Of a DNA stretch of 64,000 nt, positions 1 to 64,000 are shown in pieces (the first letter of the stretch is position 1; the number at the start of each line of letters is the position of its first letter). A program made the translations under genes and the position numbers. Source of the DNA: Candidatus Bathyarchaeia archaeon (GTDB taxonomy: Archaea > Thermoproteota > Bathyarchaeia > Bathyarchaeales > Bathycorpusculaceae); assembly GCA_038883775.1 (NCBI GenBank), contig JAVZLM010000003.1:116397-180396 (forward strand). Direction: 5' to 3'. The notes beneath the pieces were generated by a model, which did no database searches, was not told the DNA's origin, and saw only the letters and a program-made list of their open reading frames with translations.

Positions 1-1503
1 TGTTCGCCAATTCTGCATTCGCACTTTAACCTCTTCTAAAGCCTTCTCGCGGTTTTCGGCAACCTGCTGTGCCTTCTCTTTCAACTCCAAATAAAGTTTT
101 GAGTAGGATTCGTACATGCGTTCTATATCCTCTGAAACATCCGCAAGCGCAGCCAAATGTCCATCAGTAACACGAAGCTCATCCAAAATTTCCCCAACAC
201 TCTTTACAACCGCAATTCTTAGACCAGTCTGCTCAGCCCTCGCCAAAGCCTCATTCAAATTCATCCTTGCACTTTTAAGTTCACCTTCAAGCTTATCCAA
301 TTCGGCTTTTAGGTTTTCTCCGCGGTATTGCAACAAAGCCAACTGGATGTGGCTGTCCACAACTTTGTTGCTTATTTTGTCCATGTTTTCTTCCAAAATC
401 TTAGTTTTGTTCTGGTTCTCGTCGATTTCTTTGTTTAACTTTGAAAATTGCTGGCCAGAGTTTTGCATAAGCTCCCTCAAGTTTTCACTTTTTAGAAGTT
501 TAAACTGCGCTTGGTTTTCTTTGATTGTTACGCTTGTTTGGATTGACGGGTTTCCTTTCTCAAGCAGCGCTGCCTCTTTTAGAAGTTGCTCACAAAATGA
601 GACGATTGCTTCGTTCCTTGCTTTTTCCCTTTCGAGGCTTAAGCGTTCCGTGAAGAGGGCTTTCCATTCACTTTTTAATTTTTCAAATTCGTCCTGTTGG
701 GCTTGCAGTTGTTCTTTGGCTATTTTTGTTTCTTCTTCAATTTGATTTAAAGCATCCAACTCTCTTTTCCTTTCAGCCTCTAAACTTTTAACATTCTCTT
801 CCCTTTTTGCAACCTCAGCCCAGGCGAGTTCCCTCTCCAAGAATCTCCTTTTCGTCTGCAGTTGCTTCTTTGTTTGATATCTTTCGTACTGTTCCCTCCA
901 ATAATTAAGTGTCTGCTCAACTGACTCTAAAAGCTTGTTTATGGAGTCTTCTTGGCTTAATATTCGGGTTAACTTTTTCTGTGCATCCAAAACGTTTTGG
1001 CGGTAAGGCTCCAGCCCCACAGCTGCCTCAACCATTCGCAGCTTTTCCTGTTGAGAAAGCACTGTGAACTGTTCAACCATGTTTTGATGCATTATTATAA
1101 GCATGTTTTCTGGGTCAACACCCAACTTTGACAATAGTCTTTCCACATCAGTTTTTGTGGCAGCCCTATTCTCTAATTCAAACCAGTATTTACCATCCTT
1201 GCGCAAAACTCGGGTTAGGAAAATTTGGTCCTTATTAAATTTCGGAACGGGGCGCCTTCCACCCCTCTTCCTATTATCCAATATAAGCGTAACACGGGCT
1301 TGGTCTTTGCCCCAACGAATCAAATCGCTCAACTTTCTAGAGCGTTCAGTATAGGATTGTCCAAGGGCTACGGAAATAGCCAACAAAAGCGAAGACTTTC
1401 CAGAACCATTTGGTCCGCAAATTACGTTTACTCCAGACTTAAAGGGTACCCTAGCATACTCGTAACTCATGAAGTTTTCGAGGATTACTTCGCTTATCAG
1501 CAT
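1..1503 (-). CDS. SMC/Rad50-superfamily ATPase, SMC5/6- or coalescin-like (5' part; runs off window start)
   Basis: Not in the ORF track. Reverse strand from ATG at 1503 reads MLISEVILENFMSYEYARVPFKSGVNVICGPNGSGKSSLLLAISVALG (Walker A), with a Q-loop region IIMHQNMVEQF, then coiled coil; the frame read at base 60-1 (...VRMQNWRT) is consistent. Confidence 0.88.
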   Translation of the reverse strand, partial: MLISEVILENFMSYEYARVPFKSGVNVICGPNGSGKSSLLLAISVALGQSYTERSRKLSDLIRWGKDQARVTLILDNRKRGGRRPVPKFNKDQIFLTRVLRKDGKYWFELENRAATKTDVERLLSKLGVDPENMLIIMHQNMVEQFTVLSQQEKLRMVEAAVGLEPYRQNVLDAQKKLTRILSQEDSINKLLESVEQTLNYWREQYERYQTKKQLQTKRRFLERELAWAEVAKREENVKSLEAERKRELDALNQIEEETKIAKEQLQAQQDEFEKLKSEWKALFTERLSLEREKARNEAIVSFCEQLLKEAALLEKGNPSIQTSVTIKENQAQFKLLKSENLRELMQNSGQQFSKLNKEIDENQNKTKILEENMDKISNKVVDSHIQLALLQYRGENLKAELDKLEGELKSARMNLNEALARAEQTGLRIAVVKSVGEILDELRVTDGHLAALADVSEDIERMYESYSKLYLELKEKAQQVAENREKALEEVKVRMQNWRT

Positions 1504-1623
1504 TTAAGCCCTTAGCCTCTCTTTGCGGTAAATAATAGAGGTGAAAACTCTCTTATTAAAGAATTAGCCAATTTATAATTAAAGCTCAAATCAAATTATG
1601 ATAAGAATTTGACTAGTTGAAGG

Positions 1624-1863
1624 CTAAACTGAATGGGTTTTTCTTTGCGCTTTCATCTCCAGCAACCATTCCTTGGCTAGTTCTTTTGGAAAATCGTCAA
1701 ACATTCTCTTTAACACGGTTATTGGCAGTTTTCCGAGGGGTTTTTGGCAAACAGCACATTTAAGCCTCAAATGTGTTTCTTCAATGGTCAAAAGCGGAGA
1801 ATTGCAATAAGGGCAAAACAAAATTCCCTCTTTATAAATGGGTGATTTTAACTTATTTTCCAC
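1624..1863 (-). CDS. Small zinc-ribbon protein
   Basis: CPYC...CAVC motif; overlaps the end of the upstream nucleotidyltransferase gene. Confidence 0.6.
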   Translation of the reverse strand: MENKLKSPIYKEGILFCPYCNSPLLTIEETHLRLKCAVCQKPLGKLPITVLKRMFDDFPKELAKEWLLEMKAQRKTHSV

Positions 1864-2402
1864 TTTAAACCCTCTCTATAATATTCTATTAAGTGTGATA
1901 GTTTTTCCTCTTTAGCCCTTTTAGTTAAATATTCCCAGTCTATTTTATCATGCATGTTAAGCAAAACGGACATTACGTCTGAAAAATCGAACGTGTCTGG
2001 TCTTCTGGCTTTTAGTTTAGTTATTATATAATCTTCTGGACATGGAACAGGTATCGTTAAATCGTCAACTTTCACTTTTCTAATGCGTTTTAAGGATTCT
2101 TGATTTAACCCAACAGTTTTCAAAGATAGAAGAATATCTACCCCTGTTTTAGTCACATTGTCAATAAACTTTAGCACGTTTTTTCCATCATAATACAAAA
2201 CGTACCTATTAGCTAAAATTTGGTGTAATCTCTCTTTATCTTTGTGCGAGACAAGTACAACGTCTATGTCTGCGGATGTTCTGGGTCTACCGTAGAAATG
2301 TATTGGTATAGCTCCTATAACCATATATTTTACTCTATACTTTTTTAGTCTTTCAATTAAATCTTTTAGGCATAGTTTAACTTGTTCTGGTATGTGGCTC
2401 AT
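1848..2402 (-). CDS. Pol-beta superfamily nucleotidyltransferase (DUF6036/AbiEii-like)
   Basis: YMVIGA..FYGRPRTSADIDV motif and PEDYIITKL. Start placed at MSHIPEQ. Confidence 0.75.
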   Translation of the reverse strand: MSHIPEQVKLCLKDLIERLKKYRVKYMVIGAIPIHFYGRPRTSADIDVVLVSHKDKERLHQILANRYVLYYDGKNVLKFIDNVTKTGVDILLSLKTVGLNQESLKRIRKVKVDDLTIPVPCPEDYIITKLKARRPDTFDFSDVMSVLLNMHDKIDWEYLTKRAKEEKLSHLIEYYREGLKWKIS

Positions 2403-2557
2403 GGCTGTCCAGAATTTTAGGCTGGAAGAATGATATAAGCGTTCTAAGCTTAAACTTATTATTGACCTAGAGTAAATGGTCAACTGCTGAGAAGAAAGGA
2501 AAGGCAAGTTAAATTAATCTTAAACTTCTTAAGCAGATACCATATATTCAAAAGTAG

Positions 2558-3259
2558 GTGAAAAGTGTGGTTGTTGCTGGTAAGGTTTTTAGGCTTTCTG
2601 AACCGCTTTCCATAGCTGAGATTGCTTCGGAGCTTGAGGGTTATCGTGTTGAAGAGGCTTATGAGGAGGGTGACTACAAGTTTACCCTTGTAAGCGAGGT
2701 TGTTGGGCTTCTGCCAAAGCCTAAAGAGAACATGCTTAGGGGCGTTTACTCGCATGATTATGTTATTCACGTTTTTCATAGGGGTAAGATGGCGCCTTTG
2801 CCACGCACTATTGAGGCTGTTTTCAGTTTTGCCCAGCATGAAGATAACACTTTCTTAACAATTGTTGAGAAGAAGCGCCTAGCCAATTTCATAGCCAACA
2901 AGCTTAGCGAAATCATTTTCGAAAAGGTTGGCGGCATAGTTGAAGCCAGAATTCCGCCCGAAACCTTGAGGGAGTTTCACTTGAAAAATCCTGAGGATAC
3001 TAAAATCACTTTTTTTGACAATGTGGATATTCCAAATGTGAATAAGCTTTCGCTTTATGGTCCAGATTTGATTAACACTTCGCTTTTCGAAGACTATTGC
3101 AAGCATGGCGACTTATGGTATGTGGTGGCTAGGGCTAGGGAATATGGCTATGTTGTTGGCATAACAAGAGACGCTTCTGTGACGATTTTTAATTTGACTG
3201 ATAAGGAAAAGTATTTGGAGTATGTGGCGAAAGAAGTTTACAAACTAATAATGAAATGA
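2558..3259 (+). CDS. Hypothetical protein
   Basis: 233-aa ORF with natural composition; no motif recognised. Confidence 0.7.
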   Translation: MKSVVVAGKVFRLSEPLSIAEIASELEGYRVEEAYEEGDYKFTLVSEVVGLLPKPKENMLRGVYSHDYVIHVFHRGKMAPLPRTIEAVFSFAQHEDNTFLTIVEKKRLANFIANKLSEIIFEKVGGIVEARIPPETLREFHLKNPEDTKITFFDNVDIPNVNKLSLYGPDLINTSLFEDYCKHGDLWYVVARAREYGYVVGITRDASVTIFNLTDKEKYLEYVAKEVYKLIMK

Positions 3260-3303
3260 AAGCAAAACATACCTCATTGCAAATTTGTGAGCACGGATAA
3301 TCA

Positions 3304-3909
3304 ATGAACGACGCCGTTAGGGGTTTGTGGAATATTGTTTTAAGTGGCTATCCAAGATCTGGCAAAACAACGCTTGCCAAAAGGCTGGTTGCTGAAAACC
3401 AAAATTTTGCAAGGATAGGCGTGGATGAGTTGAGGGAAATGCTTTTCAATGAGGCGCCTCCATGCCGTGACGAATTTCTCGTATATTCAATGATTGCTGA
3501 CATGCGAGATACATTGTTGGAAAAAGGTTATAGTGTCGTTATTGATTCTACTGCGCCCGACAATACCACCCGTCAATTTTTATTAACAACAAGAAGGAAG
3601 GATGTGAACCGCTTACTTATTATGCTCACTGTGGATAGGGATGTTTTAATTGAAAGGAACATTGAAAAGTTCGGCGACGCAAAGGCTGTTATTGCTTGGG
3701 ACAAGCGCTGGCAAAAACCAGCTGGCAACATTCCAGTATTCAAGTTCAAAAGCAGCAATCCATTACAGTTTGAAGTCTATTACGCTAGGCTGACAGAGCT
3801 TTTGGAAAGCGAAACGCATCCCTACAAGCCAGAATTTCATCATATTCCTCAGCCTTTAAAGGAGGTTCGGGAAGCCCTCAAAAATCTGTTGAAGAAGCGT
3901 ACTCCATGA
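3304..3909 (+). CDS. P-loop kinase (AAA_33 family)
   Basis: GYPRSGKT Walker A, DELR, VVIDST motifs. Confidence 0.8.
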   Translation: MNDAVRGLWNIVLSGYPRSGKTTLAKRLVAENQNFARIGVDELREMLFNEAPPCRDEFLVYSMIADMRDTLLEKGYSVVIDSTAPDNTTRQFLLTTRRKDVNRLLIMLTVDRDVLIERNIEKFGDAKAVIAWDKRWQKPAGNIPVFKFKSSNPLQFEVYYARLTELLESETHPYKPEFHHIPQPLKEVREALKNLLKKRTP

Positions 3910-3915
3910 TTTTGG

Positions 3916-4446
3916 CTAAAATTCTATTCCCTTTCTTGCTTGGAAGCCCTTGTTGTATGGGTGTTTAATCTCCTTCATTTCTGTGACTAGATCTGCTGCT
4001 TCGATTATTTCGTTTGGCGCATATCGTCCAGTCAACACGAGTTCGACATGTTTTGGTTTTTTCTTAACCAGTTCTACAACTTTTTCAGTTTTAATCAGTT
4101 TCAAGTTTAGGGCTACATTAATTTCGTCCAAGATTACCATATCATATTCGCCGCTTTTGACGGTTTCTTCAGCCAATGCTAAGGCTTCTTCTGCAAGCTT
4201 AACATCCTCTTGGCTTGGCGGCTTTTCCGTTACAAATTTTCCTCTTCCGAAAGCCTTCAATTTTAGGTTTGGAAGCTTATCTACAATGTATAGTTCGCCA
4301 TAGTCGAATCCGCCTTTTATGAACTGGATTATGTAAACCTTTAATCCTCTGCCTATGGCTCTTAGGGCAAGTCCAAAGGCGGCTGAGGTTTTGCCCTTCC
4401 CATTTCCAGTGTAAACCTGCACCATTCCTTTTTCAAGTTTTGGCAT
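3916..4446 (-). CDS. cobO: Cob(I)alamin adenosyltransferase (CobA/CobO/BtuR type)
   Basis: VYTGNGKGKTSAAFG, QFIKG, LDEIN, LTGR, KHPY..G..ARKGIEF. Confidence 0.95.
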   Translation of the reverse strand: MPKLEKGMVQVYTGNGKGKTSAAFGLALRAIGRGLKVYIIQFIKGGFDYGELYIVDKLPNLKLKAFGRGKFVTEKPPSQEDVKLAEEALALAEETVKSGEYDMVILDEINVALNLKLIKTEKVVELVKKKPKHVELVLTGRYAPNEIIEAADLVTEMKEIKHPYNKGFQARKGIEF

Positions 4447-5435
4447 TATTTTTCCTTCTTAAATTTTGAATGTAAAAGTTCTTCGGCGGCTGAGGCTGGG
4501 TCTACTTCTTTCGCCATAATCTTTTTTAGGGTTTCTTGGAATTTTCCTTCTCTTTTCAACTCTTCAATTATGGAGTTTAATGCTTTTTCTTTTATGGCTT
4601 CGACAAGTTCGGTTTCTGCCCTCAAAAGATTTCTTTCCTCTGCTTTTTCCTTTTTAAGAAAGGTTCTGTGCTCTTCCAATTTTTCGATAAGTTGAGGGAC
4701 GCCTTCGCCTGTGAGGGCTACTGTTTTAAGAACTGGCGGTTTCCAAGCCTTTTCTTTGGTGTTTAATTGTAGCATTGCTTGTATGTCTGTTACGGCTTTT
4801 TCTGCGTTTTCGCGGTCAGCCTTGTTAACAACGAATATGTCTGCTATTTCCATTAAACCAGCTTTTATGGCTTGTATGTCGTCGCCCAAGCCAGGCGCGT
4901 GAATTACGACTATTGTTTCTGCGACTTTGATGATTTCCACCTCTGATTGTCCAGCGCCAACAGTTTCAACAATCACTATGTCTTTGCCTGCTGCATCCAA
5001 AATTTTGACGGAGTCCCTTGTGGCTTTTGCTATTCCGCCTGGATAGTTTCGGGTCGCCATGCTTCTTATGAAGACGCCCTCATCCGTACTCAGTTCTTGC
5101 ATTCTTATTCTATCGCCTAGGAAGGCTCCGCCGGTGAAGGGGCTTGTGGGGTCTACGGCTATGACGCCAACGCTTTTGCCCTTTCGCCTATATTCTCTAA
5201 CAATTTTTTCGATTAGGGTGCTTTTTCCAGAACCGCCTGGTCCAGTCAACCCAATAATGTGGGCTTTTCCCGTGTAGGGGTAGATTTTTGCGATCAGCGT
5301 TTTTGCTTCTGGAGCATCATTTTCTATGATTGTTATTGCCCTTGCTATGCTTCTTCGGTCTCCAGCTAAAACGCCTTGGGCTAAATCCTCAATTTTTGAC
5401 AATTTCTGACACGTCTTAAGCTCTTTTTGGCGCAT
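4446..5435 (-). CDS. meaB: MeaB/ArgK GTPase chaperone of B12-dependent acyl-CoA mutase
   Basis: [42 protein letters not shown]. True start may be about 10 codons downstream. Confidence 0.95.
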
Positions 5436-5823
5436 TTTGCAAAACGAACTCTATTATCTTTTCCGTTGGCGTTCCAGGTCCGAAGATTTCTTTTATGCCC
5501 AGTTTTTTCATTTCTGGGACGTCCTCGTCTGGAATTATGCCTCCGGCGAAAACCATGACGTCTGTTAATCCCTTTTCTTTGAGGAGTTCCATTATTTTTG
5601 GGAAGAGGGCTTTGTGGGCTCCTGAAAGGATGCTTAATCCTATGACGTCCACGTCCTCCTGAAGGGCTGTTTCAACTATTTGTTCTGGTGTCTGCCTTAA
5701 ACCAGTGTAGATTACTTCCATTCCCGCATCCCTTAGGGCTCTGGCTACGACTTTGGCGCCTCTGTCGTGGCTGTCTAAGCCTGGTTTTGCGATTAATACT
5801 CTAATTTTTCTTTTGCTTTGCAT
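5416..5823 (-). CDS. Acyl-CoA mutase small, cobalamin-binding subunit
   Basis: [13 protein letters not shown] (DxHxxG) and GLSILSGAH. Confidence 0.95.
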
Positions 5824-5838
5824 TTTCTCTGCCTCATT

Positions 5839-7521
5839 TTAGATTACTATTAATTCTTTATATTCTCCGTAAACTTTTCGCAATACATCGGTTATTTCGC
5901 CAAGCGTTGCATAAGCTTTTACTGCTTCGATTATTGTTGGCATAAGGTTTTCTTCTTTTTCTGCTGCGTAATGGAGTTTTTCGAGGATTTCCTTCACCTT
6001 TCTGTTGTCGCGTTCTCTTTTTAATTTTTGAAGTCTTGCGACTTGTTCTTTTTCAACTTTTGGGTCTATCCTTAAAAGTTCTATTGGGCATTCCTCCTCT
6101 TCTATGACGAATTCGTTTACACCAACTATTATGCGCTTTTTCTCTTCAACCTCTCGCTGGTATCTGTAGGCGCTGTCGGCAATTTCCTTCTGAAAGAATC
6201 CTTTTTCTATTGCGGCTACGGCTCCGCCCATGTCATCTATTTTTTGTATGTATTCCATGGCTTTTTCTTCCATCTCATTCGTTAAGGCTTCAACATAATA
6301 TGAGCCTCCTAAGGGGTCAACAGTATTTGTTACTCCGCTTTCGTAGGCTATTATTTGCTGGGTTCTTAATGCAACGCGAACGGCTTCTTCTGTTGGCAAG
6401 CAGAGGGCTTCGTCGAAAGAGTTTGTATGTAAGGATTGGGTTCCGCCCAAAACAGCGGCTAAAGCTTGGATGGTTGTGCGTACAATATTATTTAATGGTT
6501 GTTGTGCGGTGAGGGTGCAGCCAGATGTCTGAACGTGCATGCGCATCCACATAGACCTTGGATTTTTTGCGTGGAATCGCTCCTTCATTATCCTAGCCCA
6601 TAAGCGTCTTGCCGCTCTGAACTTAGCTATTTCTTCAAAGAAGTCGTTATGCGATGCGAAAAAGAAGCTTAGGCGATGGGCAAAATCGTCCACCTTTAAT
6701 CCTCTTTCAAGGGTTGATTCCACATAGGCTATTCCATCATAAAGTGTAAAGGCTAATTCTTGAAGGGCTGTTGCTCCTGCCTCGCGGATGTGGTAGCCGC
6801 TTATGCTTACTGGGTTCCATTTTGGCAAGTGTCTCGCACAATATTCTATGACATCTGTTGTTAGTTTTACGGAAGGTTTTGGTGGGAAAATGCACAATTT
6901 TTGGGCGAAAAACTCTTTCAAATTGTCGTTTTGGGTTGTTCCGCCAAGCTTTTCCTTTGGCACGCCTTGCTTGTCGCCCACAGCAATATACATGGCAAGC
7001 AATATTGAGGCGGGGCCATTTATTGTCATGGAAGTTGTAACCTTGTCTAATGGTATACCGTTAAAGAGAACTTCCATGTCTTGTAGCGAAGATATGGCCA
7101 CTCCGCAGACGCCCACTTCACCCCTTGCCATTGGATGGTCAGAATCATAGCCCATAATTGTTGGATAGTCAAAGGCTGTGCTTAATCCAGTTTCGCCCTC
7201 GCTTAACAAATACTTAAAGCGCTTATTCGTGTCTTCAGCCGTGCCATATCCAGCGAACATCCGCATAGTCCATAAACGCCCACGATACATTGTTGCATGC
7301 AAACCCCTCGTGAAGGGATATTCGCCTGGAAACCCCAAATCCCGCATATAATTCAATTCTTTGATGTCTTCTGGAGTGTAAACCCGCTTTATGAGCATGC
7401 CAGAGTGATTCCTAAATTCGGTTTTGCATTCTGGACATTGCCTTATCCAGTTTGGCAATGTGGTCTTTTCCCAGCGTTCTCTTTCTTTGACTATTTCCCC
7501 CATTTTCTGCTTATCAAACAT
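5839..7521 (-). CDS. Acyl-CoA mutase large subunit, isobutyryl-CoA mutase-type specificity residues
   Basis: [40 protein letters not shown]. Has F89 and Q207 in place of Y89/R207. Confidence 0.93.
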
Positions 7522-7621
7522 GTTCAGCTAACCTCCAAGTATAAGCTGGTTTTGAACTAAATATTGGCGTCAAGCCTAAAAAGTTATTTCTCAAACAAAC
7601 CATAAAATAATCATCTAAAAG

Positions 7622-8806
7622 GTGATGCAGATGGCTTCAAGGGATGTTGGCTTTTCAACGAAAGCTGTTCACGGCGGAGAAAAACCCGATAAGGGAAGCG
7701 TTGAAACACCAATTTATGAAACTTCCGTCTTCGCCTTCACCAGCACAAAGGAGCTTATTGAAGTCATAAGCGAAAGGGCGGAAGGCTACCTTTACACAAG
7801 ATACGACAACCCCACAGTAAGGGCTGTGGAAAGGAAAATGGCTATTCTAGAAGGGGCTGAGGAGTCCGCCGCCTTTTCTTCTGGCATGGCAGCGATAACA
7901 ACAACTTTGCTAACTTTGGTTTCGAAGGGAGACCATATTGTAGCTTCAAGAGACCTTTATGGTGGAACCCTAATCTTTTTCCAAGAAATGCTGCCACGTT
8001 TCGGTGTAGAAGTCAGCCTCGTAGATGCCACAAACCTAAGCGAAGTAAAAAAAGCCATGCAAAAGAGCACGAGGGTTGTTTTTGCTGAAACTCCGACAAA
8101 TCCAACATTGAAAATTGTGGATATGCGCCGCTTAGCGGCAATAGCCAAAAAGTGTGATGCAACAGTGGTTGTTGATAGTACGCTTGCCACGCCATATAAT
8201 TTGACGCCTATAAAGTTTGGCATAGATGTGGTTGTCCACAGTGCTACGAAATACTTGGGCGGACATAATGATGTGACAGCTGGAATAGTGTGCGGTTCAC
8301 GGGAGTTCATCCAAAAACTGAAGAGGACAAGAAAAGTTCTCGGCGGAACTCTCGACCCTGTGGCTGCTTGGCTTCTACTGCGTGGTTTGAAAACCTTAGC
8401 ACTAAGAATGGAAAGGCACAACAGAAATGGGATGCAAATAGCCAAATTTCTAGAAAAGCATCCAAAAATCGCCAAAGTCTATTATCCCGGACTGCCCAGC
8501 CATCCACAGCATAGGCTTGCCAAAAAACAGATGCGCGGTTTTGGTGGAGTTGTAAGCTTCGAAGTTAAAGGCGACTTTGGAAAGACTACGCAGTTTGTTG
8601 AAAACCTTAGGCTATGCCTTTTAGCCGCAAGCCTAGGTGGAACAGAAACTCTCGCCACACAACCAGCAACATCATCCCACTACTTCATAAGCCCAGAACA
8701 ACGCCAAAAACTCGGCGTGAGAGATCAGCTTGTACGCCTAGCCCTTGGAATAGAAGACCCAGAAGACATAATAGCAGACATAAAACAAGCACTAAACAAA
8801 ATCTAA
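7622..8806 (+). CDS. PLP-dependent trans-sulfuration enzyme (cystathionine gamma-synthase/lyase or methionine gamma-lyase family)
   Basis: YTRYDNPT, FSSGMAA, ETPTNP, HSATKYLGGH, ASLGG. Confidence 0.92.
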   Translation: MMQMASRDVGFSTKAVHGGEKPDKGSVETPIYETSVFAFTSTKELIEVISERAEGYLYTRYDNPTVRAVERKMAILEGAEESAAFSSGMAAITTTLLTLVSKGDHIVASRDLYGGTLIFFQEMLPRFGVEVSLVDATNLSEVKKAMQKSTRVVFAETPTNPTLKIVDMRRLAAIAKKCDATVVVDSTLATPYNLTPIKFGIDVVVHSATKYLGGHNDVTAGIVCGSREFIQKLKRTRKVLGGTLDPVAAWLLLRGLKTLALRMERHNRNGMQIAKFLEKHPKIAKVYYPGLPSHPQHRLAKKQMRGFGGVVSFEVKGDFGKTTQFVENLRLCLLAASLGGTETLATQPATSSHYFISPEQRQKLGVRDQLVRLALGIEDPEDIIADIKQALNKI

Positions 8807-8889
8807 CAATCTCCGTTTTCCTTCCTATTCGGATGTGGATTTAGAAAGTTTAATTAAGGTATATGTCCATTAGCTTGCAAGGGAAGTTA

Positions 8890-9999
8890 ATGAATAAAAA
8901 TAGAATAGTTTATGGAATTATGCTGGCAGTGCTTTTACTGTTTGGTTTCTCCTTAACCGTCAACATTAAACCCGTCAAGGCTTGGAGTGGCACCATCACC
9001 ATTAACGAGGATGGAACCATATCCCCGGAAGGTGCACCAATTATAACCAGCGACTACATCACGTATACTTTGACTGGCAACATCACAAGCTCCGGTGACG
9101 GCATTGATGTGGAGCGAAACAATATTATTATTGATGGAGCTGGCTACACCATAGAAGGCGTGGGCGACGGAGCAGCTGGAATAGCGCTTATCGAAATGGA
9201 GAACATAACAGTTAAAAATGTAATCATCACACGCTTTGAATATGGAATTTGGCTTGAAGACGCCGATAACTGCACCATAATTGGCAATACCCTAATAAAC
9301 AACACCGAAAACGGCATGGAAATTTGGTGGGGATCCGACCACAACCGCATAATTGGAAACAACATAATAAACAACAACTGGACCGGCATTCATATTGGAG
9401 ACTCCGATGATAACATTTTCTATCACAATAATTTCATAGGCAACAAAGAGCACGTGAAAAGCTACGATTCAACAAACTTTTGGAGCGGTGACTATCCATT
9501 GGAAGGCAACTATTGGGATGACTATGATGGCGAAGACTCCGATGAGGATGGCATAGGCGACACTCCGTACTCTCTCCCAGAAGGAAACGTTGACGATTAT
9601 CCCCTAATGGGCCCCTTTAGAAGCTTCAGCACCCCGCTTGACTCCAAAGTGGAAGTGATCTCTAACTCTACAATAAACAGTTTTCAATACTTCCAGTCTA
9701 ACAATTCAATAGTCATGTATGCTTCCGAATCAATGATTGGTCAAACCCATGGATTTTGCAGAATAAAAATACCCAAAAACCTAATCCAGCCAACCTTCAC
9801 TATAAAAGTGAACGATGTTCCAGTTGAATACAAAACAATATTTGAAAACCAAACATTAAGCATAATCTACTTCGCTTACCATCACTCGACGGTGGAAATA
9901 ACAATAGTTCCAGAAATTCAAACCATCATGGTTCCTATGCTGTTAGCGCTTCTGACAGCCCCTATCATAAGATTTGTGAAAAAGAGAAAGAAGCCATAA
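8890..9999 (+). CDS. Secreted right-handed beta-helix (NosD/CASH) surface protein with C-terminal PEF-like anchor
   Basis: Signal peptide; I.GN.I.NN repeats; GNYWDDY...DGIGDTPY; C-terminal VPE + TM + KKRKKP. Confidence 0.85.
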   Translation: MNKNRIVYGIMLAVLLLFGFSLTVNIKPVKAWSGTITINEDGTISPEGAPIITSDYITYTLTGNITSSGDGIDVERNNIIIDGAGYTIEGVGDGAAGIALIEMENITVKNVIITRFEYGIWLEDADNCTIIGNTLINNTENGMEIWWGSDHNRIIGNNIINNNWTGIHIGDSDDNIFYHNNFIGNKEHVKSYDSTNFWSGDYPLEGNYWDDYDGEDSDEDGIGDTPYSLPEGNVDDYPLMGPFRSFSTPLDSKVEVISNSTINSFQYFQSNNSIVMYASESMIGQTHGFCRIKIPKNLIQPTFTIKVNDVPVEYKTIFENQTLSIIYFAYHHSTVEITIVPEIQTIMVPMLLALLTAPIIRFVKKRKKP

Positions 10000-10064
10000 A
10001 CTCAAAATTTGGAGGCAATTCTTATTTACATTCTTTATTATTTTTCATTTTAAGCTGAAAGTTT

Positions 10065-10580
10065 ATGTCAAAGAAGAAACTCCACATCCGATACATTAGG
10101 CTGCCCAACCAAGTGTTAGATATCTATGATGATTTAATTTATAGGTCGGGAAAAATTATTGTAAGCAAGGGTCAAATTACATCCGCACACAGCATCATAT
10201 TTGATGACGAAATTGTTTTAGCACATGGTTTTCAAATAGTTTATTTTGATTTAATTGGCAAATGGTTTGGCGTTGGCAAAATAAGAAACTTGCAAGGAAA
10301 GCATACTGGATATTATTGCGACATTGTTAAGCCTCCGCGGGTTTTGGCGGATGGCGGAATTGAGCTTACTGATTTGTTTCTTGACCTTTGGGTTTCGCCT
10401 GACTTAAGGTTTAAAGTGTTGGATGAGGAAGAGTTGGAAAACGCTTTACGTAAGGGTTGGGTTACAAAAGGGCTTTATGATAAAGCAAAGAAGGAACTAA
10501 ACAAACTTATCAATATGGTCGAACAGGGAAAGTTTCCGCCCTACGCCATTAAATTCTTGGAAACGAAAATGGAAATTTAG
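10065..10580 (+). CDS. DUF402 (FomD-like) protein
   Basis: GYYCDI...TDLFLDLWV..D....VLDEEEL. Confidence 0.85.
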   Translation: MSKKKLHIRYIRLPNQVLDIYDDLIYRSGKIIVSKGQITSAHSIIFDDEIVLAHGFQIVYFDLIGKWFGVGKIRNLQGKHTGYYCDIVKPPRVLADGGIELTDLFLDLWVSPDLRFKVLDEEELENALRKGWVTKGLYDKAKKELNKLINMVEQGKFPPYAIKFLETKMEI

Positions 10581-10586
10581 CTATCT

Positions 10587-11678
10587 TTAAGAGCCATGTT
10601 TTAGTAAGCTTGCTGAAGCTGAAAATCCCCATCCATATCCAATCATTAAAATGATGTCGCCTTCTGAAAGTTTGTTCTTTGAAATTATCCTTTCAAGTAT
10701 GAATGGTAGGCTTGCCCCTGCTAGGTTGCCATATTCCCTAAGCACTTCATGCGATTCCTTTATTTTTTCATGTTCGATTTTATGGTATTCTGCCAGGGCC
10801 TTTAGGATTTTTTCGCTGCCAGTGTGAATTGCAAATTTCTTTGCGGCTTTAATGGTTTCTTTCACATTTTTTCCAAGCAATTTCTTAAGGGCTAAACCAG
10901 TGTATTTAACCCCAAGTTGCGGAATTTCCTTATCTAAATATGAGTAAAAGCCAAATTTGAAAGGTTCGTTCAGCGCTAAAATTTTAGCGTAGCCCGCCAA
11001 ATAATCCCTCTCACTCAAGTTTGTAACTTCCACACTTTTCTTAAAAGCTAAGCCTTCATCACCATTCGCTACAACTGCTGCAGCTACGCCGTCTCCGAAG
11101 AGAAAATACTCCATAACTGCAATCCATTTTTGCAGTTCCATTTGTTGTTTCGCTTTATCTTCTATTTGGCGTATTTGGCTAATTTCCATAACATCCTTTA
11201 AGCCTCTCACTTGATTTTGAAACCAGTAAGAGCTTACCCCAGAAACACATATTAACACATAATCTTTAGGATGGGCAGCAAGATAGTTTTCCGCAATTTC
11301 CAATGTTTTTGGAAAGGCTGTGCTGGCTATACCCTGAACGTTAACATGCCTAATGTAAGGGTTAAAACCAATATTGCGAATCAAAAGTTGGCTGAGACCT
11401 GGGCTTAAGAATGGATTTGCATCATAAGCTGCAATAAAAAATCCAAATTTTCTAATTTGTATGCCAACCTTTTGGATGACTTTCTGACAAGCCTCTATGC
11501 AAAGGTCAACCAATTCAGAAACTGAATTGGCGTTTTTGATGAGATAGCGCTTTAGAACTCCCAAGTTAAGCACATTTTGTCTAACACCTTCAGGAAGTTG
11601 GCATGGAAACGCTTCTAAGAGTTTTTCTGTGGAATACTCGTTTTTTGGTAAAGCAGTGGCTAAATTTAGCATTTGCAT
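10587..11678 (-). CDS. Type III polyketide synthase/FabH-like condensing enzyme with catalytic Cys replaced by Ser
   Basis: LFGDGVAA, AIHTGS (His), YGNLAGAS (Asn), GYGWG; QGIAST at the nucleophile position. Confidence 0.8.
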   Translation of the reverse strand: MQMLNLATALPKNEYSTEKLLEAFPCQLPEGVRQNVLNLGVLKRYLIKNANSVSELVDLCIEACQKVIQKVGIQIRKFGFFIAAYDANPFLSPGLSQLLIRNIGFNPYIRHVNVQGIASTAFPKTLEIAENYLAAHPKDYVLICVSGVSSYWFQNQVRGLKDVMEISQIRQIEDKAKQQMELQKWIAVMEYFLFGDGVAAAVVANGDEGLAFKKSVEVTNLSERDYLAGYAKILALNEPFKFGFYSYLDKEIPQLGVKYTGLALKKLLGKNVKETIKAAKKFAIHTGSEKILKALAEYHKIEHEKIKESHEVLREYGNLAGASLPFILERIISKNKLSEGDIILMIGYGWGFSASASLLKHGS

Positions 11679-11807
11679 AGATTGAAATTGGTTGAAGACG
11701 TTATAAAAAGATTCTTAAACTGCTACATGCTTTTGGGTTCATTTTTCCACAAAAATCTTATAGTCACTCAACTCAATAGCTACCCTTCATAAATGAGGTG
11801 AAGAAGC

Positions 11808-13103
11808 TTGCCGAAAAAAGTTGGAATAGTCGCAGGAGGCATATCAAGGTTTGACAATCCACGGCATACGTTGCAGGAAGAGATGTGCGCGGAAGCAGTT
11901 AAAATGGTATTGGATGATGTGCCAGACCTTGAAATTGGAGACTTCATAAAGAAGGGGTATGCATGCTGCTACTCCTATTTTAGCGATATACTGGAACAGC
12001 AACAATGCATGCACTGGATAATCCACGACTACTTAGGATTCAGCGGCGTACCAGCCTTCCGTGTTGAATCTGGCGGAGCAACACCCATCGACGCCATAAT
12101 AAATGCAACCCTATGGATTCGCTCTGGCATGTTTCCAGTAGTTCTTGTCGTAGGATGGGAAAAAATGAACGAACTGCCAATCCAAAAAGTCAACGAGGCA
12201 ATAGCCATCGCTGGCGACACGGATTGGGACTTTGTCTCAGGTTTTACATACAATGCCTTTTATGCTACGCTTGAAACCCGGCGCATGCACGTATATGGAG
12301 AAACAGAAGAAGACTTGGCTGAAGTTGCCGTTCTCTGCCACAACAACTCCCTTGACAATCCATACGCCCAATGGCCAGCTCAGCATGGCTTCAGCAAAAT
12401 CACGGTGGAAGATGTCTACAAGTCACGACTAATCTCTTGGCCTTACAGGCTGCTTGAATGCGCCATGACAAGCGAAGGGGCTTCAGCTTTGCTTTTGGCA
12501 AATGAGGAGATGACGAAGAAATTAACAGACAATCCCGTCTGGATAACTGGCGTCGGCTTCGGAACAGATACCATGCGTCCCGGAGACCGCCCGGACAATC
12601 CAGCATGGAAAGGATTGTATCCAGAAGACGAGAAAATATGGCCTAAAGAAATTCCACGTCCCATGTCGCCATACCCAGATTTAACAAACTTCGGCTCCCT
12701 TCGCGTAGCTGCAAGAATGGCTTACAAAGATGCTGGAATAAAGAATCCGAGAAAAGAAATAAGTCTCGTCGAAATCTTCGACCCATACGCTGGGGTAGTT
12801 TTAGCAGGACTTGAAGACTTTGACTTCTGCAAAAGAGGAGAAGGGAAGAAATTGCTTCGTGAAGGAGTAATCGCTCCAGACGGAGAACTTCCATGCCAGC
12901 TTAGCGGCGCCTTAACAGCGCAGGGACATGCGGTTGGTTCAACATCAATCGCTCAAGTTGTTGATGTCTATTGGCAATTAAGCAACCAAATAGGTAAGAA
13001 ATGGGGTGCGCCGGGAAGACAATTAAGCAAACCAAAAAAAGGCTTTGTGCATGGACACGGTGGCACTGGTTGCCAAGCCGGCGCCGTGGTCTTGGAGGTG
13101 TAA
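11808..13103 (+). CDS. SCP2-type thiolase-fold protein lacking the nucleophilic Cys
   Basis: VVLVVGWEKM, NPYAQ, GHAVGST. RVESGGAT replaces RVEAAC; EIFDPY replaces EVHDCF. Confidence 0.85.
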   Translation: MPKKVGIVAGGISRFDNPRHTLQEEMCAEAVKMVLDDVPDLEIGDFIKKGYACCYSYFSDILEQQQCMHWIIHDYLGFSGVPAFRVESGGATPIDAIINATLWIRSGMFPVVLVVGWEKMNELPIQKVNEAIAIAGDTDWDFVSGFTYNAFYATLETRRMHVYGETEEDLAEVAVLCHNNSLDNPYAQWPAQHGFSKITVEDVYKSRLISWPYRLLECAMTSEGASALLLANEEMTKKLTDNPVWITGVGFGTDTMRPGDRPDNPAWKGLYPEDEKIWPKEIPRPMSPYPDLTNFGSLRVAARMAYKDAGIKNPRKEISLVEIFDPYAGVVLAGLEDFDFCKRGEGKKLLREGVIAPDGELPCQLSGALTAQGHAVGSTSIAQVVDVYWQLSNQIGKKWGAPGRQLSKPKKGFVHGHGGTGCQAGAVVLEV

Positions 13104-13105
13104 AA

Positions 13106-13792
13106 ATGAAACAGCCTGGACCAGAAAAAGTTTTGAAGGAACAAAAGATTGACGAAAAATACTGGGAAAAGTGGGAACGCGAAGGAGGATGGCGACCAGT
13201 AGGCTGGAAAATTGTGGAAATGAACGATGGTCCTACGCTTAACGATTTAAAATCTGAACAGTTTATGATTGTGCATAGACCTCATGCAAACTTTTACCAT
13301 CATAGCTACGGCAAAGTTTCAAAGTTTTTCATGGGACTTTTGGAAGGCAAACTCTATGGAACAAAATGTCCAAAATGCGGATTAGTTTATTGTCCACCAC
13401 GAGCGCACTGCTACAACCCAAAATGTAGGCTTCAAGAAACCAATTGGGTTGAACTTCCAAAGAAGGGCGAAGTTTACTCATACACTGTTATGGCTATTGC
13501 TTGGCCTTCAATGGCGCATCTGCAACCGCTTGTCGGCGCCATGGTGCGTATAGATGGAACAAACACGTGCTTGCCCATGACGATGCGAAACATCGACCCG
13601 GAAAAAGTGAACATAGGCTTAAAAGTAAACATACACATTGAGAAACAGCCAAAAGGCGACCTCCTAGACGTTTACGCAACACCAGCAGAAGAACCTAAAC
13701 CGCCAAAAAGAACCTCAGAAGAGCTTAAGCGTTTCAGAGAAGATATGGAAAAAACATTGGCTTGGGTCAGAAAAACCTTCGGACCAAAATAG
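13106..13792 (+). CDS. DUF35 (Zn-ribbon + OB-fold) thiolase partner with N- and C-terminal extensions
   Basis: GTKCPKCGLVYCPPRAHC...C, G.VYSYT; preceded by GGAGGTG. Confidence 0.9.
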   Translation: MKQPGPEKVLKEQKIDEKYWEKWEREGGWRPVGWKIVEMNDGPTLNDLKSEQFMIVHRPHANFYHHSYGKVSKFFMGLLEGKLYGTKCPKCGLVYCPPRAHCYNPKCRLQETNWVELPKKGEVYSYTVMAIAWPSMAHLQPLVGAMVRIDGTNTCLPMTMRNIDPEKVNIGLKVNIHIEKQPKGDLLDVYATPAEEPKPPKRTSEELKRFREDMEKTLAWVRKTFGPK

Positions 13793-13930
13793 TCAAAGCC
13801 TTAAACCCTATATCCTATTTTTAATTTTTCTTCGTGAAAACAGCCGAAAAATGGTTAACATATTTAAATACTCGTCTTAACATTATTTGGTTTTCCATAT
13901 TAACACGCTAACGAAAAGGAGACACCCCAG

Positions 13931-15103
13931 TTGAAGGGTAAACCCCTCGTTTCCATAGTTTCTGCTGGCTTATCAAAGTTTGGAAAAAGAGACGGATTAT
14001 ATGCTAGAGAACTTTTTGCAGAAGCCGCCAAAGAAGCCTTTGACCGCTGCCCAAAACTAAACCCTAAAAAAGATATAGAAGCCCTTTTTGTGGGGCATAT
14101 GGGCGAATCTTATGAGCATCAAGGGCATAGTGGTGCCACTATGGCGGATTGGGCTGGATTACTGCACATACCAGCCACAAGAGTTGAAGCCGCCTGTTCC
14201 TCCTCTGGCGCTGCTTTGCGGGCTGGAATTTACGCTGTGCTTTCTGGCTTGTGTGATGTTGTTATGGTTGGCGGCGTTGAAAAAATGACCCATAGAAGCA
14301 CGCCTGAAGTTACCGAGTATTTGGCTATGGCTTCTGATTATCCGTTTGAGCAGTGGCATGGCATAACTTTTCCAGGCCTGTTTGCTTTGATGGCTACGGC
14401 GCACATGCACAAGTACGGCACAACAGAACAGCAGATGGCTATGGTAGCCGTAAAAAACCATTATCATGGAAGCCTAAACCCCAAGGCACACATGCAGAAG
14501 GAAGTAACCCTCGAAACCGCTCTATCATCGCGGGTTATTGCTTGGCCCCTTAAACTTTATGATTGTTCGCTAATAACTGATGGCGCCAGCTGCCTAATCC
14601 TAACAAAGCCAGAACTAGCCAAAAAATACACGGACACACCCGTGCACATTATTGGAAGTGGACAGGCAAGCGACACTATTGGCATGTATGAAAGAGAAGA
14701 ATTCACATCGCTTATTGCTGCGAAGCTGGCTGCTAAAAAGGCTTATGAAATGGCTAATGTAAGACCAGAGGAAGTTGATGTTGCAGAAGTTCACGACTGC
14801 TTCACGATAGCTGAAATAATAGCCTACGAAGATTTGGGCTTCTGCAAACCAAGCGAAGGCGGAAAAATAGTCGAAAAAGGCGAAACAAAGCTTGGCGGAA
14901 GAATTCCAGTAAACACAAGCGGTGGATTAAAAGCAAAGGGGCACCCTGTAGGCGCCACGGGCACAGCCCAAGCCTACGAAATCTATTTGCAATTGACTGG
15001 ACAGGCGGAAAAAAGGCAGGTGAAAGATGCGGAAATTGGCTTGACGCATAATGTTGGGGGTTCAGGGGCCACAGCCACCGTTCACATTTACAGGAGGGAA
15101 TAA
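13931..15103 (+). CDS. Acetyl-CoA acetyltransferase (archaeal SCP2-type thiolase)
   Basis: RVEAACSSSG (Cys), EVHDCF, GHPVGATG, HNVGG. Confidence 0.93.
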   Translation: MKGKPLVSIVSAGLSKFGKRDGLYARELFAEAAKEAFDRCPKLNPKKDIEALFVGHMGESYEHQGHSGATMADWAGLLHIPATRVEAACSSSGAALRAGIYAVLSGLCDVVMVGGVEKMTHRSTPEVTEYLAMASDYPFEQWHGITFPGLFALMATAHMHKYGTTEQQMAMVAVKNHYHGSLNPKAHMQKEVTLETALSSRVIAWPLKLYDCSLITDGASCLILTKPELAKKYTDTPVHIIGSGQASDTIGMYEREEFTSLIAAKLAAKKAYEMANVRPEEVDVAEVHDCFTIAEIIAYEDLGFCKPSEGGKIVEKGETKLGGRIPVNTSGGLKAKGHPVGATGTAQAYEIYLQLTGQAEKRQVKDAEIGLTHNVGGSGATATVHIYRRE

Positions 15104-15104
15104 A

Positions 15105-15506
15105 ATGAGCGAGCAAGCGTCCTTCACAATAGAAGAGTTCTATAAGCATATGCTTCAGGGAAAGTTTATTGGTGGAAAATGCAAGAAATGCGGCAAAATC
15201 CACTTGCCACCAAGACCATTATGCGACAAATGCTTCTCAAACGAATTTGAATGGGTTGAACTTCCAAAAAATGGAAAACTCCTCACCTACACAATTATTC
15301 ATGTTGCACCACCGCAATTCCAAGGAATGGCACCCTACGCTGTTGGCATAGTCCAACTTGAAAACGGAGTAAAAATTCCAGGAATGATTAGAGGCATAGC
15401 CTTAGAAAAAATAAAGATTGGCATGCCTTTAACATTAGACTTTGGAACATGCGCCGCCGCACAACAATGGCCCCAATGGCCCAGATACTATTTCAAGCCA
15501 GCCTAA
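15105..15506 (+). CDS. DUF35 (Zn-ribbon + OB-fold) thiolase partner
   Basis: KCKKCG..HLPPRPLCDKC, GKLLTYT; starts 2 nt after the thiolase stop. Confidence 0.92.
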   Translation: MSEQASFTIEEFYKHMLQGKFIGGKCKKCGKIHLPPRPLCDKCFSNEFEWVELPKNGKLLTYTIIHVAPPQFQGMAPYAVGIVQLENGVKIPGMIRGIALEKIKIGMPLTLDFGTCAAAQQWPQWPRYYFKPA

Positions 15507-15515
15507 AAGAAAATT

Positions 15516-16205
15516 TCATGTTTCCAAAGTTTTGTTTAGGTATTCAATTAGCGTGGGCAAGTCTGTTATTGAGGTTATGAGGTAGTTTGCGCCTGAGGCG
15601 ATTAGCTCTTTTGGGTTTGAAACGCCCGTTGGCAAAGCTACAGCGACAGCCTTCATTTCCCTTGCGCATCTCATGTCGCTGGAGCCGTCTCCAACAACCA
15701 TCGCCTCTTCTGGTTTAACATTTAAAGCCTTCAATGTAGCCTCGAGGTGTTCTGTGTTTGGTTTAACATATTTCACATGGTCCCGTGGCGTGATTGCATC
15801 GAAAAATTCTGTTATTCCAAACTTTTTTAGGATGTGGTTTGTGGATTTTTCGCTATTTATTGTGCATAAGCCAAGCTTCAAACCCATTTTTTTCAAGGCT
15901 TTTAATGTTTCCAAAACTCCAGGCAGAAGCCCTGTGGTTTTTGCTGCTTCCAACTCGTATTTTTCGGCTATTTCTAGGGCTTTGCTGCGGATTTCCATGA
16001 AAGCCTTTTCAGATTGCCCATTATTTTTCATGAAGATTTCTGTTTTCTTTAACATCTCGAATATGCTTTCGTTTATGGACAATACGGAAGCGGGCATTCC
16101 CGCTTTTATGAGGAAGCTTCGCACTTCAGCCCTAACGCTTCTATAATCTATGTTAAAGCTTGTAAGGGTTCCGTCCAAGTCGAAGATTACCGCTTTAACC
16201 GTCAT
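15516..16205 (-). CDS. HAD-superfamily phosphatase
   Basis: IFDLDGTL, KP, VGDG..D. Confidence 0.9.
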   Translation of the reverse strand: MTVKAVIFDLDGTLTSFNIDYRSVRAEVRSFLIKAGMPASVLSINESIFEMLKKTEIFMKNNGQSEKAFMEIRSKALEIAEKYELEAAKTTGLLPGVLETLKALKKMGLKLGLCTINSEKSTNHILKKFGITEFFDAITPRDHVKYVKPNTEHLEATLKALNVKPEEAMVVGDGSSDMRCAREMKAVAVALPTGVSNPKELIASGANYLITSITDLPTLIEYLNKTLET

Positions 16206-16325
16206 TTTTTCACTCTTGCTCTTTTCTGATTTTGAAGCGTTTAATCACGCTGTGAAAGAAATATACTTTGCGGTAAAACTATTTATGATGACTTTTCAAG
16301 AATATTTAATGATGGGTGAAAATTT

Positions 16326-16873
16326 GTGGTGGTTATCGAAACAGAGCGTCTTAGGCTGCGAGATTTCGAGGAAGCCGACTGGGAAGCTGTGCATGAATAT
16401 GCCTCTGACCCTGAGGTTGTTCGCTACATAGATTGGGGACCCAACACTTTAGCGGATACCCAAAATTTTATTAAAAGAGCCCTTGCCCGCCAAAAAGAAC
16501 AGCCCCGCAGAGGCTATGATTTAGCAGTTGTGCTGAAAGCGCAGAATAGGATAATTGGAGGCTGCGGAATCCACATTTCAAACCCAGAAAACCGTGAGGG
16601 CTGGATAGGCTACGTCTTAAACCGTAAATTTTGGGGAAAGGGCTACGCAACCGAAACAGCAAAGGCTCTTCTCAAATTCAGCTTTGAAAAACTAAATTTG
16701 CATAGAATATTCGCCACCTGCGACCAGCCAACACGGCATCTATACACGTTTTAGAAAAGGTTGGCATGCAACGGGAAAGATGCCTTCGTGAATACAAATG
16801 GGTAAAGGGAAAATGGCGAGACTCGCTTCTATACGCAATTCTAGACCATGAATGGGACAAATTGAATATTTAA
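16326..16873 (+). pseudogene. RimJ/RimL-type GNAT acetyltransferase, frameshifted
   Basis: IETERLRLRDF...IGY...FWGKGYATE. The C-terminus (NTASIHVLEKVGMQRE...KGKWRDSLLYAIL) continues in another frame after about 16724 and ends at TAA 16871-16873. Confidence 0.8.
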
Positions 16874-16903
16874 CTTCTGACACAATTAATATTTTGATGC
16901 GCC

Positions 16904-17125
16904 ATGAGTTTTGAAGAATACTTAAAAGAGAAATTGTGGCCCATCCTCATCGAAACAGTTCACGCATTAATCATGTATCCAAACCATAAAGCTTATACTC
17001 GCGAAGTTGTTCTCCACGAAAAACCAGACATAACGCCTACAGAATTAGCCGCAAGGCTTGGCATACCCTTAGGCGAAGCCCTCGTAATCTTGTATGAACT
17101 AAAGAATGAAAGGTTAGGCTCTTAA
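16904..17125 (+). CDS. Small HTH-like hypothetical protein
   Basis: ITPTELAARLGIPLGEA resembles a helix-turn-helix. Confidence 0.6.
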   Translation: MSFEEYLKEKLWPILIETVHALIMYPNHKAYTREVVLHEKPDITPTELAARLGIPLGEALVILYELKNERLGS

Positions 17126-17131
17126 ACGAGT

Positions 17132-17902
17132 TTACGGTTTTGTAACCATTCTCACTGTTGCCAAAATTAGGATTGTTCCAAGCAACACTTTAAGGATTTC
17201 TTTATCGATAACTGCTGCGTATGTGCCTCCAACCAAGGCGCCAAGAATCGAACAGACTCCCATTATTATTGCTATGATTGTGGCGCCTTGGTTTGTGTGT
17301 CCCATTCTATGATGTTTTATAAAGCCCATAGCAACAGTTGGTATAGAAACAAGGAGACTTGCCGTTCCGGCTACAATGATGTCGAAATTAAAAATGTATA
17401 TTAAAATTGGGATTCTAAATTCGCCGCCTGCAACCCCGAGGGTTCCAGATATTATGCCTATGACAGCGCCAACAAAAATTGCTAAAACAATTTCCTCTAA
17501 AGCGCCTAATGTGATCTGGAATGGTAATGGCGGAGTTTGAATGAACGGCTCAAGCCCGATTTTTAATCCCACAACAACTAAAAATACTGCTAAAATCTTT
17601 TTCAGAGGTTTTTCTGGAATTTTGTTGGTTAATAGTGCGCCCAAATATGCACCCACAATGGAGCCTAAAGACATGGCAATAGCGATGTTAACAGCCTTCT
17701 CATTTAATAAGCCCAACTGAAACCTTTTAAGGAAAGAGGCTAAAACCGTCAAAAAACCCACGAGGAGATTAACAGCAACAGCCGTAACAACAGAAAGCCC
17801 AAGAATATAAAGCAGTACTGGTATTCTAAACTCTCCCCCACCAACGCCAATCAATCCAGCAGCTATCCCCATAAAGAAGCCGAAAAATAAGGCTGCAAAC
17901 AC
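17132..17902 (-). CDS. TauE/SafE (TSUP) family sulfur-compound/anion exporter
   Basis: Two internal repeats G..G..GVGGGEFRIP; multiple TM helices. Start uncertain. Confidence 0.88.
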   Translation of the reverse strand: MFAALFFGFFMGIAAGLIGVGGGEFRIPVLLYILGLSVVTAVAVNLLVGFLTVLASFLKRFQLGLLNEKAVNIAIAMSLGSIVGAYLGALLTNKIPEKPLKKILAVFLVVVGLKIGLEPFIQTPPLPFQITLGALEEIVLAIFVGAVIGIISGTLGVAGGEFRIPILIYIFNFDIIVAGTASLLVSIPTVAMGFIKHHRMGHTNQGATIIAIIMGVCSILGALVGGTYAAVIDKEILKVLLGTILILATVRMVTKP

Positions 17903-17960
17903 TTTAGCTGCTGATACTGCAAGTTTTTGAGTTATTTTTAAGCACCCTCCCTATTTTGTA

Positions 17961-17990
17961 AAACGATGTGTTTTCCTAATCATATCGATT
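17961..17990. promoter_or_regulatory. Candidate ModE-type operator (imperfect inverted repeat)
   Basis: AAACGATGTG-N10-CATATCGATT (8/10 complementary arms) between the divergent TauE and ModE-like genes, abutting TTTAAACTTATAAA. Confidence 0.45.
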
Positions 17991-18025
17991 TAAACTTATA
18001 AACCTAATGCCACAAACAAGAATAC

Positions 18026-18382
18026 ATGGAAAGAAACAAAAGTAAATTCTCATACAAAATATGGTTAGAATATAAAGGAAAACCAGTTTTAGGCAAAGGA
18101 GGAGCCCAAATATTAGAGCAGATAGAAAAGGAAAAATCAATTTCAAAAACTGCACAAAAACTTGGCATGTCCTACCGTTATGTTTGGAGTTACCTAAAAA
18201 GAATTGAGAAAGTGTTGGGCGAACGAGTCATAGAAACTTATAGAGGTGGCAAATCTGGCGGAGGAGGCGCAAAACTAACGAAGCAGGGCAAAAAACTGCT
18301 TGAGGATTATAAGCGTGTTGAGGATTATTTTGCTAAAGTTCTCGCCAGTAAAAGCGAACATTATTCTACTACATATCTGTAG
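18026..18382 (+). CDS. ModE-family N-terminal winged-HTH regulator (stand-alone)
   Basis: KIWLE...LGKG...[22 protein letters not shown]...[10 protein letters not shown]. Confidence 0.9.
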
Positions 18383-18912
18383 GCTATATGTTCTCCGGCT
18401 GTGGGACTTTTCCTTATTATGCGTAGTATGTCGCCTGGTTTTGCGCCTATGGCTTTAACTGCTGGGTCTGAAGCCTTGATTTGGGGTAGTTGGTAGGGCT
18501 GAACTTTGTATTGGGCTAATACTTTTTCTCTTTCTTCTTTTGTTAGGATTTCGTGTTTTGGGACTAGTTGGTGCTCGAAGATGTCAAAGGCTGGGAAAGT
18601 TCTGGGTAGAAGTTCGATTTTTCTTTTTTTGGCGCTTTGTTTTACTGCATGTGTGTATCTACCGCTTGTTATCATTATTCCAGAGTCCACGTTGGCTTCT
18701 TTCATGGCTTTTTGCATGAGGCTTATGGATGTTATGCCCACTGTGGTTTCTTCTGGGGCGCACCATATGAGGATTTTTTGTTTTTCTTTCGGGGCTTCTA
18801 CAATGTAGCCGACATTGTCTTTATGCTTTTCCTTTTTAACAAGTTTGTATCCTCTGAGTTTTATCAAAACTTTTGCTTTGCGCTCTTCCAAACTTTCTTC
18901 TTCTATACTCAA
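18361..18912 (-). CDS. rpoH: RNA polymerase subunit Rpo5/RpoH with an extra N-terminal domain (RPB5-like two-domain form)
   Basis: C-terminal [10 protein letters not shown]...LPQIKASDP...[25 protein letters not shown], plus about 105 extra N-terminal residues. Confidence 0.92.
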
Positions 18913-19029
18913 ACTTTAAACCTCATGTTATAGCGTTGAAACCTAAATGATGGGTTAAACCCTTAAACTTTACGCTATGCCAAAAGTTAAAAATGAAACT
19001 ATAGTATTTAATTCCTTCCGGAACTGGAA

Positions 19030-20487
19030 GTGTTTATTATGAGTGTGGATTATGGAAAAATAGCGTTGGAAGAAGCTAAGAAAAAAGGCGCTTCTTATGC
19101 GGACATTAGAATAAGCGAAATTCTCAATGAAAGCTTAACCGTGAAAAACGGCGAGCCAGAAACTGTCAGCTTTTCACAAAGTAAAGGATTTGGCGTTCGT
19201 GTCATAGTGGGTGGCGCATGGGGTTTTGCTGGTTCCGTTGATGTAAACAAAGAGGAGATTTCCAAAACTGTTGATAGGGCAGTTAGCATTGCAAAGGCTA
19301 GCGCATTGCTGAAGAAGAAGGAGGCAGTTTTAATAAAAGAAAAAGCCCAAAAAGGCAAATACTCCACAAGTTTCAAAAAAGACCCATTCAAAATTCCATT
19401 AGAAGAAAAGCTAAACGTTCTTGTTCAAGCTGGACAAATTCTCAAAAACTATTCACCATTAATAAAGGCTTCCTATGCATTCTACCATGGATTTAGGGAA
19501 AACAAACTTTTCATGAGTAGCGAAGGCTCTCAAATAAACCAGCAGATAACATGGTGCGGAGGAGGCATATCCGCCATAGGCGTAAAAAACGGAGAAATGC
19601 AAAGTAGGTCTTACCCATCACCTTTTAGGGGAGATTTTGCAACAAGCGGCTACGAGTTTTTCGAATCCCTAGCCCTCGTCGACCATGCGGAGGAAGTTGG
19701 AAAAGAACTTTTGATGCTTTTTGAAGCTGAAAAGTGTCCTTCAGGGGAATTGGATTTGATTTTGCAAGGCGACCAGCTTGCGCTACAAATACATGAAAGT
19801 TGTGGTCACCCGACAGAGCTTGACAGGGTTCTTGGAACAGAGGCTGACTATGCAGGAACAAGCTTTTTGACGCCTGAAAAGCTTGGAAAATTTAGGTATG
19901 GCTCAGAAAAAGTGAACATTGTGGCTGATGCCACTGTTCCGAAAGGTCTTGGAACTTTCGGTTTTGATGACGAAGGTGTTCCAGCAAAGAAGGTCTACTT
20001 AATTAAGGAGGGAATTTTTGTTGGCTATCAAAGTTCTCGGGAAACTGCGGCTGAATTGAACCTTAAAGAGAGCAGCGGCGGAATGAGGGCTGATTCGCCT
20101 TTGGCTTTGCCAATAATACGAATGACAAACATTAATTTGCTCCCTGGAGAATGGAAGGCTGAAGAAATTGTCGAGGACACGAAGGATGGTATTCTCATAA
20201 CCACGAACCGCTCCTGGAGCATAGACGACAAAAGAGTAAACTTCCAATTTGGCACGGAAATCGGCTGGAAAATAAAAAATGGAAGCAGGGAAAAAATGAT
20301 TAAGAATCCAACATATATGGGAGTTACACCACAATTTTGGGGTTCCTGCGACGCCGTAAGCATGGATGACTGGAAAATGTGGGGCACGCCTAATTGCGGA
20401 AAGGGAGTGCCTGGACAAGTGATGTATGTTGGACATGGATGTGGAACAGCCCGCTTCCGCAAAGTGCGGGTTGGACTAATAAAGTAG
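19030..20487 (+). CDS. tldD: TldD metalloprotease
   Basis: HESCGHPTELDR motif, FGFDDEG, RMTN, CGKG.P.Q. Confidence 0.92.
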   Translation: MFIMSVDYGKIALEEAKKKGASYADIRISEILNESLTVKNGEPETVSFSQSKGFGVRVIVGGAWGFAGSVDVNKEEISKTVDRAVSIAKASALLKKKEAVLIKEKAQKGKYSTSFKKDPFKIPLEEKLNVLVQAGQILKNYSPLIKASYAFYHGFRENKLFMSSEGSQINQQITWCGGGISAIGVKNGEMQSRSYPSPFRGDFATSGYEFFESLALVDHAEEVGKELLMLFEAEKCPSGELDLILQGDQLALQIHESCGHPTELDRVLGTEADYAGTSFLTPEKLGKFRYGSEKVNIVADATVPKGLGTFGFDDEGVPAKKVYLIKEGIFVGYQSSRETAAELNLKESSGGMRADSPLALPIIRMTNINLLPGEWKAEEIVEDTKDGILITTNRSWSIDDKRVNFQFGTEIGWKIKNGSREKMIKNPTYMGVTPQFWGSCDAVSMDDWKMWGTPNCGKGVPGQVMYVGHGCGTARFRKVRVGLIK

Positions 20488-20502
20488 AGGGGTGAAAAGG
20501 TT

Positions 20503-21876
20503 ATGGTTACAGAAAGATTGAGGGAAATAGCTGAAAAAACCGTTAAGTATGCTGTTAAACAGAAGGCGGACCAAGCGCAAGCGTCAGCCTTTATGATGGA
20601 TAATTCTTTGACAAGATTTGCCAACTCTCAAGTGCATCAGAATGTGGCGAGAAAATCAGGCGGAGTCAATATCAAGGTTGTTTTAGACAAGAGAATCAGT
20701 ACAATTCAAGTTAACACTTTGGAAGAAAAGGAAATTGAGAAGGCTGTTGAGCAAGCGGTTAAAATTGCCAAGGCTTCACCTCCAAATAAGGAGTTCAAAA
20801 GCCTTCCAGAACCAGAAAAGTGGACGCCAATAAAAGGAGCCTTTGACGAGGAAACTGCAAACTGCGAACCCAAATATAGGGCTGAAAAGGTTAAAGAAGC
20901 CATCCAAACAGCCCACTCAAAATCCCACCTTGTGAGGGCTGTGGCTGGATACTTTAACACGGGCTCCCTAGCCTATGCAGTGGCTAACTCGCTTGGGGTT
21001 TCGGCTTGGGCTGAAATGTCCATAACCTACATGAAAACCACTGTTATTTCGCAGTCTGGAACCTCTGAAGGCTTTGGAACGGCTGAAAAATACTCTAGGC
21101 GTGTGAAGGATATTGAGCCATCATTTTTGGCTGAGAATGCTGCAGAAAAATCTGTTAAAAGCCTAAACCCAATCAAGCTTGAGCCCGGCGAATACGAAGT
21201 TGTTTTGTCGCCATTAGCCGTTTCCACCCTTATGACGTATATGGGCTACATTGGCTTTTCAGCCATACCATACCAGGATGGGCAATCCTTTGTCAAATAC
21301 TGCTTAAACCAGCAAGTCTTCGATGGCAAACTCACTGTTAGAGATGATGCGAGACACCCGAAAACGCTTTATGCCTTGCCAATTGACGGTGAAGGAGTTC
21401 CCAAAAAAGCTTTGAATTTAATAAATAAAGGCGTTGTTTCAGAAAACAGCATTTGCTACAACTCTTTCACTGCTGGAAAAGAAAACAAAAAGAGCACTGG
21501 ACATGCTTTGCCTCCAATTGGCGCATATTATAGTGAAAGACCAATGCCCTTCAACATGATAGTGGAGGCTGGAGACTCAACCCTGGAAGAAGCCATTTCA
21601 GAAACAAAACATGGCATATTCGTAACTACATTCCATTACGTAAATCCGGTGGAGCCCACAAAAGTCATTTTGACTGGACTTACTAGAGACGGCACTTTCC
21701 TAATAGAGAAGGGCGAAATCTCCAAGCCAATGGTTAACATGCGGTTCACTGACAGCATGCTCTCAGCTTTTAAGGAAATACCCTTGATTGGCAAGGATTT
21801 GGAAATGGTTGATGAAACAACTGTTCCAATGATGAAGTTGAGTAAGTTGCGCTTTGTCGGAATATCCGCCTACTAA
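20503..21876 (+). CDS. TldE/PmbA family protein
   Basis: TRFANSQVHQN, PGEYEVVL.P, DGEG, STGHA, TGLTRDG; follows tldD. Confidence 0.9.
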   Translation: MVTERLREIAEKTVKYAVKQKADQAQASAFMMDNSLTRFANSQVHQNVARKSGGVNIKVVLDKRISTIQVNTLEEKEIEKAVEQAVKIAKASPPNKEFKSLPEPEKWTPIKGAFDEETANCEPKYRAEKVKEAIQTAHSKSHLVRAVAGYFNTGSLAYAVANSLGVSAWAEMSITYMKTTVISQSGTSEGFGTAEKYSRRVKDIEPSFLAENAAEKSVKSLNPIKLEPGEYEVVLSPLAVSTLMTYMGYIGFSAIPYQDGQSFVKYCLNQQVFDGKLTVRDDARHPKTLYALPIDGEGVPKKALNLINKGVVSENSICYNSFTAGKENKKSTGHALPPIGAYYSERPMPFNMIVEAGDSTLEEAISETKHGIFVTTFHYVNPVEPTKVILTGLTRDGTFLIEKGEISKPMVNMRFTDSMLSAFKEIPLIGKDLEMVDETTVPMMKLSKLRFVGISAY

Positions 21877-21890
21877 AATTTCTCTCTTTT

Positions 21891-22568
21891 TTATATTCTA
21901 AGTATTATTCCATCCACATACTTTTTCATAACTTCGACAAAACCAGCAATTTTTTCCGGCGAGTAGGGTTTAAGCGTACTAAACGTCTTGTCCAACGTGT
22001 CTCCTGGAATAAATTGTTGGAAGGCGAAAGTTTTTGCACCTTTAACAAGTTCGCCTATTCTTGGAATGTCTTCAGCGTCCACAAACCCTGGAACAACAGT
22101 TGTTCTAAACTCATATTCGATTTTGCTGCTTTTCAAAATTTCAACTGAGCGCAGAAAATCCTTTGTGTCTTTTGCTCCAAGCTTTGCATATTTTTCCAAT
22201 GAGCTTTTCACGTCTAAGGCAACATAATCCACGTATGGTAGGCTTTCTTCGAGGACGCTTGAATTAAGTCCATTAGTGTCAAGTTTGACTGCGAAGCCCC
22301 TTTCCTTAAGTTTTTTTAAAAATTTTGGGAGCTCCTTATAGGTTGTTGGTTCTCCGCCAGTTATGACTATAGCGTTCACGTATTTTTTTCGAGATTCAAG
22401 AATGTTAAGGGCTGTTTCTTCGTTTAGGAATGGGGGTTTTGGGTTTAAAACTATCCGCCAATTGTAGCAGTATGGGCAGCGCAAATTGCAGCCTGGCGTG
22501 AATAGGATTGAAGCTATTTTTTTGGGATAGTCTATTAGGCTTGTTTTTTGGATACCGCTAAACTTCAT
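21891..22568 (-). CDS. nrdG: Anaerobic ribonucleotide reductase activating radical-SAM enzyme
   Basis: SLIDYP...GCNLRCPYCYN, ITGGEPT, KLDTNG, EFRTT. Start placed at MKFSGIQK. Confidence 0.9.
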   Translation of the reverse strand: MKFSGIQKTSLIDYPKKIASILFTPGCNLRCPYCYNWRIVLNPKPPFLNEETALNILESRKKYVNAIVITGGEPTTYKELPKFLKKLKERGFAVKLDTNGLNSSVLEESLPYVDYVALDVKSSLEKYAKLGAKDTKDFLRSVEILKSSKIEYEFRTTVVPGFVDAEDIPRIGELVKGAKTFAFQQFIPGDTLDKTFSTLKPYSPEKIAGFVEVMKKYVDGIILRI

Positions 22569-22575
22569 AAGGCTT

Positions 22576-24702
22576 TCACTTGGCTGGAACAACAGCTGTT
22601 GGCACAACAACCGATTTGTCAAAGGTTCTACGTATGGCAAATTCAGCCTGTTTTCCATCATTCCACTGGTCTACCGGTCTCAAATAACCCACAACCCGCG
22701 AGTAGACTTCGCAGTTTGCGTTGCAGATTGGGCATTGTTTGTGTTCTCCGTTTATATAGCCGTGGGTTGGGCATACGCTGAAGGTTGGCGTTAGAGTGAA
22801 GTATGGTAGGGTTGTGTTCCAAGCCACCTTGCGGATGAGTTCCGCCGCCGTTTCCCATGAATGCAATCTTTCGCCTAAATAGATGTGGAAAACTGTTCCG
22901 CCAGTGTAAAGCGGCTGAAGCCGTTCTTGATGTTCTAGAGCTTCGAATAAGTCTCCTTCATAATCCACTGGCAACTGCGAAGAATTCGTGTAGAAGGGTT
23001 CTGCTCCCTTGGCTAAGTATTTCTCATTAGCCACAATTATGTCTGGATATTTCTTCTTGTCTATGCGTGCCAACCTGTAAGAGGTGCCCTCGGCTGGTGT
23101 TGCTTCTAGGTTGTATATGTTTCCAGTTTCTTCTTGGAAGTCTGCAAGTTTTTCCCGCATGAAATTAAGCACTTTCCTCGCGAATTCTAAGCCTTCTGGA
23201 GCTGCTATATTATAGCCGAAAAGGTTCATTATTGCCTCATTCATCCCAATCAAGCCTATAGTTGAGAAGTGGTTTTTCCAGTATTTTCCAAAGCCTTCCT
23301 TAACATTGCGTAAATAGCGTTTGGAATAGGGGTATAGCCCGTTTTCTGTTAGGTTTTCAAGGGCTTTACGCTTTATTTCTAGGCTGTTTTTGGCTATTTC
23401 CATAAGCGCTTCTAAGCGTTCAAAAAATTCGTCTTCATCTTTGGCTAAATATCCAATCCTTGGAAGATTCAATGTTACAACTCCAATGGAGCCCGTGAGC
23501 GGATTAGCTCCAAACAAGCCTCCTCCCCGTTTTCGCAGCTCTCTATTGTCTATCCTTAGGCGGCAGCACATGCTTCTGACGTCTTCTGGTTTCATGTCAC
23601 TGTTTATAAAGTTGGAAAAGTAGGGCACGCCATATTTTGCCGTAACTTCGAAGATTTTCTGAGTTATTGGCGAATCCCAGTCAAAATCCTTTGTGATGTT
23701 GTATGTGGGTATTGGAAAAGTGAAAACCCTTCCCTTAGCATCTCCTTGACCCATAATGTCCGCATAAGCCTGATTAAACATCTCCATCTCTTTCTCCATG
23801 CCACCATAATTTTCATCCATCACTTCCCCGCCAATAATCACTGGTTCATCTCGCATAAACTCTGGAACAGCTAAATCCAAGGTAACATTTGTGAACGGAG
23901 TTTGAAATCCGACGCGGGTTGGCACGTTCATGTTAAAGAGGAATTCTTGAAGTGCCTGTTCCACTTCCTTCTGGTTTAATCCGTCATAGTGTATGAATGG
24001 CGCTAGGTAGACGTCGAAGTTGCTGAAGGCTTGGGCTCCTGCGGCTTCGCCTTGCAGCGTATAGAAGAAGTTGACTACTTGTCCGAGGGCGGTTCTGAAG
24101 TGTTTTGCTGGTTTGCTCTCAATTTTTCCTGGGACTCCGCCAAAACCTGAAAGCAACAAATCCTTAATGTCCCAGCCCACGCAGTATGGTCCCAGTACGC
24201 CTAAGTTGTGAATGTGGATGTCGCCAGAAAAATGGGCGTCTGCGATTTCTGGCGGGTAAATTCTTGTTATCCAGTATTTTGCTATGACTGTTGAGGATAG
24301 GTAATTGTTTAAGCCTTGCAGTGAATAGCTCATGTTTGAGTTTTCGCGAACCCGCCAATCTTCAATGTCTAAGTACTGGTCTACCAAGTCTGCTGAGCTT
24401 AGGAGGGAGGCTAATTCGCGTAAATCTTGGTGTTGCTTTCTGTAGAGAATATACGCTTTAGCTGTTCTTGCATGTCCATTCTCTATCAGCGTTTTTTCCA
24501 CTAGGTCTTGAATTTCCTCAACTGTTGGAACTCCGTCCTCTCCGAAACGCTTCTTGAGCTCAGCCACAACTTGGTCGCTTAATCTTTTTGCTAGTTCGCG
24601 GTCTTTTCCACCCACAGCCTTTGCGGCTTTCCATATGGCGTTTGTTATGCGTTCTTGGTCGAAAGCCTCTAATCTTCCATCACGTTTTCTGACAAACTTC
24701 AT
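22576..24702 (-). CDS. nrdD: Class III (anaerobic) ribonucleotide reductase with ATP cone
   Basis: N-terminal VRKRDG ATP cone, RSMCCRL, EATPAEG, YSRVVGYLRP glycyl-radical motif. Confidence 0.95.
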   Translation of the reverse strand: MKFVRKRDGRLEAFDQERITNAIWKAAKAVGGKDRELAKRLSDQVVAELKKRFGEDGVPTVEEIQDLVEKTLIENGHARTAKAYILYRKQHQDLRELASLLSSADLVDQYLDIEDWRVRENSNMSYSLQGLNNYLSSTVIAKYWITRIYPPEIADAHFSGDIHIHNLGVLGPYCVGWDIKDLLLSGFGGVPGKIESKPAKHFRTALGQVVNFFYTLQGEAAGAQAFSNFDVYLAPFIHYDGLNQKEVEQALQEFLFNMNVPTRVGFQTPFTNVTLDLAVPEFMRDEPVIIGGEVMDENYGGMEKEMEMFNQAYADIMGQGDAKGRVFTFPIPTYNITKDFDWDSPITQKIFEVTAKYGVPYFSNFINSDMKPEDVRSMCCRLRIDNRELRKRGGGLFGANPLTGSIGVVTLNLPRIGYLAKDEDEFFERLEALMEIAKNSLEIKRKALENLTENGLYPYSKRYLRNVKEGFGKYWKNHFSTIGLIGMNEAIMNLFGYNIAAPEGLEFARKVLNFMREKLADFQEETGNIYNLEATPAEGTSYRLARIDKKKYPDIIVANEKYLAKGAEPFYTNSSQLPVDYEGDLFEALEHQERLQPLYTGGTVFHIYLGERLHSWETAAELIRKVAWNTTLPYFTLTPTFSVCPTHGYINGEHKQCPICNANCEVYSRVVGYLRPVDQWNDGKQAEFAIRRTFDKSVVVPTAVVPAK

Positions 24703-25145
24703 TTTTTCACCTCTAAAAGCACTTTGCGGAAATCTTCAGGCTCTTCAAATTGCCTATAAACGGAAGCAAAGCGAATGTATGCGATACGGTCAAGATTTTT
24801 AAGGTGTTTCATAACTAAATCTCCAATTTCTCTTGAGGAAACTTCGCTTTTGCCCATCATTGTTAACTCTTGTCTAACATGTTCTGCCAAACTTTGAATT
24901 TGCTCCATTGTCACGGGTCTCTTTTCGCAAGCTTTCTGCAAACCCCTAACAATTTTGTTTAGGTCAAAACGTTCAAGTCCGCCGTCTTTCTTTCTAACCA
25001 TTAATTCAACGACTTCCACATACTCATAAGTCGTAAACCGTTTTCCACATTCCTCGCATTCCTTCCTTCTCCTAACTGTGTTGTCTAGCGAATCCCTTGT
25101 TTCGAGGGTTTTGATGTTTTCAGACCCGCAGTATGGACATTTCAT
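24699..25145 (-). CDS. nrdR: NrdR transcriptional repressor
   Basis: MKCPYC...VRRRKECEECGKRFTTYE, ATP cone, AYIRFASVYRQF. Confidence 0.95.
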   Translation of the reverse strand: MKCPYCGSENIKTLETRDSLDNTVRRRKECEECGKRFTTYEYVEVVELMVRKKDGGLERFDLNKIVRGLQKACEKRPVTMEQIQSLAEHVRQELTMMGKSEVSSREIGDLVMKHLKNLDRIAYIRFASVYRQFEEPEDFRKVLLEVKK

Positions 25146-25162
25146 GGCATCACATTCGCTTG

Positions 25163-25211
25163 CTTCACAATTTAGTGTTTTTATAACTAAAGTAGACACT
25201 AAATGTAGAGT
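25163..25211. promoter_or_regulatory. Tandem candidate NrdR boxes
   Basis: ACACTAAATGTAGAGT (25196-25211) and weaker CTTCACAATTTAGTGT (25163-25178) versus consensus acaCwAtATaTwGtgt. They are 33 bp apart, directly upstream of nrdR-nrdD-nrdG. Confidence 0.6.
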
Positions 25212-25386
25212 TTGTTTATTTAAACGCTTTCCACAACAATGTTGCAATACTGAATTAAGCCTTTAGAGGAAAGCATGCTTTTATTAAACATAATTGCAGA
25301 AAACGGAAAATGGTAAAATAGGGTTTTTTGGGGGAAAAAGTTTCATTTTTTGGCTTTAGCTTGCATGTTTAAAATTTTCTATAAAA

Positions 25387-26589
25387 CTAAAGCTCTTTTC
25401 TCATGCCAATTCTTGACAAAACAAAAACTGCGCACGAAAATAGTAGCACAAGAGTGAAGGATGGAAAGACGCCGCTATATTGCAGATTTGTTGCGAATAT
25501 TAATCCACTAATTATCGGTCCAATTGTCTGCCCAACATCCATTATCATGTCAAGGAAACCCATGGCTGTTCCAACAAACTCCTTAGGTGTAAGCTCGCTG
25601 ATTAATGCTGGCGTTGCAGCCGTTACTGCTGCGAACCCAACTCCATAAACAACTGAAAATAGAAGAAGAATGGGAAATTTGTGGGAAAATGGAATGGCTA
25701 AAAGTGGAAATCCGCTGATTATACAGCCTACCACTATTGGAATTCGCCTTCCAATTTTATCTGAAACTCTGCCCATGTAAGGTTTGGCAAAAATTGGAAC
25801 AGCTATGAGGCTTGCGGTGATAATGCCGGTTAAAAGCCAATCAAAACCTATAAACTCTTTCAAATAGCCTGAAAGGTAAAATTCGAAAGCGCCATAAACA
25901 TAGTACTGGCATGCTTGAACTAGGCAGACCGTTAGAACTGCACGGTTTCTAATGGTTGTTCTCCAGCCTTGAAACATCTGTGAGATGATGTTTCTTCTTT
26001 TTCGAATTTGAGGAGTGTTTTCTTTGCTTTGAATAAGAAATGGCATGGCGGTGATTAGAGCAGTTAAACCAGCCACGCCTACAGCCAAGTAAAGCATGTG
26101 AAAATTGCTGTTTGTTATGGTTAGTATCGCTGCGCCTAAAATAGGTGCTATCCCCCTCCCGATATATGTTGAAGAGGAGAAAAGCGAAATTCTCTCCCCA
26201 ACTTTTGTTGGAAAAGCCTCAGCTATTGAAGCTTCTGCAACCGGGACAAAAATTGCTGTGGCAAATCCGTGGTAGAAGCGAACCATGATAAGCTGCCACC
26301 ATTCAACTATCAAAATGTAGAGGAAAGGCGCCGAAGCAAAAACAAAACCCGCAAAAAACAGGAACTTTTTCCTTCCAAGAATATCTGATAGTGAAGCTGC
26401 AGGCAAACTAATTAGTATTCCAGGAATTGTAGATGCAGCGCCCACGATACCGCTCCACTCTGCTGGGGTTCCTAGGCTTGATGCGAAGGGTTTTAAAACT
26501 GGGTTCTTTGACATTGTGGAGCTTAGGATTGCAAACATGCCCATTATACAAATTGTCCAGAAAAAGGTTTTTCTCGTATGAAAAGCCAT
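25387..26589 (-). CDS. MFS transporter
   Basis: About 12 TM helices; SDILGRKK and SDKIGRR motif A. Confidence 0.9.
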   Translation of the reverse strand: MAFHTRKTFFWTICIMGMFAILSSTMSKNPVLKPFASSLGTPAEWSGIVGAASTIPGILISLPAASLSDILGRKKFLFFAGFVFASAPFLYILIVEWWQLIMVRFYHGFATAIFVPVAEASIAEAFPTKVGERISLFSSSTYIGRGIAPILGAAILTITNSNFHMLYLAVGVAGLTALITAMPFLIQSKENTPQIRKRRNIISQMFQGWRTTIRNRAVLTVCLVQACQYYVYGAFEFYLSGYLKEFIGFDWLLTGIITASLIAVPIFAKPYMGRVSDKIGRRIPIVVGCIISGFPLLAIPFSHKFPILLLFSVVYGVGFAAVTAATPALISELTPKEFVGTAMGFLDMIMDVGQTIGPIISGLIFATNLQYSGVFPSFTLVLLFSCAVFVLSRIGMRKEL

Positions 26590-26612
26590 TAGGCGGTCAC
26601 TTTTCGGAATAG

Positions 26613-27128
26613 CTAGATTATTGTTTCCTCGTGCAATTTTCTTTTTAGAAATTCATTTTGTTGTCTTGGGCTCATTTTCGTTAATTCATCTTTATACTTT
26701 TCGCGGAGCAACTTAAGCTTGCAGTAGCTGTAAAGTGCATCATAAACGTATCTAGCTTTCTCAACAGCCTCAAAATCATCTTCTACATTAAACCTTGCTC
26801 CAGTCATTATGGCGCTTAACCCGAAGCCTTCAATAGCTCCTTTTGTGTCATGTGTGTCTGCTGAATGGACAATTTTTGCAAGTTCATGAAGAACAGGGTC
26901 CTTAATCTTGTATTCCTCAATTATGGTTTCGAAACTGCACTTTCCATTTCTGTGCCCAAGCTTAACCCCAGGAGCATCGAAGGGTATTGCGCCTTCTCTT
27001 TCTACAACTTCCACAATTTTCTCAGTTGGCACAAAAATGAATTCTGCTTCTGGGTCAATGAACTTTTTAATTAACCATGGGCATGCTGTTCTGTCAACGT
27101 GAACAAATTCACGAGTCACCCACTTCAT
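26613..27128 (-). CDS. ChrB-domain (chromate resistance) protein
   Basis: KWVTRE..HVDRTACPWLI.KFIDPEAEF, PFD, H...CSFE. Confidence 0.88.
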   Translation of the reverse strand: MKWVTREFVHVDRTACPWLIKKFIDPEAEFIFVPTEKIVEVVEREGAIPFDAPGVKLGHRNGKCSFETIIEEYKIKDPVLHELAKIVHSADTHDTKGAIEGFGLSAIMTGARFNVEDDFEAVEKARYVYDALYSYCKLKLLREKYKDELTKMSPRQQNEFLKRKLHEETII

Positions 27129-27229
27129 AACACTACACCCTTATCTGAAGTAAGCATATCTAATGTTAAAGTTTATCTTAATCAAGGTTCACCATAAACA
27201 TTTATTATAACTCAATTGCTCCATTAAAT

Positions 27230-28147
27230 ATGAAGAGTAATATGGCAATCCGGATTCGCAGCTTTGAGAACAAAGACTTGCCAATCCTTGTTAAACTGCT
27301 TAATGAAAAGTATGTAGGTTCATACGAGTTTGTCCCTTACACTGTGGATATGTTCCTTTCCCGCATTAAGGAGGATAACCTTACTGTTTTGGTGGCTGAA
27401 GAGAACGGCGAATTTTTGGGTTCTGCTGCATGTGCTGAACGACATTGGGGAGAAGAAATAGAATGGCTTGCCGTTTTCAAAATTTCAAACCAAAAACTCG
27501 TAAAAGACGCTTTAATCAGCGAGGTTGAGAAACAATCCAAGAGTGAGGCAATTTTCACAAGCGTAGACTCTGAAAGCCAAGAAATTAAAGAGTGGATTGA
27601 AAGGGGATATAGCCCTAAGGGCGGCATGTATCACATGGTGGCTAGGCTAGATGGGTTAAAGTCTCTTCCAAAAGTTCCGGAAGGTACAGTTCTCCGAAGC
27701 CTAAAGCCAAATGAGGAGGAAAAGTTTGTGGAAGCAGTCAACGCTGGATTCGGACATGAAAGAGTTACAATTGGCAGCATTGCAAGATGGAAAAGTGAAT
27801 CTCCACCGTTCGATGAAGAGTGGGTTCATGTGGCGGAAATTAACAATAAAATTGTTTCGGTTGTTGTTTCCAGACCAGACACAGAATACAACAAATTTTT
27901 CAATGGCAAAAGAGGCTATTTGGGTCCAGCAGCCACCCTTCCAGAATATAGAGGAAAAAATCTTGCATCAGCCCTAACATGCCGAGCCATGAACTTCCTC
28001 TATGCTAAAGGAATGGATTCCGTGGCGCTTTACACTTCGGAGGAAAACATTCCATCCATAACCCTCCTACAAAAATTAGGCTTTAAAGTGGGACATCACT
28101 GGAAGTTTATGCGCAAAAATTGGCTAGACAGTAAAGGGCAATATTAA
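27230..28147 (+). CDS. Tandem GNAT acetyltransferase
   Basis: PEYRGKNLASAL, N.PSITLLQKLGF. Confidence 0.82.
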   Translation: MKSNMAIRIRSFENKDLPILVKLLNEKYVGSYEFVPYTVDMFLSRIKEDNLTVLVAEENGEFLGSAACAERHWGEEIEWLAVFKISNQKLVKDALISEVEKQSKSEAIFTSVDSESQEIKEWIERGYSPKGGMYHMVARLDGLKSLPKVPEGTVLRSLKPNEEEKFVEAVNAGFGHERVTIGSIARWKSESPPFDEEWVHVAEINNKIVSVVVSRPDTEYNKFFNGKRGYLGPAATLPEYRGKNLASALTCRAMNFLYAKGMDSVALYTSEENIPSITLLQKLGFKVGHHWKFMRKNWLDSKGQY

Positions 28148-28195
28148 AAATTATTAAAAGAGTAAAGACGGAAATCGTGAAAATTTGTTGAAAAA

Positions 28196-28669
28196 TTAGT
28201 GGCTCTTCCCTGGAGCCGCTTTCTTTTCCACCTCTAATTCCCTCACTCTGGTTTCTATGAATTCGGCGACTTTCTCTTGACTATACCTCTTCTCTTCCTC
28301 TTGCTTCCTTAGTTGTTCTCTTATTGTTTCTAAAACTTTGTCCATGTCGAAGGGCTTCACAATGTAAGCGTCTGCTCCCCTGTTCACAGCTTCTATGGCA
28401 TTCTGCAGTGTTGGATAACCAGTGATAATGACTTTTCGCATTTTTGGCGTTGTCTCCTTCATTCGTGTTAGGAGTTCTATGCCTTCCATGTCTGGAAGTC
28501 TAATGTCTATTAGGGCTAAGTTGTAGAATTTTTTCTTTGTCTTTTCTATGGCAGCTTTTGCCGTTTCCGCCGAGTCAACCCAGTATCCTTCTTCTTCGAG
28601 GATTGCTGTTAAAACTTTTCTTATGTTTTCGTCGTCGTCAACAATGAGGATTCTAGCGGTTTCATCCAT
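28196..28669 (-). CDS. Response regulator (receiver domain + short helical tail)
   Basis: ILIVDDD, LIDIRLPDMEG, ITG, YIVKPF. Confidence 0.93.
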   Translation of the reverse strand: MDETARILIVDDDENIRKVLTAILEEEGYWVDSAETAKAAIEKTKKKFYNLALIDIRLPDMEGIELLTRMKETTPKMRKVIITGYPTLQNAIEAVNRGADAYIVKPFDMDKVLETIREQLRKQEEEKRYSQEKVAEFIETRVRELEVEKKAAPGKSH

Positions 28670-31600
28670 ATTTTTTCACCTCCTTCTTTCATTTTTGGCT
28701 GGATCGGAACGGTTACCGTGAAGGTTGTGCCCTTTCCAAGATCACTTTTTACAGAAATTGAGCCGCCATGGGCTTCTACGAAACGTTTGCATATGGCTAA
28801 GCCAAAGCCCATTCCCTTGGCTTTTGTTGTGAAGAGGGGTGTCCACAGTTTCTCTAAAGTTTGCTTTGGCATGCCGACACCAGTGTCAGTGAAAACCATC
28901 TCCAAATTTTCGCCTACTGCTCTGCTTTTTATGGTTATTTTACCGCCTTTTGGCATAGCTTCAATAGCATTCCTAATCAAGTTTACAAAAACCCTCCTTA
29001 TCTTTTCAGTGTCAACCCTAATTTTAGGTTTGTTTTTTGTCAAATCCAATACTTGGACATTTTTCGGAATTTTCACAAGCCCTAAAGCCTCTTTCACCAA
29101 CGTCTTTGGAGTGCTTTCAGAAATTTCAAGCTCTATCTCCCTTGAATAATCCAAAAGGTCATTTATTATCTTGTTTGAGTAGGCTATGTTCCTTTCTATT
29201 AGGTCAAGCATGTCCCTAATCTTGTCATTAGCCTCTAGGCTTAAACGCTTCTTCAAATAATATTGCGCCCCAGCAATGCTTGTTAATGGATTGCGAAGGT
29301 CATGCCCCACCATGCCAGCCAATTCGCCAATAACAGCCAACCTTTGGGCTTTAAGCAGTTGTTCTTGAGACTTCTTCAGCTCACGAGTGCGTTCCTCAAC
29401 TTTTTGTTCAAGCTGTGAAGCATACATCTCAAGCTGTTTTCTAGCTTCTCTTAGGCTTTCAATGAGTTGGGCGTTTTCAATGATTATTGCAGCTTGGTGC
29501 AGGAAAAGCTCTAAGGGAACGAGAGATTCTCTTGTCGGTTTTCGACCATCCACTGGGTCGTCCATGCTTAGAATGCCAACAATCCTACCCTCTGGAGTGC
29601 GAAGTGGCGCATAAAGCATGTCCTGTGGGTGCCAGTCAACCATGTTATCCTCAGAAAGACGGCTTGGGACAGCATCTATGTGCTTTATTGCTTCTTCTGT
29701 TGGCATATCTGGTGGAACATGGAAGAAGTGCTCCCTAGCCCACGGATCCCTCCACGGTATGTAGTAGAATTCGCCAATCTTGTATTTCTCAAACTTTGGT
29801 CCCAGGCTTTCCTTCCAAACCTGTCCTGAAACTTTTCTCTCCTTAAGGAGTTTAATTTCTTCCCTTGTTAGGCCTACTGTAATAAGTTCTTTTCTTTCAA
29901 GGTTTTCGTCTACGCGGCCTATTACTACTCTTCTCCATCCAAAATTTTGTATGGTCTTCGCTATTATTTTCAGTTTTTGATGCATATTTTTGGCATGCAT
30001 GATTTCAGTTGAGCTTTTCATTAAATTGGTTATTTTTTTGGAGAGAATCATTAGTCTGTCACGTCTTTTTAGATTGCTTATGGCTGTGGCCGCATGCGAA
30101 GCCAACGTTTCTAATAGTTTCTCGTCTTCCTTATCAAATGCTGCAATTTTTTTACTCTCAACGTTTAAAACTCCTATAACATTCTTTCCCACTTTTATTG
30201 GAACCGCAAGTTCCGAACGTACTTTCTCTCCACCTCTAACGTAGGTTTTTTCCTTTCTGACATCTGGGACGATGACGGACCGCTTCGTTCTTGCTGCTCT
30301 GACGGTTATGCCTCTTTCTCCATCTAGGGGTAATTTAAGTGATGGAACTTTTGAGTATCCTCTGTAAGCTACCATGCAAAGCATTTTTCCCTTTACAATG
30401 AGAATGGAAGCGTACTCGAATCCTAACGTTTTTTCCATAGCATCTAAAGTTAGCTTGTAAATTTCATCCATACTTTTTGCCATATTTAGGTTTCTGCCAT
30501 ATTCATTTAATGCGGACAATATTTCTCGCCTTTTTAGGTTGCTTAGGGCTATAGCAGCATGAGAAGCCAATATTTCTAATAATTTCCTATCTTCTTTGTC
30601 AAAGGCTGAAAGCTTTCTGCTTTCAACATTCAAAACTCCTAAAACATTCTTTCCAACCTTTATTGGCACTGCAAGTTCTGATAGTACACCTTCTGAACCT
30701 TCGCCGATGAAAGCCTTTTCTTTTCTTACGTCTGGAACTAAAATGGACTTTTTGGTTCTTGCCGCCTTTACGGTTACACCTCTTTCTCCATCCAATGGCA
30801 GTTTTAATGACAGAACTTTTGAGTATCCCCTATGGGCTTTTAGGCAGAGCATTTTTCCTTCTATTATGAAGATGTCAGCGAATTCGAATCCCAATGTTTT
30901 TTCCATGGCATCCATTGTTAACTTATAAATTTCTTCCATGCTTTTTGCCATGTTCAAGCTTTGGCCGTACTTGTTAAGTGCGGAGAGTCTTTCTTCGAAA
31001 CGTTTTCTTTCATTTTCTATTTTTTTCTTTTCTGTTATGTCAAGCAACTGTGCTATGCTGCGTAGTTTGCCACTTTTATCCCGTATTACTGCAGCTTTAA
31101 TCTCAACGTTTCTTTTCTCGCCGTCTTTTCGAACTATCTTAAACTCATATCTTGGAGGGATGCACTCCCCCCTCCTTCTTCGAAGATATCTTTCTTCGAC
31201 AAGTTTTCTGCTTTCTTCGTCGAGGAAATTCCTAAAGTCTTGTCCAACAATTTCCTCTTTTGGATAACCACTTAAGGCGACAGCCTCATTGTTGGCGTAG
31301 ATTATCTTAAACTTTTCATCTATTAGGAGTATAGTATTGTGGGAGTTTTCAACAATGGAGCGGAAGAGTTCCTCGCTGTTTTTTAGGGCTTCCTCCATCT
31401 TCTTTTGTTCAGTGATGTCTATGGCTATTCCATACTTAACATACTTGTTTTCCAGCCACCTTATGGCTTTGCATGTTACCTTATACCACTTTTTGTTCTT
31501 TTGATCTTGGTAGTTACGAGTGTAGACTTTTCCAAGGTTTTCTCCGAGGACGTGCTTATTATTGCATGAAGGGCATGGCTGGTTTAGGTTTTCAAAAACC

Positions 31601-31788
31601 CTATAACATTTTTCGCCTACAATCTCCTGACCGAAAAGCTCTCTGGTTTTGCTATTGGCAAAAAGTACCTCAAACGTTTCTGGATCTATAACATAAACTG
31701 CTTCTTCCATTCCATCGCTAAGGGCGCTCAAACTTTCAAGAACATGTCTAAGCTTTTCTTTAGCGTCCTTTTTCATATCGTAACGCAT
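28621..31788 (-). CDS. Cytoplasmic PAS-PAS-GAF-GAF-GAF sensor histidine kinase
   Basis: GHDLRNPL H-box; N-box NLIRNAIEAM; DTGVG, PLFTTK, GMGFGL; PAS and GAF motifs upstream. Confidence 0.93.
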   Translation of the reverse strand: MRYDMKKDAKEKLRHVLESLSALSDGMEEAVYVIDPETFEVLFANSKTRELFGQEIVGEKCYRVFENLNQPCPSCNNKHVLGENLGKVYTRNYQDQKNKKWYKVTCKAIRWLENKYVKYGIAIDITEQKKMEEALKNSEELFRSIVENSHNTILLIDEKFKIIYANNEAVALSGYPKEEIVGQDFRNFLDEESRKLVEERYLRRRRGECIPPRYEFKIVRKDGEKRNVEIKAAVIRDKSGKLRSIAQLLDITEKKKIENERKRFEERLSALNKYGQSLNMAKSMEEIYKLTMDAMEKTLGFEFADIFIIEGKMLCLKAHRGYSKVLSLKLPLDGERGVTVKAARTKKSILVPDVRKEKAFIGEGSEGVLSELAVPIKVGKNVLGVLNVESRKLSAFDKEDRKLLEILASHAAIALSNLKRREILSALNEYGRNLNMAKSMDEIYKLTLDAMEKTLGFEYASILIVKGKMLCMVAYRGYSKVPSLKLPLDGERGITVRAARTKRSVIVPDVRKEKTYVRGGEKVRSELAVPIKVGKNVIGVLNVESKKIAAFDKEDEKLLETLASHAATAISNLKRRDRLMILSKKITNLMKSSTEIMHAKNMHQKLKIIAKTIQNFGWRRVVIGRVDENLERKELITVGLTREEIKLLKERKVSGQVWKESLGPKFEKYKIGEFYYIPWRDPWAREHFFHVPPDMPTEEAIKHIDAVPSRLSEDNMVDWHPQDMLYAPLRTPEGRIVGILSMDDPVDGRKPTRESLVPLELFLHQAAIIIENAQLIESLREARKQLEMYASQLEQKVEERTRELKKSQEQLLKAQRLAVIGELAGMVGHDLRNPLTSIAGAQYYLKKRLSLEANDKIRDMLDLIERNIAYSNKIINDLLDYSREIELEISESTPKTLVKEALGLVKIPKNVQVLDLTKNKPKIRVDTEKIRRVFVNLIRNAIEAMPKGGKITIKSRAVGENLEMVFTDTGVGMPKQTLEKLWTPLFTTKAKGMGFGLAICKRFVEAHGGSISVKSDLGKGTTFTVTVPIQPKMKEGGEKIWMKPLESSLLTTTKT
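30060..30990 (-). repeat. Tandem internal duplication of a GAF domain (two units of about 465 bp)
   Basis: LSALNKYGQSLNMAKSMEEIYKLT... versus LSALNEYGRNLNMAKSMDEIYKLT...; long near-identical stretches such as LKLPLDGERG and SELAVPIKVGKNV. Confidence 0.9.
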
Positions 31789-32105
31789 TCTCCTTTAACC
31801 ACTATTCGCTTCTTCAAATTGTCAACACATTGCAAAAAATCCAAGCCTTCCATTTCTTCAAATTTTAAGCCAAGCTTTTCGTAAAGTCGCTTCACAATAA
31901 GCATTTCAAGGTATGAGGCGCCAGGTCCAAAGATTCCTTCCAAGGCTTTTGTAAACTCTGTTAGGTTTGTTGGAATCTTTTCCCTTTTTAGGTTGAAGGA
32001 AGCCTCTAAATGGAAGAAAATAGCCTGTTTGGGAGAATCTCCCAAGAGGGATAGGCTCTCTTCAAGGGCTGATAAAAAGATTTTGCTAAAGTTATTTTGA
32101 GTCAA
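31773..32105 (-). CDS. DUF3227/NitrOD5-like small archaeal signalling-associated protein
   Basis: L..LG.S....I..HLE....IP..L.EF...LE.IFG.GA..LE.LI..LY.KLG pattern; paralog of the next gene. Confidence 0.7.
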   Translation of the reverse strand: MTQNNFSKIFLSALEESLSLLGDSPKQAIFFHLEASFNLKREKIPTNLTEFTKALEGIFGPGASYLEMLIVKRLYEKLGLKFEEMEGLDFLQCVDNLKKRIVVKGECVTI

Positions 32106-32211
32106 AGGGTTTTCCCTCGAGGGATGAATAGGTTTAAAAAGAGATTCATGATGCTTTGATAAAATATTTGTGAACTCTGAATCTGAATTTGAAACCCGAC
32201 AGCTTTTGTCA

Positions 32212-32544
32212 TTAAACTTTCTTTTTCTGGAAGCTCTCTTTTGCTGCAGTTACATAATCAAGAAACACGAGTTCTTTGCTTTCGTTCCATTTTAGTGGTT
32301 GCCCAATCTTCTCATACAACTTTTTCATTATTAGAATTTCTATAAAATGGGCACCTAAACCAAAAATTTTTTCGAGTCCATCCGTAAACTCTTCGAGACG
32401 ATTTGGAATTTCCTTTTTCGTTATTTTAAATTTGTCTTCAAGGTGATAATAAATTGCTTGTCTAACTGATTCTCCAAGGGAGGCTAAGGCTTCGTCTACG
32501 GCTTCTAGCAAAAGGGTTTCGAAGGCTTCTCTTTTCCTCTTCAA
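32212..32544 (-). CDS. DUF3227/NitrOD5-like small archaeal signalling-associated protein
   Basis: AVDEALASLGESVRQAIYYHLE...IP..LEEF..GLEKIFGLGA. Confidence 0.7.
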   Translation of the reverse strand: MKRKREAFETLLLEAVDEALASLGESVRQAIYYHLEDKFKITKKEIPNRLEEFTDGLEKIFGLGAHFIEILIMKKLYEKIGQPLKWNESKELVFLDYVTAAKESFQKKKV

Positions 32545-32683
32545 TGAGGGGGCTCCTTTTTGGAGAATATTTGTTAACGAGACTTATATGATAATAAAAG
32601 GATTTTTGATTTTTAAATTTAATTATTGATTTCGCTGATTTCGGGTTTAAATCTGATTCAAAATTGGAATTAGACAAAAATTT

Positions 32684-32866
32684 TTAAATTAATTGTTTGC
32701 CCAGCCTATGCATTCTTTCCGTTATGAGGCTTAGTTCTTTTGCATAGTCCATTAAAGCCATCCGTAAGGTTTCGCTTTCGCTTGTTCCAAGACGCCTTGC
32801 AAGTTCGGTTAGGATTTCTTTTTGTTCTTTGCTTAAGACAACTTTCACTATGCATTTTCTGGGCAT
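32684..32866 (-). CDS. Ribbon-helix-helix (CopG-like) regulator, divergent from the head genes
   Basis: VKVVLSKEQKEILTELARRLGTSESETLRMAL. Confidence 0.8.
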   Translation of the reverse strand: MPRKCIVKVVLSKEQKEILTELARRLGTSESETLRMALMDYAKELSLITERMHRLGKQLI

Positions 32867-32981
32867 CCAACCACTCCCTCAGCCCCTCCTGTTGGTGCTT
32901 TTGTGGGCGTTTTGGTTGTACAATTTGCCTTTTCATTTTCTTCGTATATTAGTTTGGTGTTAGTTGTGTGAGGTTTGCGAA

Positions 32982-34145
32982 ATGCCTTGGGAAATAACCG
33001 ACCAGTATATTCGCAGCGGACACCGCAACCCAGAAGAGTTTGAACAAAACAGTTTACGCACAATCACGCTTAGTGAGGATGATGGGATTAAGGCTGTTGT
33101 CGGCAAGCCGAAGGGCAACGAAGGGATGGCTGTTCAAAGCTACCTGTTTGAAATTGCCAAGGGCTGGACCCTTGAAAAAGCTAAGGCATGGTTTGAAAGA
33201 CATCAGAAAGGCGAGGACTCTTTCGCCATCAAGGTTTTGGAAAAAATCGTTGACAAACCATTAAAGATTCGCGGCATTGCGCTTAGGGCTGGCATGAGCC
33301 GAAACCTTAACATTTACACCCCTGAAGAGTTACAGGCCTTTGCTAAGAAGCTTGTTTCTGCGCCCGTTTATGTTGAGCATGTGACTGTTCCAAACGCTGT
33401 TGGAAAAATTGTTAAGGCTGAATGGGATGGCACCAACCTTTGGTATGAAGCCGAAATCTATGATGATGAGATAGCTGAGAAAATTCGCAAAGGCTTAATT
33501 GGGCATGTAAGCGTAGGCGCAGACTATGAAACCATAGACTTCGTGGATGGAAAAATTCCCCATGGTTTACACAATGCAGAACTAAGCCTTGTAGCTGTGC
33601 CAGGCGTTCCAGAAACAAACATCCAAATCATGGAAAAGCTAAAGCTTAAAGAACAAGAGTTCGAACCCATAATTTCCGGCGAGTATATCCTTGGCTTTTA
33701 TCAAGACGTTTCCGCTTTCTTGCCCGAACATTTTAGCACCGTGTGGCTTGACAAAGAAAATGGCATCCTAGCCCTAATCGGAAGATTACGGGCTGAGCCT
33801 GAAACTCGGAGGGTTCAGAGCATATTCTTCGCTAAAGAGAAGATGTGGAATATAAACAAGATTCGAGATTGGCTTCTTCTGCATCCACATTATATGGCTT
33901 CGGCGGGTACTTCAGCACCTCTACAGACTCCGCTGAAAGAGCCTAAAAATGAGGTTAAAGTTGCCGAAAGTCTCGTAAAAAATTCTAGGGCTATGATACC
34001 AGTAGAAGAAGCCATACGCATGATTCAGAACGTTTTGCCAAGCCCGATGGTGGAGCGAAGCTGGGGTTTGGGTCCGCAGAGGCTTTGCCAAGAACTCCGC
34101 GGTGTCATATTAAACCTTCGTAGGAGGGTGAAATCTGATGGTTAA
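32982..34145 (+). CDS. Prohead maturation protease (HK97/herpes assemblin fold) flanked by two copies of an accessory domain
   Basis: SRNLNIYT...VYVEH...VGKI, HVSVG, AELSLVAVPG catalytic motifs; position upstream of decoration and MCP genes. Confidence 0.8.
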   Translation: MPWEITDQYIRSGHRNPEEFEQNSLRTITLSEDDGIKAVVGKPKGNEGMAVQSYLFEIAKGWTLEKAKAWFERHQKGEDSFAIKVLEKIVDKPLKIRGIALRAGMSRNLNIYTPEELQAFAKKLVSAPVYVEHVTVPNAVGKIVKAEWDGTNLWYEAEIYDDEIAEKIRKGLIGHVSVGADYETIDFVDGKIPHGLHNAELSLVAVPGVPETNIQIMEKLKLKEQEFEPIISGEYILGFYQDVSAFLPEHFSTVWLDKENGILALIGRLRAEPETRRVQSIFFAKEKMWNINKIRDWLLLHPHYMASAGTSAPLQTPLKEPKNEVKVAESLVKNSRAMIPVEEAIRMIQNVLPSPMVERSWGLGPQRLCQELRGVILNLRRRVKSDG

Positions 34146-34219
34146 AAGTGGAAGTATAGTTTTTGGAGTAAGCCAGGATGAACTGGCTGAAACAAATATG
34201 GATTTGAGGAGTGATTTTT

Positions 34220-34651
34220 ATGGCAGATAACACTGGAAAAACTTGGATGAGCATTGGCGAAACAGACGACCCAAACGCCATAATCGAAACTTTCGTGGCT
34301 AACGCAGCCATAACCAAAGGCGACCCAGTTTACTTAAGCGCTGACGACAAGGTTAGCCCAGCCACAGCAGCCCAAGACTGCATTGGAATAGCCCTAAAAA
34401 GTGCTGCTCAAGGCGACCCTTGTCCAGTCTTGATTCGTGGAAGGGTTAAGGTGAAGGTTGGTGGAGCAGTAACTCGTGGAAAGGCAGTTTATGGCGCTGA
34501 CTCTTCAAAAAGAATTCTTCAACTAACAGACCAGTCCGTAAATGAGGGTGGAACAGCCCAATACACCATTTACTATGCCAGAAAATTGGGAGTAGCCCTT
34601 GAATCCGCTTCGGCTGCAGACGACCTAATCTTCATTTATGTGGAAAGGTGA
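34220..34651 (+). CDS. Capsid decoration/cement protein (DUF2190-like)
   Basis: A.AAITKGDPV...IGIALKSAA.GD...V...G...V..GGAVTRG; directly upstream of MCP. Confidence 0.75.
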   Translation: MADNTGKTWMSIGETDDPNAIIETFVANAAITKGDPVYLSADDKVSPATAAQDCIGIALKSAAQGDPCPVLIRGRVKVKVGGAVTRGKAVYGADSSKRILQLTDQSVNEGGTAQYTIYYARKLGVALESASAADDLIFIYVER

Positions 34652-34656
34652 TTGCT

Positions 34657-35610
34657 ATGCGACCAAAACTTTTTGAAAGCCTCATACACTCCGACCCAGA
34701 ATTTAGGCAGCTTATGGAAGAATTAAAGCATAAGGCGGTTACGCATCCCTTTCTCAAGCGTTACTGTGAAGTCGGCATTAAAGAACAGTTGTTCAGCGAC
34801 ATGACCGGCGCCTTGGGACGCATGCACGACACCCTTGTTGAAGCGGCAAACCCTGAAATGATAGGTAGAGAAATCATAACAGTTAAACCAACAACAGAAG
34901 CCATGGAGCGCTTTCCGCTTGATGAGAAGACTATTGCGTATCGTTATGCCGAAGGCGCCTATACCAGGCTTAGCGGCAAGAAAATCAGCACGGTTGACGT
35001 TTACACAAATATTATTGCTGAAGCCTCTGAAGAGTGGACGAGGGAGTTTTTGGAAGATGCCACATGGAACGTTATGGAAAGCATGACCGAAAAGGTTGGA
35101 AGAGCCCTGGGCGAGGCGGAAACAAACAAAATACTAGAATTGTACGGCTCTATTGCAAATGCGGATTTGGCTGGCGGAGCTCCCATAGACAATGGTGGAA
35201 ACGCCATAAACTGGTCCGGCGTGCTAAAACTTCATAACGCTGTTAGAGGCGAAAATTGGCGCCCAACAGTTTTAGCCGTTAACGAAATCCAATTGCACCA
35301 GCTTTTAAGCGACGACAAATTCATCCATGCCCAATACTTACCCTCAGAACAAGTGGACTTAGAGCGTGGCGTTATCGGCAGCGTCCTCGGAATGAAGGTT
35401 TTAGCCAGCACTTTGGTGCCTAACGGAACAGCCTACGCCATAGACACCCGTGTGGCTGCGGTTATGCTCTTGCGAAGAGACATAACCGTCGAAGACTGGG
35501 AAGACCCAAAAAGTGGCAAGTTCGGCGTTAGAGCAACAACACGATTCGGCTTAGGCGTCCTAAGAAGCAAGGCAGTTGCAAAAATGGTCAACATAAGCAC
35601 TTCGCTGTAA
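34657..35610 (+). CDS. Major capsid protein (HK97 fold)
   Basis: AEG, WTREFLEDA...VGRALGEAE, LAVN..QLHQLL.D, GSVLGMKVLAST.VP.GTAY, TRFGLGVLRSKAV. Confidence 0.88.
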   Translation: MRPKLFESLIHSDPEFRQLMEELKHKAVTHPFLKRYCEVGIKEQLFSDMTGALGRMHDTLVEAANPEMIGREIITVKPTTEAMERFPLDEKTIAYRYAEGAYTRLSGKKISTVDVYTNIIAEASEEWTREFLEDATWNVMESMTEKVGRALGEAETNKILELYGSIANADLAGGAPIDNGGNAINWSGVLKLHNAVRGENWRPTVLAVNEIQLHQLLSDDKFIHAQYLPSEQVDLERGVIGSVLGMKVLASTLVPNGTAYAIDTRVAAVMLLRRDITVEDWEDPKSGKFGVRATTRFGLGVLRSKAVAKMVNISTSL

Positions 35611-35638
35611 CCATAAAAGCGAATAAGGCTAGGTTAAA

Positions 35639-35893
35639 ATGTTAAAGTTTGAAGGCAAATGCCCTTCCTGCGGAAAAACGCATTATTCAAACCGCAAGGA
35701 TGACATTGTTGTCTGCGACTGCTATAGGCTTTGTCCATTATGCGGAGCTGAAATGGAGCCTTACCCTTCAGACTTAGCACCCAACACTTATGCGGCGGAT
35801 GGCAAAAGAGACTTAGCCATTCTAATGGTTTGTTCCCACCATTCTCCCCCATTTTTTAGCACCAGAAAACCTGTGGAGGTTGTTTGCACATGA
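35639..35893 (+). CDS. Cys-rich zinc-finger protein
   Basis: CPSCG...CDC...CPLCG...C..H. Confidence 0.7.
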   Translation: MLKFEGKCPSCGKTHYSNRKDDIVVCDCYRLCPLCGAEMEPYPSDLAPNTYAADGKRDLAILMVCSHHSPPFFSTRKPVEVVCT

Positions 35894-36132
35894 GAAATTT
35901 GCGGGATAGATTACATTTAGCCAAAACAGTATTAAAGGAGCTTAGTAGGCAGCCACTTTGCAGAACAGAGCTTGAGAAGAGAACTGTTAAAAAGTTTGGA
36001 ACCCACGCCACTTTTGAAGGCATATTCCACTATCTTGTTCAGAATGGTTATGTGCAGAAGAGCGAGCAGAAGCATCGGGCTCCTTACGTGATTACTGAGA
36101 AAGGTGTTAAACTTTTGGAGGGGTTGGAGTGA
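35890..36132 (+). CDS. Winged-helix DNA-binding protein
   Basis: L.EL..QPL.RTEL...FHYLVQNGYV.K...PYVITEKG; stop/start overlaps with both neighbours. Confidence 0.75.
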   Translation: MRNLRDRLHLAKTVLKELSRQPLCRTELEKRTVKKFGTHATFEGIFHYLVQNGYVQKSEQKHRAPYVITEKGVKLLEGLE

Positions 36133-37346
36133 ACAAAATTTTGAAGCGTCTAATTGAGGCTTTTTCACTTAAAGCCCGAAGCGGTTACACTTATCCGCAA
36201 TCATCAACTGTTTATGAAACTCCAAGCATACCGCTTAGCGACGTGATAAAGCTTTATGAGCGAGACCCCACATGTAAGGCAAGCGTTGACTTGTTGGCTG
36301 CATCCGCCGTTGGCATGGGCTTTTACACGACTGTTAATGAGGCGTATGAGCGGGCTGAAGAAGCGAAAAGGGTTGTGGACAAGTTTAACGAAAATGTTAA
36401 TTTGGATGCGCTTCTCTGCGACATGGCGCGAATCTTAATTGCTTGTGGAAACGAGTTTTGGCTTAAGATTACTCCTGAACGCCTAACGGAACTGCATAGG
36501 CTTCCAGTGGACGCTGTGGAACGCATTGAACAAACCTACATTCAAGATGGCGCATTAAGGCTTCCCTACAAGGTTGAAGGCTATAAGCTTAGGCAAAGTT
36601 ACGGCGGCGAAAGCCTAAAGCCCGAAGCCATAATCCACTGGAGAATAAACCATATTGGCTTTTCAAGTTTCGGAACAGGCGTCTTACAAGTGCTCTTGCA
36701 CTCGCTTACGTTTCAGTCTGATAGGCGTCCAGCCTATGCTTGGATGAAAGCAAAAATTGAGCGGATAATGCCAAAAATTTTTGAAAAGTATGCGGGACCA
36801 GACGTTTTGGCTCTGCTGGAAAGGGCGGACGAAGCAACAATCCAAAAGTTTGAGAAAGCCATAAAAAGCCGAGGCGAAGAAGGCGCCTGGCTTTTCTACA
36901 GCGGAAAAGGAGACATAAAACCGTTAACGCTTGACCCGAGAGCCCGCTTCGAATACTACATTGAGCACATAATAAACCAGTTCTATCTTGGCTGCGAAAC
37001 GCCACTACCACGCCTTTTCAGTACGCCGGGCTTTACTGAAGCCTCTGCCAAAGCAGCCCTAGACCTCCAAAGCATGCTCATCAAGCCTATTCAGCGATAC
37101 ATTAAGCGGCAAGTTGAACGCGAAATCTTTAACCCAGTTTTGGCTCAAGCCGGCTTAAACCCTGCTGAGGCGCAGGTTCGCTTAAACTGGGGAAGTGAGA
37201 AGGTGCCTGAAATTGTTATGGCTGACATGCTTAAGGCTGCAGAGTTGGGACTTATTCGTCAAGAAGAGTTTCGCAAGAACGCTGTGAAATTTGGTTGGCA
37301 GCTTTGGGAAATGCCTGAAACCTCCATGGAAAGCGCCACAAAATGA
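36129..37346 (+). CDS. Portal protein
   Basis: LYERDP..KASVD.LA...VG.GF, LI.CGNEF, LP...V, IIHWR.N...FGTG.L, IKPIQRYI..Q.EREIF. Confidence 0.82.
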   Translation: MNKILKRLIEAFSLKARSGYTYPQSSTVYETPSIPLSDVIKLYERDPTCKASVDLLAASAVGMGFYTTVNEAYERAEEAKRVVDKFNENVNLDALLCDMARILIACGNEFWLKITPERLTELHRLPVDAVERIEQTYIQDGALRLPYKVEGYKLRQSYGGESLKPEAIIHWRINHIGFSSFGTGVLQVLLHSLTFQSDRRPAYAWMKAKIERIMPKIFEKYAGPDVLALLERADEATIQKFEKAIKSRGEEGAWLFYSGKGDIKPLTLDPRARFEYYIEHIINQFYLGCETPLPRLFSTPGFTEASAKAALDLQSMLIKPIQRYIKRQVEREIFNPVLAQAGLNPAEAQVRLNWGSEKVPEIVMADMLKAAELGLIRQEEFRKNAVKFGWQLWEMPETSMESATK

Positions 37347-37441
37347 AGCTCTTTTTCTCCTTTCTCCTCACGGATTCAAATATCGTATGCGCTTTCTGGA
37401 GGCGGGAAACAAATTAAAAGCCTAAAAAGGGAGGTGAAAGA

Positions 37442-37681
37442 ATGAATGTGTTAAACATAGGCTTGGGAGTTTGCGCCGCCCTAATCTACGCTTTCTTGGG
37501 GTATGCAGCACAAGATAAACCATTCAATTGGAATAAGTTTCTGCGAACCGTTGCCATCGGCACATTTTCAGCCCTTGGGTTGGATATGACTGGATTGACC
37601 TTCGACGTTTACACAGCCTTGGTTGGTCCAACAGCCATAACGGTTTGGTTGCAGAAACTTGTTGACACCGCAAAGCCCTAA
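37442..37681 (+). CDS. Small membrane protein (holin-like candidate)
   Basis: 79 aa, 2-3 hydrophobic segments, strong GGAGGTGA RBS; F.W.KF.RT pattern. Confidence 0.55.
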   Translation: MNVLNIGLGVCAALIYAFLGYAAQDKPFNWNKFLRTVAIGTFSALGLDMTGLTFDVYTALVGPTAITVWLQKLVDTAKP

Positions 37682-37697
37682 CGGCCTCTTTTTTTTA
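37682..37697 (+). terminator. Oligo-T terminator candidate ending the head operon
   Basis: CTCTTTTTTTTT immediately after the stop of the 37442-37681 gene. Confidence 0.45.
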
Positions 37698-37737
37698 AAT
37701 TGGATTTCCGCAAGTTATAAAAGCTGAATCAAAGAAA

Positions 37738-39414
37738 ATGGTGGCGATGCCTATGAAAACAAAATATTTTTTGGTTCTAATCCTAACTGCTTTGCTGTCT
37801 GCCATGCTCCTCTATGGGTTTTATACCGTTGAAGTCAAAGCGCCAGATGGCGTAGACCAGCCACTTTCAAAAATTTATGAAATAAAAATGCTTTGGAACA
37901 ATTCTATGAGCGTATATGACGTGGCAGTTTCAAAAGACGGCAATTATATAGCCGCTGTGAACGAGACTGGCTTGTACTATTTTGAATGGAACATTTCAAC
38001 CCCAAAATGGTGGTATCCAGCAACAACAACGACGCTTATGTCTGTGGCCATATCCGCTGACGGCGAATATGTGGTTACGGGCAGCAATGATGGGTATCTC
38101 CGTTACTTCAACAATTCCCGTGCAACAACTGGTGAGCGCTTAACTCCCACATGGACAAGCATGTGGCTTTTGGGACCCGTGGAAAGGGGCACATTAGACA
38201 TGTCAGATGACGGAGAATATATTGTAGGAGGTGGCACGGGACCAAATGTGTGGTATTACGCTGGGTGCACCAGCAGATATGGCGAAGACGAACATTACAC
38301 ATGGGGTAATTGGCTACCTGTAAATGATATACGAGCCGTCGACATGTCTCCAGATGGCAAATATGTGGCTGTAGGAGGGGAAAACCGTAGCGATTTGCAT
38401 AATGGTTTTGTAGCCTTTTACGAAGATGCAAATACCGCATCAGGATACTATGATCCCATTTGGATTGCTCATAGCGCATTAAATTATAGTGGCTGTTACG
38501 TAGTGGATATTGAAGTTTCTGATGACGGTTATGCTGTTGCGGCAGTAACCAACTATGCGACAACTCTCCACTATTGGGCAAACGCCACAAACTTGACAGG
38601 CGACCCAGAACCTTCATGGAACCATTATGAATCATTTGTCTGCGTAGACATAAGCTCTGACAGCAACGAGGTTATAGCTGGCTCCGATGACCTATACCAT
38701 GGAGGATTGTATTTCTGGTCTAATGCAAGGACTTTGTCGGGGTGGATAAGTGAGGACTGGCATAGCCTCAATAGTCAGATATTTGATGTTGCCATAAGTG
38801 ATGATGGCGAGTTAATATGTGCCGCCGCCCGTTTAGGAGTTGCTTCCGAGTATAAAGCGTACTTCCTTAAGGGTAATGGCGAAGTGATAGAAGAATTTGA
38901 TTTACTCCAATTAAGTCCATTGGTTTCTATGTCTGGAAATGGCATTATAACGGCAGTGGCGGGTCCTGGCTATGATAGCCTTTACGTTTTCCAAACTCTA
39001 GTGGATATTACTCCGCCTTTGATAGAGAATGTGCATCAGCAACCAGCTAACGACAGTGTTTATCCAGAGGATGAGGTTATGGTTTATGCTAATGTTACCG
39101 ATGACCTAAGCGGAGTAAAACAGGTAACGCTAAACTACACTTACACTAATGCCACTGGAACATGGAATGGAACGGTCATCATGGATAATCTTGAAGGAAA
39201 CCTCTACAACGGCACAATACCAGCCCTTCCCTACTGCACAAACGTAACCTACATAATCATAGCTGAAGACAACTTCAACAACACAATCACAACCCAAGAT
39301 TTGGGACAAGAATACAAGTATCACGTAATTCCAGAATTCTCGTTGCAGCTAATATTTCCAATACTTGCAGCATCCACGATGTTTGCAATTCTGATTCGCA
39401 AAAGAAAACGTTAA
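37738..39414 (+). CDS. Secreted beta-propeller (WD40-like) surface protein with Ig-like domain and PEF-CTERM anchor
   Basis: Signal peptide; repeated V.IS.DG.Y blades; C-terminal VIPEF + TM + RKRKR. Confidence 0.85.
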   Translation: MVAMPMKTKYFLVLILTALLSAMLLYGFYTVEVKAPDGVDQPLSKIYEIKMLWNNSMSVYDVAVSKDGNYIAAVNETGLYYFEWNISTPKWWYPATTTTLMSVAISADGEYVVTGSNDGYLRYFNNSRATTGERLTPTWTSMWLLGPVERGTLDMSDDGEYIVGGGTGPNVWYYAGCTSRYGEDEHYTWGNWLPVNDIRAVDMSPDGKYVAVGGENRSDLHNGFVAFYEDANTASGYYDPIWIAHSALNYSGCYVVDIEVSDDGYAVAAVTNYATTLHYWANATNLTGDPEPSWNHYESFVCVDISSDSNEVIAGSDDLYHGGLYFWSNARTLSGWISEDWHSLNSQIFDVAISDDGELICAAARLGVASEYKAYFLKGNGEVIEEFDLLQLSPLVSMSGNGIITAVAGPGYDSLYVFQTLVDITPPLIENVHQQPANDSVYPEDEVMVYANVTDDLSGVKQVTLNYTYTNATGTWNGTVIMDNLEGNLYNGTIPALPYCTNVTYIIIAEDNFNNTITTQDLGQEYKYHVIPEFSLQLIFPILAASTMFAILIRKRKR

Positions 39415-39445
39415 AGGCAATTAAAGATAGCAAAGCACCCAATTT

Positions 39446-39658
39446 TTATTGTTGTTTTGGCTCTTGCCACTTCTCGATGATTAACTTGTCGTCTCCAAGC
39501 TTAAAACTCACTTTAACAGCAATAGAATCCGTGCCTCTCTTTGTTTTTGTGAATTCTTTGAATGGAAACATGCTGTCTTGAGCCAAATCAAGCGGTAAAT
39601 AAATCAAGTATTTGCCGTCTTTTCTTCTGAACAAGCGTCCTTTCCCCTCATTAACCAT
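39446..39658 (-). CDS. Small AbrB/SpoVT-like protein
   Basis: GRLFRRKDGKYLIYLP.DLA.D..FPF...VKVSF...KLIIE. Confidence 0.55.
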   Translation of the reverse strand: MVNEGKGRLFRRKDGKYLIYLPLDLAQDSMFPFKEFTKTKRGTDSIAVKVSFKLGDDKLIIEKWQEPKQQ

Positions 39659-39758
39659 ACGTCTCACTCCCAATTAATTCATATCAGACGGAATTGATTA
39701 GCACAGAAATTATTTAAATCTTGTTCTTTAATGAAAACATTACTGGTTAAGTTAACCC

Positions 39759-41912
39759 GTGGAGAAGAACATGTTGAAAAGGAGAGTTATATTCGTTTTA
39801 GTCGCGTCTTTGCTTCTTGACTCCCTAATATTACGGTTTCAAGTTTCTCCCGTTTCCAGTTGGGGTAATGGTGGTTATAGTGATAATCCTTCCAACCCAA
39901 AATATGGGACTCACGATTGGATTGCAGAGCATGCTTTGGATTGGCTACCAAGGGCGGAGAAATGGTTTATTGTTAAGAATCTTGCGGCTTATCTTTATGG
40001 CACTGAATTGCCAGACAATGGCACGATTCTGTATGGTATAGGCGACACTGGTAAGCATCACGTTTACTATTTCAGTAATGGTTCGTTGCAAGATGATGCT
40101 TCTGCAAAGAGGGCAAGAGAGGAATACGATAAGGCTTTTGAACTTTTCAAGAGTGGAGATTTAGCTAATGCCTCCTTAAGGCTTGGCGTCATGACCCATT
40201 ACATTGCTGATTTGGCAGTTTTCGGTCACGTGATGGGTTCCGGCACGGATTGGGGAGCCGAAGTACATCATAGTGATTACGAAAATTATGTGCTTACAAG
40301 AACAGACGCTTATAATGACGAATTCAATGTTTTTCTTAGCTTTGATGGTGAGTTAAGCCAAATTTCCGCTTATGATGCCGCACTTGCGCTTGCTTATGAT
40401 ACAACATTTGACTTGGACGGGGATTTAACGTGTGTCTGGATGGACCAAAACTACAATTGGAGCGATACAACTTTTAAGAACCGTTGCGGAGAATCCCTAA
40501 ACTTAGCTGTAAACTTGATCGCTGATGTTTTGCACACGTTTTATTTGGAAATGCAAGATGTGGCGCATTTTATTGATGTTCCCTTCCACTACCAAGACGT
40601 TGAATATTATTGTGGTCCTGCATGTCTTGAAATGGTTTTCGACTATTATGGAGAAGACATAAATCAATCGGAAATAGCGGATGTCGCAAGAACTTTTCCA
40701 TACGAGACTTTTACTGATGAATTACGAAGGGCTGCCCACTTCAGCAGCATCAGCATATCCATGGGCGCTGAAATTCCAGACTACAACATTACTGGCTATA
40801 CTTTACGCAGTTTAGGCTACGCAGCCTTCGAAGCGCATAATATGAATTTAAACCAACTTAAACACTACATCGATCAAAACAAACCGCTAATTCTGCTCAT
40901 GTGGTATAGCGAAGCCCATGTTTACGGTCATTATCGTGTTGTGACAGGTTACAATGAAACACACATTTTCATGCATGACCCTTGGGTATGGCTTGGGAAA
41001 TATGGCGGTCCAAACATTGCGCTTAATTACACTTTATTTTTGGATCTTTGGTCTTACTCCGGCTACTGGGCGCTTTATACTTTGCCATGGATCATAAATG
41101 TCTCAGCACCAACTTATATCAGACCTGAAAAACCTTTCCAAGTAAACGTTACAATCACTTATCCAAAACCGCTTCCAAACGCCTTAAACGATTATGATGC
41201 AACTTCATGTAATGCAACCATAATATTGCCTCAAAATCTAAGCTTAGTTGCTGGAGAGACCCCAAAGAAAACGGTTAGTTCAGGTTTTTTGGAGGCTGGA
41301 GCCAGCACCTCAGTTAATTGGACTTTGGTAGCAGATGATTATGGAGTGTACGCGATTGGCGTTGAGGTTGAGGGTCTGGTTTCGGGCAGCGTTTGGCCTC
41401 ATGGAGATTATCCCGCCTACAATTATAATGATAGAATTGGCGCAAAAGCCAACTTCACAATAGAATTTAGGGAAGACAGCCATGCCCCAATTTTAACAAA
41501 CCTTATCAGATTTCCAAGCGGAGATGTGCAACCAGACCAAGAAGTGAAAATTTCAGTCAACGTCACAGACCTTGAAAGTGGAGTAAAAAATGTCACCCTA
41601 TTCTACACAACAAATGATTGGGTTACATGGGAAAACAAAACAATGAACCTAAACCAAACAACAAAATTGTATGAAGCCACAATCCGTGGACAGCCTGCGG
41701 AAACATGGGTTAAATTCAAAATAGTTGCTTATGACTATTTAGAAAATAATGCAACCCTTGACGGAACAACGCCGCACTGCATGTACTACGTAATTCCAGA
41801 ATTTCCATCCCTTACGGCTTTATTACTCTCCACAATGCTCACAATGCTTTTCAGTGTCTACTTAAGAAGAAAAGAACAAAAACTTCCAAATGCTTTTGTA
41901 GACTGTAATTAA
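39759..41912 (+). CDS. Secreted Zn-dependent phospholipase C/S1-P1 domain + C39-like peptidase + Ig-like domains, PEF-CTERM anchor
   Basis: Mature N-terminal W(GNGG)...THDWIAEHA, HYIAD...H, HHSDYE (Zn ligands); Q..YYCGPACLEMV, GHYRVV.G, HDP (C39); VIPEF + TM. Confidence 0.82.
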   Translation: MEKNMLKRRVIFVLVASLLLDSLILRFQVSPVSSWGNGGYSDNPSNPKYGTHDWIAEHALDWLPRAEKWFIVKNLAAYLYGTELPDNGTILYGIGDTGKHHVYYFSNGSLQDDASAKRAREEYDKAFELFKSGDLANASLRLGVMTHYIADLAVFGHVMGSGTDWGAEVHHSDYENYVLTRTDAYNDEFNVFLSFDGELSQISAYDAALALAYDTTFDLDGDLTCVWMDQNYNWSDTTFKNRCGESLNLAVNLIADVLHTFYLEMQDVAHFIDVPFHYQDVEYYCGPACLEMVFDYYGEDINQSEIADVARTFPYETFTDELRRAAHFSSISISMGAEIPDYNITGYTLRSLGYAAFEAHNMNLNQLKHYIDQNKPLILLMWYSEAHVYGHYRVVTGYNETHIFMHDPWVWLGKYGGPNIALNYTLFLDLWSYSGYWALYTLPWIINVSAPTYIRPEKPFQVNVTITYPKPLPNALNDYDATSCNATIILPQNLSLVAGETPKKTVSSGFLEAGASTSVNWTLVADDYGVYAIGVEVEGLVSGSVWPHGDYPAYNYNDRIGAKANFTIEFREDSHAPILTNLIRFPSGDVQPDQEVKISVNVTDLESGVKNVTLFYTTNDWVTWENKTMNLNQTTKLYEATIRGQPAETWVKFKIVAYDYLENNATLDGTTPHCMYYVIPEFPSLTALLLSTMLTMLFSVYLRRKEQKLPNAFVDCN

Positions 41913-42016
41913 TCTTTTCCTTTCTGCTTTTTTTCAAAATAATTTTAAATTTTCCTTTTTTATTGTGAAAATTGTTTAAATTTTCCTATTTTCCTTTTTT
42001 GTTTGAGGTTAAGGGT

Positions 42017-42370
42017 TTGGCAAGCGTTTCACCCGATGATGTCCGTGACGTGCTTAATCTCAGTTCGGCTGATGTTCCAGACGCTAAAATTGTTAAGATG
42101 ATTAAGCGAGCTGAGGTTACATTGGAGCTTGAGCTCGGAAAAGAAATCGATTATGCCGATTGCACTGAAGCGGAGAAGGAGTTCATAACCGTTTTAGCGG
42201 CTATTTATGCCATTTGCTATTTGACTGGTGGTTCAGCGGTTGGCTTAAGCTTCAGCCTTGGAGACCAAAACATAAGCGTACTAAGCAAGGCTCCGCCCTT
42301 GGATGTTTTGCAAGCTGAGCTTGAAAGGATTTTGAATGGCTTAAAAGCGCCTCATGTGGGGTATGCCTAA
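42017..42370 (+). CDS. Head-tail adaptor (gp6/gp15-like)
   Basis: SVSPDDVRDVL...VPDAKI...I.RAE; SFSLGD..IS; first gene of the neck/tail block. Confidence 0.65.
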   Translation: MASVSPDDVRDVLNLSSADVPDAKIVKMIKRAEVTLELELGKEIDYADCTEAEKEFITVLAAIYAICYLTGGSAVGLSFSLGDQNISVLSKAPPLDVLQAELERILNGLKAPHVGYA

Positions 42371-43759
42371 ATGTTCGATGAAGCCTTGAACGTTTATTTG
42401 CAGTTTATCTTGGACAATGCACCATACTTTTATTATGTGCCAGGCTCTGGCGTTTCTGGTGAGCGGGGCGTGGCGGCAGCCGCTTTCGCTATAGACTTTC
42501 TTTATGAAGCCTATTCTGATAGCCGCTGCATAGCAAAGAAAAGCGAGGTTTATGACAAGATTGTTTCTTTGGCTGATTGGATTTTAACACAACAATGTAC
42601 GGACAATGCCAAAAACGCTTATGGCGGCTTTAAAAGTAGCGAGACAAGCGATTATTACTATGCCGTTGATACTTGCCGTGTTATCCCGTCCCTTTTGAGG
42701 GCTTACGCGCTGACCAAGGATTTGGATTATTTAAGTGCTGCAAGGCTTGCTGGCTCGACGTTTTTGAAGGCTATGCAGGATAGACAGAGTTATGGCGGTT
42801 TTGCAAAAGCTGTTACCATTAATGGAGATTGGCTTCTGCAGTTGGATATTGAATGTCTTTACGGGCTTTTGGGTTTGAAAATGCTTGCTGAAACCTATGA
42901 CACCGATAATGCCAACACTTATCAAGACATGATTGTTAAGCTTGTGGATTTTCTCCGAAGCGGTTTTGAAAACTTTTGGCTATACTATGACCCAGCAGAC
43001 AATAAGTGGCATAGAGTTGGAGTGGAAGAAGACCAAGTCTATGATGACTCTTTCGCTTATGCCCTGTTAGGACTTTACAGTTATGAGGGTTGGAGCCCCA
43101 CAGTTCAAAGGGTTTATGAAACTTTAAACGCCATTGGACCAAGCGCAGATTATGCTGGATACAACCCAAGTGTTTGTTGGGCTGGCTACATAGATGTTGT
43201 CAGGCGGAAGGCTGCATGCGATTACTATGATAGCGTCTCATGCGGCGTATTGCATGACATTCGTGCAGCAAGGGATAAGCCAAGCCTCGAGTTGAGCGTT
43301 CAGATTTTGGATAGGCATTATTCTGATTTTATGTTTTGGGGAGTAAAATTCAAAGACTTGAGCCATGTGGAAAACAAGCAAAGTATCATTACGGTTTCTT
43401 GGCTTGGACTTTTGCTTTTGCGTTATTCGCCTAAGCATACGCCTTTTAAGGCAATTTTGGAAAAGTATGGCGAAAACCTAACCTTATACCCAATTTTAGA
43501 GGTTAGCGAAACAGTCTCTTATGGTGAAGGAATAACGCTTAAAGCCATGGTTAAGGTTGAAAACCCAACAGAAATCATTATTGAGCCAGGCTATGCAATA
43601 ACAGACTACATAACCCTTCAAACTTTTTTGCCCATAAGAACCCGAGACAAGATTAGGCGGGGCGGCGTTGATTTTGAAGCGGGTCGAGTCAAGGTTTATC
43701 GTTGGATGGGTGAACCCGCCTATTACCAAGCCACATGTAGGAGGCTTATAAACCAATGA
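42371..43759 (+). CDS. (alpha/alpha) toroid domain fused to a C-terminal head-closure (stopper)-like domain
   Basis: Repeats WILTQQ...GGF and FLKAMQ...GGF. C-terminal ~100 aa YGENLTL...DKIRRGG.DFE..RV...YYQATCRR. Lies between adaptor and terminator genes. Confidence 0.6.
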   Translation: MFDEALNVYLQFILDNAPYFYYVPGSGVSGERGVAAAAFAIDFLYEAYSDSRCIAKKSEVYDKIVSLADWILTQQCTDNAKNAYGGFKSSETSDYYYAVDTCRVIPSLLRAYALTKDLDYLSAARLAGSTFLKAMQDRQSYGGFAKAVTINGDWLLQLDIECLYGLLGLKMLAETYDTDNANTYQDMIVKLVDFLRSGFENFWLYYDPADNKWHRVGVEEDQVYDDSFAYALLGLYSYEGWSPTVQRVYETLNAIGPSADYAGYNPSVCWAGYIDVVRRKAACDYYDSVSCGVLHDIRAARDKPSLELSVQILDRHYSDFMFWGVKFKDLSHVENKQSIITVSWLGLLLLRYSPKHTPFKAILEKYGENLTLYPILEVSETVSYGEGITLKAMVKVENPTEIIIEPGYAITDYITLQTFLPIRTRDKIRRGGVDFEAGRVKVYRWMGEPAYYQATCRRLINQ

Positions 43760-44718
43760 CTGCCACAGAAAATCCAGTTTTAACGTTTATTCGTTTACTT
43801 AAAAGGTACCTGTCAGTTGTTAAAGAGGATGGCGCATTAGCGAAAATTTATGTTGGACAGGAATGGTTGGACCGTGAACTTCTGAAAAGTTTTGATGGAC
43901 AAATCACCGTTGGGCTTGAAAGGGGCGAAGACGAAAAGCTGAGTTTTGATGGAAGTCTTAGGCGGCTTTGCCATTTCTTAAGGGTTAATGTTTGGGCTTC
44001 TGATAGAAGCATTCGCGAAAAATTGTGCAGCGAAATCAAACGTGTCATTCATGGAAAACGGAATACGCCAAACAATGTGAATTACAATTTCTATGGCGTC
44101 GGCATAACTTCCGATACGCATAAAGCCTTTCATGGCGTTTCAGCCTCTGATTTGCCACCTAACAATGATGCCTGGAATGAACTGGCAGATAGTGAATATC
44201 AGAAAATCTGGTATAGCGACGACAACCGTCTAAGCAAAGCAGCCTTAGAAAATGGGAAATACGCCTATACGCTTTTCCGCTTCAAAATAGACGCCGACGA
44301 AAACTTTCTTAAGCGTTTGGTTTTGAAGTTTGAGGGTTATGGTGATGCGCCTTCTGGAAATGGCGCAACAATAAAGGTTTGGAACCATTTGGCGAATGCT
44401 TGGGAGAATGCTGTTTCTGGGAGCAGCGCAACAGATGAAATTTTAACGATTAACTTGTCTTCTAACCTGCCAAATTATGTTGATGCTGATGGCTATGCCT
44501 ATTTGCTTGCCAAGACCGCTTTCCCAAGCGACGGCGAATCGCAAGCGGTTCTTTATTGTGATTATGTTGAGGTTGAGTTTACTGTTAATGGTATAGCCTA
44601 CGTGGATATTGTTGGTTTTCGTGATGCGGATGAGGTAAGGGTTAAGCCCTTCTTGTGGCACACCGAATTCCTTGTAAAGTCATGGTTTTTTGAAAATGTT
44701 ACAATAATGGAGGAATAA
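43756..44718 (+). CDS. Tail terminator-like protein with an inserted beta-rich domain
   Basis: Position before tail tube; ITVG...LRVNVWA..R..REKL..EIKRV; insertion ending YCDYVEVEF. Confidence 0.55.
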   Translation: MTATENPVLTFIRLLKRYLSVVKEDGALAKIYVGQEWLDRELLKSFDGQITVGLERGEDEKLSFDGSLRRLCHFLRVNVWASDRSIREKLCSEIKRVIHGKRNTPNNVNYNFYGVGITSDTHKAFHGVSASDLPPNNDAWNELADSEYQKIWYSDDNRLSKAALENGKYAYTLFRFKIDADENFLKRLVLKFEGYGDAPSGNGATIKVWNHLANAWENAVSGSSATDEILTINLSSNLPNYVDADGYAYLLAKTAFPSDGESQAVLYCDYVEVEFTVNGIAYVDIVGFRDADEVRVKPFLWHTEFLVKSWFFENVTIMEE

Positions 44719-44720
44719 AG

Positions 44721-45575
44721 ATGAGTATGCCCTATGGCGCACATGAAGCAAAAATCTATTACGTGGAAGAAACAAGCTACGGCGAAACACCATCAAACCC
44801 TGCGATGCTTGGCATTAAAGCCGAAAGCGTCGAACCCCTTCTAAATCCAAACCTAATCAAGGTTCGCGGGGTTGGAAGCCGAGATTTACAAGCAATTAAG
44901 AAAGGTTTGAGGGATGTTAGTGTAAAAATCGCCTATCCATTGCCAAGCGATGCTCCAATAAACTTCCTGCAGCACATAGCTACATTGAATTCTTTGAGTG
45001 TTGAAGTATTTTACGAGAAATCTTCTGGAATCGTTGATTTGCTCTTTAAAGGGTGCAGGATGGATAAGGCGGTTGTTGAATGCGGCATCGAAGACATTGT
45101 TAAGGCAACGGTAGAGTTAGTTGGGCAAAATGTGGTTGTTGGAACTTCGAAGATAAGCGGAGCCACATATGCGGATTATGCTGGTGCAATTCCATACTAT
45201 GAAAGTTTTGTGCAACGCGGAGCAGGGGATGGTTCGGGCTTAACGGCTGTGGAAAGGGTTACGGATTGGAAGTTCACTATTGAAAACAATCTTAAACAAG
45301 TGCCAGTAATCCGCTCAGCAAACGGCGAAATCCTCAAGTATTTGCCAGCCCGCCACCGAAACCTAACTGGCGAGTTAATCTTCGAGTTTGAAAGCAAACA
45401 AGAATATGATGATGTTGTGAATGACAGCGAGTTTAGCTTAAAATTTGGTTTAGGCGGAACAAACAGCGCCCTATTCAAATATTGCAAATGGGAAAGCGTT
45501 AGCACGCCCACAAAGGTTGAAGACCTTGTGAGTTTGAAAGCCTCTTTCGTGGCGCGGGATGTGGTGATAAGCTAA
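44721..45575 (+). CDS. Major tail tube protein
   Basis: IYYVEETSYGETP, FKGCRMDK, FTIENNL...R.LTGEL pattern; precedes the tail chaperone. Confidence 0.78.
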   Translation: MSMPYGAHEAKIYYVEETSYGETPSNPAMLGIKAESVEPLLNPNLIKVRGVGSRDLQAIKKGLRDVSVKIAYPLPSDAPINFLQHIATLNSLSVEVFYEKSSGIVDLLFKGCRMDKAVVECGIEDIVKATVELVGQNVVVGTSKISGATYADYAGAIPYYESFVQRGAGDGSGLTAVERVTDWKFTIENNLKQVPVIRSANGEILKYLPARHRNLTGELIFEFESKQEYDDVVNDSEFSLKFGLGGTNSALFKYCKWESVSTPTKVEDLVSLKASFVARDVVIS

Positions 45576-46048
45576 TGCGAACGGAAACCGTTGTTATTGG
45601 CGAAAAGTTTGGCAGGGAATACGCGGGCAAATATGTTTTTAGTGAAATCTCCTGGGCTAAGCGTAGCCGCATCATCCAAAAATATACGCGGTACAGCCAA
45701 CAAACTGGGCAAGTTATAGCAAGCGATTACATAGCAATCCAAGCGGAAACTATAATGGCTTCGCTTAGGGAGCAACCGCCGCATAAGCCCATAACCCTTG
45801 AGAAGCTTTTAAGCGAGGAAGATGGGGTTCCTATTGGTTTGGGCGAAATTTTCAGCCAAATCGTTAATAGACTTAACAACGTTAGCCTTGAAGAGTCTGC
45901 TTTTTTATCCGCTCCATCCGACGCCAAAAGCCAAACGCAGTTCTCACAGAGTTTAGGCTCTGCAAAGAATTCGGTTGGACAATCACAGAACTGCGAAGAC
46001 AACCAGCAAAGGCAGTTCAGCAATTCATCGTTATCCTCAACGAGTTAG
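45575..46048 (+). CDS. Tail assembly chaperone (gpG-like)
   Basis: Between tail tube and TMP; contains slippery T TTT TTA followed by a low-complexity tail. Confidence 0.72.
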   Translation: MRTETVVIGEKFGREYAGKYVFSEISWAKRSRIIQKYTRYSQQTGQVIASDYIAIQAETIMASLREQPPHKPITLEKLLSEEDGVPIGLGEIFSQIVNRLNNVSLEESAFLSAPSDAKSQTQFSQSLGSAKNSVGQSQNCEDNQQRQFSNSSLSSTS

Positions 46049-46110
46049 ACCGTCAAACCGAGGAGGAAAAAGCGAAGGCGGAGCGGGAGGCGAAATGTCG
46101 GTTGAAATAA
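45901..46110 (+). other. Programmed -1 frameshift site (TTTTTTA, 45901-45907) and gpT extension giving a gpGT product ending at 46110
   Basis: -1 frame reads FFIRSIRRQKPNAVLTEFRLCKEFGWTITELRRQPAKAVQQFIVILNELDRQ...LK*, with the typical gpT L..FGWT..EL...P motif. Confidence 0.8.
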
Positions 46111-46466
46111 ACTGCGTTGTGGAAGGCGTTGAAGAGTTTAAAATGGCAATGGAAAGGTTTGATTCCGCCATGCAAGAGCATGTGCAAAGACTTTTGGCAA
46201 ATTGGGCTGAAGACGTTAAAGACTATGCAAAACAGCTTGCACCCGTTAGAACTGGACACTTGCGGAGTTCCATTTATGCCAAAATTCAAGATTGGGTTGC
46301 CCAGATAGGCGCTGAAGCCACATACGCCTTGTTTGTTGAGTTTGGAACCCGCCACATGCAAGCCCACCCATTCCTTTACCCAGCAATTCAGGAACATCTG
46401 CCAAGACTTGAACGAATTATCTGCGAGGCTATTGACCAAGCAAAAATGGAGGCTGGCTTAAAATGA
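46095..46466 (+). CDS. HK97 gp10-like tail completion/neck protein
   Basis: AKQLAPVRTGHLRSSI, YALFVEFGTRHMQAHPFLYPA. Confidence 0.88.
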   Translation: MSVEINCVVEGVEEFKMAMERFDSAMQEHVQRLLANWAEDVKDYAKQLAPVRTGHLRSSIYAKIQDWVAQIGAEATYALFVEFGTRHMQAHPFLYPAIQEHLPRLERIICEAIDQAKMEAGLK

Positions 46467-47005
46467 GTTTTCGTGAAATTGCAATAACAATTCGTGCGGT
46501 TAACCGTGCAAGCCATGAGTTTGCAAGAATCCAAACAGATGCTGAAACCTTAAGCGTTCGCATTAGGGCTTTAGGCTCCGCCATTGCTGGTTTAGGGGCT
46601 ACTGGCACAGCCATTGGACATATAGCCCACCAGTTTGGCTTATTAAACGACCAGCAAGCTCGAGTTTTCAATTCCGCTATGATGGTTGTTTCGGTTATGG
46701 GCATGTTTATGCGCACAAGTTGGGGCGTTGCCATAGCCCAAAAGGTTTATGCTGCAGCCTGTTGGATTGCCACAGCAGCCCAAAACGCCCTGAATATTAG
46801 CTATGCCACTTTTCTTGCTTTAACTGGTGTTGGAATAGCTGCCATTATAGGCGCTGCTGCAGCCATAGCATATTTCGCCAGCCAAATGAACGCTGCCACC
46901 GCATCTGTTCAAGGTTTCAATGAAGCTGTGGCTGAAATTCCAGAACGTGGGCGAAGCATTCGCAGGGCTGGAGAAGAAGAACTGTACAGGCGAGGTTTAG
47001 AATAG
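46463..47005 (+). CDS. Very short tape measure protein (180 aa)
   Basis: N-terminal IAITIRAVNRAS motif; Ala/Gly-rich helices, ATAAQNALN, hydrophobic GVGIAAIIGAAAAIAY; position before the hub gene. Confidence 0.72.
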   Translation: MSFREIAITIRAVNRASHEFARIQTDAETLSVRIRALGSAIAGLGATGTAIGHIAHQFGLLNDQQARVFNSAMMVVSVMGMFMRTSWGVAIAQKVYAAACWIATAAQNALNISYATFLALTGVGIAAIIGAAAAIAYFASQMNAATASVQGFNEAVAEIPERGRSIRRAGEEELYRRGLE

Positions 47006-47007
47006 CC

Positions 47008-48603
47008 ATGAGTGTTGAAATTCCTAAGATAGCTGTTGTTTTTGGTTCTGTGACTCCACCTCAAGGCGATGTTATCCAATGCCGTGTTCATTTGGGCTGC
47101 ACAAAGGAGATCAGTAGCTTTGAAGTGCTTTTGCAAAATTGGAATAAAAAGTATAGTCCAGGCGGCGCATATCCGATTAATGTTGGCATGGATGGAAGCA
47201 TAAGCATAGGCAGAGGCGCAAACTGTCCGCAGATAATCACTTGCCGTGTTGAATCTGTCAAATATGAATCCACTCCAACCGAGAATTATCTCCGTGTTAG
47301 CGGCAGATGCTGGGGTGAAAGACTTTTCCGCAGGGTTTTCACGGGCACATTTCAGAACATGAAAGGCGAAGACATCGTCAAACACTTGCTTGATTACTAT
47401 GTTGGTTTAAGCCACGTCAGAGACGGAACGGAACTCGTGGAAAACACTGACACCACCTACGCAAAATTGGAATATGAAAACACGCCAGTTTTCGACATAA
47501 TCAAATACATTGCAGAATCAGCAGATAAGCAAGGCGTTATTGGCTATGATTTTCGTGTAGCCCCAGACGGCAAATTCGAGTTTTTCCCACGCAACAGCAA
47601 AACCTCACCTGTCAGCCTTTCAGAAAAAATTGAAGAGTATGAATATCGCAAGGACATTCACGGCATCCGCAACAAAATCACAGTTTATGGAATTGCAGAG
47701 AAAAGTGCTCCAAGCGACAAGGACTCTTGGACGGAAAGCCTAGCGCCTTCGGATGGAAACTGGACCGCCATTTCCGCTAGCACAGTAAGCTTTGACGCTG
47801 AAAACAAAGTTAAGGGTTCTGGAAGCATCAAAACCTATGGCAGTGGAGAAATAACCGATGTGGGCTGCATCTTCACACTAAACAGCGGCAAAGAAGTCAA
47901 CACAAACCTTTATCCGCTGATAAGTTTCTGGGCATACCGTGAAAACATCTTTTACGCAAACCTAAAACTCACCCTCTACGACATTGCAAACAAAAGTGCG
48001 GGGCATACATTCAACATTGGACCAGAAAAATGGACTCAACTACAAGTCAAGGCTGGCAAAGAAAACGCTGATTTGTGGGATGCGGAAAACGGTTTTGATT
48101 GGACACAAATAAAAAAGCTACGTTTCGACTGTTGGCTTACAACCACAAGTCCAGGCGGCTTCTGGATTGACTGCCTATTCTTCGGCGGATGCCGATACAG
48201 CAACACACAAGAAGATGCCAACAGCCTAAACGCTTATGGTTTAAGGGAGCTTGTGGAAGTTGACGAAGAACTTTACAGCGATAACGAATGCATGTTAAGG
48301 GCTAAAGCCATTCTTAACCACCTAAAAAATCCAGCAGAATACTTGACAATAAGAAGCACAGTAATAGGCTATGGCAATACGCCACTTCTGCCAGGAGACA
48401 AAATCCACGTGACACTGCCAAACGAGAACGTTGACGCAGATTTCCGCCTCGAAAGTGTTGAATATCGCGTGGACGCAAAAACCCAAACCCTCGAAATCAC
48501 ATTAGAGCTTGGACGCGAAACACCACTTTTAGCCGATTATCTTTGCGCTTTAAGAAGCAAAACAGACCACGTTAGCAGATACAAAATTGCGAGGCTGATA
48601 TAA
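47008..48603 (+). CDS. Baseplate hub/tail-tip protein with a carbohydrate-binding-like insertion
   Basis: Follows TMP; S.FE..L.N, VSGRC, YDFRV.PDG.F.F, IRNKITVYG, YGLRE, PGDKIHV; insertion with FDWTQIKKLRF...FWID. Confidence 0.68.
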   Translation: MSVEIPKIAVVFGSVTPPQGDVIQCRVHLGCTKEISSFEVLLQNWNKKYSPGGAYPINVGMDGSISIGRGANCPQIITCRVESVKYESTPTENYLRVSGRCWGERLFRRVFTGTFQNMKGEDIVKHLLDYYVGLSHVRDGTELVENTDTTYAKLEYENTPVFDIIKYIAESADKQGVIGYDFRVAPDGKFEFFPRNSKTSPVSLSEKIEEYEYRKDIHGIRNKITVYGIAEKSAPSDKDSWTESLAPSDGNWTAISASTVSFDAENKVKGSGSIKTYGSGEITDVGCIFTLNSGKEVNTNLYPLISFWAYRENIFYANLKLTLYDIANKSAGHTFNIGPEKWTQLQVKAGKENADLWDAENGFDWTQIKKLRFDCWLTTTSPGGFWIDCLFFGGCRYSNTQEDANSLNAYGLRELVEVDEELYSDNECMLRAKAILNHLKNPAEYLTIRSTVIGYGNTPLLPGDKIHVTLPNENVDADFRLESVEYRVDAKTQTLEITLELGRETPLLADYLCALRSKTDHVSRYKIARLI

Positions 48604-48842
48604 TGAGTGAAAGCGTTCCTTATGGACGTTACGAAGAAGCTTATAGGGCTATCCACAGCGCCCTAAGCGGAATCATGGCGCCGCCATCTGGAAGGAAAAT
48701 TACAAAGCTAAGTTTTTCATGGAATGCCGATGGCACATTAGCCACATTAAAAGCCTACGAAGGCAATAATGAAATTTTCACATTAGTTTTCACATGGAAT
48801 CCAGACGGCACTTTAAAGGAGGTTAACCGAACAGATGCCTGA
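48603..48842 (+). CDS. Small virion-associated hypothetical protein
   Basis: Internal repeat FSWNADGTL/FTWNPDGTL; translationally coupled to neighbours. Confidence 0.6.
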   Translation: MSESVPYGRYEEAYRAIHSALSGIMAPPSGRKITKLSFSWNADGTLATLKAYEGNNEIFTLVFTWNPDGTLKEVNRTDA

Positions 48843-49074
48843 CAAAGCCCTAATAATCCGCGACGACAAAGAAAAGTTTAAGGACATAGGCGATGTCTTA
48901 GCAGTAGCCAGAGCTGAAGGCAAAAAACTCTTCAAAACCCACGAGAACATTTTGGTTGTCCGCGTCTATTATGATGGTGAGGTTGGCTGGATAGCGGTTG
49001 TTCGCTATCCCAAAGCTGAGGTTGGATGTTCAAACATTGCTGGTGTAAGCGGAGGAGAAAAAATTGAGAAATGA
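48835..49074 (+). CDS. Small hypothetical protein
   Basis: Overlapping starts/stops within the tail operon. Confidence 0.5.
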   Translation: MPDKALIIRDDKEKFKDIGDVLAVARAEGKKLFKTHENILVVRVYYDGEVGWIAVVRYPKAEVGCSNIAGVSGGEKIEK

Positions 49075-49547
49075 GCTTGAAAAAGAAAGCTGGAATAATA
49101 GTCGGAGTGCAAAGACGTATAGAAGTTTGGCGAAAAGGCGAATTGGTAGATGTTGACGAGAAACTGCTTGATTTTAAAGACTTGGTAGTCGACGCTGGAT
49201 TAGATGCTTTATGCGGTCAAGCCTTTGACAATAGCGCAAACAGACCAGCCGTGTTTAATTACGTGGCTATTGGCACCGATGGAACAACTCCAAACTCTTC
49301 GCAGACAGCTTTAGGCGCAGAAGTGATGCGTGTTCAAGGAACTTATAACAAAGATGCTAATACAGGTGAGTGCAGCATGGACGCCACATTCAACATAACC
49401 GCCTCCTACACACTAAACGAGTGTGGTTTGTTTAATGCTTCCTCTGGTGGCACAATGTATTGCCGAGACACATACACAACAAAAAATGTTCAGAACGGCG
49501 ACACAGTGAAAATTTACTACACGCCTAAGTTCCAGAGACCAGCTTAA
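49071..49547 (+). CDS. Tail fibre/baseplate attachment protein
   Basis: VVDAGL...YVAIGT..T...QTAL..E..R...NE.GLFNA.SGGTM..R...K..GD...I.Y pattern typical of tail-fibre N-terminal modules. Confidence 0.65.
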   Translation: MSLKKKAGIIVGVQRRIEVWRKGELVDVDEKLLDFKDLVVDAGLDALCGQAFDNSANRPAVFNYVAIGTDGTTPNSSQTALGAEVMRVQGTYNKDANTGECSMDATFNITASYTLNECGLFNASSGGTMYCRDTYTTKNVQNGDTVKIYYTPKFQRPA

Positions 49548-49574
49548 AACGATATAATTTTCTGAGGCTTGCTG

Positions 49575-51077
49575 ATGGGTTGGCTTAGCGGTTGGCAGTA
49601 TCGTAAAAGTCACGTGATTAACAGCGCAGGCGGTGCTGGGACAAACTATCAAGTTCGCATAGTAGCGCATTATGGAAGTGGAACAGACAGTGGCGCAGAC
49701 GTTTACCTTAACAGTCACTGCCGCAGTGATTTTGGCGATGTCCGCTTTACGGATGATGATGGCACTACGCTTTTGGACTATTGGATGGAAGAGAAAGTTG
49801 ACAGCGATTACGCCATATTTTGGGTTGAAGTAGCAGATGACTTAAGCACAAATCCAGCTACAATCTACATTTATTATGGCAAATCAGATGCTACAACAAC
49901 AAGCAACGGCGATAACACATTTCTGTTTTTTGACGATTTTGAAAGTGGAACTTTCGGTAAATGGAACACTTATGGCAGTTGGACAATAGTTTCAGACGTT
50001 GTAAAACAAGGAAGCAAAGCAGCTTATCATCCTGGGGGTGGTTCAACAAGAGTTTTAGAAAAAACATTACCTAACACTTACGATAATGTCATGATTCACC
50101 TTTGGGCGAGAGTATATCAAGTAGTTGATTATTCTGGGTATCCAATAATACCCAAAGGGTCAACTGATGTGCTTGTTTATAGTATGGTATTCATGGCTAC
50201 TGGAATTAAATATTACCAAGCTGGATATCTTTCATGGCCTCAAAATTATAATTATTATGCTAACACTTGGTATAGGCTAGAATGCGGATATAGATGTTCA
50301 GCTAACAGTCAAGATGGATTTAAAGACAGAGCTTCTATGGGTTCAATACAAGCAAAAGACGCTAACGGAAATCAGATTAGTGGTATAAAAAGCGTAACCA
50401 TAATTGCTTCACCCGACGCAGGTAAAAACATGTGGATTGATGTTGTTTATCTTAGAAAGTATGTAAGCCCTGAACCATCGCATGCAAGCTGGGGAAGCGA
50501 AGAGCAAGTAAGCGGCGGACAAACTTATGAAATTTACGTTAATGCCGTAAGCCAATCGCTTACCACACCAGCCTATGAAGCTACATATAACATTATGAAA
50601 AATGCGGACGTATCCAGCCAAAGCCTAACAACTTCAGAAACAACATTTAATATTTCTAAAGATGCTATTGTAAACGTTTTAGCCGACATGCTTGTTGAAG
50701 TTGTAACGGGCGTAATAGAGATTTTCAAAGAAGCCTTAACCACGGCGCAGACATTATGCCAAACTGAAACTGCATTTAACATTAGCCGAGACGCCTTGGC
50801 GCATGCGTTAACGCAAACGCTTTTTGAATTGGGCGTAGCCAAAGAAGTGGTTGTTAAAGCTTCAACCACAAATGCTTTTGAAGTAGCTTTTACGCTTCCC
50901 CTAGATGCAATAGTGAAGGCAGACGCCCTTTCCATTTTAGAGTCAACCTTTCGCATAAGCCAAGAAGCTTCCATAAAAGTGTTTGCAGAAGTCGCCGTAT
51001 TAAAGCCTACAGAAGTGAAAATTACAAGGCTTTTTCTTGTTTTGGGCGATTTAGCCATTCAAATCCAAGGCAACTAG
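49575..51077 (+). CDS. DUF2341-domain receptor-binding/fibre protein
   Basis: WLSGWQYRK, NYQV, DFGDVRFT..DGTTLLDYW.E, FWVEV, IYIYYG, FLFFDDFE; lectin-like middle region; repetitive C-terminal stalk. Confidence 0.75.
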   Translation: MGWLSGWQYRKSHVINSAGGAGTNYQVRIVAHYGSGTDSGADVYLNSHCRSDFGDVRFTDDDGTTLLDYWMEEKVDSDYAIFWVEVADDLSTNPATIYIYYGKSDATTTSNGDNTFLFFDDFESGTFGKWNTYGSWTIVSDVVKQGSKAAYHPGGGSTRVLEKTLPNTYDNVMIHLWARVYQVVDYSGYPIIPKGSTDVLVYSMVFMATGIKYYQAGYLSWPQNYNYYANTWYRLECGYRCSANSQDGFKDRASMGSIQAKDANGNQISGIKSVTIIASPDAGKNMWIDVVYLRKYVSPEPSHASWGSEEQVSGGQTYEIYVNAVSQSLTTPAYEATYNIMKNADVSSQSLTTSETTFNISKDAIVNVLADMLVEVVTGVIEIFKEALTTAQTLCQTETAFNISRDALAHALTQTLFELGVAKEVVVKASTTNAFEVAFTLPLDAIVKADALSILESTFRISQEASIKVFAEVAVLKPTEVKITRLFLVLGDLAIQIQGN

Positions 51078-51089
51078 GAGTGGCTGATT

Positions 51090-51266
51090 ATGGGTAAAAG
51101 TGCCAAGAGAACTGTTGTCGAAATCCGCGAAGACCTGCATAGGGAACTGCGTAAGTTGGCTTTGTTGAATGATTTGCGGATTTATGTGGTGGCAAACGCC
51201 ATAATAGAAGATTTCTTAAAAGACCAAGAGCGGGTGAAAAATCTAATTAGAAAGTTGAAGCTTTAA
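51090..51266 (+). CDS. Small ribbon-helix-helix protein (not in ORF track)
   Basis: MGKSAKRTVVEIREDLHRELRKLALLNDLRIYVVANAIIEDFL...; GGAG RBS. Confidence 0.68.
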   Translation: MGKSAKRTVVEIREDLHRELRKLALLNDLRIYVVANAIIEDFLKDQERVKNLIRKLKL

Positions 51267-51292
51267 AGGAATAATTGCTAATAGTATCTTGG

Positions 51293-51487
51293 ATGCGGGA
51301 TATGTCTGATTGGCGTAGGTTGAAGCGTGAAGACCGTGTGAATTTAGCAATTAACATGAGTGACGTTTGTATTAGAATTTGCGCCGAAGGCGTCAAGGAC
51401 CAAAATCCAAACATAAGCGAAAAGAAACTTATTGAACGAGTGCGAGAAAGGCTTATGTTTGATAGCCGAAGGAAGGGAGGCGTTTAA
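51293..51487 (+). CDS. Small helical partner (antitoxin-like) of the downstream nucleotidyltransferase
   Basis: EDRVNLAINMSD....AEGVKDQNPNISE..L pattern; directly upstream of the NTase. Confidence 0.55.
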   Translation: MRDMSDWRRLKREDRVNLAINMSDVCIRICAEGVKDQNPNISEKKLIERVRERLMFDSRRKGGV

Positions 51488-51490
51488 AAG

Positions 51491-52036
51491 CTGGAAAGTT
51501 TTGAAGCTCTTGTTAAGCGGGTTGTTGGAAGTTTTAATGCTTTTGGTTTGGATTACATGTTTACTGGAGCCTTGGCGGCAAGCTTTTATGGTAGGGCTCG
51601 CACAACAAGAGACATTGATGTTGTTGTTGCTGTTGTTGGCAGAGATTGGAAAAGTAAGCTTGTTTCAGCTTTGAAGAGGGCTGGTTTGGTGGTTGAGGAG
51701 GAAAAAATTGATGAAGCTTTAAGGTCTGGCTATAAAATAGCTACTTTTAAAAATGGCAAATCTCCGCTAATGGTTGACATAATATTTTCTGACACGAAGC
51801 TCGAGAAAAAGGCTGGGAAAATTTTGGGCATGCCAACATTTTATCAGAAGCCTGAAGATTTGGTTTTGGCTAAACTGCGAATGATTAAGGCAACAAAGCC
51901 ACGAGAAAGAGCCTTAAAGGACGAGGAGGATGTGAGGGCTATTTTAAAATTCACAAGAGTGGATTTAGACGAGCTGAAAAGGCGGGCGAGAAAAGAAAAT
52001 ACGCTTTCAATCTTTGAGGCTTTGATGGCAGAATAA
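51491..52036 (+). CDS. Pol-beta superfamily nucleotidyltransferase (DUF6036-like), probable CTG start
   Basis: YMFTGALAASFYGRARTTRDIDVV, PEDLVLAKL; in-frame extension to CTG at 51491 after GGAGG. Confidence 0.75.
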   Translation: MESFEALVKRVVGSFNAFGLDYMFTGALAASFYGRARTTRDIDVVVAVVGRDWKSKLVSALKRAGLVVEEEKIDEALRSGYKIATFKNGKSPLMVDIIFSDTKLEKKAGKILGMPTFYQKPEDLVLAKLRMIKATKPRERALKDEEDVRAILKFTRVDLDELKRRARKENTLSIFEALMAE

Positions 52037-52041
52037 AAGAC

Positions 52042-52461
52042 TTATGTTTCGCCTATCCATAATGTTTCTTTAATATTTTTGAAGTGTTCGTCTCCTGTGA
52101 TTATTTTTGCGTTTAAGGTTTTTGCTGTTGCTAGTATTATGGCGTCGAAGAGGCTTGGCGGTTTAAGTTTTTCTTTTTTAGCTTTTTCGGTTAGTTGCAT
52201 GTAGCATTTTGCTGATTCTATGGCTGTTTCCTTGTCTATGGGGGTTATTTCTGAGGTTTCTTCTATTGTTTTTAGGCGTTCGCTGATTGTTTGTTCTTTT
52301 GCGCCTTCGCGTATGTATTTGCGGGCTATTTCAGCCAAAACAATGTCTGGCGTGTAGGCTTCTTCAGCTTCTTGAAGGATTTCTTTGGCTTTTTCTCCTT
52401 TTTGGCTTCCTATGAAGATTTCAATCCAAGCGTAAGCGTCAATCACCACTGCTGTTTTCAC
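52042..52461 (-). CDS. vapC: VapC PIN-domain toxin
   Basis: VVIDAYAWIE, VLAEI, SLFDAIILATA, IITGDEHF. Confidence 0.9.
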   Translation of the reverse strand: MKTAVVIDAYAWIEIFIGSQKGEKAKEILQEAEEAYTPDIVLAEIARKYIREGAKEQTISERLKTIEETSEITPIDKETAIESAKCYMQLTEKAKKEKLKPPSLFDAIILATAKTLNAKIITGDEHFKNIKETLWIGET

Positions 52462-52654
52462 CGCGGTCTTCCTCCGTGAAAGACTTAATTTTGCCCTTGT
52501 CTATGCCGAAAACTTCGCTGAGCCTTTGTCTGCGTTGTTGCGCAATAAAAAGCCTTATAGTTTCGTCTAGGGTTTGGGCTCCCAATTTTCTGCGGAGCCT
52601 CTCCAACATTTTTAATGTGCTTTTTGAAACCCTAATGGTTGTTGCTTCACTCAA
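52439..52654 (-). CDS. vapB: VapB-type antitoxin (RHH)
   Basis: TTIRVSK.T...L..LR..LGA.TLDETI; overlaps vapC start. Confidence 0.82.
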   Translation of the reverse strand: MSEATTIRVSKSTLKMLERLRRKLGAQTLDETIRLFIAQQRRQRLSEVFGIDKGKIKSFTEEDRGENSSGD

Positions 52655-52790
52655 ATAGTTTCACCATATACAAATATATTATATACAAAAATATAAGTAT
52701 ACTGCAGATTTAGGCTCTTATATCCATATTGTTTTGGTTTTGGAGGTAAAGGCGTATTGTTGAAGCGCTTAAAATGTTAGAAATGGTTAA

Positions 52791-52928
52791 AAGCCTTCGG
52801 ATTTCTGGAGTTTGCGCATTGGCGATTACAGAACCATATATGAAATTGACAAAGCTAATGGTAGAGTGATAGTTTTGTTTGTTGGACATAGGCGAAAGGC
52901 CTACGAAGACCTAACGAAAATGTTCTAG
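52791..52928 (+). pseudogene. RelE/ParE toxin remnant (C-terminal half)
   Basis: KPSDFWSLRIGDYRTIYEIDKANGRVIVLFVGHRRKAY; in-frame stop immediately upstream and no start. Confidence 0.75.
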
Positions 52929-52934
52929 AGCTGA

Positions 52935-53032
52935 TTACATATGGTTTGGGGTTAAGCCCTTGGAGTGTTGGTCTTCTGATGTGAGTTTTGCGTTTATAGC
53001 TTTCGCCATTGTCATTATTATGGCGTCGAAGG
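52935..53032 (-). pseudogene. Second vapC fragment
   Basis: FDAIIMTMAKAINAKLTSEDQH matches the C-terminus of the adjacent VapC; shares ATTATGGCGTCGAAG with 52136-52150. Confidence 0.6.
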
Positions 53033-53084
53033 ACTTTAGGGAAAAATTAATAATTGTACTGTGGTTTTATATGATTGAAAGAAA

Positions 53085-53747
53085 ATGCATAGAATGCTCT
53101 TTAAACTTTCATGTGCGATTTTATTTTTATTAGCTGCTTTTTCCGTTCCGTGTGTAAATGCAAGAGGTGGTGTTTTCGTTATCGGTCCAATGCAGAAGGA
53201 AGTTGAGACTGTTGAACTAACGGTTTCTGAAAGTATGCATGCTGATGTTTGCGGAAACATTTCGGTTGTTAACGGTTACATAGACTTTTATGTGACAAAT
53301 CCTTCGGGAGGTATCATTCTTTGCTATAATAAGGTATCCTTTGGCTGTTTTAACTTTTCTGCTGTGGAAAATGGAACTTATGTGTTGCATTTAGCGAACG
53401 CAGAATCCGAAAACGATGTGACAGCAACACTGAATTACGGCGTGAATTTTAAAGTATTTGTTCAGGAAACGCTCTCTTGGCATACAGTTGCGACATGGCG
53501 AGTAGAAGTTACTCCTACTTTTCCTTTTGATATTGTAGGGATCCTAACACAGATTATTGTAAGTATTACACTCCTTTACTATCTTGCAAGCTTAGGTGAA
53601 AAAATTGTGGGGCTCATTCGTTGGTTCTATTGGAGAGCAAAACACGGAAAGTCAAAGACACCTGTGATACTTAAACTAATTAAGCCGGCAAAGAATTTAA
53701 AGTTATTTAATTTCCTTGCAATTTACATTAAAACAATACTTATATGA
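53085..53747 (+). CDS. Membrane-anchored GOLD/emp24-like beta-sandwich protein
   Basis: Signal peptide; IDFYVTNPSG...G.FNFSA.ENGTY.L...N; C-terminal TM. Confidence 0.65.
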   Translation: MHRMLFKLSCAILFLLAAFSVPCVNARGGVFVIGPMQKEVETVELTVSESMHADVCGNISVVNGYIDFYVTNPSGGIILCYNKVSFGCFNFSAVENGTYVLHLANAESENDVTATLNYGVNFKVFVQETLSWHTVATWRVEVTPTFPFDIVGILTQIIVSITLLYYLASLGEKIVGLIRWFYWRAKHGKSKTPVILKLIKPAKNLKLFNFLAIYIKTILI

Positions 53748-53784
53748 TGCCGTGAAAAATAAACAACTTAAGGTTGTATGTTAA

Positions 53785-55917
53785 ATGTCATCTAACTACA
53801 TCATTGAGAAACTCTTAAAACTGAAAAATTGGAAAGAATTGAATATAACTCAACGTGAAGCTGTAAAAGCTGGCATTTTGAATTTAAAAGATAACTTTGT
53901 CATAATTGCTCCCACCTCTTCTGGTAAGACTGGAATTGCTCTCTTAGCAGCTTTACAAATGCTCGAAGTTGGCGGAAAGGTATTGTATCTTGTTCCAATG
54001 ACTGCACTCATAGCTGATAAAGAACGTGATTTTAGCGATATATCAGATAAAATTGCGGGGCTTAATTCATCACTATCAGATTGGGATAAAGCAGACGTTG
54101 TTATCACGACATATGAAAATTTCTATAAAAACGCATTGCTGCATCCGACGTATGTCAAGGGATTTACTTTAGCGATTGTTGACGAATTTCATGTACTGTA
54201 TGATAAGTTGCGTGGTTTCAATTTGGAGAAAGTAATCACCATTTTGAAAGAAATGAACATGAGAATAATTTGTCTTTCAGCCACATTTGAAGATAAACAA
54301 GAGATTAGCGAATGGTTAAATGCGAAGTTGGTCGTAGTCCCCGAAAGCGCAAGAGAAGTTAAGCTTACGTATGGTATCATTGATATTTCACAAACACCCT
54401 CAGCTAAACAAAATATTGAACTTTGTAAGAAACTCCTTGAAATGAAAAAAGAACCATATCTTGTATTTTGTACAAGTAAAGATTCTACAGTAGCGAGAGC
54501 CAAAGAAATGTGTTCTTTACTAGATAAAATTATATTTGATGAATCAAAATTGCGTGAGATATTTGCAAAGCAAGTCCGCAGAAAAAGATTTACAGCCCAA
54601 GAAGAAGAACTTCTAAAGTGTTTATTAAAAGGCGTGGGTTTCCATCACTCAGATCTTGATCAACAATTAAGGTCCTTAGTAGAGAATCTTTTTGCGAACA
54701 AAGCAATAAATTATTTATTTGCAACAACAGGCTTAGCCTATGGTGTTAACTTCCCTGCAAAAACAGTAGTACTTGCAGATTTGTCCTTTTATGATCCGTA
54801 TACCGGAAAAAGAATACCGGTGCCAAATTATATGTATCTACAAATGGGTGGTCGCGCTGGTAGACCTGGTTTTGGCGCTGAAGGATACGCTTATGTTGTT
54901 AAGAAAAAAGGACAAAATGACGCAGTAAGATATAAAGATGGAACAATAGAGAGAGCTATTTCACGCGTCCGGGAAGATGAAAACTTTAGGAAAACTATCC
55001 TAGAGTTAATATATTCCGGACGCTGTCGCGATGAAGAAATATTGAATTTCTTTAAGAATACCTATTTCAATTTCCAGTCTGAAAAAGAAAAAGTTCGATT
55101 CATACCCTTCGACCTCTTTAAGATCCTAGAAGGACATGTAAAATACCTTTATGACAATGGTTTTATAGAAAGCACAGGTGTAGCCGGGTATAAACTTACA
55201 GGACTTGGCGAGGTGACAATGGATTTCTTATTTAGAACATTTGCTGATTATCAATTAACGCCATTTAAAGAGCTTAATGATATTCTAGAACGAGATAAGA
55301 GAATCAGAATGGATTTTGATATCATTTATGAACTTTTCCGTTTGTTTGAAGGGGCTTGCCTTAGCAGACATTCACGGGGAAAATCAGAGGAAATAGCAAG
55401 TTTCTACGAAAAAAGGAGTATCCCTGTGTCTGATCAAAAAGATCCAGAGTATTCGGCATACGCAATTTATCATGGTTGGATGGAAAATCAAGAGATACCC
55501 GACATCGAATCCAGATACAAGGTATATGCAAGCAAGTGTCCTCAAGTGGCAAAAGAACTCTTTAATCTTTTAAATGTTTATGAACGCCTTGCAAAGAAAA
55601 AGGGTATAAGTATTCCGGCGGGTTTCAAAGACTTTAAAGATAGAGTCAGATACGGTGTGACTACCGAAGAACTCCCATTTAAAAGGTTAAGAGGAATCGG
55701 TAGAGCAACTACTAGGAAAATGAAGAAGTACTGTGATATATTCAGAAATCCTCCATGGAACCTTTCTGGTTCTATGCTTGAAATTTTTGTTCAAATATAT
55801 AAAAGGGATGGTGAAAGAAAATTTTCAGAGACTTTACAGTTTGTTAAAGGTATTGGCAAAGGGAAGAAACATGAAAAAATCCTTAAGCTAGTTAAAAGCA
55901 TTGCCGAAAAGAAGTAA
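53785..55917 (+). CDS. Ski2/Hel308-like SF2 helicase
   Basis: APTSSGKT, DEFH, LSAT, GVGFHH, ATTGLAYGVNFPA, QMGGRAGRPG; C-terminal HhH (LRGIGR). Confidence 0.9.
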   Translation: MSSNYIIEKLLKLKNWKELNITQREAVKAGILNLKDNFVIIAPTSSGKTGIALLAALQMLEVGGKVLYLVPMTALIADKERDFSDISDKIAGLNSSLSDWDKADVVITTYENFYKNALLHPTYVKGFTLAIVDEFHVLYDKLRGFNLEKVITILKEMNMRIICLSATFEDKQEISEWLNAKLVVVPESAREVKLTYGIIDISQTPSAKQNIELCKKLLEMKKEPYLVFCTSKDSTVARAKEMCSLLDKIIFDESKLREIFAKQVRRKRFTAQEEELLKCLLKGVGFHHSDLDQQLRSLVENLFANKAINYLFATTGLAYGVNFPAKTVVLADLSFYDPYTGKRIPVPNYMYLQMGGRAGRPGFGAEGYAYVVKKKGQNDAVRYKDGTIERAISRVREDENFRKTILELIYSGRCRDEEILNFFKNTYFNFQSEKEKVRFIPFDLFKILEGHVKYLYDNGFIESTGVAGYKLTGLGEVTMDFLFRTFADYQLTPFKELNDILERDKRIRMDFDIIYELFRLFEGACLSRHSRGKSEEIASFYEKRSIPVSDQKDPEYSAYAIYHGWMENQEIPDIESRYKVYASKCPQVAKELFNLLNVYERLAKKKGISIPAGFKDFKDRVRYGVTTEELPFKRLRGIGRATTRKMKKYCDIFRNPPWNLSGSMLEIFVQIYKRDGERKFSETLQFVKGIGKGKKHEKILKLVKSIAEKK

Positions 55918-56013
55918 ATTGTTTGAAAATTTTGGGAATAAATTTGTAAATTTCTGAATTTCGCCCCTCCTTATATTTTCTTTTTCTCGTTTTTCTTTTG
56001 AGGTTTAGAGTGT

Positions 56014-56409
56014 ATGAGGGATGTTGTTAGGCAGGTTAAAGAGCTAAGCCTTGGCGACCTCATCCGTGTTGAGTGGTTTGATGCTAGCATTGGCAAGAGT
56101 CTCAGCGGCGGTTTAAATGGTATTGATGTTCCTGTTACTAGTTGGGGCATTTTCCTCGGCGTTTTAGGCGCCAAAAACAAGCACATAATCCTAGCCCAAA
56201 ACAGTTTTCGTTATGCTGACGGCGTTCATGACATTGATTATACTGCTGTTCCAACAGCTTGGACAACAAACATAACCGTAATAGCCAAAGCACATGTTCC
56301 CCGCGAAACAGCCGAACAACTCTTAAACAGCTTTTTGGTAGGCGGAAAACGCACAGCCTGCAAACGCCTAAAACAACAAAGAGTGAAAAACCATGAACGA
56401 CTGGATTAA
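56014..56409 (+). CDS. Hypothetical beta-rich (Sm/SH3-like) viral protein
   Basis: LGDLIRVEWFDAS...SWGIFLG...HIILA...VP; first gene of the terminase operon. Confidence 0.6.
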   Translation: MRDVVRQVKELSLGDLIRVEWFDASIGKSLSGGLNGIDVPVTSWGIFLGVLGAKNKHIILAQNSFRYADGVHDIDYTAVPTAWTTNITVIAKAHVPRETAEQLLNSFLVGGKRTACKRLKQQRVKNHERLD

Positions 56410-56623
56410 AAAAGCCCTCACAAAAAGAACACGCAGAGGCGAAATCCAACCAGACCAACGCCTAGTCTACGGCGTAAAATTCGCAATCGCAATGACCCTA
56501 AGCCTATCCGCCCTAGAAATCGCCCACCTAGCTTTTCTTGGCAGGTGGAACAGCGAAATCTTCGCCGCCATCACGGGCTTAACAGGCACAGTAAGCGGAA
56601 TCCTCATCGCACAAAAAACCTAG
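56393..56623 (+). CDS. Small two-TM membrane protein
   Basis: Two hydrophobic helices; overlaps the upstream gene. Confidence 0.6.
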   Translation: MNDWIKKALTKRTRRGEIQPDQRLVYGVKFAIAMTLSLSALEIAHLAFLGRWNSEIFAAITGLTGTVSGILIAQKT

Positions 56624-56642
56624 AGAGGAAGGGGTAGGGAAA

Positions 56643-56996
56643 ATGCCAAAATTTTCTCGTCCATTTTCCATAACCCGAAAAATCGCCCAACTAAAAGAAA
56701 AATTCAAAATTGACACCCAAAAGATTAGGGAGAAAATCCTCGAAGACCTCCAAGCCATCTTCGAAAACGCCGTCAGCATGGCAAAGGGCGAAACAACGGT
56801 AAACAAGGAAACATTAAACATAAAACAAAGACAAGCATGGGCCCGCGTAGCCGCCTACACAGCCCAAGTAATCCAAAGCATAGCAAAAGGCTTCGACGAA
56901 CGCCAAATAGACCAAGATTTGGCAAAACTGGAGGAACTCATAAATGAGGCAGCAGCAAAGACAAAAACTGCGCCAACTGGAACAGCGACTTGCTGA
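56643..56996 (+). CDS. Putative terminase small subunit
   Basis: Helical 117-aa protein overlapping the terL start; positional inference only. Confidence 0.5.
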   Translation: MPKFSRPFSITRKIAQLKEKFKIDTQKIREKILEDLQAIFENAVSMAKGETTVNKETLNIKQRQAWARVAAYTAQVIQSIAKGFDERQIDQDLAKLEELINEAAAKTKTAPTGTATC

Positions 56997-58380
56997 GACG
57001 CAAGAATCCTTCCAAATCCCAGAAGACCCAACGGAATTCTGCACAAGAATTTTGGGCTTCCAGCCAACCGCCTACCAAGAAGAACTCATAAGGCTTTTCC
57101 AAACAAACCAGTTTGTAGCCGCCAGGTGGTGCCGCCAAAGCGGAAAAACCCAAACAATAAGCGCACTACTCCTATGGCATGCACTAAAAAACCCAAAAAG
57201 CCATATTGGCGTTGTGGGTCCAAGCTGGCGCCAAACAAAACTTGTCATACGAAGAATTAACACTTTTTTGCGGAAATTACCCAAAAACTGGTACCAAAAA
57301 CCCCTACACACAATGGTTAGACTCACCAACGGTAGCCTAATCGAAGCCTTCCCAAACAATCCCGAAACCATCCGCGGACCAACACTAGACTTGGTTTACT
57401 GCGACGAAATGAACTTCATAGCAAAAGACGAAGAACTATACGACGCTGTACTTTTCACACTTGGCACAACAAACGGAAAATTCATCTGCACGTCAACCCC
57501 GTGGACAACAGACTCCATCTTCTACAAAATTTGGCACGACCAAGCTTTCAACGACTTCGCAAAAAGCCACGTCACATGGCAAGACGCTGTTGAGCCCAAA
57601 GGACCATTAAAACGCAAAATTTTAGCCAAAATTAAAAGACAGTTAGAAGGCGACCCTTGGCGTTGGCGCCGCGAAATGGAGGCCGAGTGGGCTGAAGACG
57701 AAAGCGTCTGGCTACCGCAAGCCTTAATCACAAGTTGCATTGACAGCCAACTTGAATATGCTAGTTTTGAAAAGGCGGTTATAGGCGAGTTTTATGCTGG
57801 TTTGGACCTTGGCAAACATCAGGATTATAGCGTTTTATCCATAGTGCAGATGGAAGATTCTTCTATAAAATTAATCTATATGCACCGTTTTCCACTGCAA
57901 ACCCCATATGCAAGCGTGATCGGTTATGTCAAAACCCTATGCGACCGTTGGCAAAAGATACGCAAAGTTTTGGTGGATATGACTGGTGTAGGCGATTATA
58001 TAGTTGAGGACATGGTGAATGCTGGAATAAGCGAAACAGAAGGCGTCAAGTTCACGCAGGAAACTAAGGAGGGGCTTGCTGAGTGGCTTAAAAGGTGCAT
58101 GACTGAGAAGAGGCTTAAGATTCCTTATGATGGCGAGTTGATTGCTGAGTTGAATGTTGAGCGTTTTGAATTGACGAAAGAGGGCAAAATAAAATTTAAT
58201 CATCCAGAGGGCACTCATGATGACCGTTTTTGGAGCCTAGCCTTGGCTTGTTATGCCACAAGAGGATGGAGCGCTGCTCAGCTTTGGGTTTTGCCACGTT
58301 TGGCTTTTGTTGGTAAGGCGAAGTTGGAGCGTTTGCGGAAGAAACTGTTGAAGCATTTGGTGGTTGGCGTTTTGAGATGA
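56944..58380 (+). CDS. Terminase large subunit
   Basis: YQ, WCRQSGKT (Walker A), TIRG, LVYCDE (Walker B), TSTP, GLDLGKHQDYS, VDMTGVG, HDD nuclease motifs. Confidence 0.93.
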   Translation: MRQQQRQKLRQLEQRLAETQESFQIPEDPTEFCTRILGFQPTAYQEELIRLFQTNQFVAARWCRQSGKTQTISALLLWHALKNPKSHIGVVGPSWRQTKLVIRRINTFLRKLPKNWYQKPLHTMVRLTNGSLIEAFPNNPETIRGPTLDLVYCDEMNFIAKDEELYDAVLFTLGTTNGKFICTSTPWTTDSIFYKIWHDQAFNDFAKSHVTWQDAVEPKGPLKRKILAKIKRQLEGDPWRWRREMEAEWAEDESVWLPQALITSCIDSQLEYASFEKAVIGEFYAGLDLGKHQDYSVLSIVQMEDSSIKLIYMHRFPLQTPYASVIGYVKTLCDRWQKIRKVLVDMTGVGDYIVEDMVNAGISETEGVKFTQETKEGLAEWLKRCMTEKRLKIPYDGELIAELNVERFELTKEGKIKFNHPEGTHDDRFWSLALACYATRGWSAAQLWVLPRLAFVGKAKLERLRKKLLKHLVVGVLR

Positions 58381-59810
58381 GAAGGCGTAAGCGAGAGTTT
58401 TTTAGGATTCGGCAGTTTAAGCGTCGTTATGATGCTCATGAAGGAAAGTTTGTGATTAATATTGCTTATGAGACTGCTGCTGTGGCGACGCCTCGGACTT
58501 TGGCGGTTGCTGAGGCTTTTGGTTTGGGTTTGGATGAGCATAAGCGGTTTATACTTTATGATGATGTGGAGTTGAAGATTGGCGAAAGAGACATTGTTTA
58601 TATTACTGGGGAGAGTGGTTCCGGCAAAAGCGTCTTGCTGAGGGCTTTGAGGCGTGATTTGGGCGATAGCGCTATTGACTTGGCTGAGATTCAGCCAGAA
58701 GCGGATAAGCCTTTGATTGATACTGTTGGCAGAAGCTTCACTGAAGGTTTGGAATTGCTTAGTCGGGCGGGTTTGAATGATGCTTTTCTTTTTGTTAGGC
58801 GTTTTAGCGAATTAAGCGATGGGCAGAAGTATCGTTATAAAATTGCTAAGCTTATGGAAAGCAATAAACAATGGTGGTTTGCTGACGAGTTTTGTAGCGT
58901 TCTTGACCGTGATATGGCTAAGATTGTGGCTTTTAACCTCCAAAAAGTTGCGAGGCAATTGGGTAGAGCGGTTGTTGTGGCTACTACGCATTTGGACTTG
59001 TTTGAGGATTTGAAGCCTTCCGTGCATATTCATAAGCGTTTTGGAAGAGAAATAACTGTGAATTATTATGGGAATGAGCCAGCAAGGGAGTGTAGCCTAG
59101 TAAGGGAGATGAGGGTTGAAGAGGGCGATTTTAGCGATTATAAGCGGTTAAGCGCTTTTCATTATCGTTCAAGCAGGTGTCCGCCTCCGCGTAAGGTTTT
59201 TGTTTTGAAGCGTGATAGCGAATTGTGTGGGGTTATTGTTTACAGTTTTCCGCCGCCTATATGTTTTGGGCGTAGTAGGGTTTGGAGGGGCAGCTTTTCG
59301 GAGTTGCAGAGGGATTTTAGCCTTATATCGCGGGTTGTTGTGCATCCGAAATATCGTTCTATTGGTTTGGGCGTGAAGCTTGTTAGGGAAACTTTAGCCA
59401 TGGCGGGGACGCCTTTTGTTGAGGCTTTGGCTGTTATGGCGCGGTATAACCCATTCTTTGAGAGGGCTGGAATGCAGAAAATAGCCGAAAGCAAGCCAAG
59501 CGAAGGAATTTTGTGGGCTTTGGATAGGCTTCGCCTTTTAGGTTTTAATCCAGCCATGCTTGGAAGCACAGAACAGAATCTATCAGCCATCAGGCGGGTT
59601 GGGAAAGCTAAAATCATAAAAATTTTATTGAAACTTTCGGAGCGTGAAGCGTCTGTGAGGAAAAGGCTTATGGCTGGTGGCGGAGCATATCCAACCCATG
59701 AAGAGTTTATGGCGAAAGTTAGAGGGTTTAGCGAAGAGGGCTTGGCTAAAGCGTTAAAGACGCTTGGTTTTTTGGCACAAACAAAAGTCTACTTATTCTG
59801 GAGAAAATAA
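58377..59810 (+). CDS. ABC-type ATPase fused to a C-terminal GNAT acyltransferase
   Basis: GESGSGKS, LSDGQKYR, ADEF, ATTH; then ISRVVVHPKYRSIGLG and MARYNPFFERAGM. ATGA overlap with terL. Confidence 0.88.
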   Translation: MRRRKREFFRIRQFKRRYDAHEGKFVINIAYETAAVATPRTLAVAEAFGLGLDEHKRFILYDDVELKIGERDIVYITGESGSGKSVLLRALRRDLGDSAIDLAEIQPEADKPLIDTVGRSFTEGLELLSRAGLNDAFLFVRRFSELSDGQKYRYKIAKLMESNKQWWFADEFCSVLDRDMAKIVAFNLQKVARQLGRAVVVATTHLDLFEDLKPSVHIHKRFGREITVNYYGNEPARECSLVREMRVEEGDFSDYKRLSAFHYRSSRCPPPRKVFVLKRDSELCGVIVYSFPPPICFGRSRVWRGSFSELQRDFSLISRVVVHPKYRSIGLGVKLVRETLAMAGTPFVEALAVMARYNPFFERAGMQKIAESKPSEGILWALDRLRLLGFNPAMLGSTEQNLSAIRRVGKAKIIKILLKLSEREASVRKRLMAGGGAYPTHEEFMAKVRGFSEEGLAKALKTLGFLAQTKVYLFWRK

Positions 59811-60007
59811 ACATTTTTTGGTGCAAAAACACGCCAATACAGACCCTACCTCTAAATTTTCTGCAATTCCGTCTCCAAAGAGAGTATTAAATTTTATACC
59901 CAAACTTTCGTATACATACAATCATGTTCTCCAACAATATAGAACATGTTTACTGGCAATAGGATTTATGTAAATTCTAAATTAAAGAAAAAAGAGAAAA
60001 TGTATGC

Positions 60008-60667
60008 CTATTCTGGTATTTTCCATATGATTACACGAACATATGCACATTCATCGCTATGTGCATATCTTGTAACCATGATATAGTCTCTCGTTAGTTG
60101 ACTCCACCATGCTCCACCCCACCAAGTTCCACTATTTTGTCCTCCATACCAATGGTGATTTATGTTGCTTCCAACCCTGTCATTGGAAAAAACAAGATAT
60201 ACTATCACGTTGGTCGTATTCAAATGGTGGTCAAATCTCCAAGGAATATCTGGTTGTAAATATTGCCATCCCCCTACTTCTGGGTCTTCAAAGCTGTCAT
60301 AATCTGGTTTTCCTAATTTAGTAGCATTTAGAATGGCGATTTCAGTTTCTAACTCTGATATTCTGGCTTGTTGTTCAGCAATTATAGCTTCTAACGCAAG
60401 CAGTGAAGCATTTAAACTTTCCATTTTCTCTAATACTTCGAGTAGTAGCTGTGTTTTGTTTATTGGAGTTCCCTTAGCGCCGTATATGCTTGTTAAGTAA
60501 ACCACATCATAAATATTTATGACTCCGTCATCGTTTAGGTCTCTCCAATGGTCATATTCAACTTGGCTTGTCGTCTGACTTCCACTCAACGGAGCAAAAG
60601 CTAAACTTAATATTAAAACACTAAACAATAATGCTATCAAATAATTTTTCATGTTCACAACATTCAC
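60008..60667 (-). CDS. Secreted protein with dockerin-like EF-hand loop and coiled coil
   Basis: Signal peptide; DLNDDGVINIYDVV...YG; heptad repeat segment. Confidence 0.72.
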   Translation of the reverse strand: MNVVNMKNYLIALLFSVLILSLAFAPLSGSQTTSQVEYDHWRDLNDDGVINIYDVVYLTSIYGAKGTPINKTQLLLEVLEKMESLNASLLALEAIIAEQQARISELETEIAILNATKLGKPDYDSFEDPEVGGWQYLQPDIPWRFDHHLNTTNVIVYLVFSNDRVGSNINHHWYGGQNSGTWWGGAWWSQLTRDYIMVTRYAHSDECAYVRVIIWKIPE

Positions 60668-60847
60668 CTCCTTTCTCCTTCTAGTTCTTAAAAATTATCA
60701 ATTAACCATTAAAACTTTTACCACGCACACCAAAAACCCAAAAGATAGAGAAAAAGAAGAGATATTTAATTGTTTAGTTGTATGATGCGTGGAATCCATG
60801 AAGGCTGTTCATTGCGTAAATATTTAGCAAATAAAAGAGCTTCTTCA

Positions 60848-61227
60848 TTAATCAAAGTTTCCATTCGCTGTTTTTGGTTTGCTGGTTTGGTGTAATACTT
60901 TTTCTATATAATATTTTCTTATTTTTTCTGGTGTTAATCCAGTTTCCCTTTCTATTTTTGGCAAGATTTCGCATCATAAAGCTATAACCGCTATCAATCT
61001 TCTTTTAAAATCTTTAACAGAAAAGTCTTCAATCCTCATTGCTTCTTTAATGAATTTTTTATAGTTTTTAGGAAGCCATTTTAGGCTGTAAGAGTGGTAG
61101 AGTCTCCATTTTGGCGCTGGCAAAAACTCCCTATTCAAAGCATAAACAACCCTAATTAGCAGTTCTACTGCATAGTTTAGGCAATAATGCGCAGAAACCA
61201 AATCACCCCGCTCAACCCAACATTTCC
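60848..61227 (-). pseudogene. Truncated gene fragment (nucleotidyltransferase-associated helical domain) with internal TGA
   Basis: WVERGDLVSAHYCL...YALNREFLPAPKW..., TGA at 60974-60976, then the frame continues CEILPKIERETGLT...; N-terminus missing. Confidence 0.55.
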
Positions 61228-61499
61228 TTTAGCTTATAAGCGCGTTTATGGTCTTCGCCAAATATTGTATGGACATTGGTTCCAACAGTAGCTTCCACCC
61301 TTAAAGACGCAATTTTTACATTCTGGTCTGTCAAAAAGTCTCGGTCTACTCAAGCCAAAATCACATTCCACTACAATATAATGAAACACTCACTTTTACT
61401 TTGCGCTCCCCACAAAAGTTTACTTAGCCTAAGAATTTTGAATCCATAAACTCTTTTGACTACGCCTAACCTATGCTATAAAATGGAGCAAGTGCGCTA

Positions 61500-61739
61500 A
61501 TGAAAGTGGAATCCGCAGCCATAGCCATCCTAACCCTATGCATATTCCTAACCTTCTACTTCTCATTCCTATCCCTCCAATCCCTAGACGAAAACATAAA
61601 AAAACAACTCGTAACCCTAGCCATATACTCAATCATAACAGGCATAATAATCCTAACAAGCCTAATAATCCACATAAGCATAAAAAAGGCGCTAACACCA
61701 ATCGAAACCCAACTAAGAAGCCACAAAAACCAAAACTAA
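61500..61739 (+). CDS. Small two-TM membrane protein
   Basis: Two hydrophobic helices; GGAG upstream. Confidence 0.55.
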   Translation: MKVESAAIAILTLCIFLTFYFSFLSLQSLDENIKKQLVTLAIYSIITGIIILTSLIIHISIKKALTPIETQLRSHKNQN

Positions 61740-61749
61740 TTATCTCTTG

Positions 61750-62193
61750 CTATTCTCTCTTTCGGCTTCTTTTCTCATAGGCTTCCTTCTGCTTAACATA
61801 TTCCGCATACTTTTCCAACAAATTCTTAATCTGCTGCTCAATAAACTCGTTAACACTTAAAAATGGCAACTCCATATCCCTAATCGCCTGCTGAACCTTT
61901 TCGCACTCTTCTCTCGGAATCTCTACATACTCATAATCCTCCCTTAAAAAGCGAAGCCTCCAACGGACAGCATCCCTAATAAACTCTTCTCGAGTAGTGA
62001 ATCCTAAGTGCTTATTCCTTTCAATAAAACTTTCAATTTCGTTTAGAAGTTCAGGAGGCAAAATCACAGACTGCGAAAGAAGACTTTCAATAGCATCAGT
62101 ATAAGTCTGCATCTTCATCGTTTGAGCTGTTAACTCGCCAAGCAAAGCCGTCAACCTCTGATGAGCATCATCCGAAATCCTCAAAGTCTTCAT
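61750..62193 (-). CDS. Multi-RHH DNA-binding protein
   Basis: KTLRISDDAHQRL; SVILPPELLNEIE...GFTTREEFIRDAVR; VEIP...FLSVNEFI. Confidence 0.78.
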   Translation of the reverse strand: MKTLRISDDAHQRLTALLGELTAQTMKMQTYTDAIESLLSQSVILPPELLNEIESFIERNKHLGFTTREEFIRDAVRWRLRFLREDYEYVEIPREECEKVQQAIRDMELPFLSVNEFIEQQIKNLLEKYAEYVKQKEAYEKRSRKRE

Positions 62194-62277
62194 TTAAACA
62201 CCAAAGTATAACTTGTAGGATAAGACTAATAAAGCTTTTCGGTATAATAAATATACAAAATACGCGAGGCATACGAT

Positions 62278-62436
62278 ATGAAACACCACATCGGCCTAAC
62301 AATAGACTCAAAACTCCTAAAAGAAATAGAAGAACTCAGAGGAAGAGAAAAACGCAGCACATTCATAGAACACCTAATAAGGCTCGGACTAAAAGCCTAC
62401 ACAAAAAACGAGGAAAAAAGCCCATGCAAAGTTTAA
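62278..62436 (+). CDS. Small RHH/CopG protein (not in ORF track)
   Basis: MKHHIGLTIDSKLLKEIEELRGREKRSTFIEHLIRLGL; divergent from the multi-RHH gene. Confidence 0.68.
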   Translation: MKHHIGLTIDSKLLKEIEELRGREKRSTFIEHLIRLGLKAYTKNEEKSPCKV

Positions 62437-62442
62437 CTATGC

Positions 62443-62817
62443 CTATTCTATGCCCCACTTTTTGGTTATTTTCACAAGTAAGAAAACGACAAAGGCAACA
62501 ATCAAGAAAGTTATTAGACTTCCAATAAAATGACCTATGCGAAACGGTCCAACCTCTATCAACTCCCATGCAACTCCAGGCGTGGCAAACTGCACAATAG
62601 GCATTATCAAATCATCCACTAACGCTTTAACCAAAGCGCCAAGATACAAACCGAGAATGAAAGCCACAGCCATCCCCAAAACCTTATACTTAGAAATAAA
62701 ATCTATAAACTCATTCCACAACCCCTTCTTCGGCGGCGGTGCAGGCGGCGCAGGTTTGGGTTCCAACAAAGCCTTAATTTCTTTCAAAACCTCCAATATT
62801 TCTTCATCTTTAGGCAC
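62443..62817 (-). CDS. mscL: Large-conductance mechanosensitive channel MscL
   Basis: EFIDFISKYKVLGMAVAFILG....LVKALVDDLIMP...IG.F...ITFLIVAFVVF. GTG start at 62817. Confidence 0.88.
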   Translation of the reverse strand: MPKDEEILEVLKEIKALLEPKPAPPAPPPKKGLWNEFIDFISKYKVLGMAVAFILGLYLGALVKALVDDLIMPIVQFATPGVAWELIEVGPFRIGHFIGSLITFLIVAFVVFLLVKITKKWGIE

Positions 62818-62941
62818 ACAATCACCAATCCCACTTTTATGTTGCAAAATACATTTAAGACTTGCTAAATGATAGGGCAGTTTCGAAAGCTTTAACAGCT
62901 CACAAACAAAACAACATATTGTAATTTGTGGAGGTGATTTT

Positions 62942-63115
62942 ATGTGTGAAAAAGAAAAGAAGAAGGAAGAAAAAGGCAAAGTTGAAGAAGCAGCAGAAAA
63001 AACAGGCGAAGCCGTTGGCAAAGGCGTAAAGAAAGGCTTCGGAATAGTAAAGGGCGTTGGAAAGGGCTTAATTAAAGGCGTCAAAGGCGAAGAAGAAAAG
63101 AAAAAAGAAAAATAG
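62942..63115 (+). CDS. Small Lys/Glu/Gly-rich protein (not in ORF track)
   Basis: GGAGGTGA RBS; MCEKEKKKEEKGKVEEAAEKTGEAVGKGVKKGFGIVKGVGKG... Confidence 0.65.
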   Translation: MCEKEKKKEEKGKVEEAAEKTGEAVGKGVKKGFGIVKGVGKGLIKGVKGEEEKKKEK

Positions 63116-63129
63116 GCAAAAGCCTCAAG

Positions 63130-63224
63130 TGGGCCGGGAGAGATTTGAACTCTCGACCTTTCGGTTTCTGCGCATCCACTGCGCCTATCAGCCGAACGCT
63201 CCAACCAAGCTGAGCTACCGGCCC
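63130..63224 (-). tRNA. tRNA-Ile(GAT) with a 20-nt intron at position 37/38 (63166-63185)
   Basis: GGGCCGG acceptor, TTCGG-CT-GAT-A|GGCGCAGTGGATGCGCAGAA|A-CCGAA, GAGAG-TTCAAAT-CTCTC T arm. Confidence 0.93.
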
Positions 63225-63309
63225 AACAACAAAATATAAACTCAGCAACCATTTTTAAGGATTTTCCGAAGCCCTTTTAATCAGTTATAGGCTAATGTCT
63301 TTTCGTGAA

Positions 63310-63388
63310 GGGTCCGTAGCCCAGCACGGATCAAGGCGCCGGCCTTCGGAGCCGGAGAACGTGGGTTCAAATCCCACCGGGCCCGCCA
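63310..63388 (+). tRNA. tRNA-Arg(TCG) with encoded CCA
   Basis: GGGTCCG/CGGGCCC acceptor, CCGGC-CT-TCG-GA-GCCGG anticodon arm, GTGGG-TTCAAAT-CCCAC. Confidence 0.95.
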
Positions 63389-63412
63389 CCTTTTGGGTTC
63401 AGAATAAAGGTG

Positions 63413-63973
63413 TTAACATGTCAAATTTTCTCGTTTGTGAACTATTTTTCTTGCCGCTTCAAGGATTTCCAAAGTTTGTTCTTTCTTTAGTTTATGTCTT
63501 TTTTCGCCTAACTCTTTTATGGCTGATTCTATGTCGGAAACTTCAATATAGCCCCTGCTTAGGCTTTCCAACAAGATAGTCCAAGTGTTCCATGCTTTAA
63601 GCCCAAACATCCTTGCAAGATTCGAAAGAGCCTTCTCATCAACCAAGACTTGGGCTTTTCTCTCCCTTGCAAACAATAGCGTCTCCGCATCCGTCAGCGA
63701 TATGTTTTCATCCAGAGCCAGCCTTTTGGAAGCCTTAGCTAAACGTTTTGGAAATTCTTCAACCTTAATCCATCCTTCTTCTATAGCTTTTCCAATTATC
63801 CTGGCATCGGAGTGACCGAGCTTGATGCCTTCGTCAACGGCTTCCCGCTTCACATTTGGAGTTATTATTACTTGGTTGAAAAGCTTCTTGAGAAGGTATA
63901 GCTTGTTTATTTGGGCTAAATGAATGAGCGGACCAGCATCAGAAACCACGGCTGGCAAAGGGGTTAATCTCAA
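63413..63973 (-). CDS. PIN-domain protein (DUF3368-like)
   Basis: VVSDAGPLIHLA.I..L.LL..LF...VKRE, DAE...A, VDE..AR. Confidence 0.85.
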   Translation of the reverse strand: MRLTPLPAVVSDAGPLIHLAQINKLYLLKKLFNQVIITPNVKREAVDEGIKLGHSDARIIGKAIEEGWIKVEEFPKRLAKASKRLALDENISLTDAETLLFARERKAQVLVDEKALSNLARMFGLKAWNTWTILLESLSRGYIEVSDIESAIKELGEKRHKLKKEQTLEILEAARKIVHKRENLTC

Positions 63974-64000
63974 TACTTCGCCTTCAAATATTCACGTATA

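Follow-up and report, generated by a model that had tools for sequence, protein, structure and literature searches.

Gene transfer agents of the RcGTA type, found in Alphaproteobacteria, are encoded by a chromosomal head-tail-terminase cluster that has no integrase, is under purifying selection and is inherited vertically among close relatives. Defective Bacillus prophages of the PBSX/skin type occupy a fixed locus, are kept by the host and form particles with a contractile tail. In archaea, the VTA of Methanococcus voltae is a particle that carries host DNA. Prophages of Staphylococcus perform lateral transduction, in which packaging runs in place outward into host DNA; these prophages later excise and are fully infectious. 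From the Bathyarchaeia themselves, a tailed provirus has been published as Bathyarchaeia tailed provirus 1 (BATPV1; Microbiol Spectr 2024, PMC11705971), for which we took the 33,358-bp record JAAKEZ010000002_pro.

Here we analysed a 64-kb chromosomal stretch (the window) of a hot-spring Bathyarchaeia MAG, the right end of which is the end of the contig. About 27 kb of it hold the full head, tail and DNA-packaging gene set of a tailed archaeal virus. On the sequence evidence this structural kit is real: profiles for capsid, cement, portal, tube, Neck1-like, tail, fibre and TerL proteins establish its viral identity, and some 23 core virion and packaging ORFs are all open. The features are listed below, with the evidence in brackets.

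28196..32544, minus strand: left neighbours, divergent from the cluster, comprising the next three entries (Pfam)
28196-28669, minus strand: receiver-only response regulator (Pfam)
28621-31788, minus strand: PAS/GAF histidine kinase (Pfam)
31773-32105 and 32212-32544, minus strand: two 110-aa ORFs (conserved next to the cluster)
32964..34145, plus strand: first cluster gene, 393 aa, probable capsid maturation protease/scaffold (fold matches, position)
34211-34651, plus strand: cement/decoration protein (PF09956, 56 bits)
34648-35610, plus strand: HK97-fold major capsid protein, MCP (PF05065, 31 bits; phrog_267, 1.2e-14)
35639..36132, plus strand: MCP-portal interval with a Zn-ribbon-like ORF (84 aa) and a winged-helix-like ORF (82 aa), both small and conserved (weak Pfam matches)
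36129-37346, plus strand: probable portal (PF04860, E 5.9e-7, 29 bits against a family cut-off of 39 bits; phrog_12, 7e-7)
37442-37681, plus strand: conserved 79-aa ORF after the portal (kept in relatives)
37738..41912, plus strand: variable cargo in the portal-to-tail gap, a WD40+DUF7743 protein and a Zn-phospholipase C + C39 peptidase + DUF7743 protein (Pfam)
41972..51077, plus strand: tail block of 12 ORFs (profiles, folds, order), among them a 132-aa ORF at its start (order common to relatives) and, placed by order, a 320-aa ORF between the (alpha/alpha)6-barrel gene and tube, a 157-aa ORF between tube and gp10/Neck1-like, a 180-aa ORF between gp10/Neck1-like and YqbQ-like, and two 79-aa ORFs between the YqbQ-like gene and fibre
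42371-43759, plus strand: 462-aa (alpha/alpha)6-barrel protein (fold match)
44721-45575, plus strand: tube (PF18906, 3e-18)
45975-46466, plus strand: gp10/Neck1-like (phrog_5, 3e-23)
47008-48603, plus strand: YqbQ-like tail protein, 531 aa (Pfam profile)
49071-49547, plus strand: fibre (phrog_4176, 1.5e-12)
49569-51077, plus strand: variable DUF2341 protein, last of the tail block (Pfam)
51548..55917, mixed strands: second variable gap, AbiEii-like nucleotidyltransferase (plus), PIN (minus), 220-aa ORF (plus) and DEAD/DEAH helicase (plus, 53785-55917) (Pfam)
56014..59810, plus strand: packaging block of three small ORFs, TerL and an ABC-ATPase+GNAT fusion (profiles, position)
56014 to TerL, plus strand: the three small ORFs (131, 76 and 117 aa), TerS candidates (position only)
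56944-58380, plus strand: TerL (Terminase_6N, 3e-18; phrog_2, 2e-42)
58377-59810, plus strand: ABC-ATPase+GNAT fusion (profile searches)
60008..62193, minus strand: right-end ORFs, 219 aa without family and 147 aa ribbon-helix-helix-like (profile searches)
62443..63388, mixed strands: right border with MscL-like gene (minus), tRNA-Ile(GAT) (minus, 63129-63224, 3' end toward the cluster) and tRNA-Arg(TCG) (plus, 63310-63388) (annotation)
63389..64000, no strand assigned: start of a separate mobile element outside the cluster, inserted in tRNA-Arg in this genome only (homology break)

The first-pass annotation had described three blocks (33.0-37.7, 42.0-51.3 and 56.0-59.8 kb) and a non-canonical order, with the portal after the MCP and the terminase far downstream; both are borne out as observations by the ORFs and profiles. 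Its decoration protein, MCP, tube, gp10, fibre and TerL were each recovered by profile at the positions listed, and its portal is probable given the sub-cut-off PF04860 score. The protease label is tentative: the 393-aa product matched no Pfam family and no PDB profile, and its AlphaFold model is poor (pLDDT 62.5), but Foldseek ranks herpesvirus assemblins and T4 gp21 as its closest folds (E about 0.01-0.03), and in relatives the gene always lies upstream of cement and MCP. No tool gave support to the labels adaptor, stopper, terminator, gpG/GT, hub as such or TerS. Profile searches of the ORFs in 42-51 kb matched no tape-measure or sheath family, so that the tape-measure call is not supported and a short tail is not established. 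The ORF at 42371-43759 has a fold resembling the (alpha/alpha)6 barrel of GH76 enzymes and epimerases. The last ORF of the packaging block is not a terminase but the ABC-ATPase+GNAT fusion. Between MCP and portal, the Zn-ribbon-like ORF recurs in 63 of 76 loci and the winged-helix-like ORF in 69.

The cluster belongs to the BATPV1 lineage. Seventeen genes of the window have collinear counterparts, 43-73% identical, in the BATPV1 provirus region, the MCP being the same length and 73% identical. Both run from protease-like gene, cement, MCP and portal through the tail block (identical in order in BATPV1 and the other relatives) to the small ORFs, TerL and the ABC-ATPase+GNAT gene; both abut the 3' end of a tRNA gene with their right end, here tRNA-Ile. 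BATPV1 likewise has no MCM, primase or polymerase, and the window ORFs that were scanned matched no primase, MCM, Orc1 or polymerase family, as the first-pass annotation had stated. Since BATPV1 shares the head, tail and TerL order, this order is native and no mark of domestication; together with the missing replication genes it had been offered as one, yet both occur in an integrase-bearing provirus. BATPV1 differs in carrying a 422-aa tyrosine integrase (PF00589, 4.4e-20) at its end, 34 nt from the tRNA-Pro that it targets, and an att repeat of 22 nt, perfectly matched, 33.3 kb away. It also has no cargo gaps, and the MCP+portal tree puts it in the other clade, the non-syntenic one.

The gaps, previously read as host-type spacers pointing to domestication, are variable cargo hot spots: in relatives the portal-to-tail gap measures between 0 and about 19 kb, and BATPV1 lacks it. 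GC is 0.44-0.47 in the structural blocks versus 0.36-0.375 in the second gap, whose helicase and 220-aa ORF had no match at any other locus. The decay reported for its toxin-antitoxin genes holds for the AbiEii-like ORF, which is short (162 aa against a 238-position profile), and for a degenerate second copy of the end of the PIN gene (family D3), but the PIN gene itself is intact.

Neither integrase nor att repeats were found, as first reported. A PF00589 search of the whole genome gave five sites, none in the window, and 13 further cluster-carrying genomes gave no above-cut-off match inside the cluster. Searching 10 syntenic regions of 20-80 kb by tblastn with the BATPV1 integrase returned nothing, while the control recovered the BATPV1 integrase itself at E 1e-104. 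In G152, 5.4 kb beyond the cluster, there is a short ORF resembling a recombinase (218-aa frame, 44 bits). Flanking direct repeats do not exceed chance (longest 11 nt, 0.77 expected), and the window holds no second or partial copy of tRNA-Ile, a gene that sits at this position in G000, G001, G004, G025 and G063. Beyond it, homology to G001 and G004 ends at 63388 and picks up again at contig C10:26855, where the 3' part of tRNA-Arg is duplicated over 23 nt (C10:26833-26855).

The left neighbours are host context. In 45 of 77 related loci the first cluster gene is adjoined by the response regulator, the second 110-aa ORF or both; these loci include G061 and G062, whose further flank differs; these neighbours also occur without the cluster in G021 and G035. 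The ribbon-helix-helix-like ORF travels with the cluster, at its right end here and at its left end in other genera. Against the same-genus genome G004, median dS was 0.483 for 15 flanking host genes and 0.453 for 24 cluster genes (Mann-Whitney p 1.0), with median dN/dS of 0.094 and 0.088; against G001, also of this genus, the values were 0.696 and 0.736 (p 0.62), and 0.096 and 0.083. Against same-genus genomes dN/dS was 0.03-0.04 for the MCP, 0.05-0.07 for the portal and 79-aa ORF segment (36129..37681), 0.04-0.30 for the tail block and 0.07-0.16 for TerL. Within the genus, these rates show that the cluster is co-inherited with its flanks, and that purifying selection holds it as firmly as its host neighbours; relaxed selection, the outcome that would have spoken against host maintenance, was not seen.

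The cluster occupies one conserved locus in many genera, and the MCP+portal tree unites all 37 syntenic rows in a single clade (SH-aLRT 99%). Wide presence had been expected; instead the distribution is patchy, for among family genomes at least 90% complete, 55 of 150 have MCP relatives, as do 21 of 49 genera. Where clusters occur, the expected variable spacers (0-19 kb) and lack of an above-cut-off integrase (14 clusters) were both seen, and all three blocks are kept in nine of the 11 syntenic clusters visible whole. At genus level, head-gene trees conflict with those of RpoB and NrdD: across 11 genera the Mantel r is only 0.58-0.62, and AU tests, for which the groups were chosen with the trees already known, reject shared topologies one way (p 2e-9, 2e-5 and 7e-4) and the other (3e-5 and 8e-5). 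Some modules have been swapped: in three syntenic copies TerL belongs to a second type (35-36% identity). Within the genus, dS of the fibre gene exceeds 2, and the YqbQ-like gene shares just 69% identity with its counterpart in G004. Recombination with infectious relatives yields mosaics of this kind. In G061 and G062 the packaging block has been relocated, yet is still together.

Tree conflict, patchiness, the TerL swap and fast-changing fibre and tail-tip genes would also suit a self-transmitting temperate virus that uses an unrecognised or in-trans recombinase, infects related genera and re-inserts at tRNA-Ile, the shared locus then reflecting site specificity and not descent. Its close relatives are integration-competent, three full-length BATPV1-type integrases lie elsewhere in this genome, and 49 IMG/VR contigs carry relatives of the cluster. 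We nevertheless consider this somewhat unlikely, given the missing att repeat and partial tRNA-Ile copy, the absence of an above-cut-off integrase in all 14 clusters checked by HMM, and a within-genus dS equal to that of the flanks; moreover, of the IMG/VR contigs that extend upstream, 8 include flank genes of the host and the others begin about 300 nt ahead of the first cluster gene, and none is shown to be a free genome. A self-spreading island could dispense with an integrase by packaging cluster and flanks in place and re-installing itself at the same locus by homologous recombination through the conserved flanks. This single mechanism would cover fixed locus, missing integrase, selection and genus-level incongruence, and the 27-kb cluster could fit into a head that takes about 33 kb, but flanking genes share 60-90% protein identity between genera, a poor substrate for such recombination, and the proposal seems quite improbable.

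Several syntenic copies in other genera have decayed: G012 is missing most tail genes, L045 and L039 lack tail genes, TerL is cut to 259 residues in G063, L067 has short frames and G007 keeps the first gene only. These copies, and the insertion of toxin-antitoxin genes and low-GC cargo, might indicate an inert provirus remnant with no present function. Such a remnant is strongly disfavoured: the core ORFs of the window are open, median dN/dS is 0.08-0.09 at dS 0.45-0.74, and almost every syntenic copy has its head genes open, even where dS is saturated (protease-like 43/44, cement 45/45, portal 36/37, and MCP 44/44 counting copies away from contig edges). Retention under selection would equally fit a host-kept particle that serves some purpose instead of gene transfer, such as a PBSX-like killer or a defence decoy, and a YqbQ-like tail protein and fast-evolving fibre suit particles aimed at competitors. 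However, selection constrains TerL, portal and the small packaging ORFs no less than the tail genes, which points to DNA packaging as part of the function and leaves this use unlikely.

The reading we prefer, to which we give about an even chance, is a grounded (chromosomally fixed) descendant of a BATPV1-like temperate head-tailed Bathyarchaeia virus, whose particle is retained by the host in the manner of a GTA or PBSX. An ancestor of this kind would have integrated at the 3' end of tRNA-Ile(GAT) and subsequently lost integrase and att repeats, the roughly 27-kb cluster then being carried with the chromosome, its virion and packaging genes under purifying selection. Most likely the cell would still build DNA-filled head-tail particles from it and, as the cluster is unable to excise, these would fill from the chromosome in place. 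The adjacent two-component system may control the cluster, a regulatory link that we only infer. Of the host-maintained, chromosome-packaging particle first proposed, the missing integrase and att repeats, single conserved locus, flank-like dS, low dN/dS and head genes open in nearly all syntenic copies stand in favour, and patchiness, tree conflict and the TerL swap against.

In its general features the cluster resembles RcGTA: an integrase-free chromosomal head-tail-terminase cluster, selected and inherited with the chromosome. It differs in its patchy occurrence, in genus-level trees at odds with host markers, and in a capsid gene that is not visibly reduced; because the MCP equals that of BATPV1 in length, the head probably has capacity for the entire cluster, unlike classical GTAs. 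Patchy distribution, decayed copies, TerL swap, genus-tree conflict and full-sized-looking capsid all speak against a classical GTA. With PBSX/skin it shares a defective prophage at a fixed locus and the YqbQ-like Pfam family, but those prophages are bacterial and have contractile tails, and no sheath was found here. With VTA, which comes from a different phylum, the proposed particle would share an archaeal producer and the carriage of host DNA. As in lateral transduction, packaging in place would be suited by a packaging block that lies last and points toward the tRNA side, although the Staphylococcus prophages later excise and are fully infectious. A GTA-like use is plausible, and in these Bathyarchaeia the cluster may now serve the host, for example as a gene transfer agent.

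The window (G000:C3:116397-180396) lies in G000, an archaeal metagenome-assembled genome (MAG) whose 28 contigs total 1.69 Mb, estimated at 91% complete, and its edge coincides with the end of contig G000:C3. The sequence was found in 11 sequencing runs, every one a hot-spring metagenome, with no RNA run among those listed. Metagenome contigs from four of these runs are short and derive from several strains, and one spans 32161-32943 without differences. A simple scan of the G000 genome gave no CRISPR arrays. The first 28 kb of the window (1-28 kb) hold ordinary host genes, among them methylmalonyl-CoA mutase, thiolases, TldD/PmbA and NrdD. In 32,964-59,810, almost every long ORF lies on the plus strand. 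Profile searches partly bore out the virion kit that the first-pass annotation had read in this chromosomal stretch, recovering cement, HK97-type capsid, tube, YqbQ-like tail and fibre proteins together with the terminase TerL. We refer to these virion and packaging genes as the cluster, which consists of head, tail and packaging blocks separated by two spacers.

Packaging, tail and spacer features of the cluster
56944-58380, plus strand: TerL, identified by profile search
Tail block, plus strand: gp10/Neck1-like protein, identified by profile search
37738-41912, plus strand: spacer 1, encoding a WD40 and DUF7743 protein and a phospholipase C, C39 peptidase and DUF7743 protein
Spacer 2: an AbiEii-like ORF, a PIN gene and a low-GC segment with a DEAD/DEAH helicase

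The portal is a probable call from a Pfam match below the cut-off, and the first cluster gene is tentatively assigned as the capsid protease. PDB profile searches returned zero matches for this protease-like gene and for a 320-aa ORF. The 462-aa ORF of the tail block folds as an (alpha/alpha)6 barrel, with a sole PDB profile match at E 0.033. Nothing was found to back the earlier adaptor, stopper, terminator, gpG/GT, TMP and TerS labels, and the profile searches found neither a tape measure nor a sheath among the cluster ORFs. The ORF directly after TerL encodes a fusion of ABC-ATPase and GNAT acetyltransferase (ABC-GNAT).

Both proteins of spacer 1 recur in the portal-to-tail gap of related loci: the Zn-phospholipase C, C39 peptidase and DUF7743 protein in many relatives (58-88% identity), and the WD40 and DUF7743 protein in few (57-94% identity). 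Both are candidate envelope-degrading or egress proteins. In spacer 2, the DEAD/DEAH helicase and a 220-aa ORF occupy a low-GC (0.36) segment at 53085-55917; they have no match in any other locus compared and thus look like a recent insertion beside toxin-antitoxin genes. Genes for a response regulator and a histidine kinase adjoin the cluster. Within the kinase gene, positions 30059-30994 form a tandem internal duplication of 75-78% identity with a period of ~465 nt, corresponding to its two GAF domains.

Relatives of the major capsid protein (MCP) were recovered from 76 genome loci and 49 IMG/VR contigs, and all 76 genome loci belong to Bathyarchaeia or Thermoproteota MAGs. One of them, L079, sits in record JAAKEZ010000002, whose provirus is named BATPV1 in the available text of a 2024 paper and described there as temperate, with a length of 33,358 bp (PMC11705971). 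BATPV1 has the same order as the window (head, tail, small ORFs, TerL, ABC-GNAT) without the spacers. Downstream of ABC-GNAT it continues with unknown ORFs, a methylase and a UvrD-nuclease, and then ends with a 422-aa tyrosine integrase located 34 nt from a tRNA-Pro gene, the end of which is repeated perfectly over 22 nt at a distance of 33.3 kb. The two loci are alike in gene order and in having a tRNA 3′ end facing the right end of the cluster, whereas the tRNA-proximal integrase and the 22-nt att repeat are present in BATPV1 and absent from the window. This integration-competent relative provides a natural before-and-after comparison. In the window, the HK97 MCP, portal and TerL genes stand in the gene order of the lineage, as in a provirus.

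The comparison also removes two arguments for domestication, namely the terminase-last order and the missing MCM, primase and polymerase genes. Both fall, because the identical order and the same absences are native to BATPV1; the odd gene order was accordingly dropped as a sign of domestication. In a more distant IMG/VR relative (MCP 67%), the protease-like gene is immediately preceded by an ABC-like ATPase and TerL (L160:3234-6183), an arrangement that is the window order circularly permuted.

The absence of integration machinery, noted at first from the sequence alone, held under dedicated searches. A PF00589 search gave zero matches within the window, and flanking repeats did not exceed chance. 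BATPV1 served as positive control for both, its integrase and its 22-nt repeat being recovered. A tRNA-Ile(GAT) gene on the minus strand faces the right end of the cluster in G000, in G001 and G004 (both of the same genus) and in G025 and G063, with an MscL-like gene and a 147-aa ORF in between; a second tRNA-Ile piece was looked for and none is present. Across 13 further cluster-bearing genomes, the PF00589 HMM gave no above-cut-off integrase within any cluster. In G064 and in the two Bathy-6 genomes that are complete or nearly so, the nearest integrase matches lie at least 153 kb away. There are two exceptions: in G152 a short ORF resembling a recombinase, with a frame of 218 aa, lies 5.4 kb past the cluster, behind TldD/PmbA-like genes, and G012 has a sub-threshold match 7.6 kb past its cluster. 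Apparent integrase fragments at L079 and L103 were rejected as Zn-ribbon matches only, common to an NrdR-like host gene. On G017:C1 (L173), where this locus has no cluster, the C-terminal half of an integrase of the BATPV1 type lies ~6 kb from NrdD, with 56% identity across 186 aa.

Nor was a linked integration module found just outside the window, where its presence had been named as evidence against a domesticated particle. The match to G001 and G004 is interrupted at the 3′ end of a tRNA-Arg gene (window 63388) and picks up again on contig C10 of G000. The intervening sequence is a genome-specific mobile element in tRNA-Arg(TCG), seen as window 63389-64000 and G000:C10:26833-27574, with a 23-nt partial tRNA copy on C10; its body is assembled with neither contig. 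Since G001 and G004 lack this element and yet carry the entire cluster, it is separate from the cluster and is not its missing module.

The response regulator and/or a 110-aa ORF precede the cluster in 45 of the 77 rows compared; they do not in 17, and the other 15 are too short. In the longer stretches (G001, G004, G030, G012, G025, G063, G064 and G152) the full common layout runs from host genes through NrdD, response regulator, kinase and two 110-aa ORFs to head, gap, tail, gap, packaging and the tRNA side, while in G061 and G062 the packaging block is inverted and lies 25 kb upstream. An MCP and portal tree of 68 rows resolved two groups with 99% SH-aLRT. The first clade comprises all 37 syntenic rows (those with the same left neighbours as the window), 10 unknown and 4 non-syntenic ones; the second comprises 13 non-syntenic and 4 unknown rows, BATPV1 among them. 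Taken together, we conclude firmly that the cluster is a BATPV1-like provirus at a tRNA-Ile locus that has lost its integrase and att sites. Two further observations concern this neighbourhood. The 147-aa ORF (61750-62193), which is ribbon-helix-helix-like, lies on the minus strand at the right end in the window's genus and on the plus strand just upstream of the first cluster gene in other genera (L024-L035, G152), so the cluster ends have been rearranged between genera. In the same-genus genome G003, NrdD matches as two pieces within one 1034-aa open frame (G003:C28:4157-7225), which suggests an intein.

To what extent the cluster is still under selection was addressed with Nei-Gojobori estimates of dN and dS between the window and the two same-genus genomes, pairs more distant than this being saturated (dS >1.5). 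Against G004, the 15 flanking host genes had a median dS of 0.483 and the 24 cluster genes one of 0.453, with median dN/dS of 0.094 and 0.088, respectively. Against G001, the corresponding medians were 0.696 and 0.736 for dS, and 0.096 and 0.083 for dN/dS. Relaxed selection, which had been proposed as a check on the domestication reading, was thus not seen: medians of 0.083-0.088 over 23-24 cluster genes equal those of the flanks. Head-gene frames are open in nearly every syntenic locus, and all three blocks are kept in 9 of the 11 clusters seen whole. Low dN/dS, open head frames and the retention of all blocks in most clusters are not what an inert remnant would show. It is likewise a firm conclusion that cluster and flanks have been passed on together at least since the genus arose, and that selection has kept the cluster functional.

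Distribution across the family is less even than first anticipated. Wide presence among relatives had been expected; MCP relatives were found in 55 of the 150 family genomes surveyed, each at least 90% complete, and in 21 of the 49 genera (17 of 36 genomes in a first sample). Assembly breaks account for some absences, as in G002, whose contig stops within the first cluster gene, and decay or loss is seen in G012, G063, L045, L039, L067, G007 and G021. An MCP pseudogene in G012 was ruled out, as the stop lies at the match edge and a 317-aa frame is open; stops inside many tblastn matches lie at gene borders and were not counted as decay.

Comparison of cluster and host trees gave a divided answer. 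Within the genus, cluster dS equals that of the flanks; at genus level, AU tests reject topologies common with RpoB and NrdD. Head-gene distances correlate strongly with those of NrdD across the 17 taxa in which NrdD is linked to the locus (Mantel r 0.87, a value reached by 0 of 5000 permutations). The correlation is weaker over 11 genera, with Mantel r of 0.62 for RpoB, an independent marker, and 0.58 for NrdD against head genes. The AU tests, on groups named post hoc from the trees, reject RpoB clades on head data and the head clade on RpoB and NrdD data. In G036 and G010 the head type of one group occurs in hosts of the other, and G022 shows the opposite combination; the G036 copy is decayed and on a long branch, which may explain part of the conflict. 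The cluster is also mosaic. A second TerL type, 35-36% identical to that of the window, occurs at L097:13853-15133, L100:6231 onward and L039:19173-20603, all syntenic clusters. The small ORFs just upstream of these copies are still 61-77% identical, and a 117-aa ORF is absent where checkable (G012, G025). This looks like single-gene replacement. Within the genus, the fibre and YqbQ-like genes are much more diverged than their neighbours.

These mosaic and incongruent features are what two rival explanations draw on. The main one is a virus still moving between genera by an unseen route; ranked after it is an island that spreads by in-place packaging and homologous recombination. Our preferred reading is that the particles would carry host DNA for the host's benefit, as in a gene transfer agent (GTA), for which we consider the case about evenly balanced. 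The cluster resembles a GTA in its chromosomal head, tail and terminase genes, in lacking integration and excision machinery, and in the purifying selection on its structural genes. In length the MCP equals that of the 33-kb BATPV1, with which it shares 73% identity, an indirect hint from sequence that a reduced head, of smaller capacity than the cluster, is unlikely. This hint, the patchy distribution, the decayed copies, the genus-level tree conflict and the mosaicism all weigh against a classical GTA.

In one possible mechanism, an ancestral virus would have integrated at tRNA-Ile and then lost its integrase. Full-sized heads would be filled in place by a headful mechanism that begins at the terminase block and proceeds outward along the chromosome, as in lateral transduction. 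The response regulator and the histidine kinase, both read divergently from the cluster, would act as the switch, and module exchange between genera would be a product of the GTA's own activity. Taken as a whole, this joint reading of a family-wide Bathyarchaeia GTA, derived from a tRNA-Ile virus without integrase, packaging headfuls in place, switched by the regulator and kinase and itself the source of module exchange, is tentative and rather unlikely to hold in every part.

Our literature search found no description of a GTA or domesticated provirus in Bathyarchaeia, and the available portions of PMC10848311, PMC11705971 and PMC13573593 make no mention of GTAs or domestication.

GTAs are well studied in bacteria, while the only archaeal example known to us is from a single methanogen. 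Among the abundant and largely uncultured Bathyarchaeia, we know of no established route of gene exchange. A virus-derived cluster that stays intact at one locus in many genera despite the loss of its integration machinery is a testable candidate for a host-retained particle system in this class. Even if it is a virus moving otherwise, the absent integrase and att sites need explanation. If the GTA reading is true, it would be the first such agent outside methanogens and the first in Thermoproteota.
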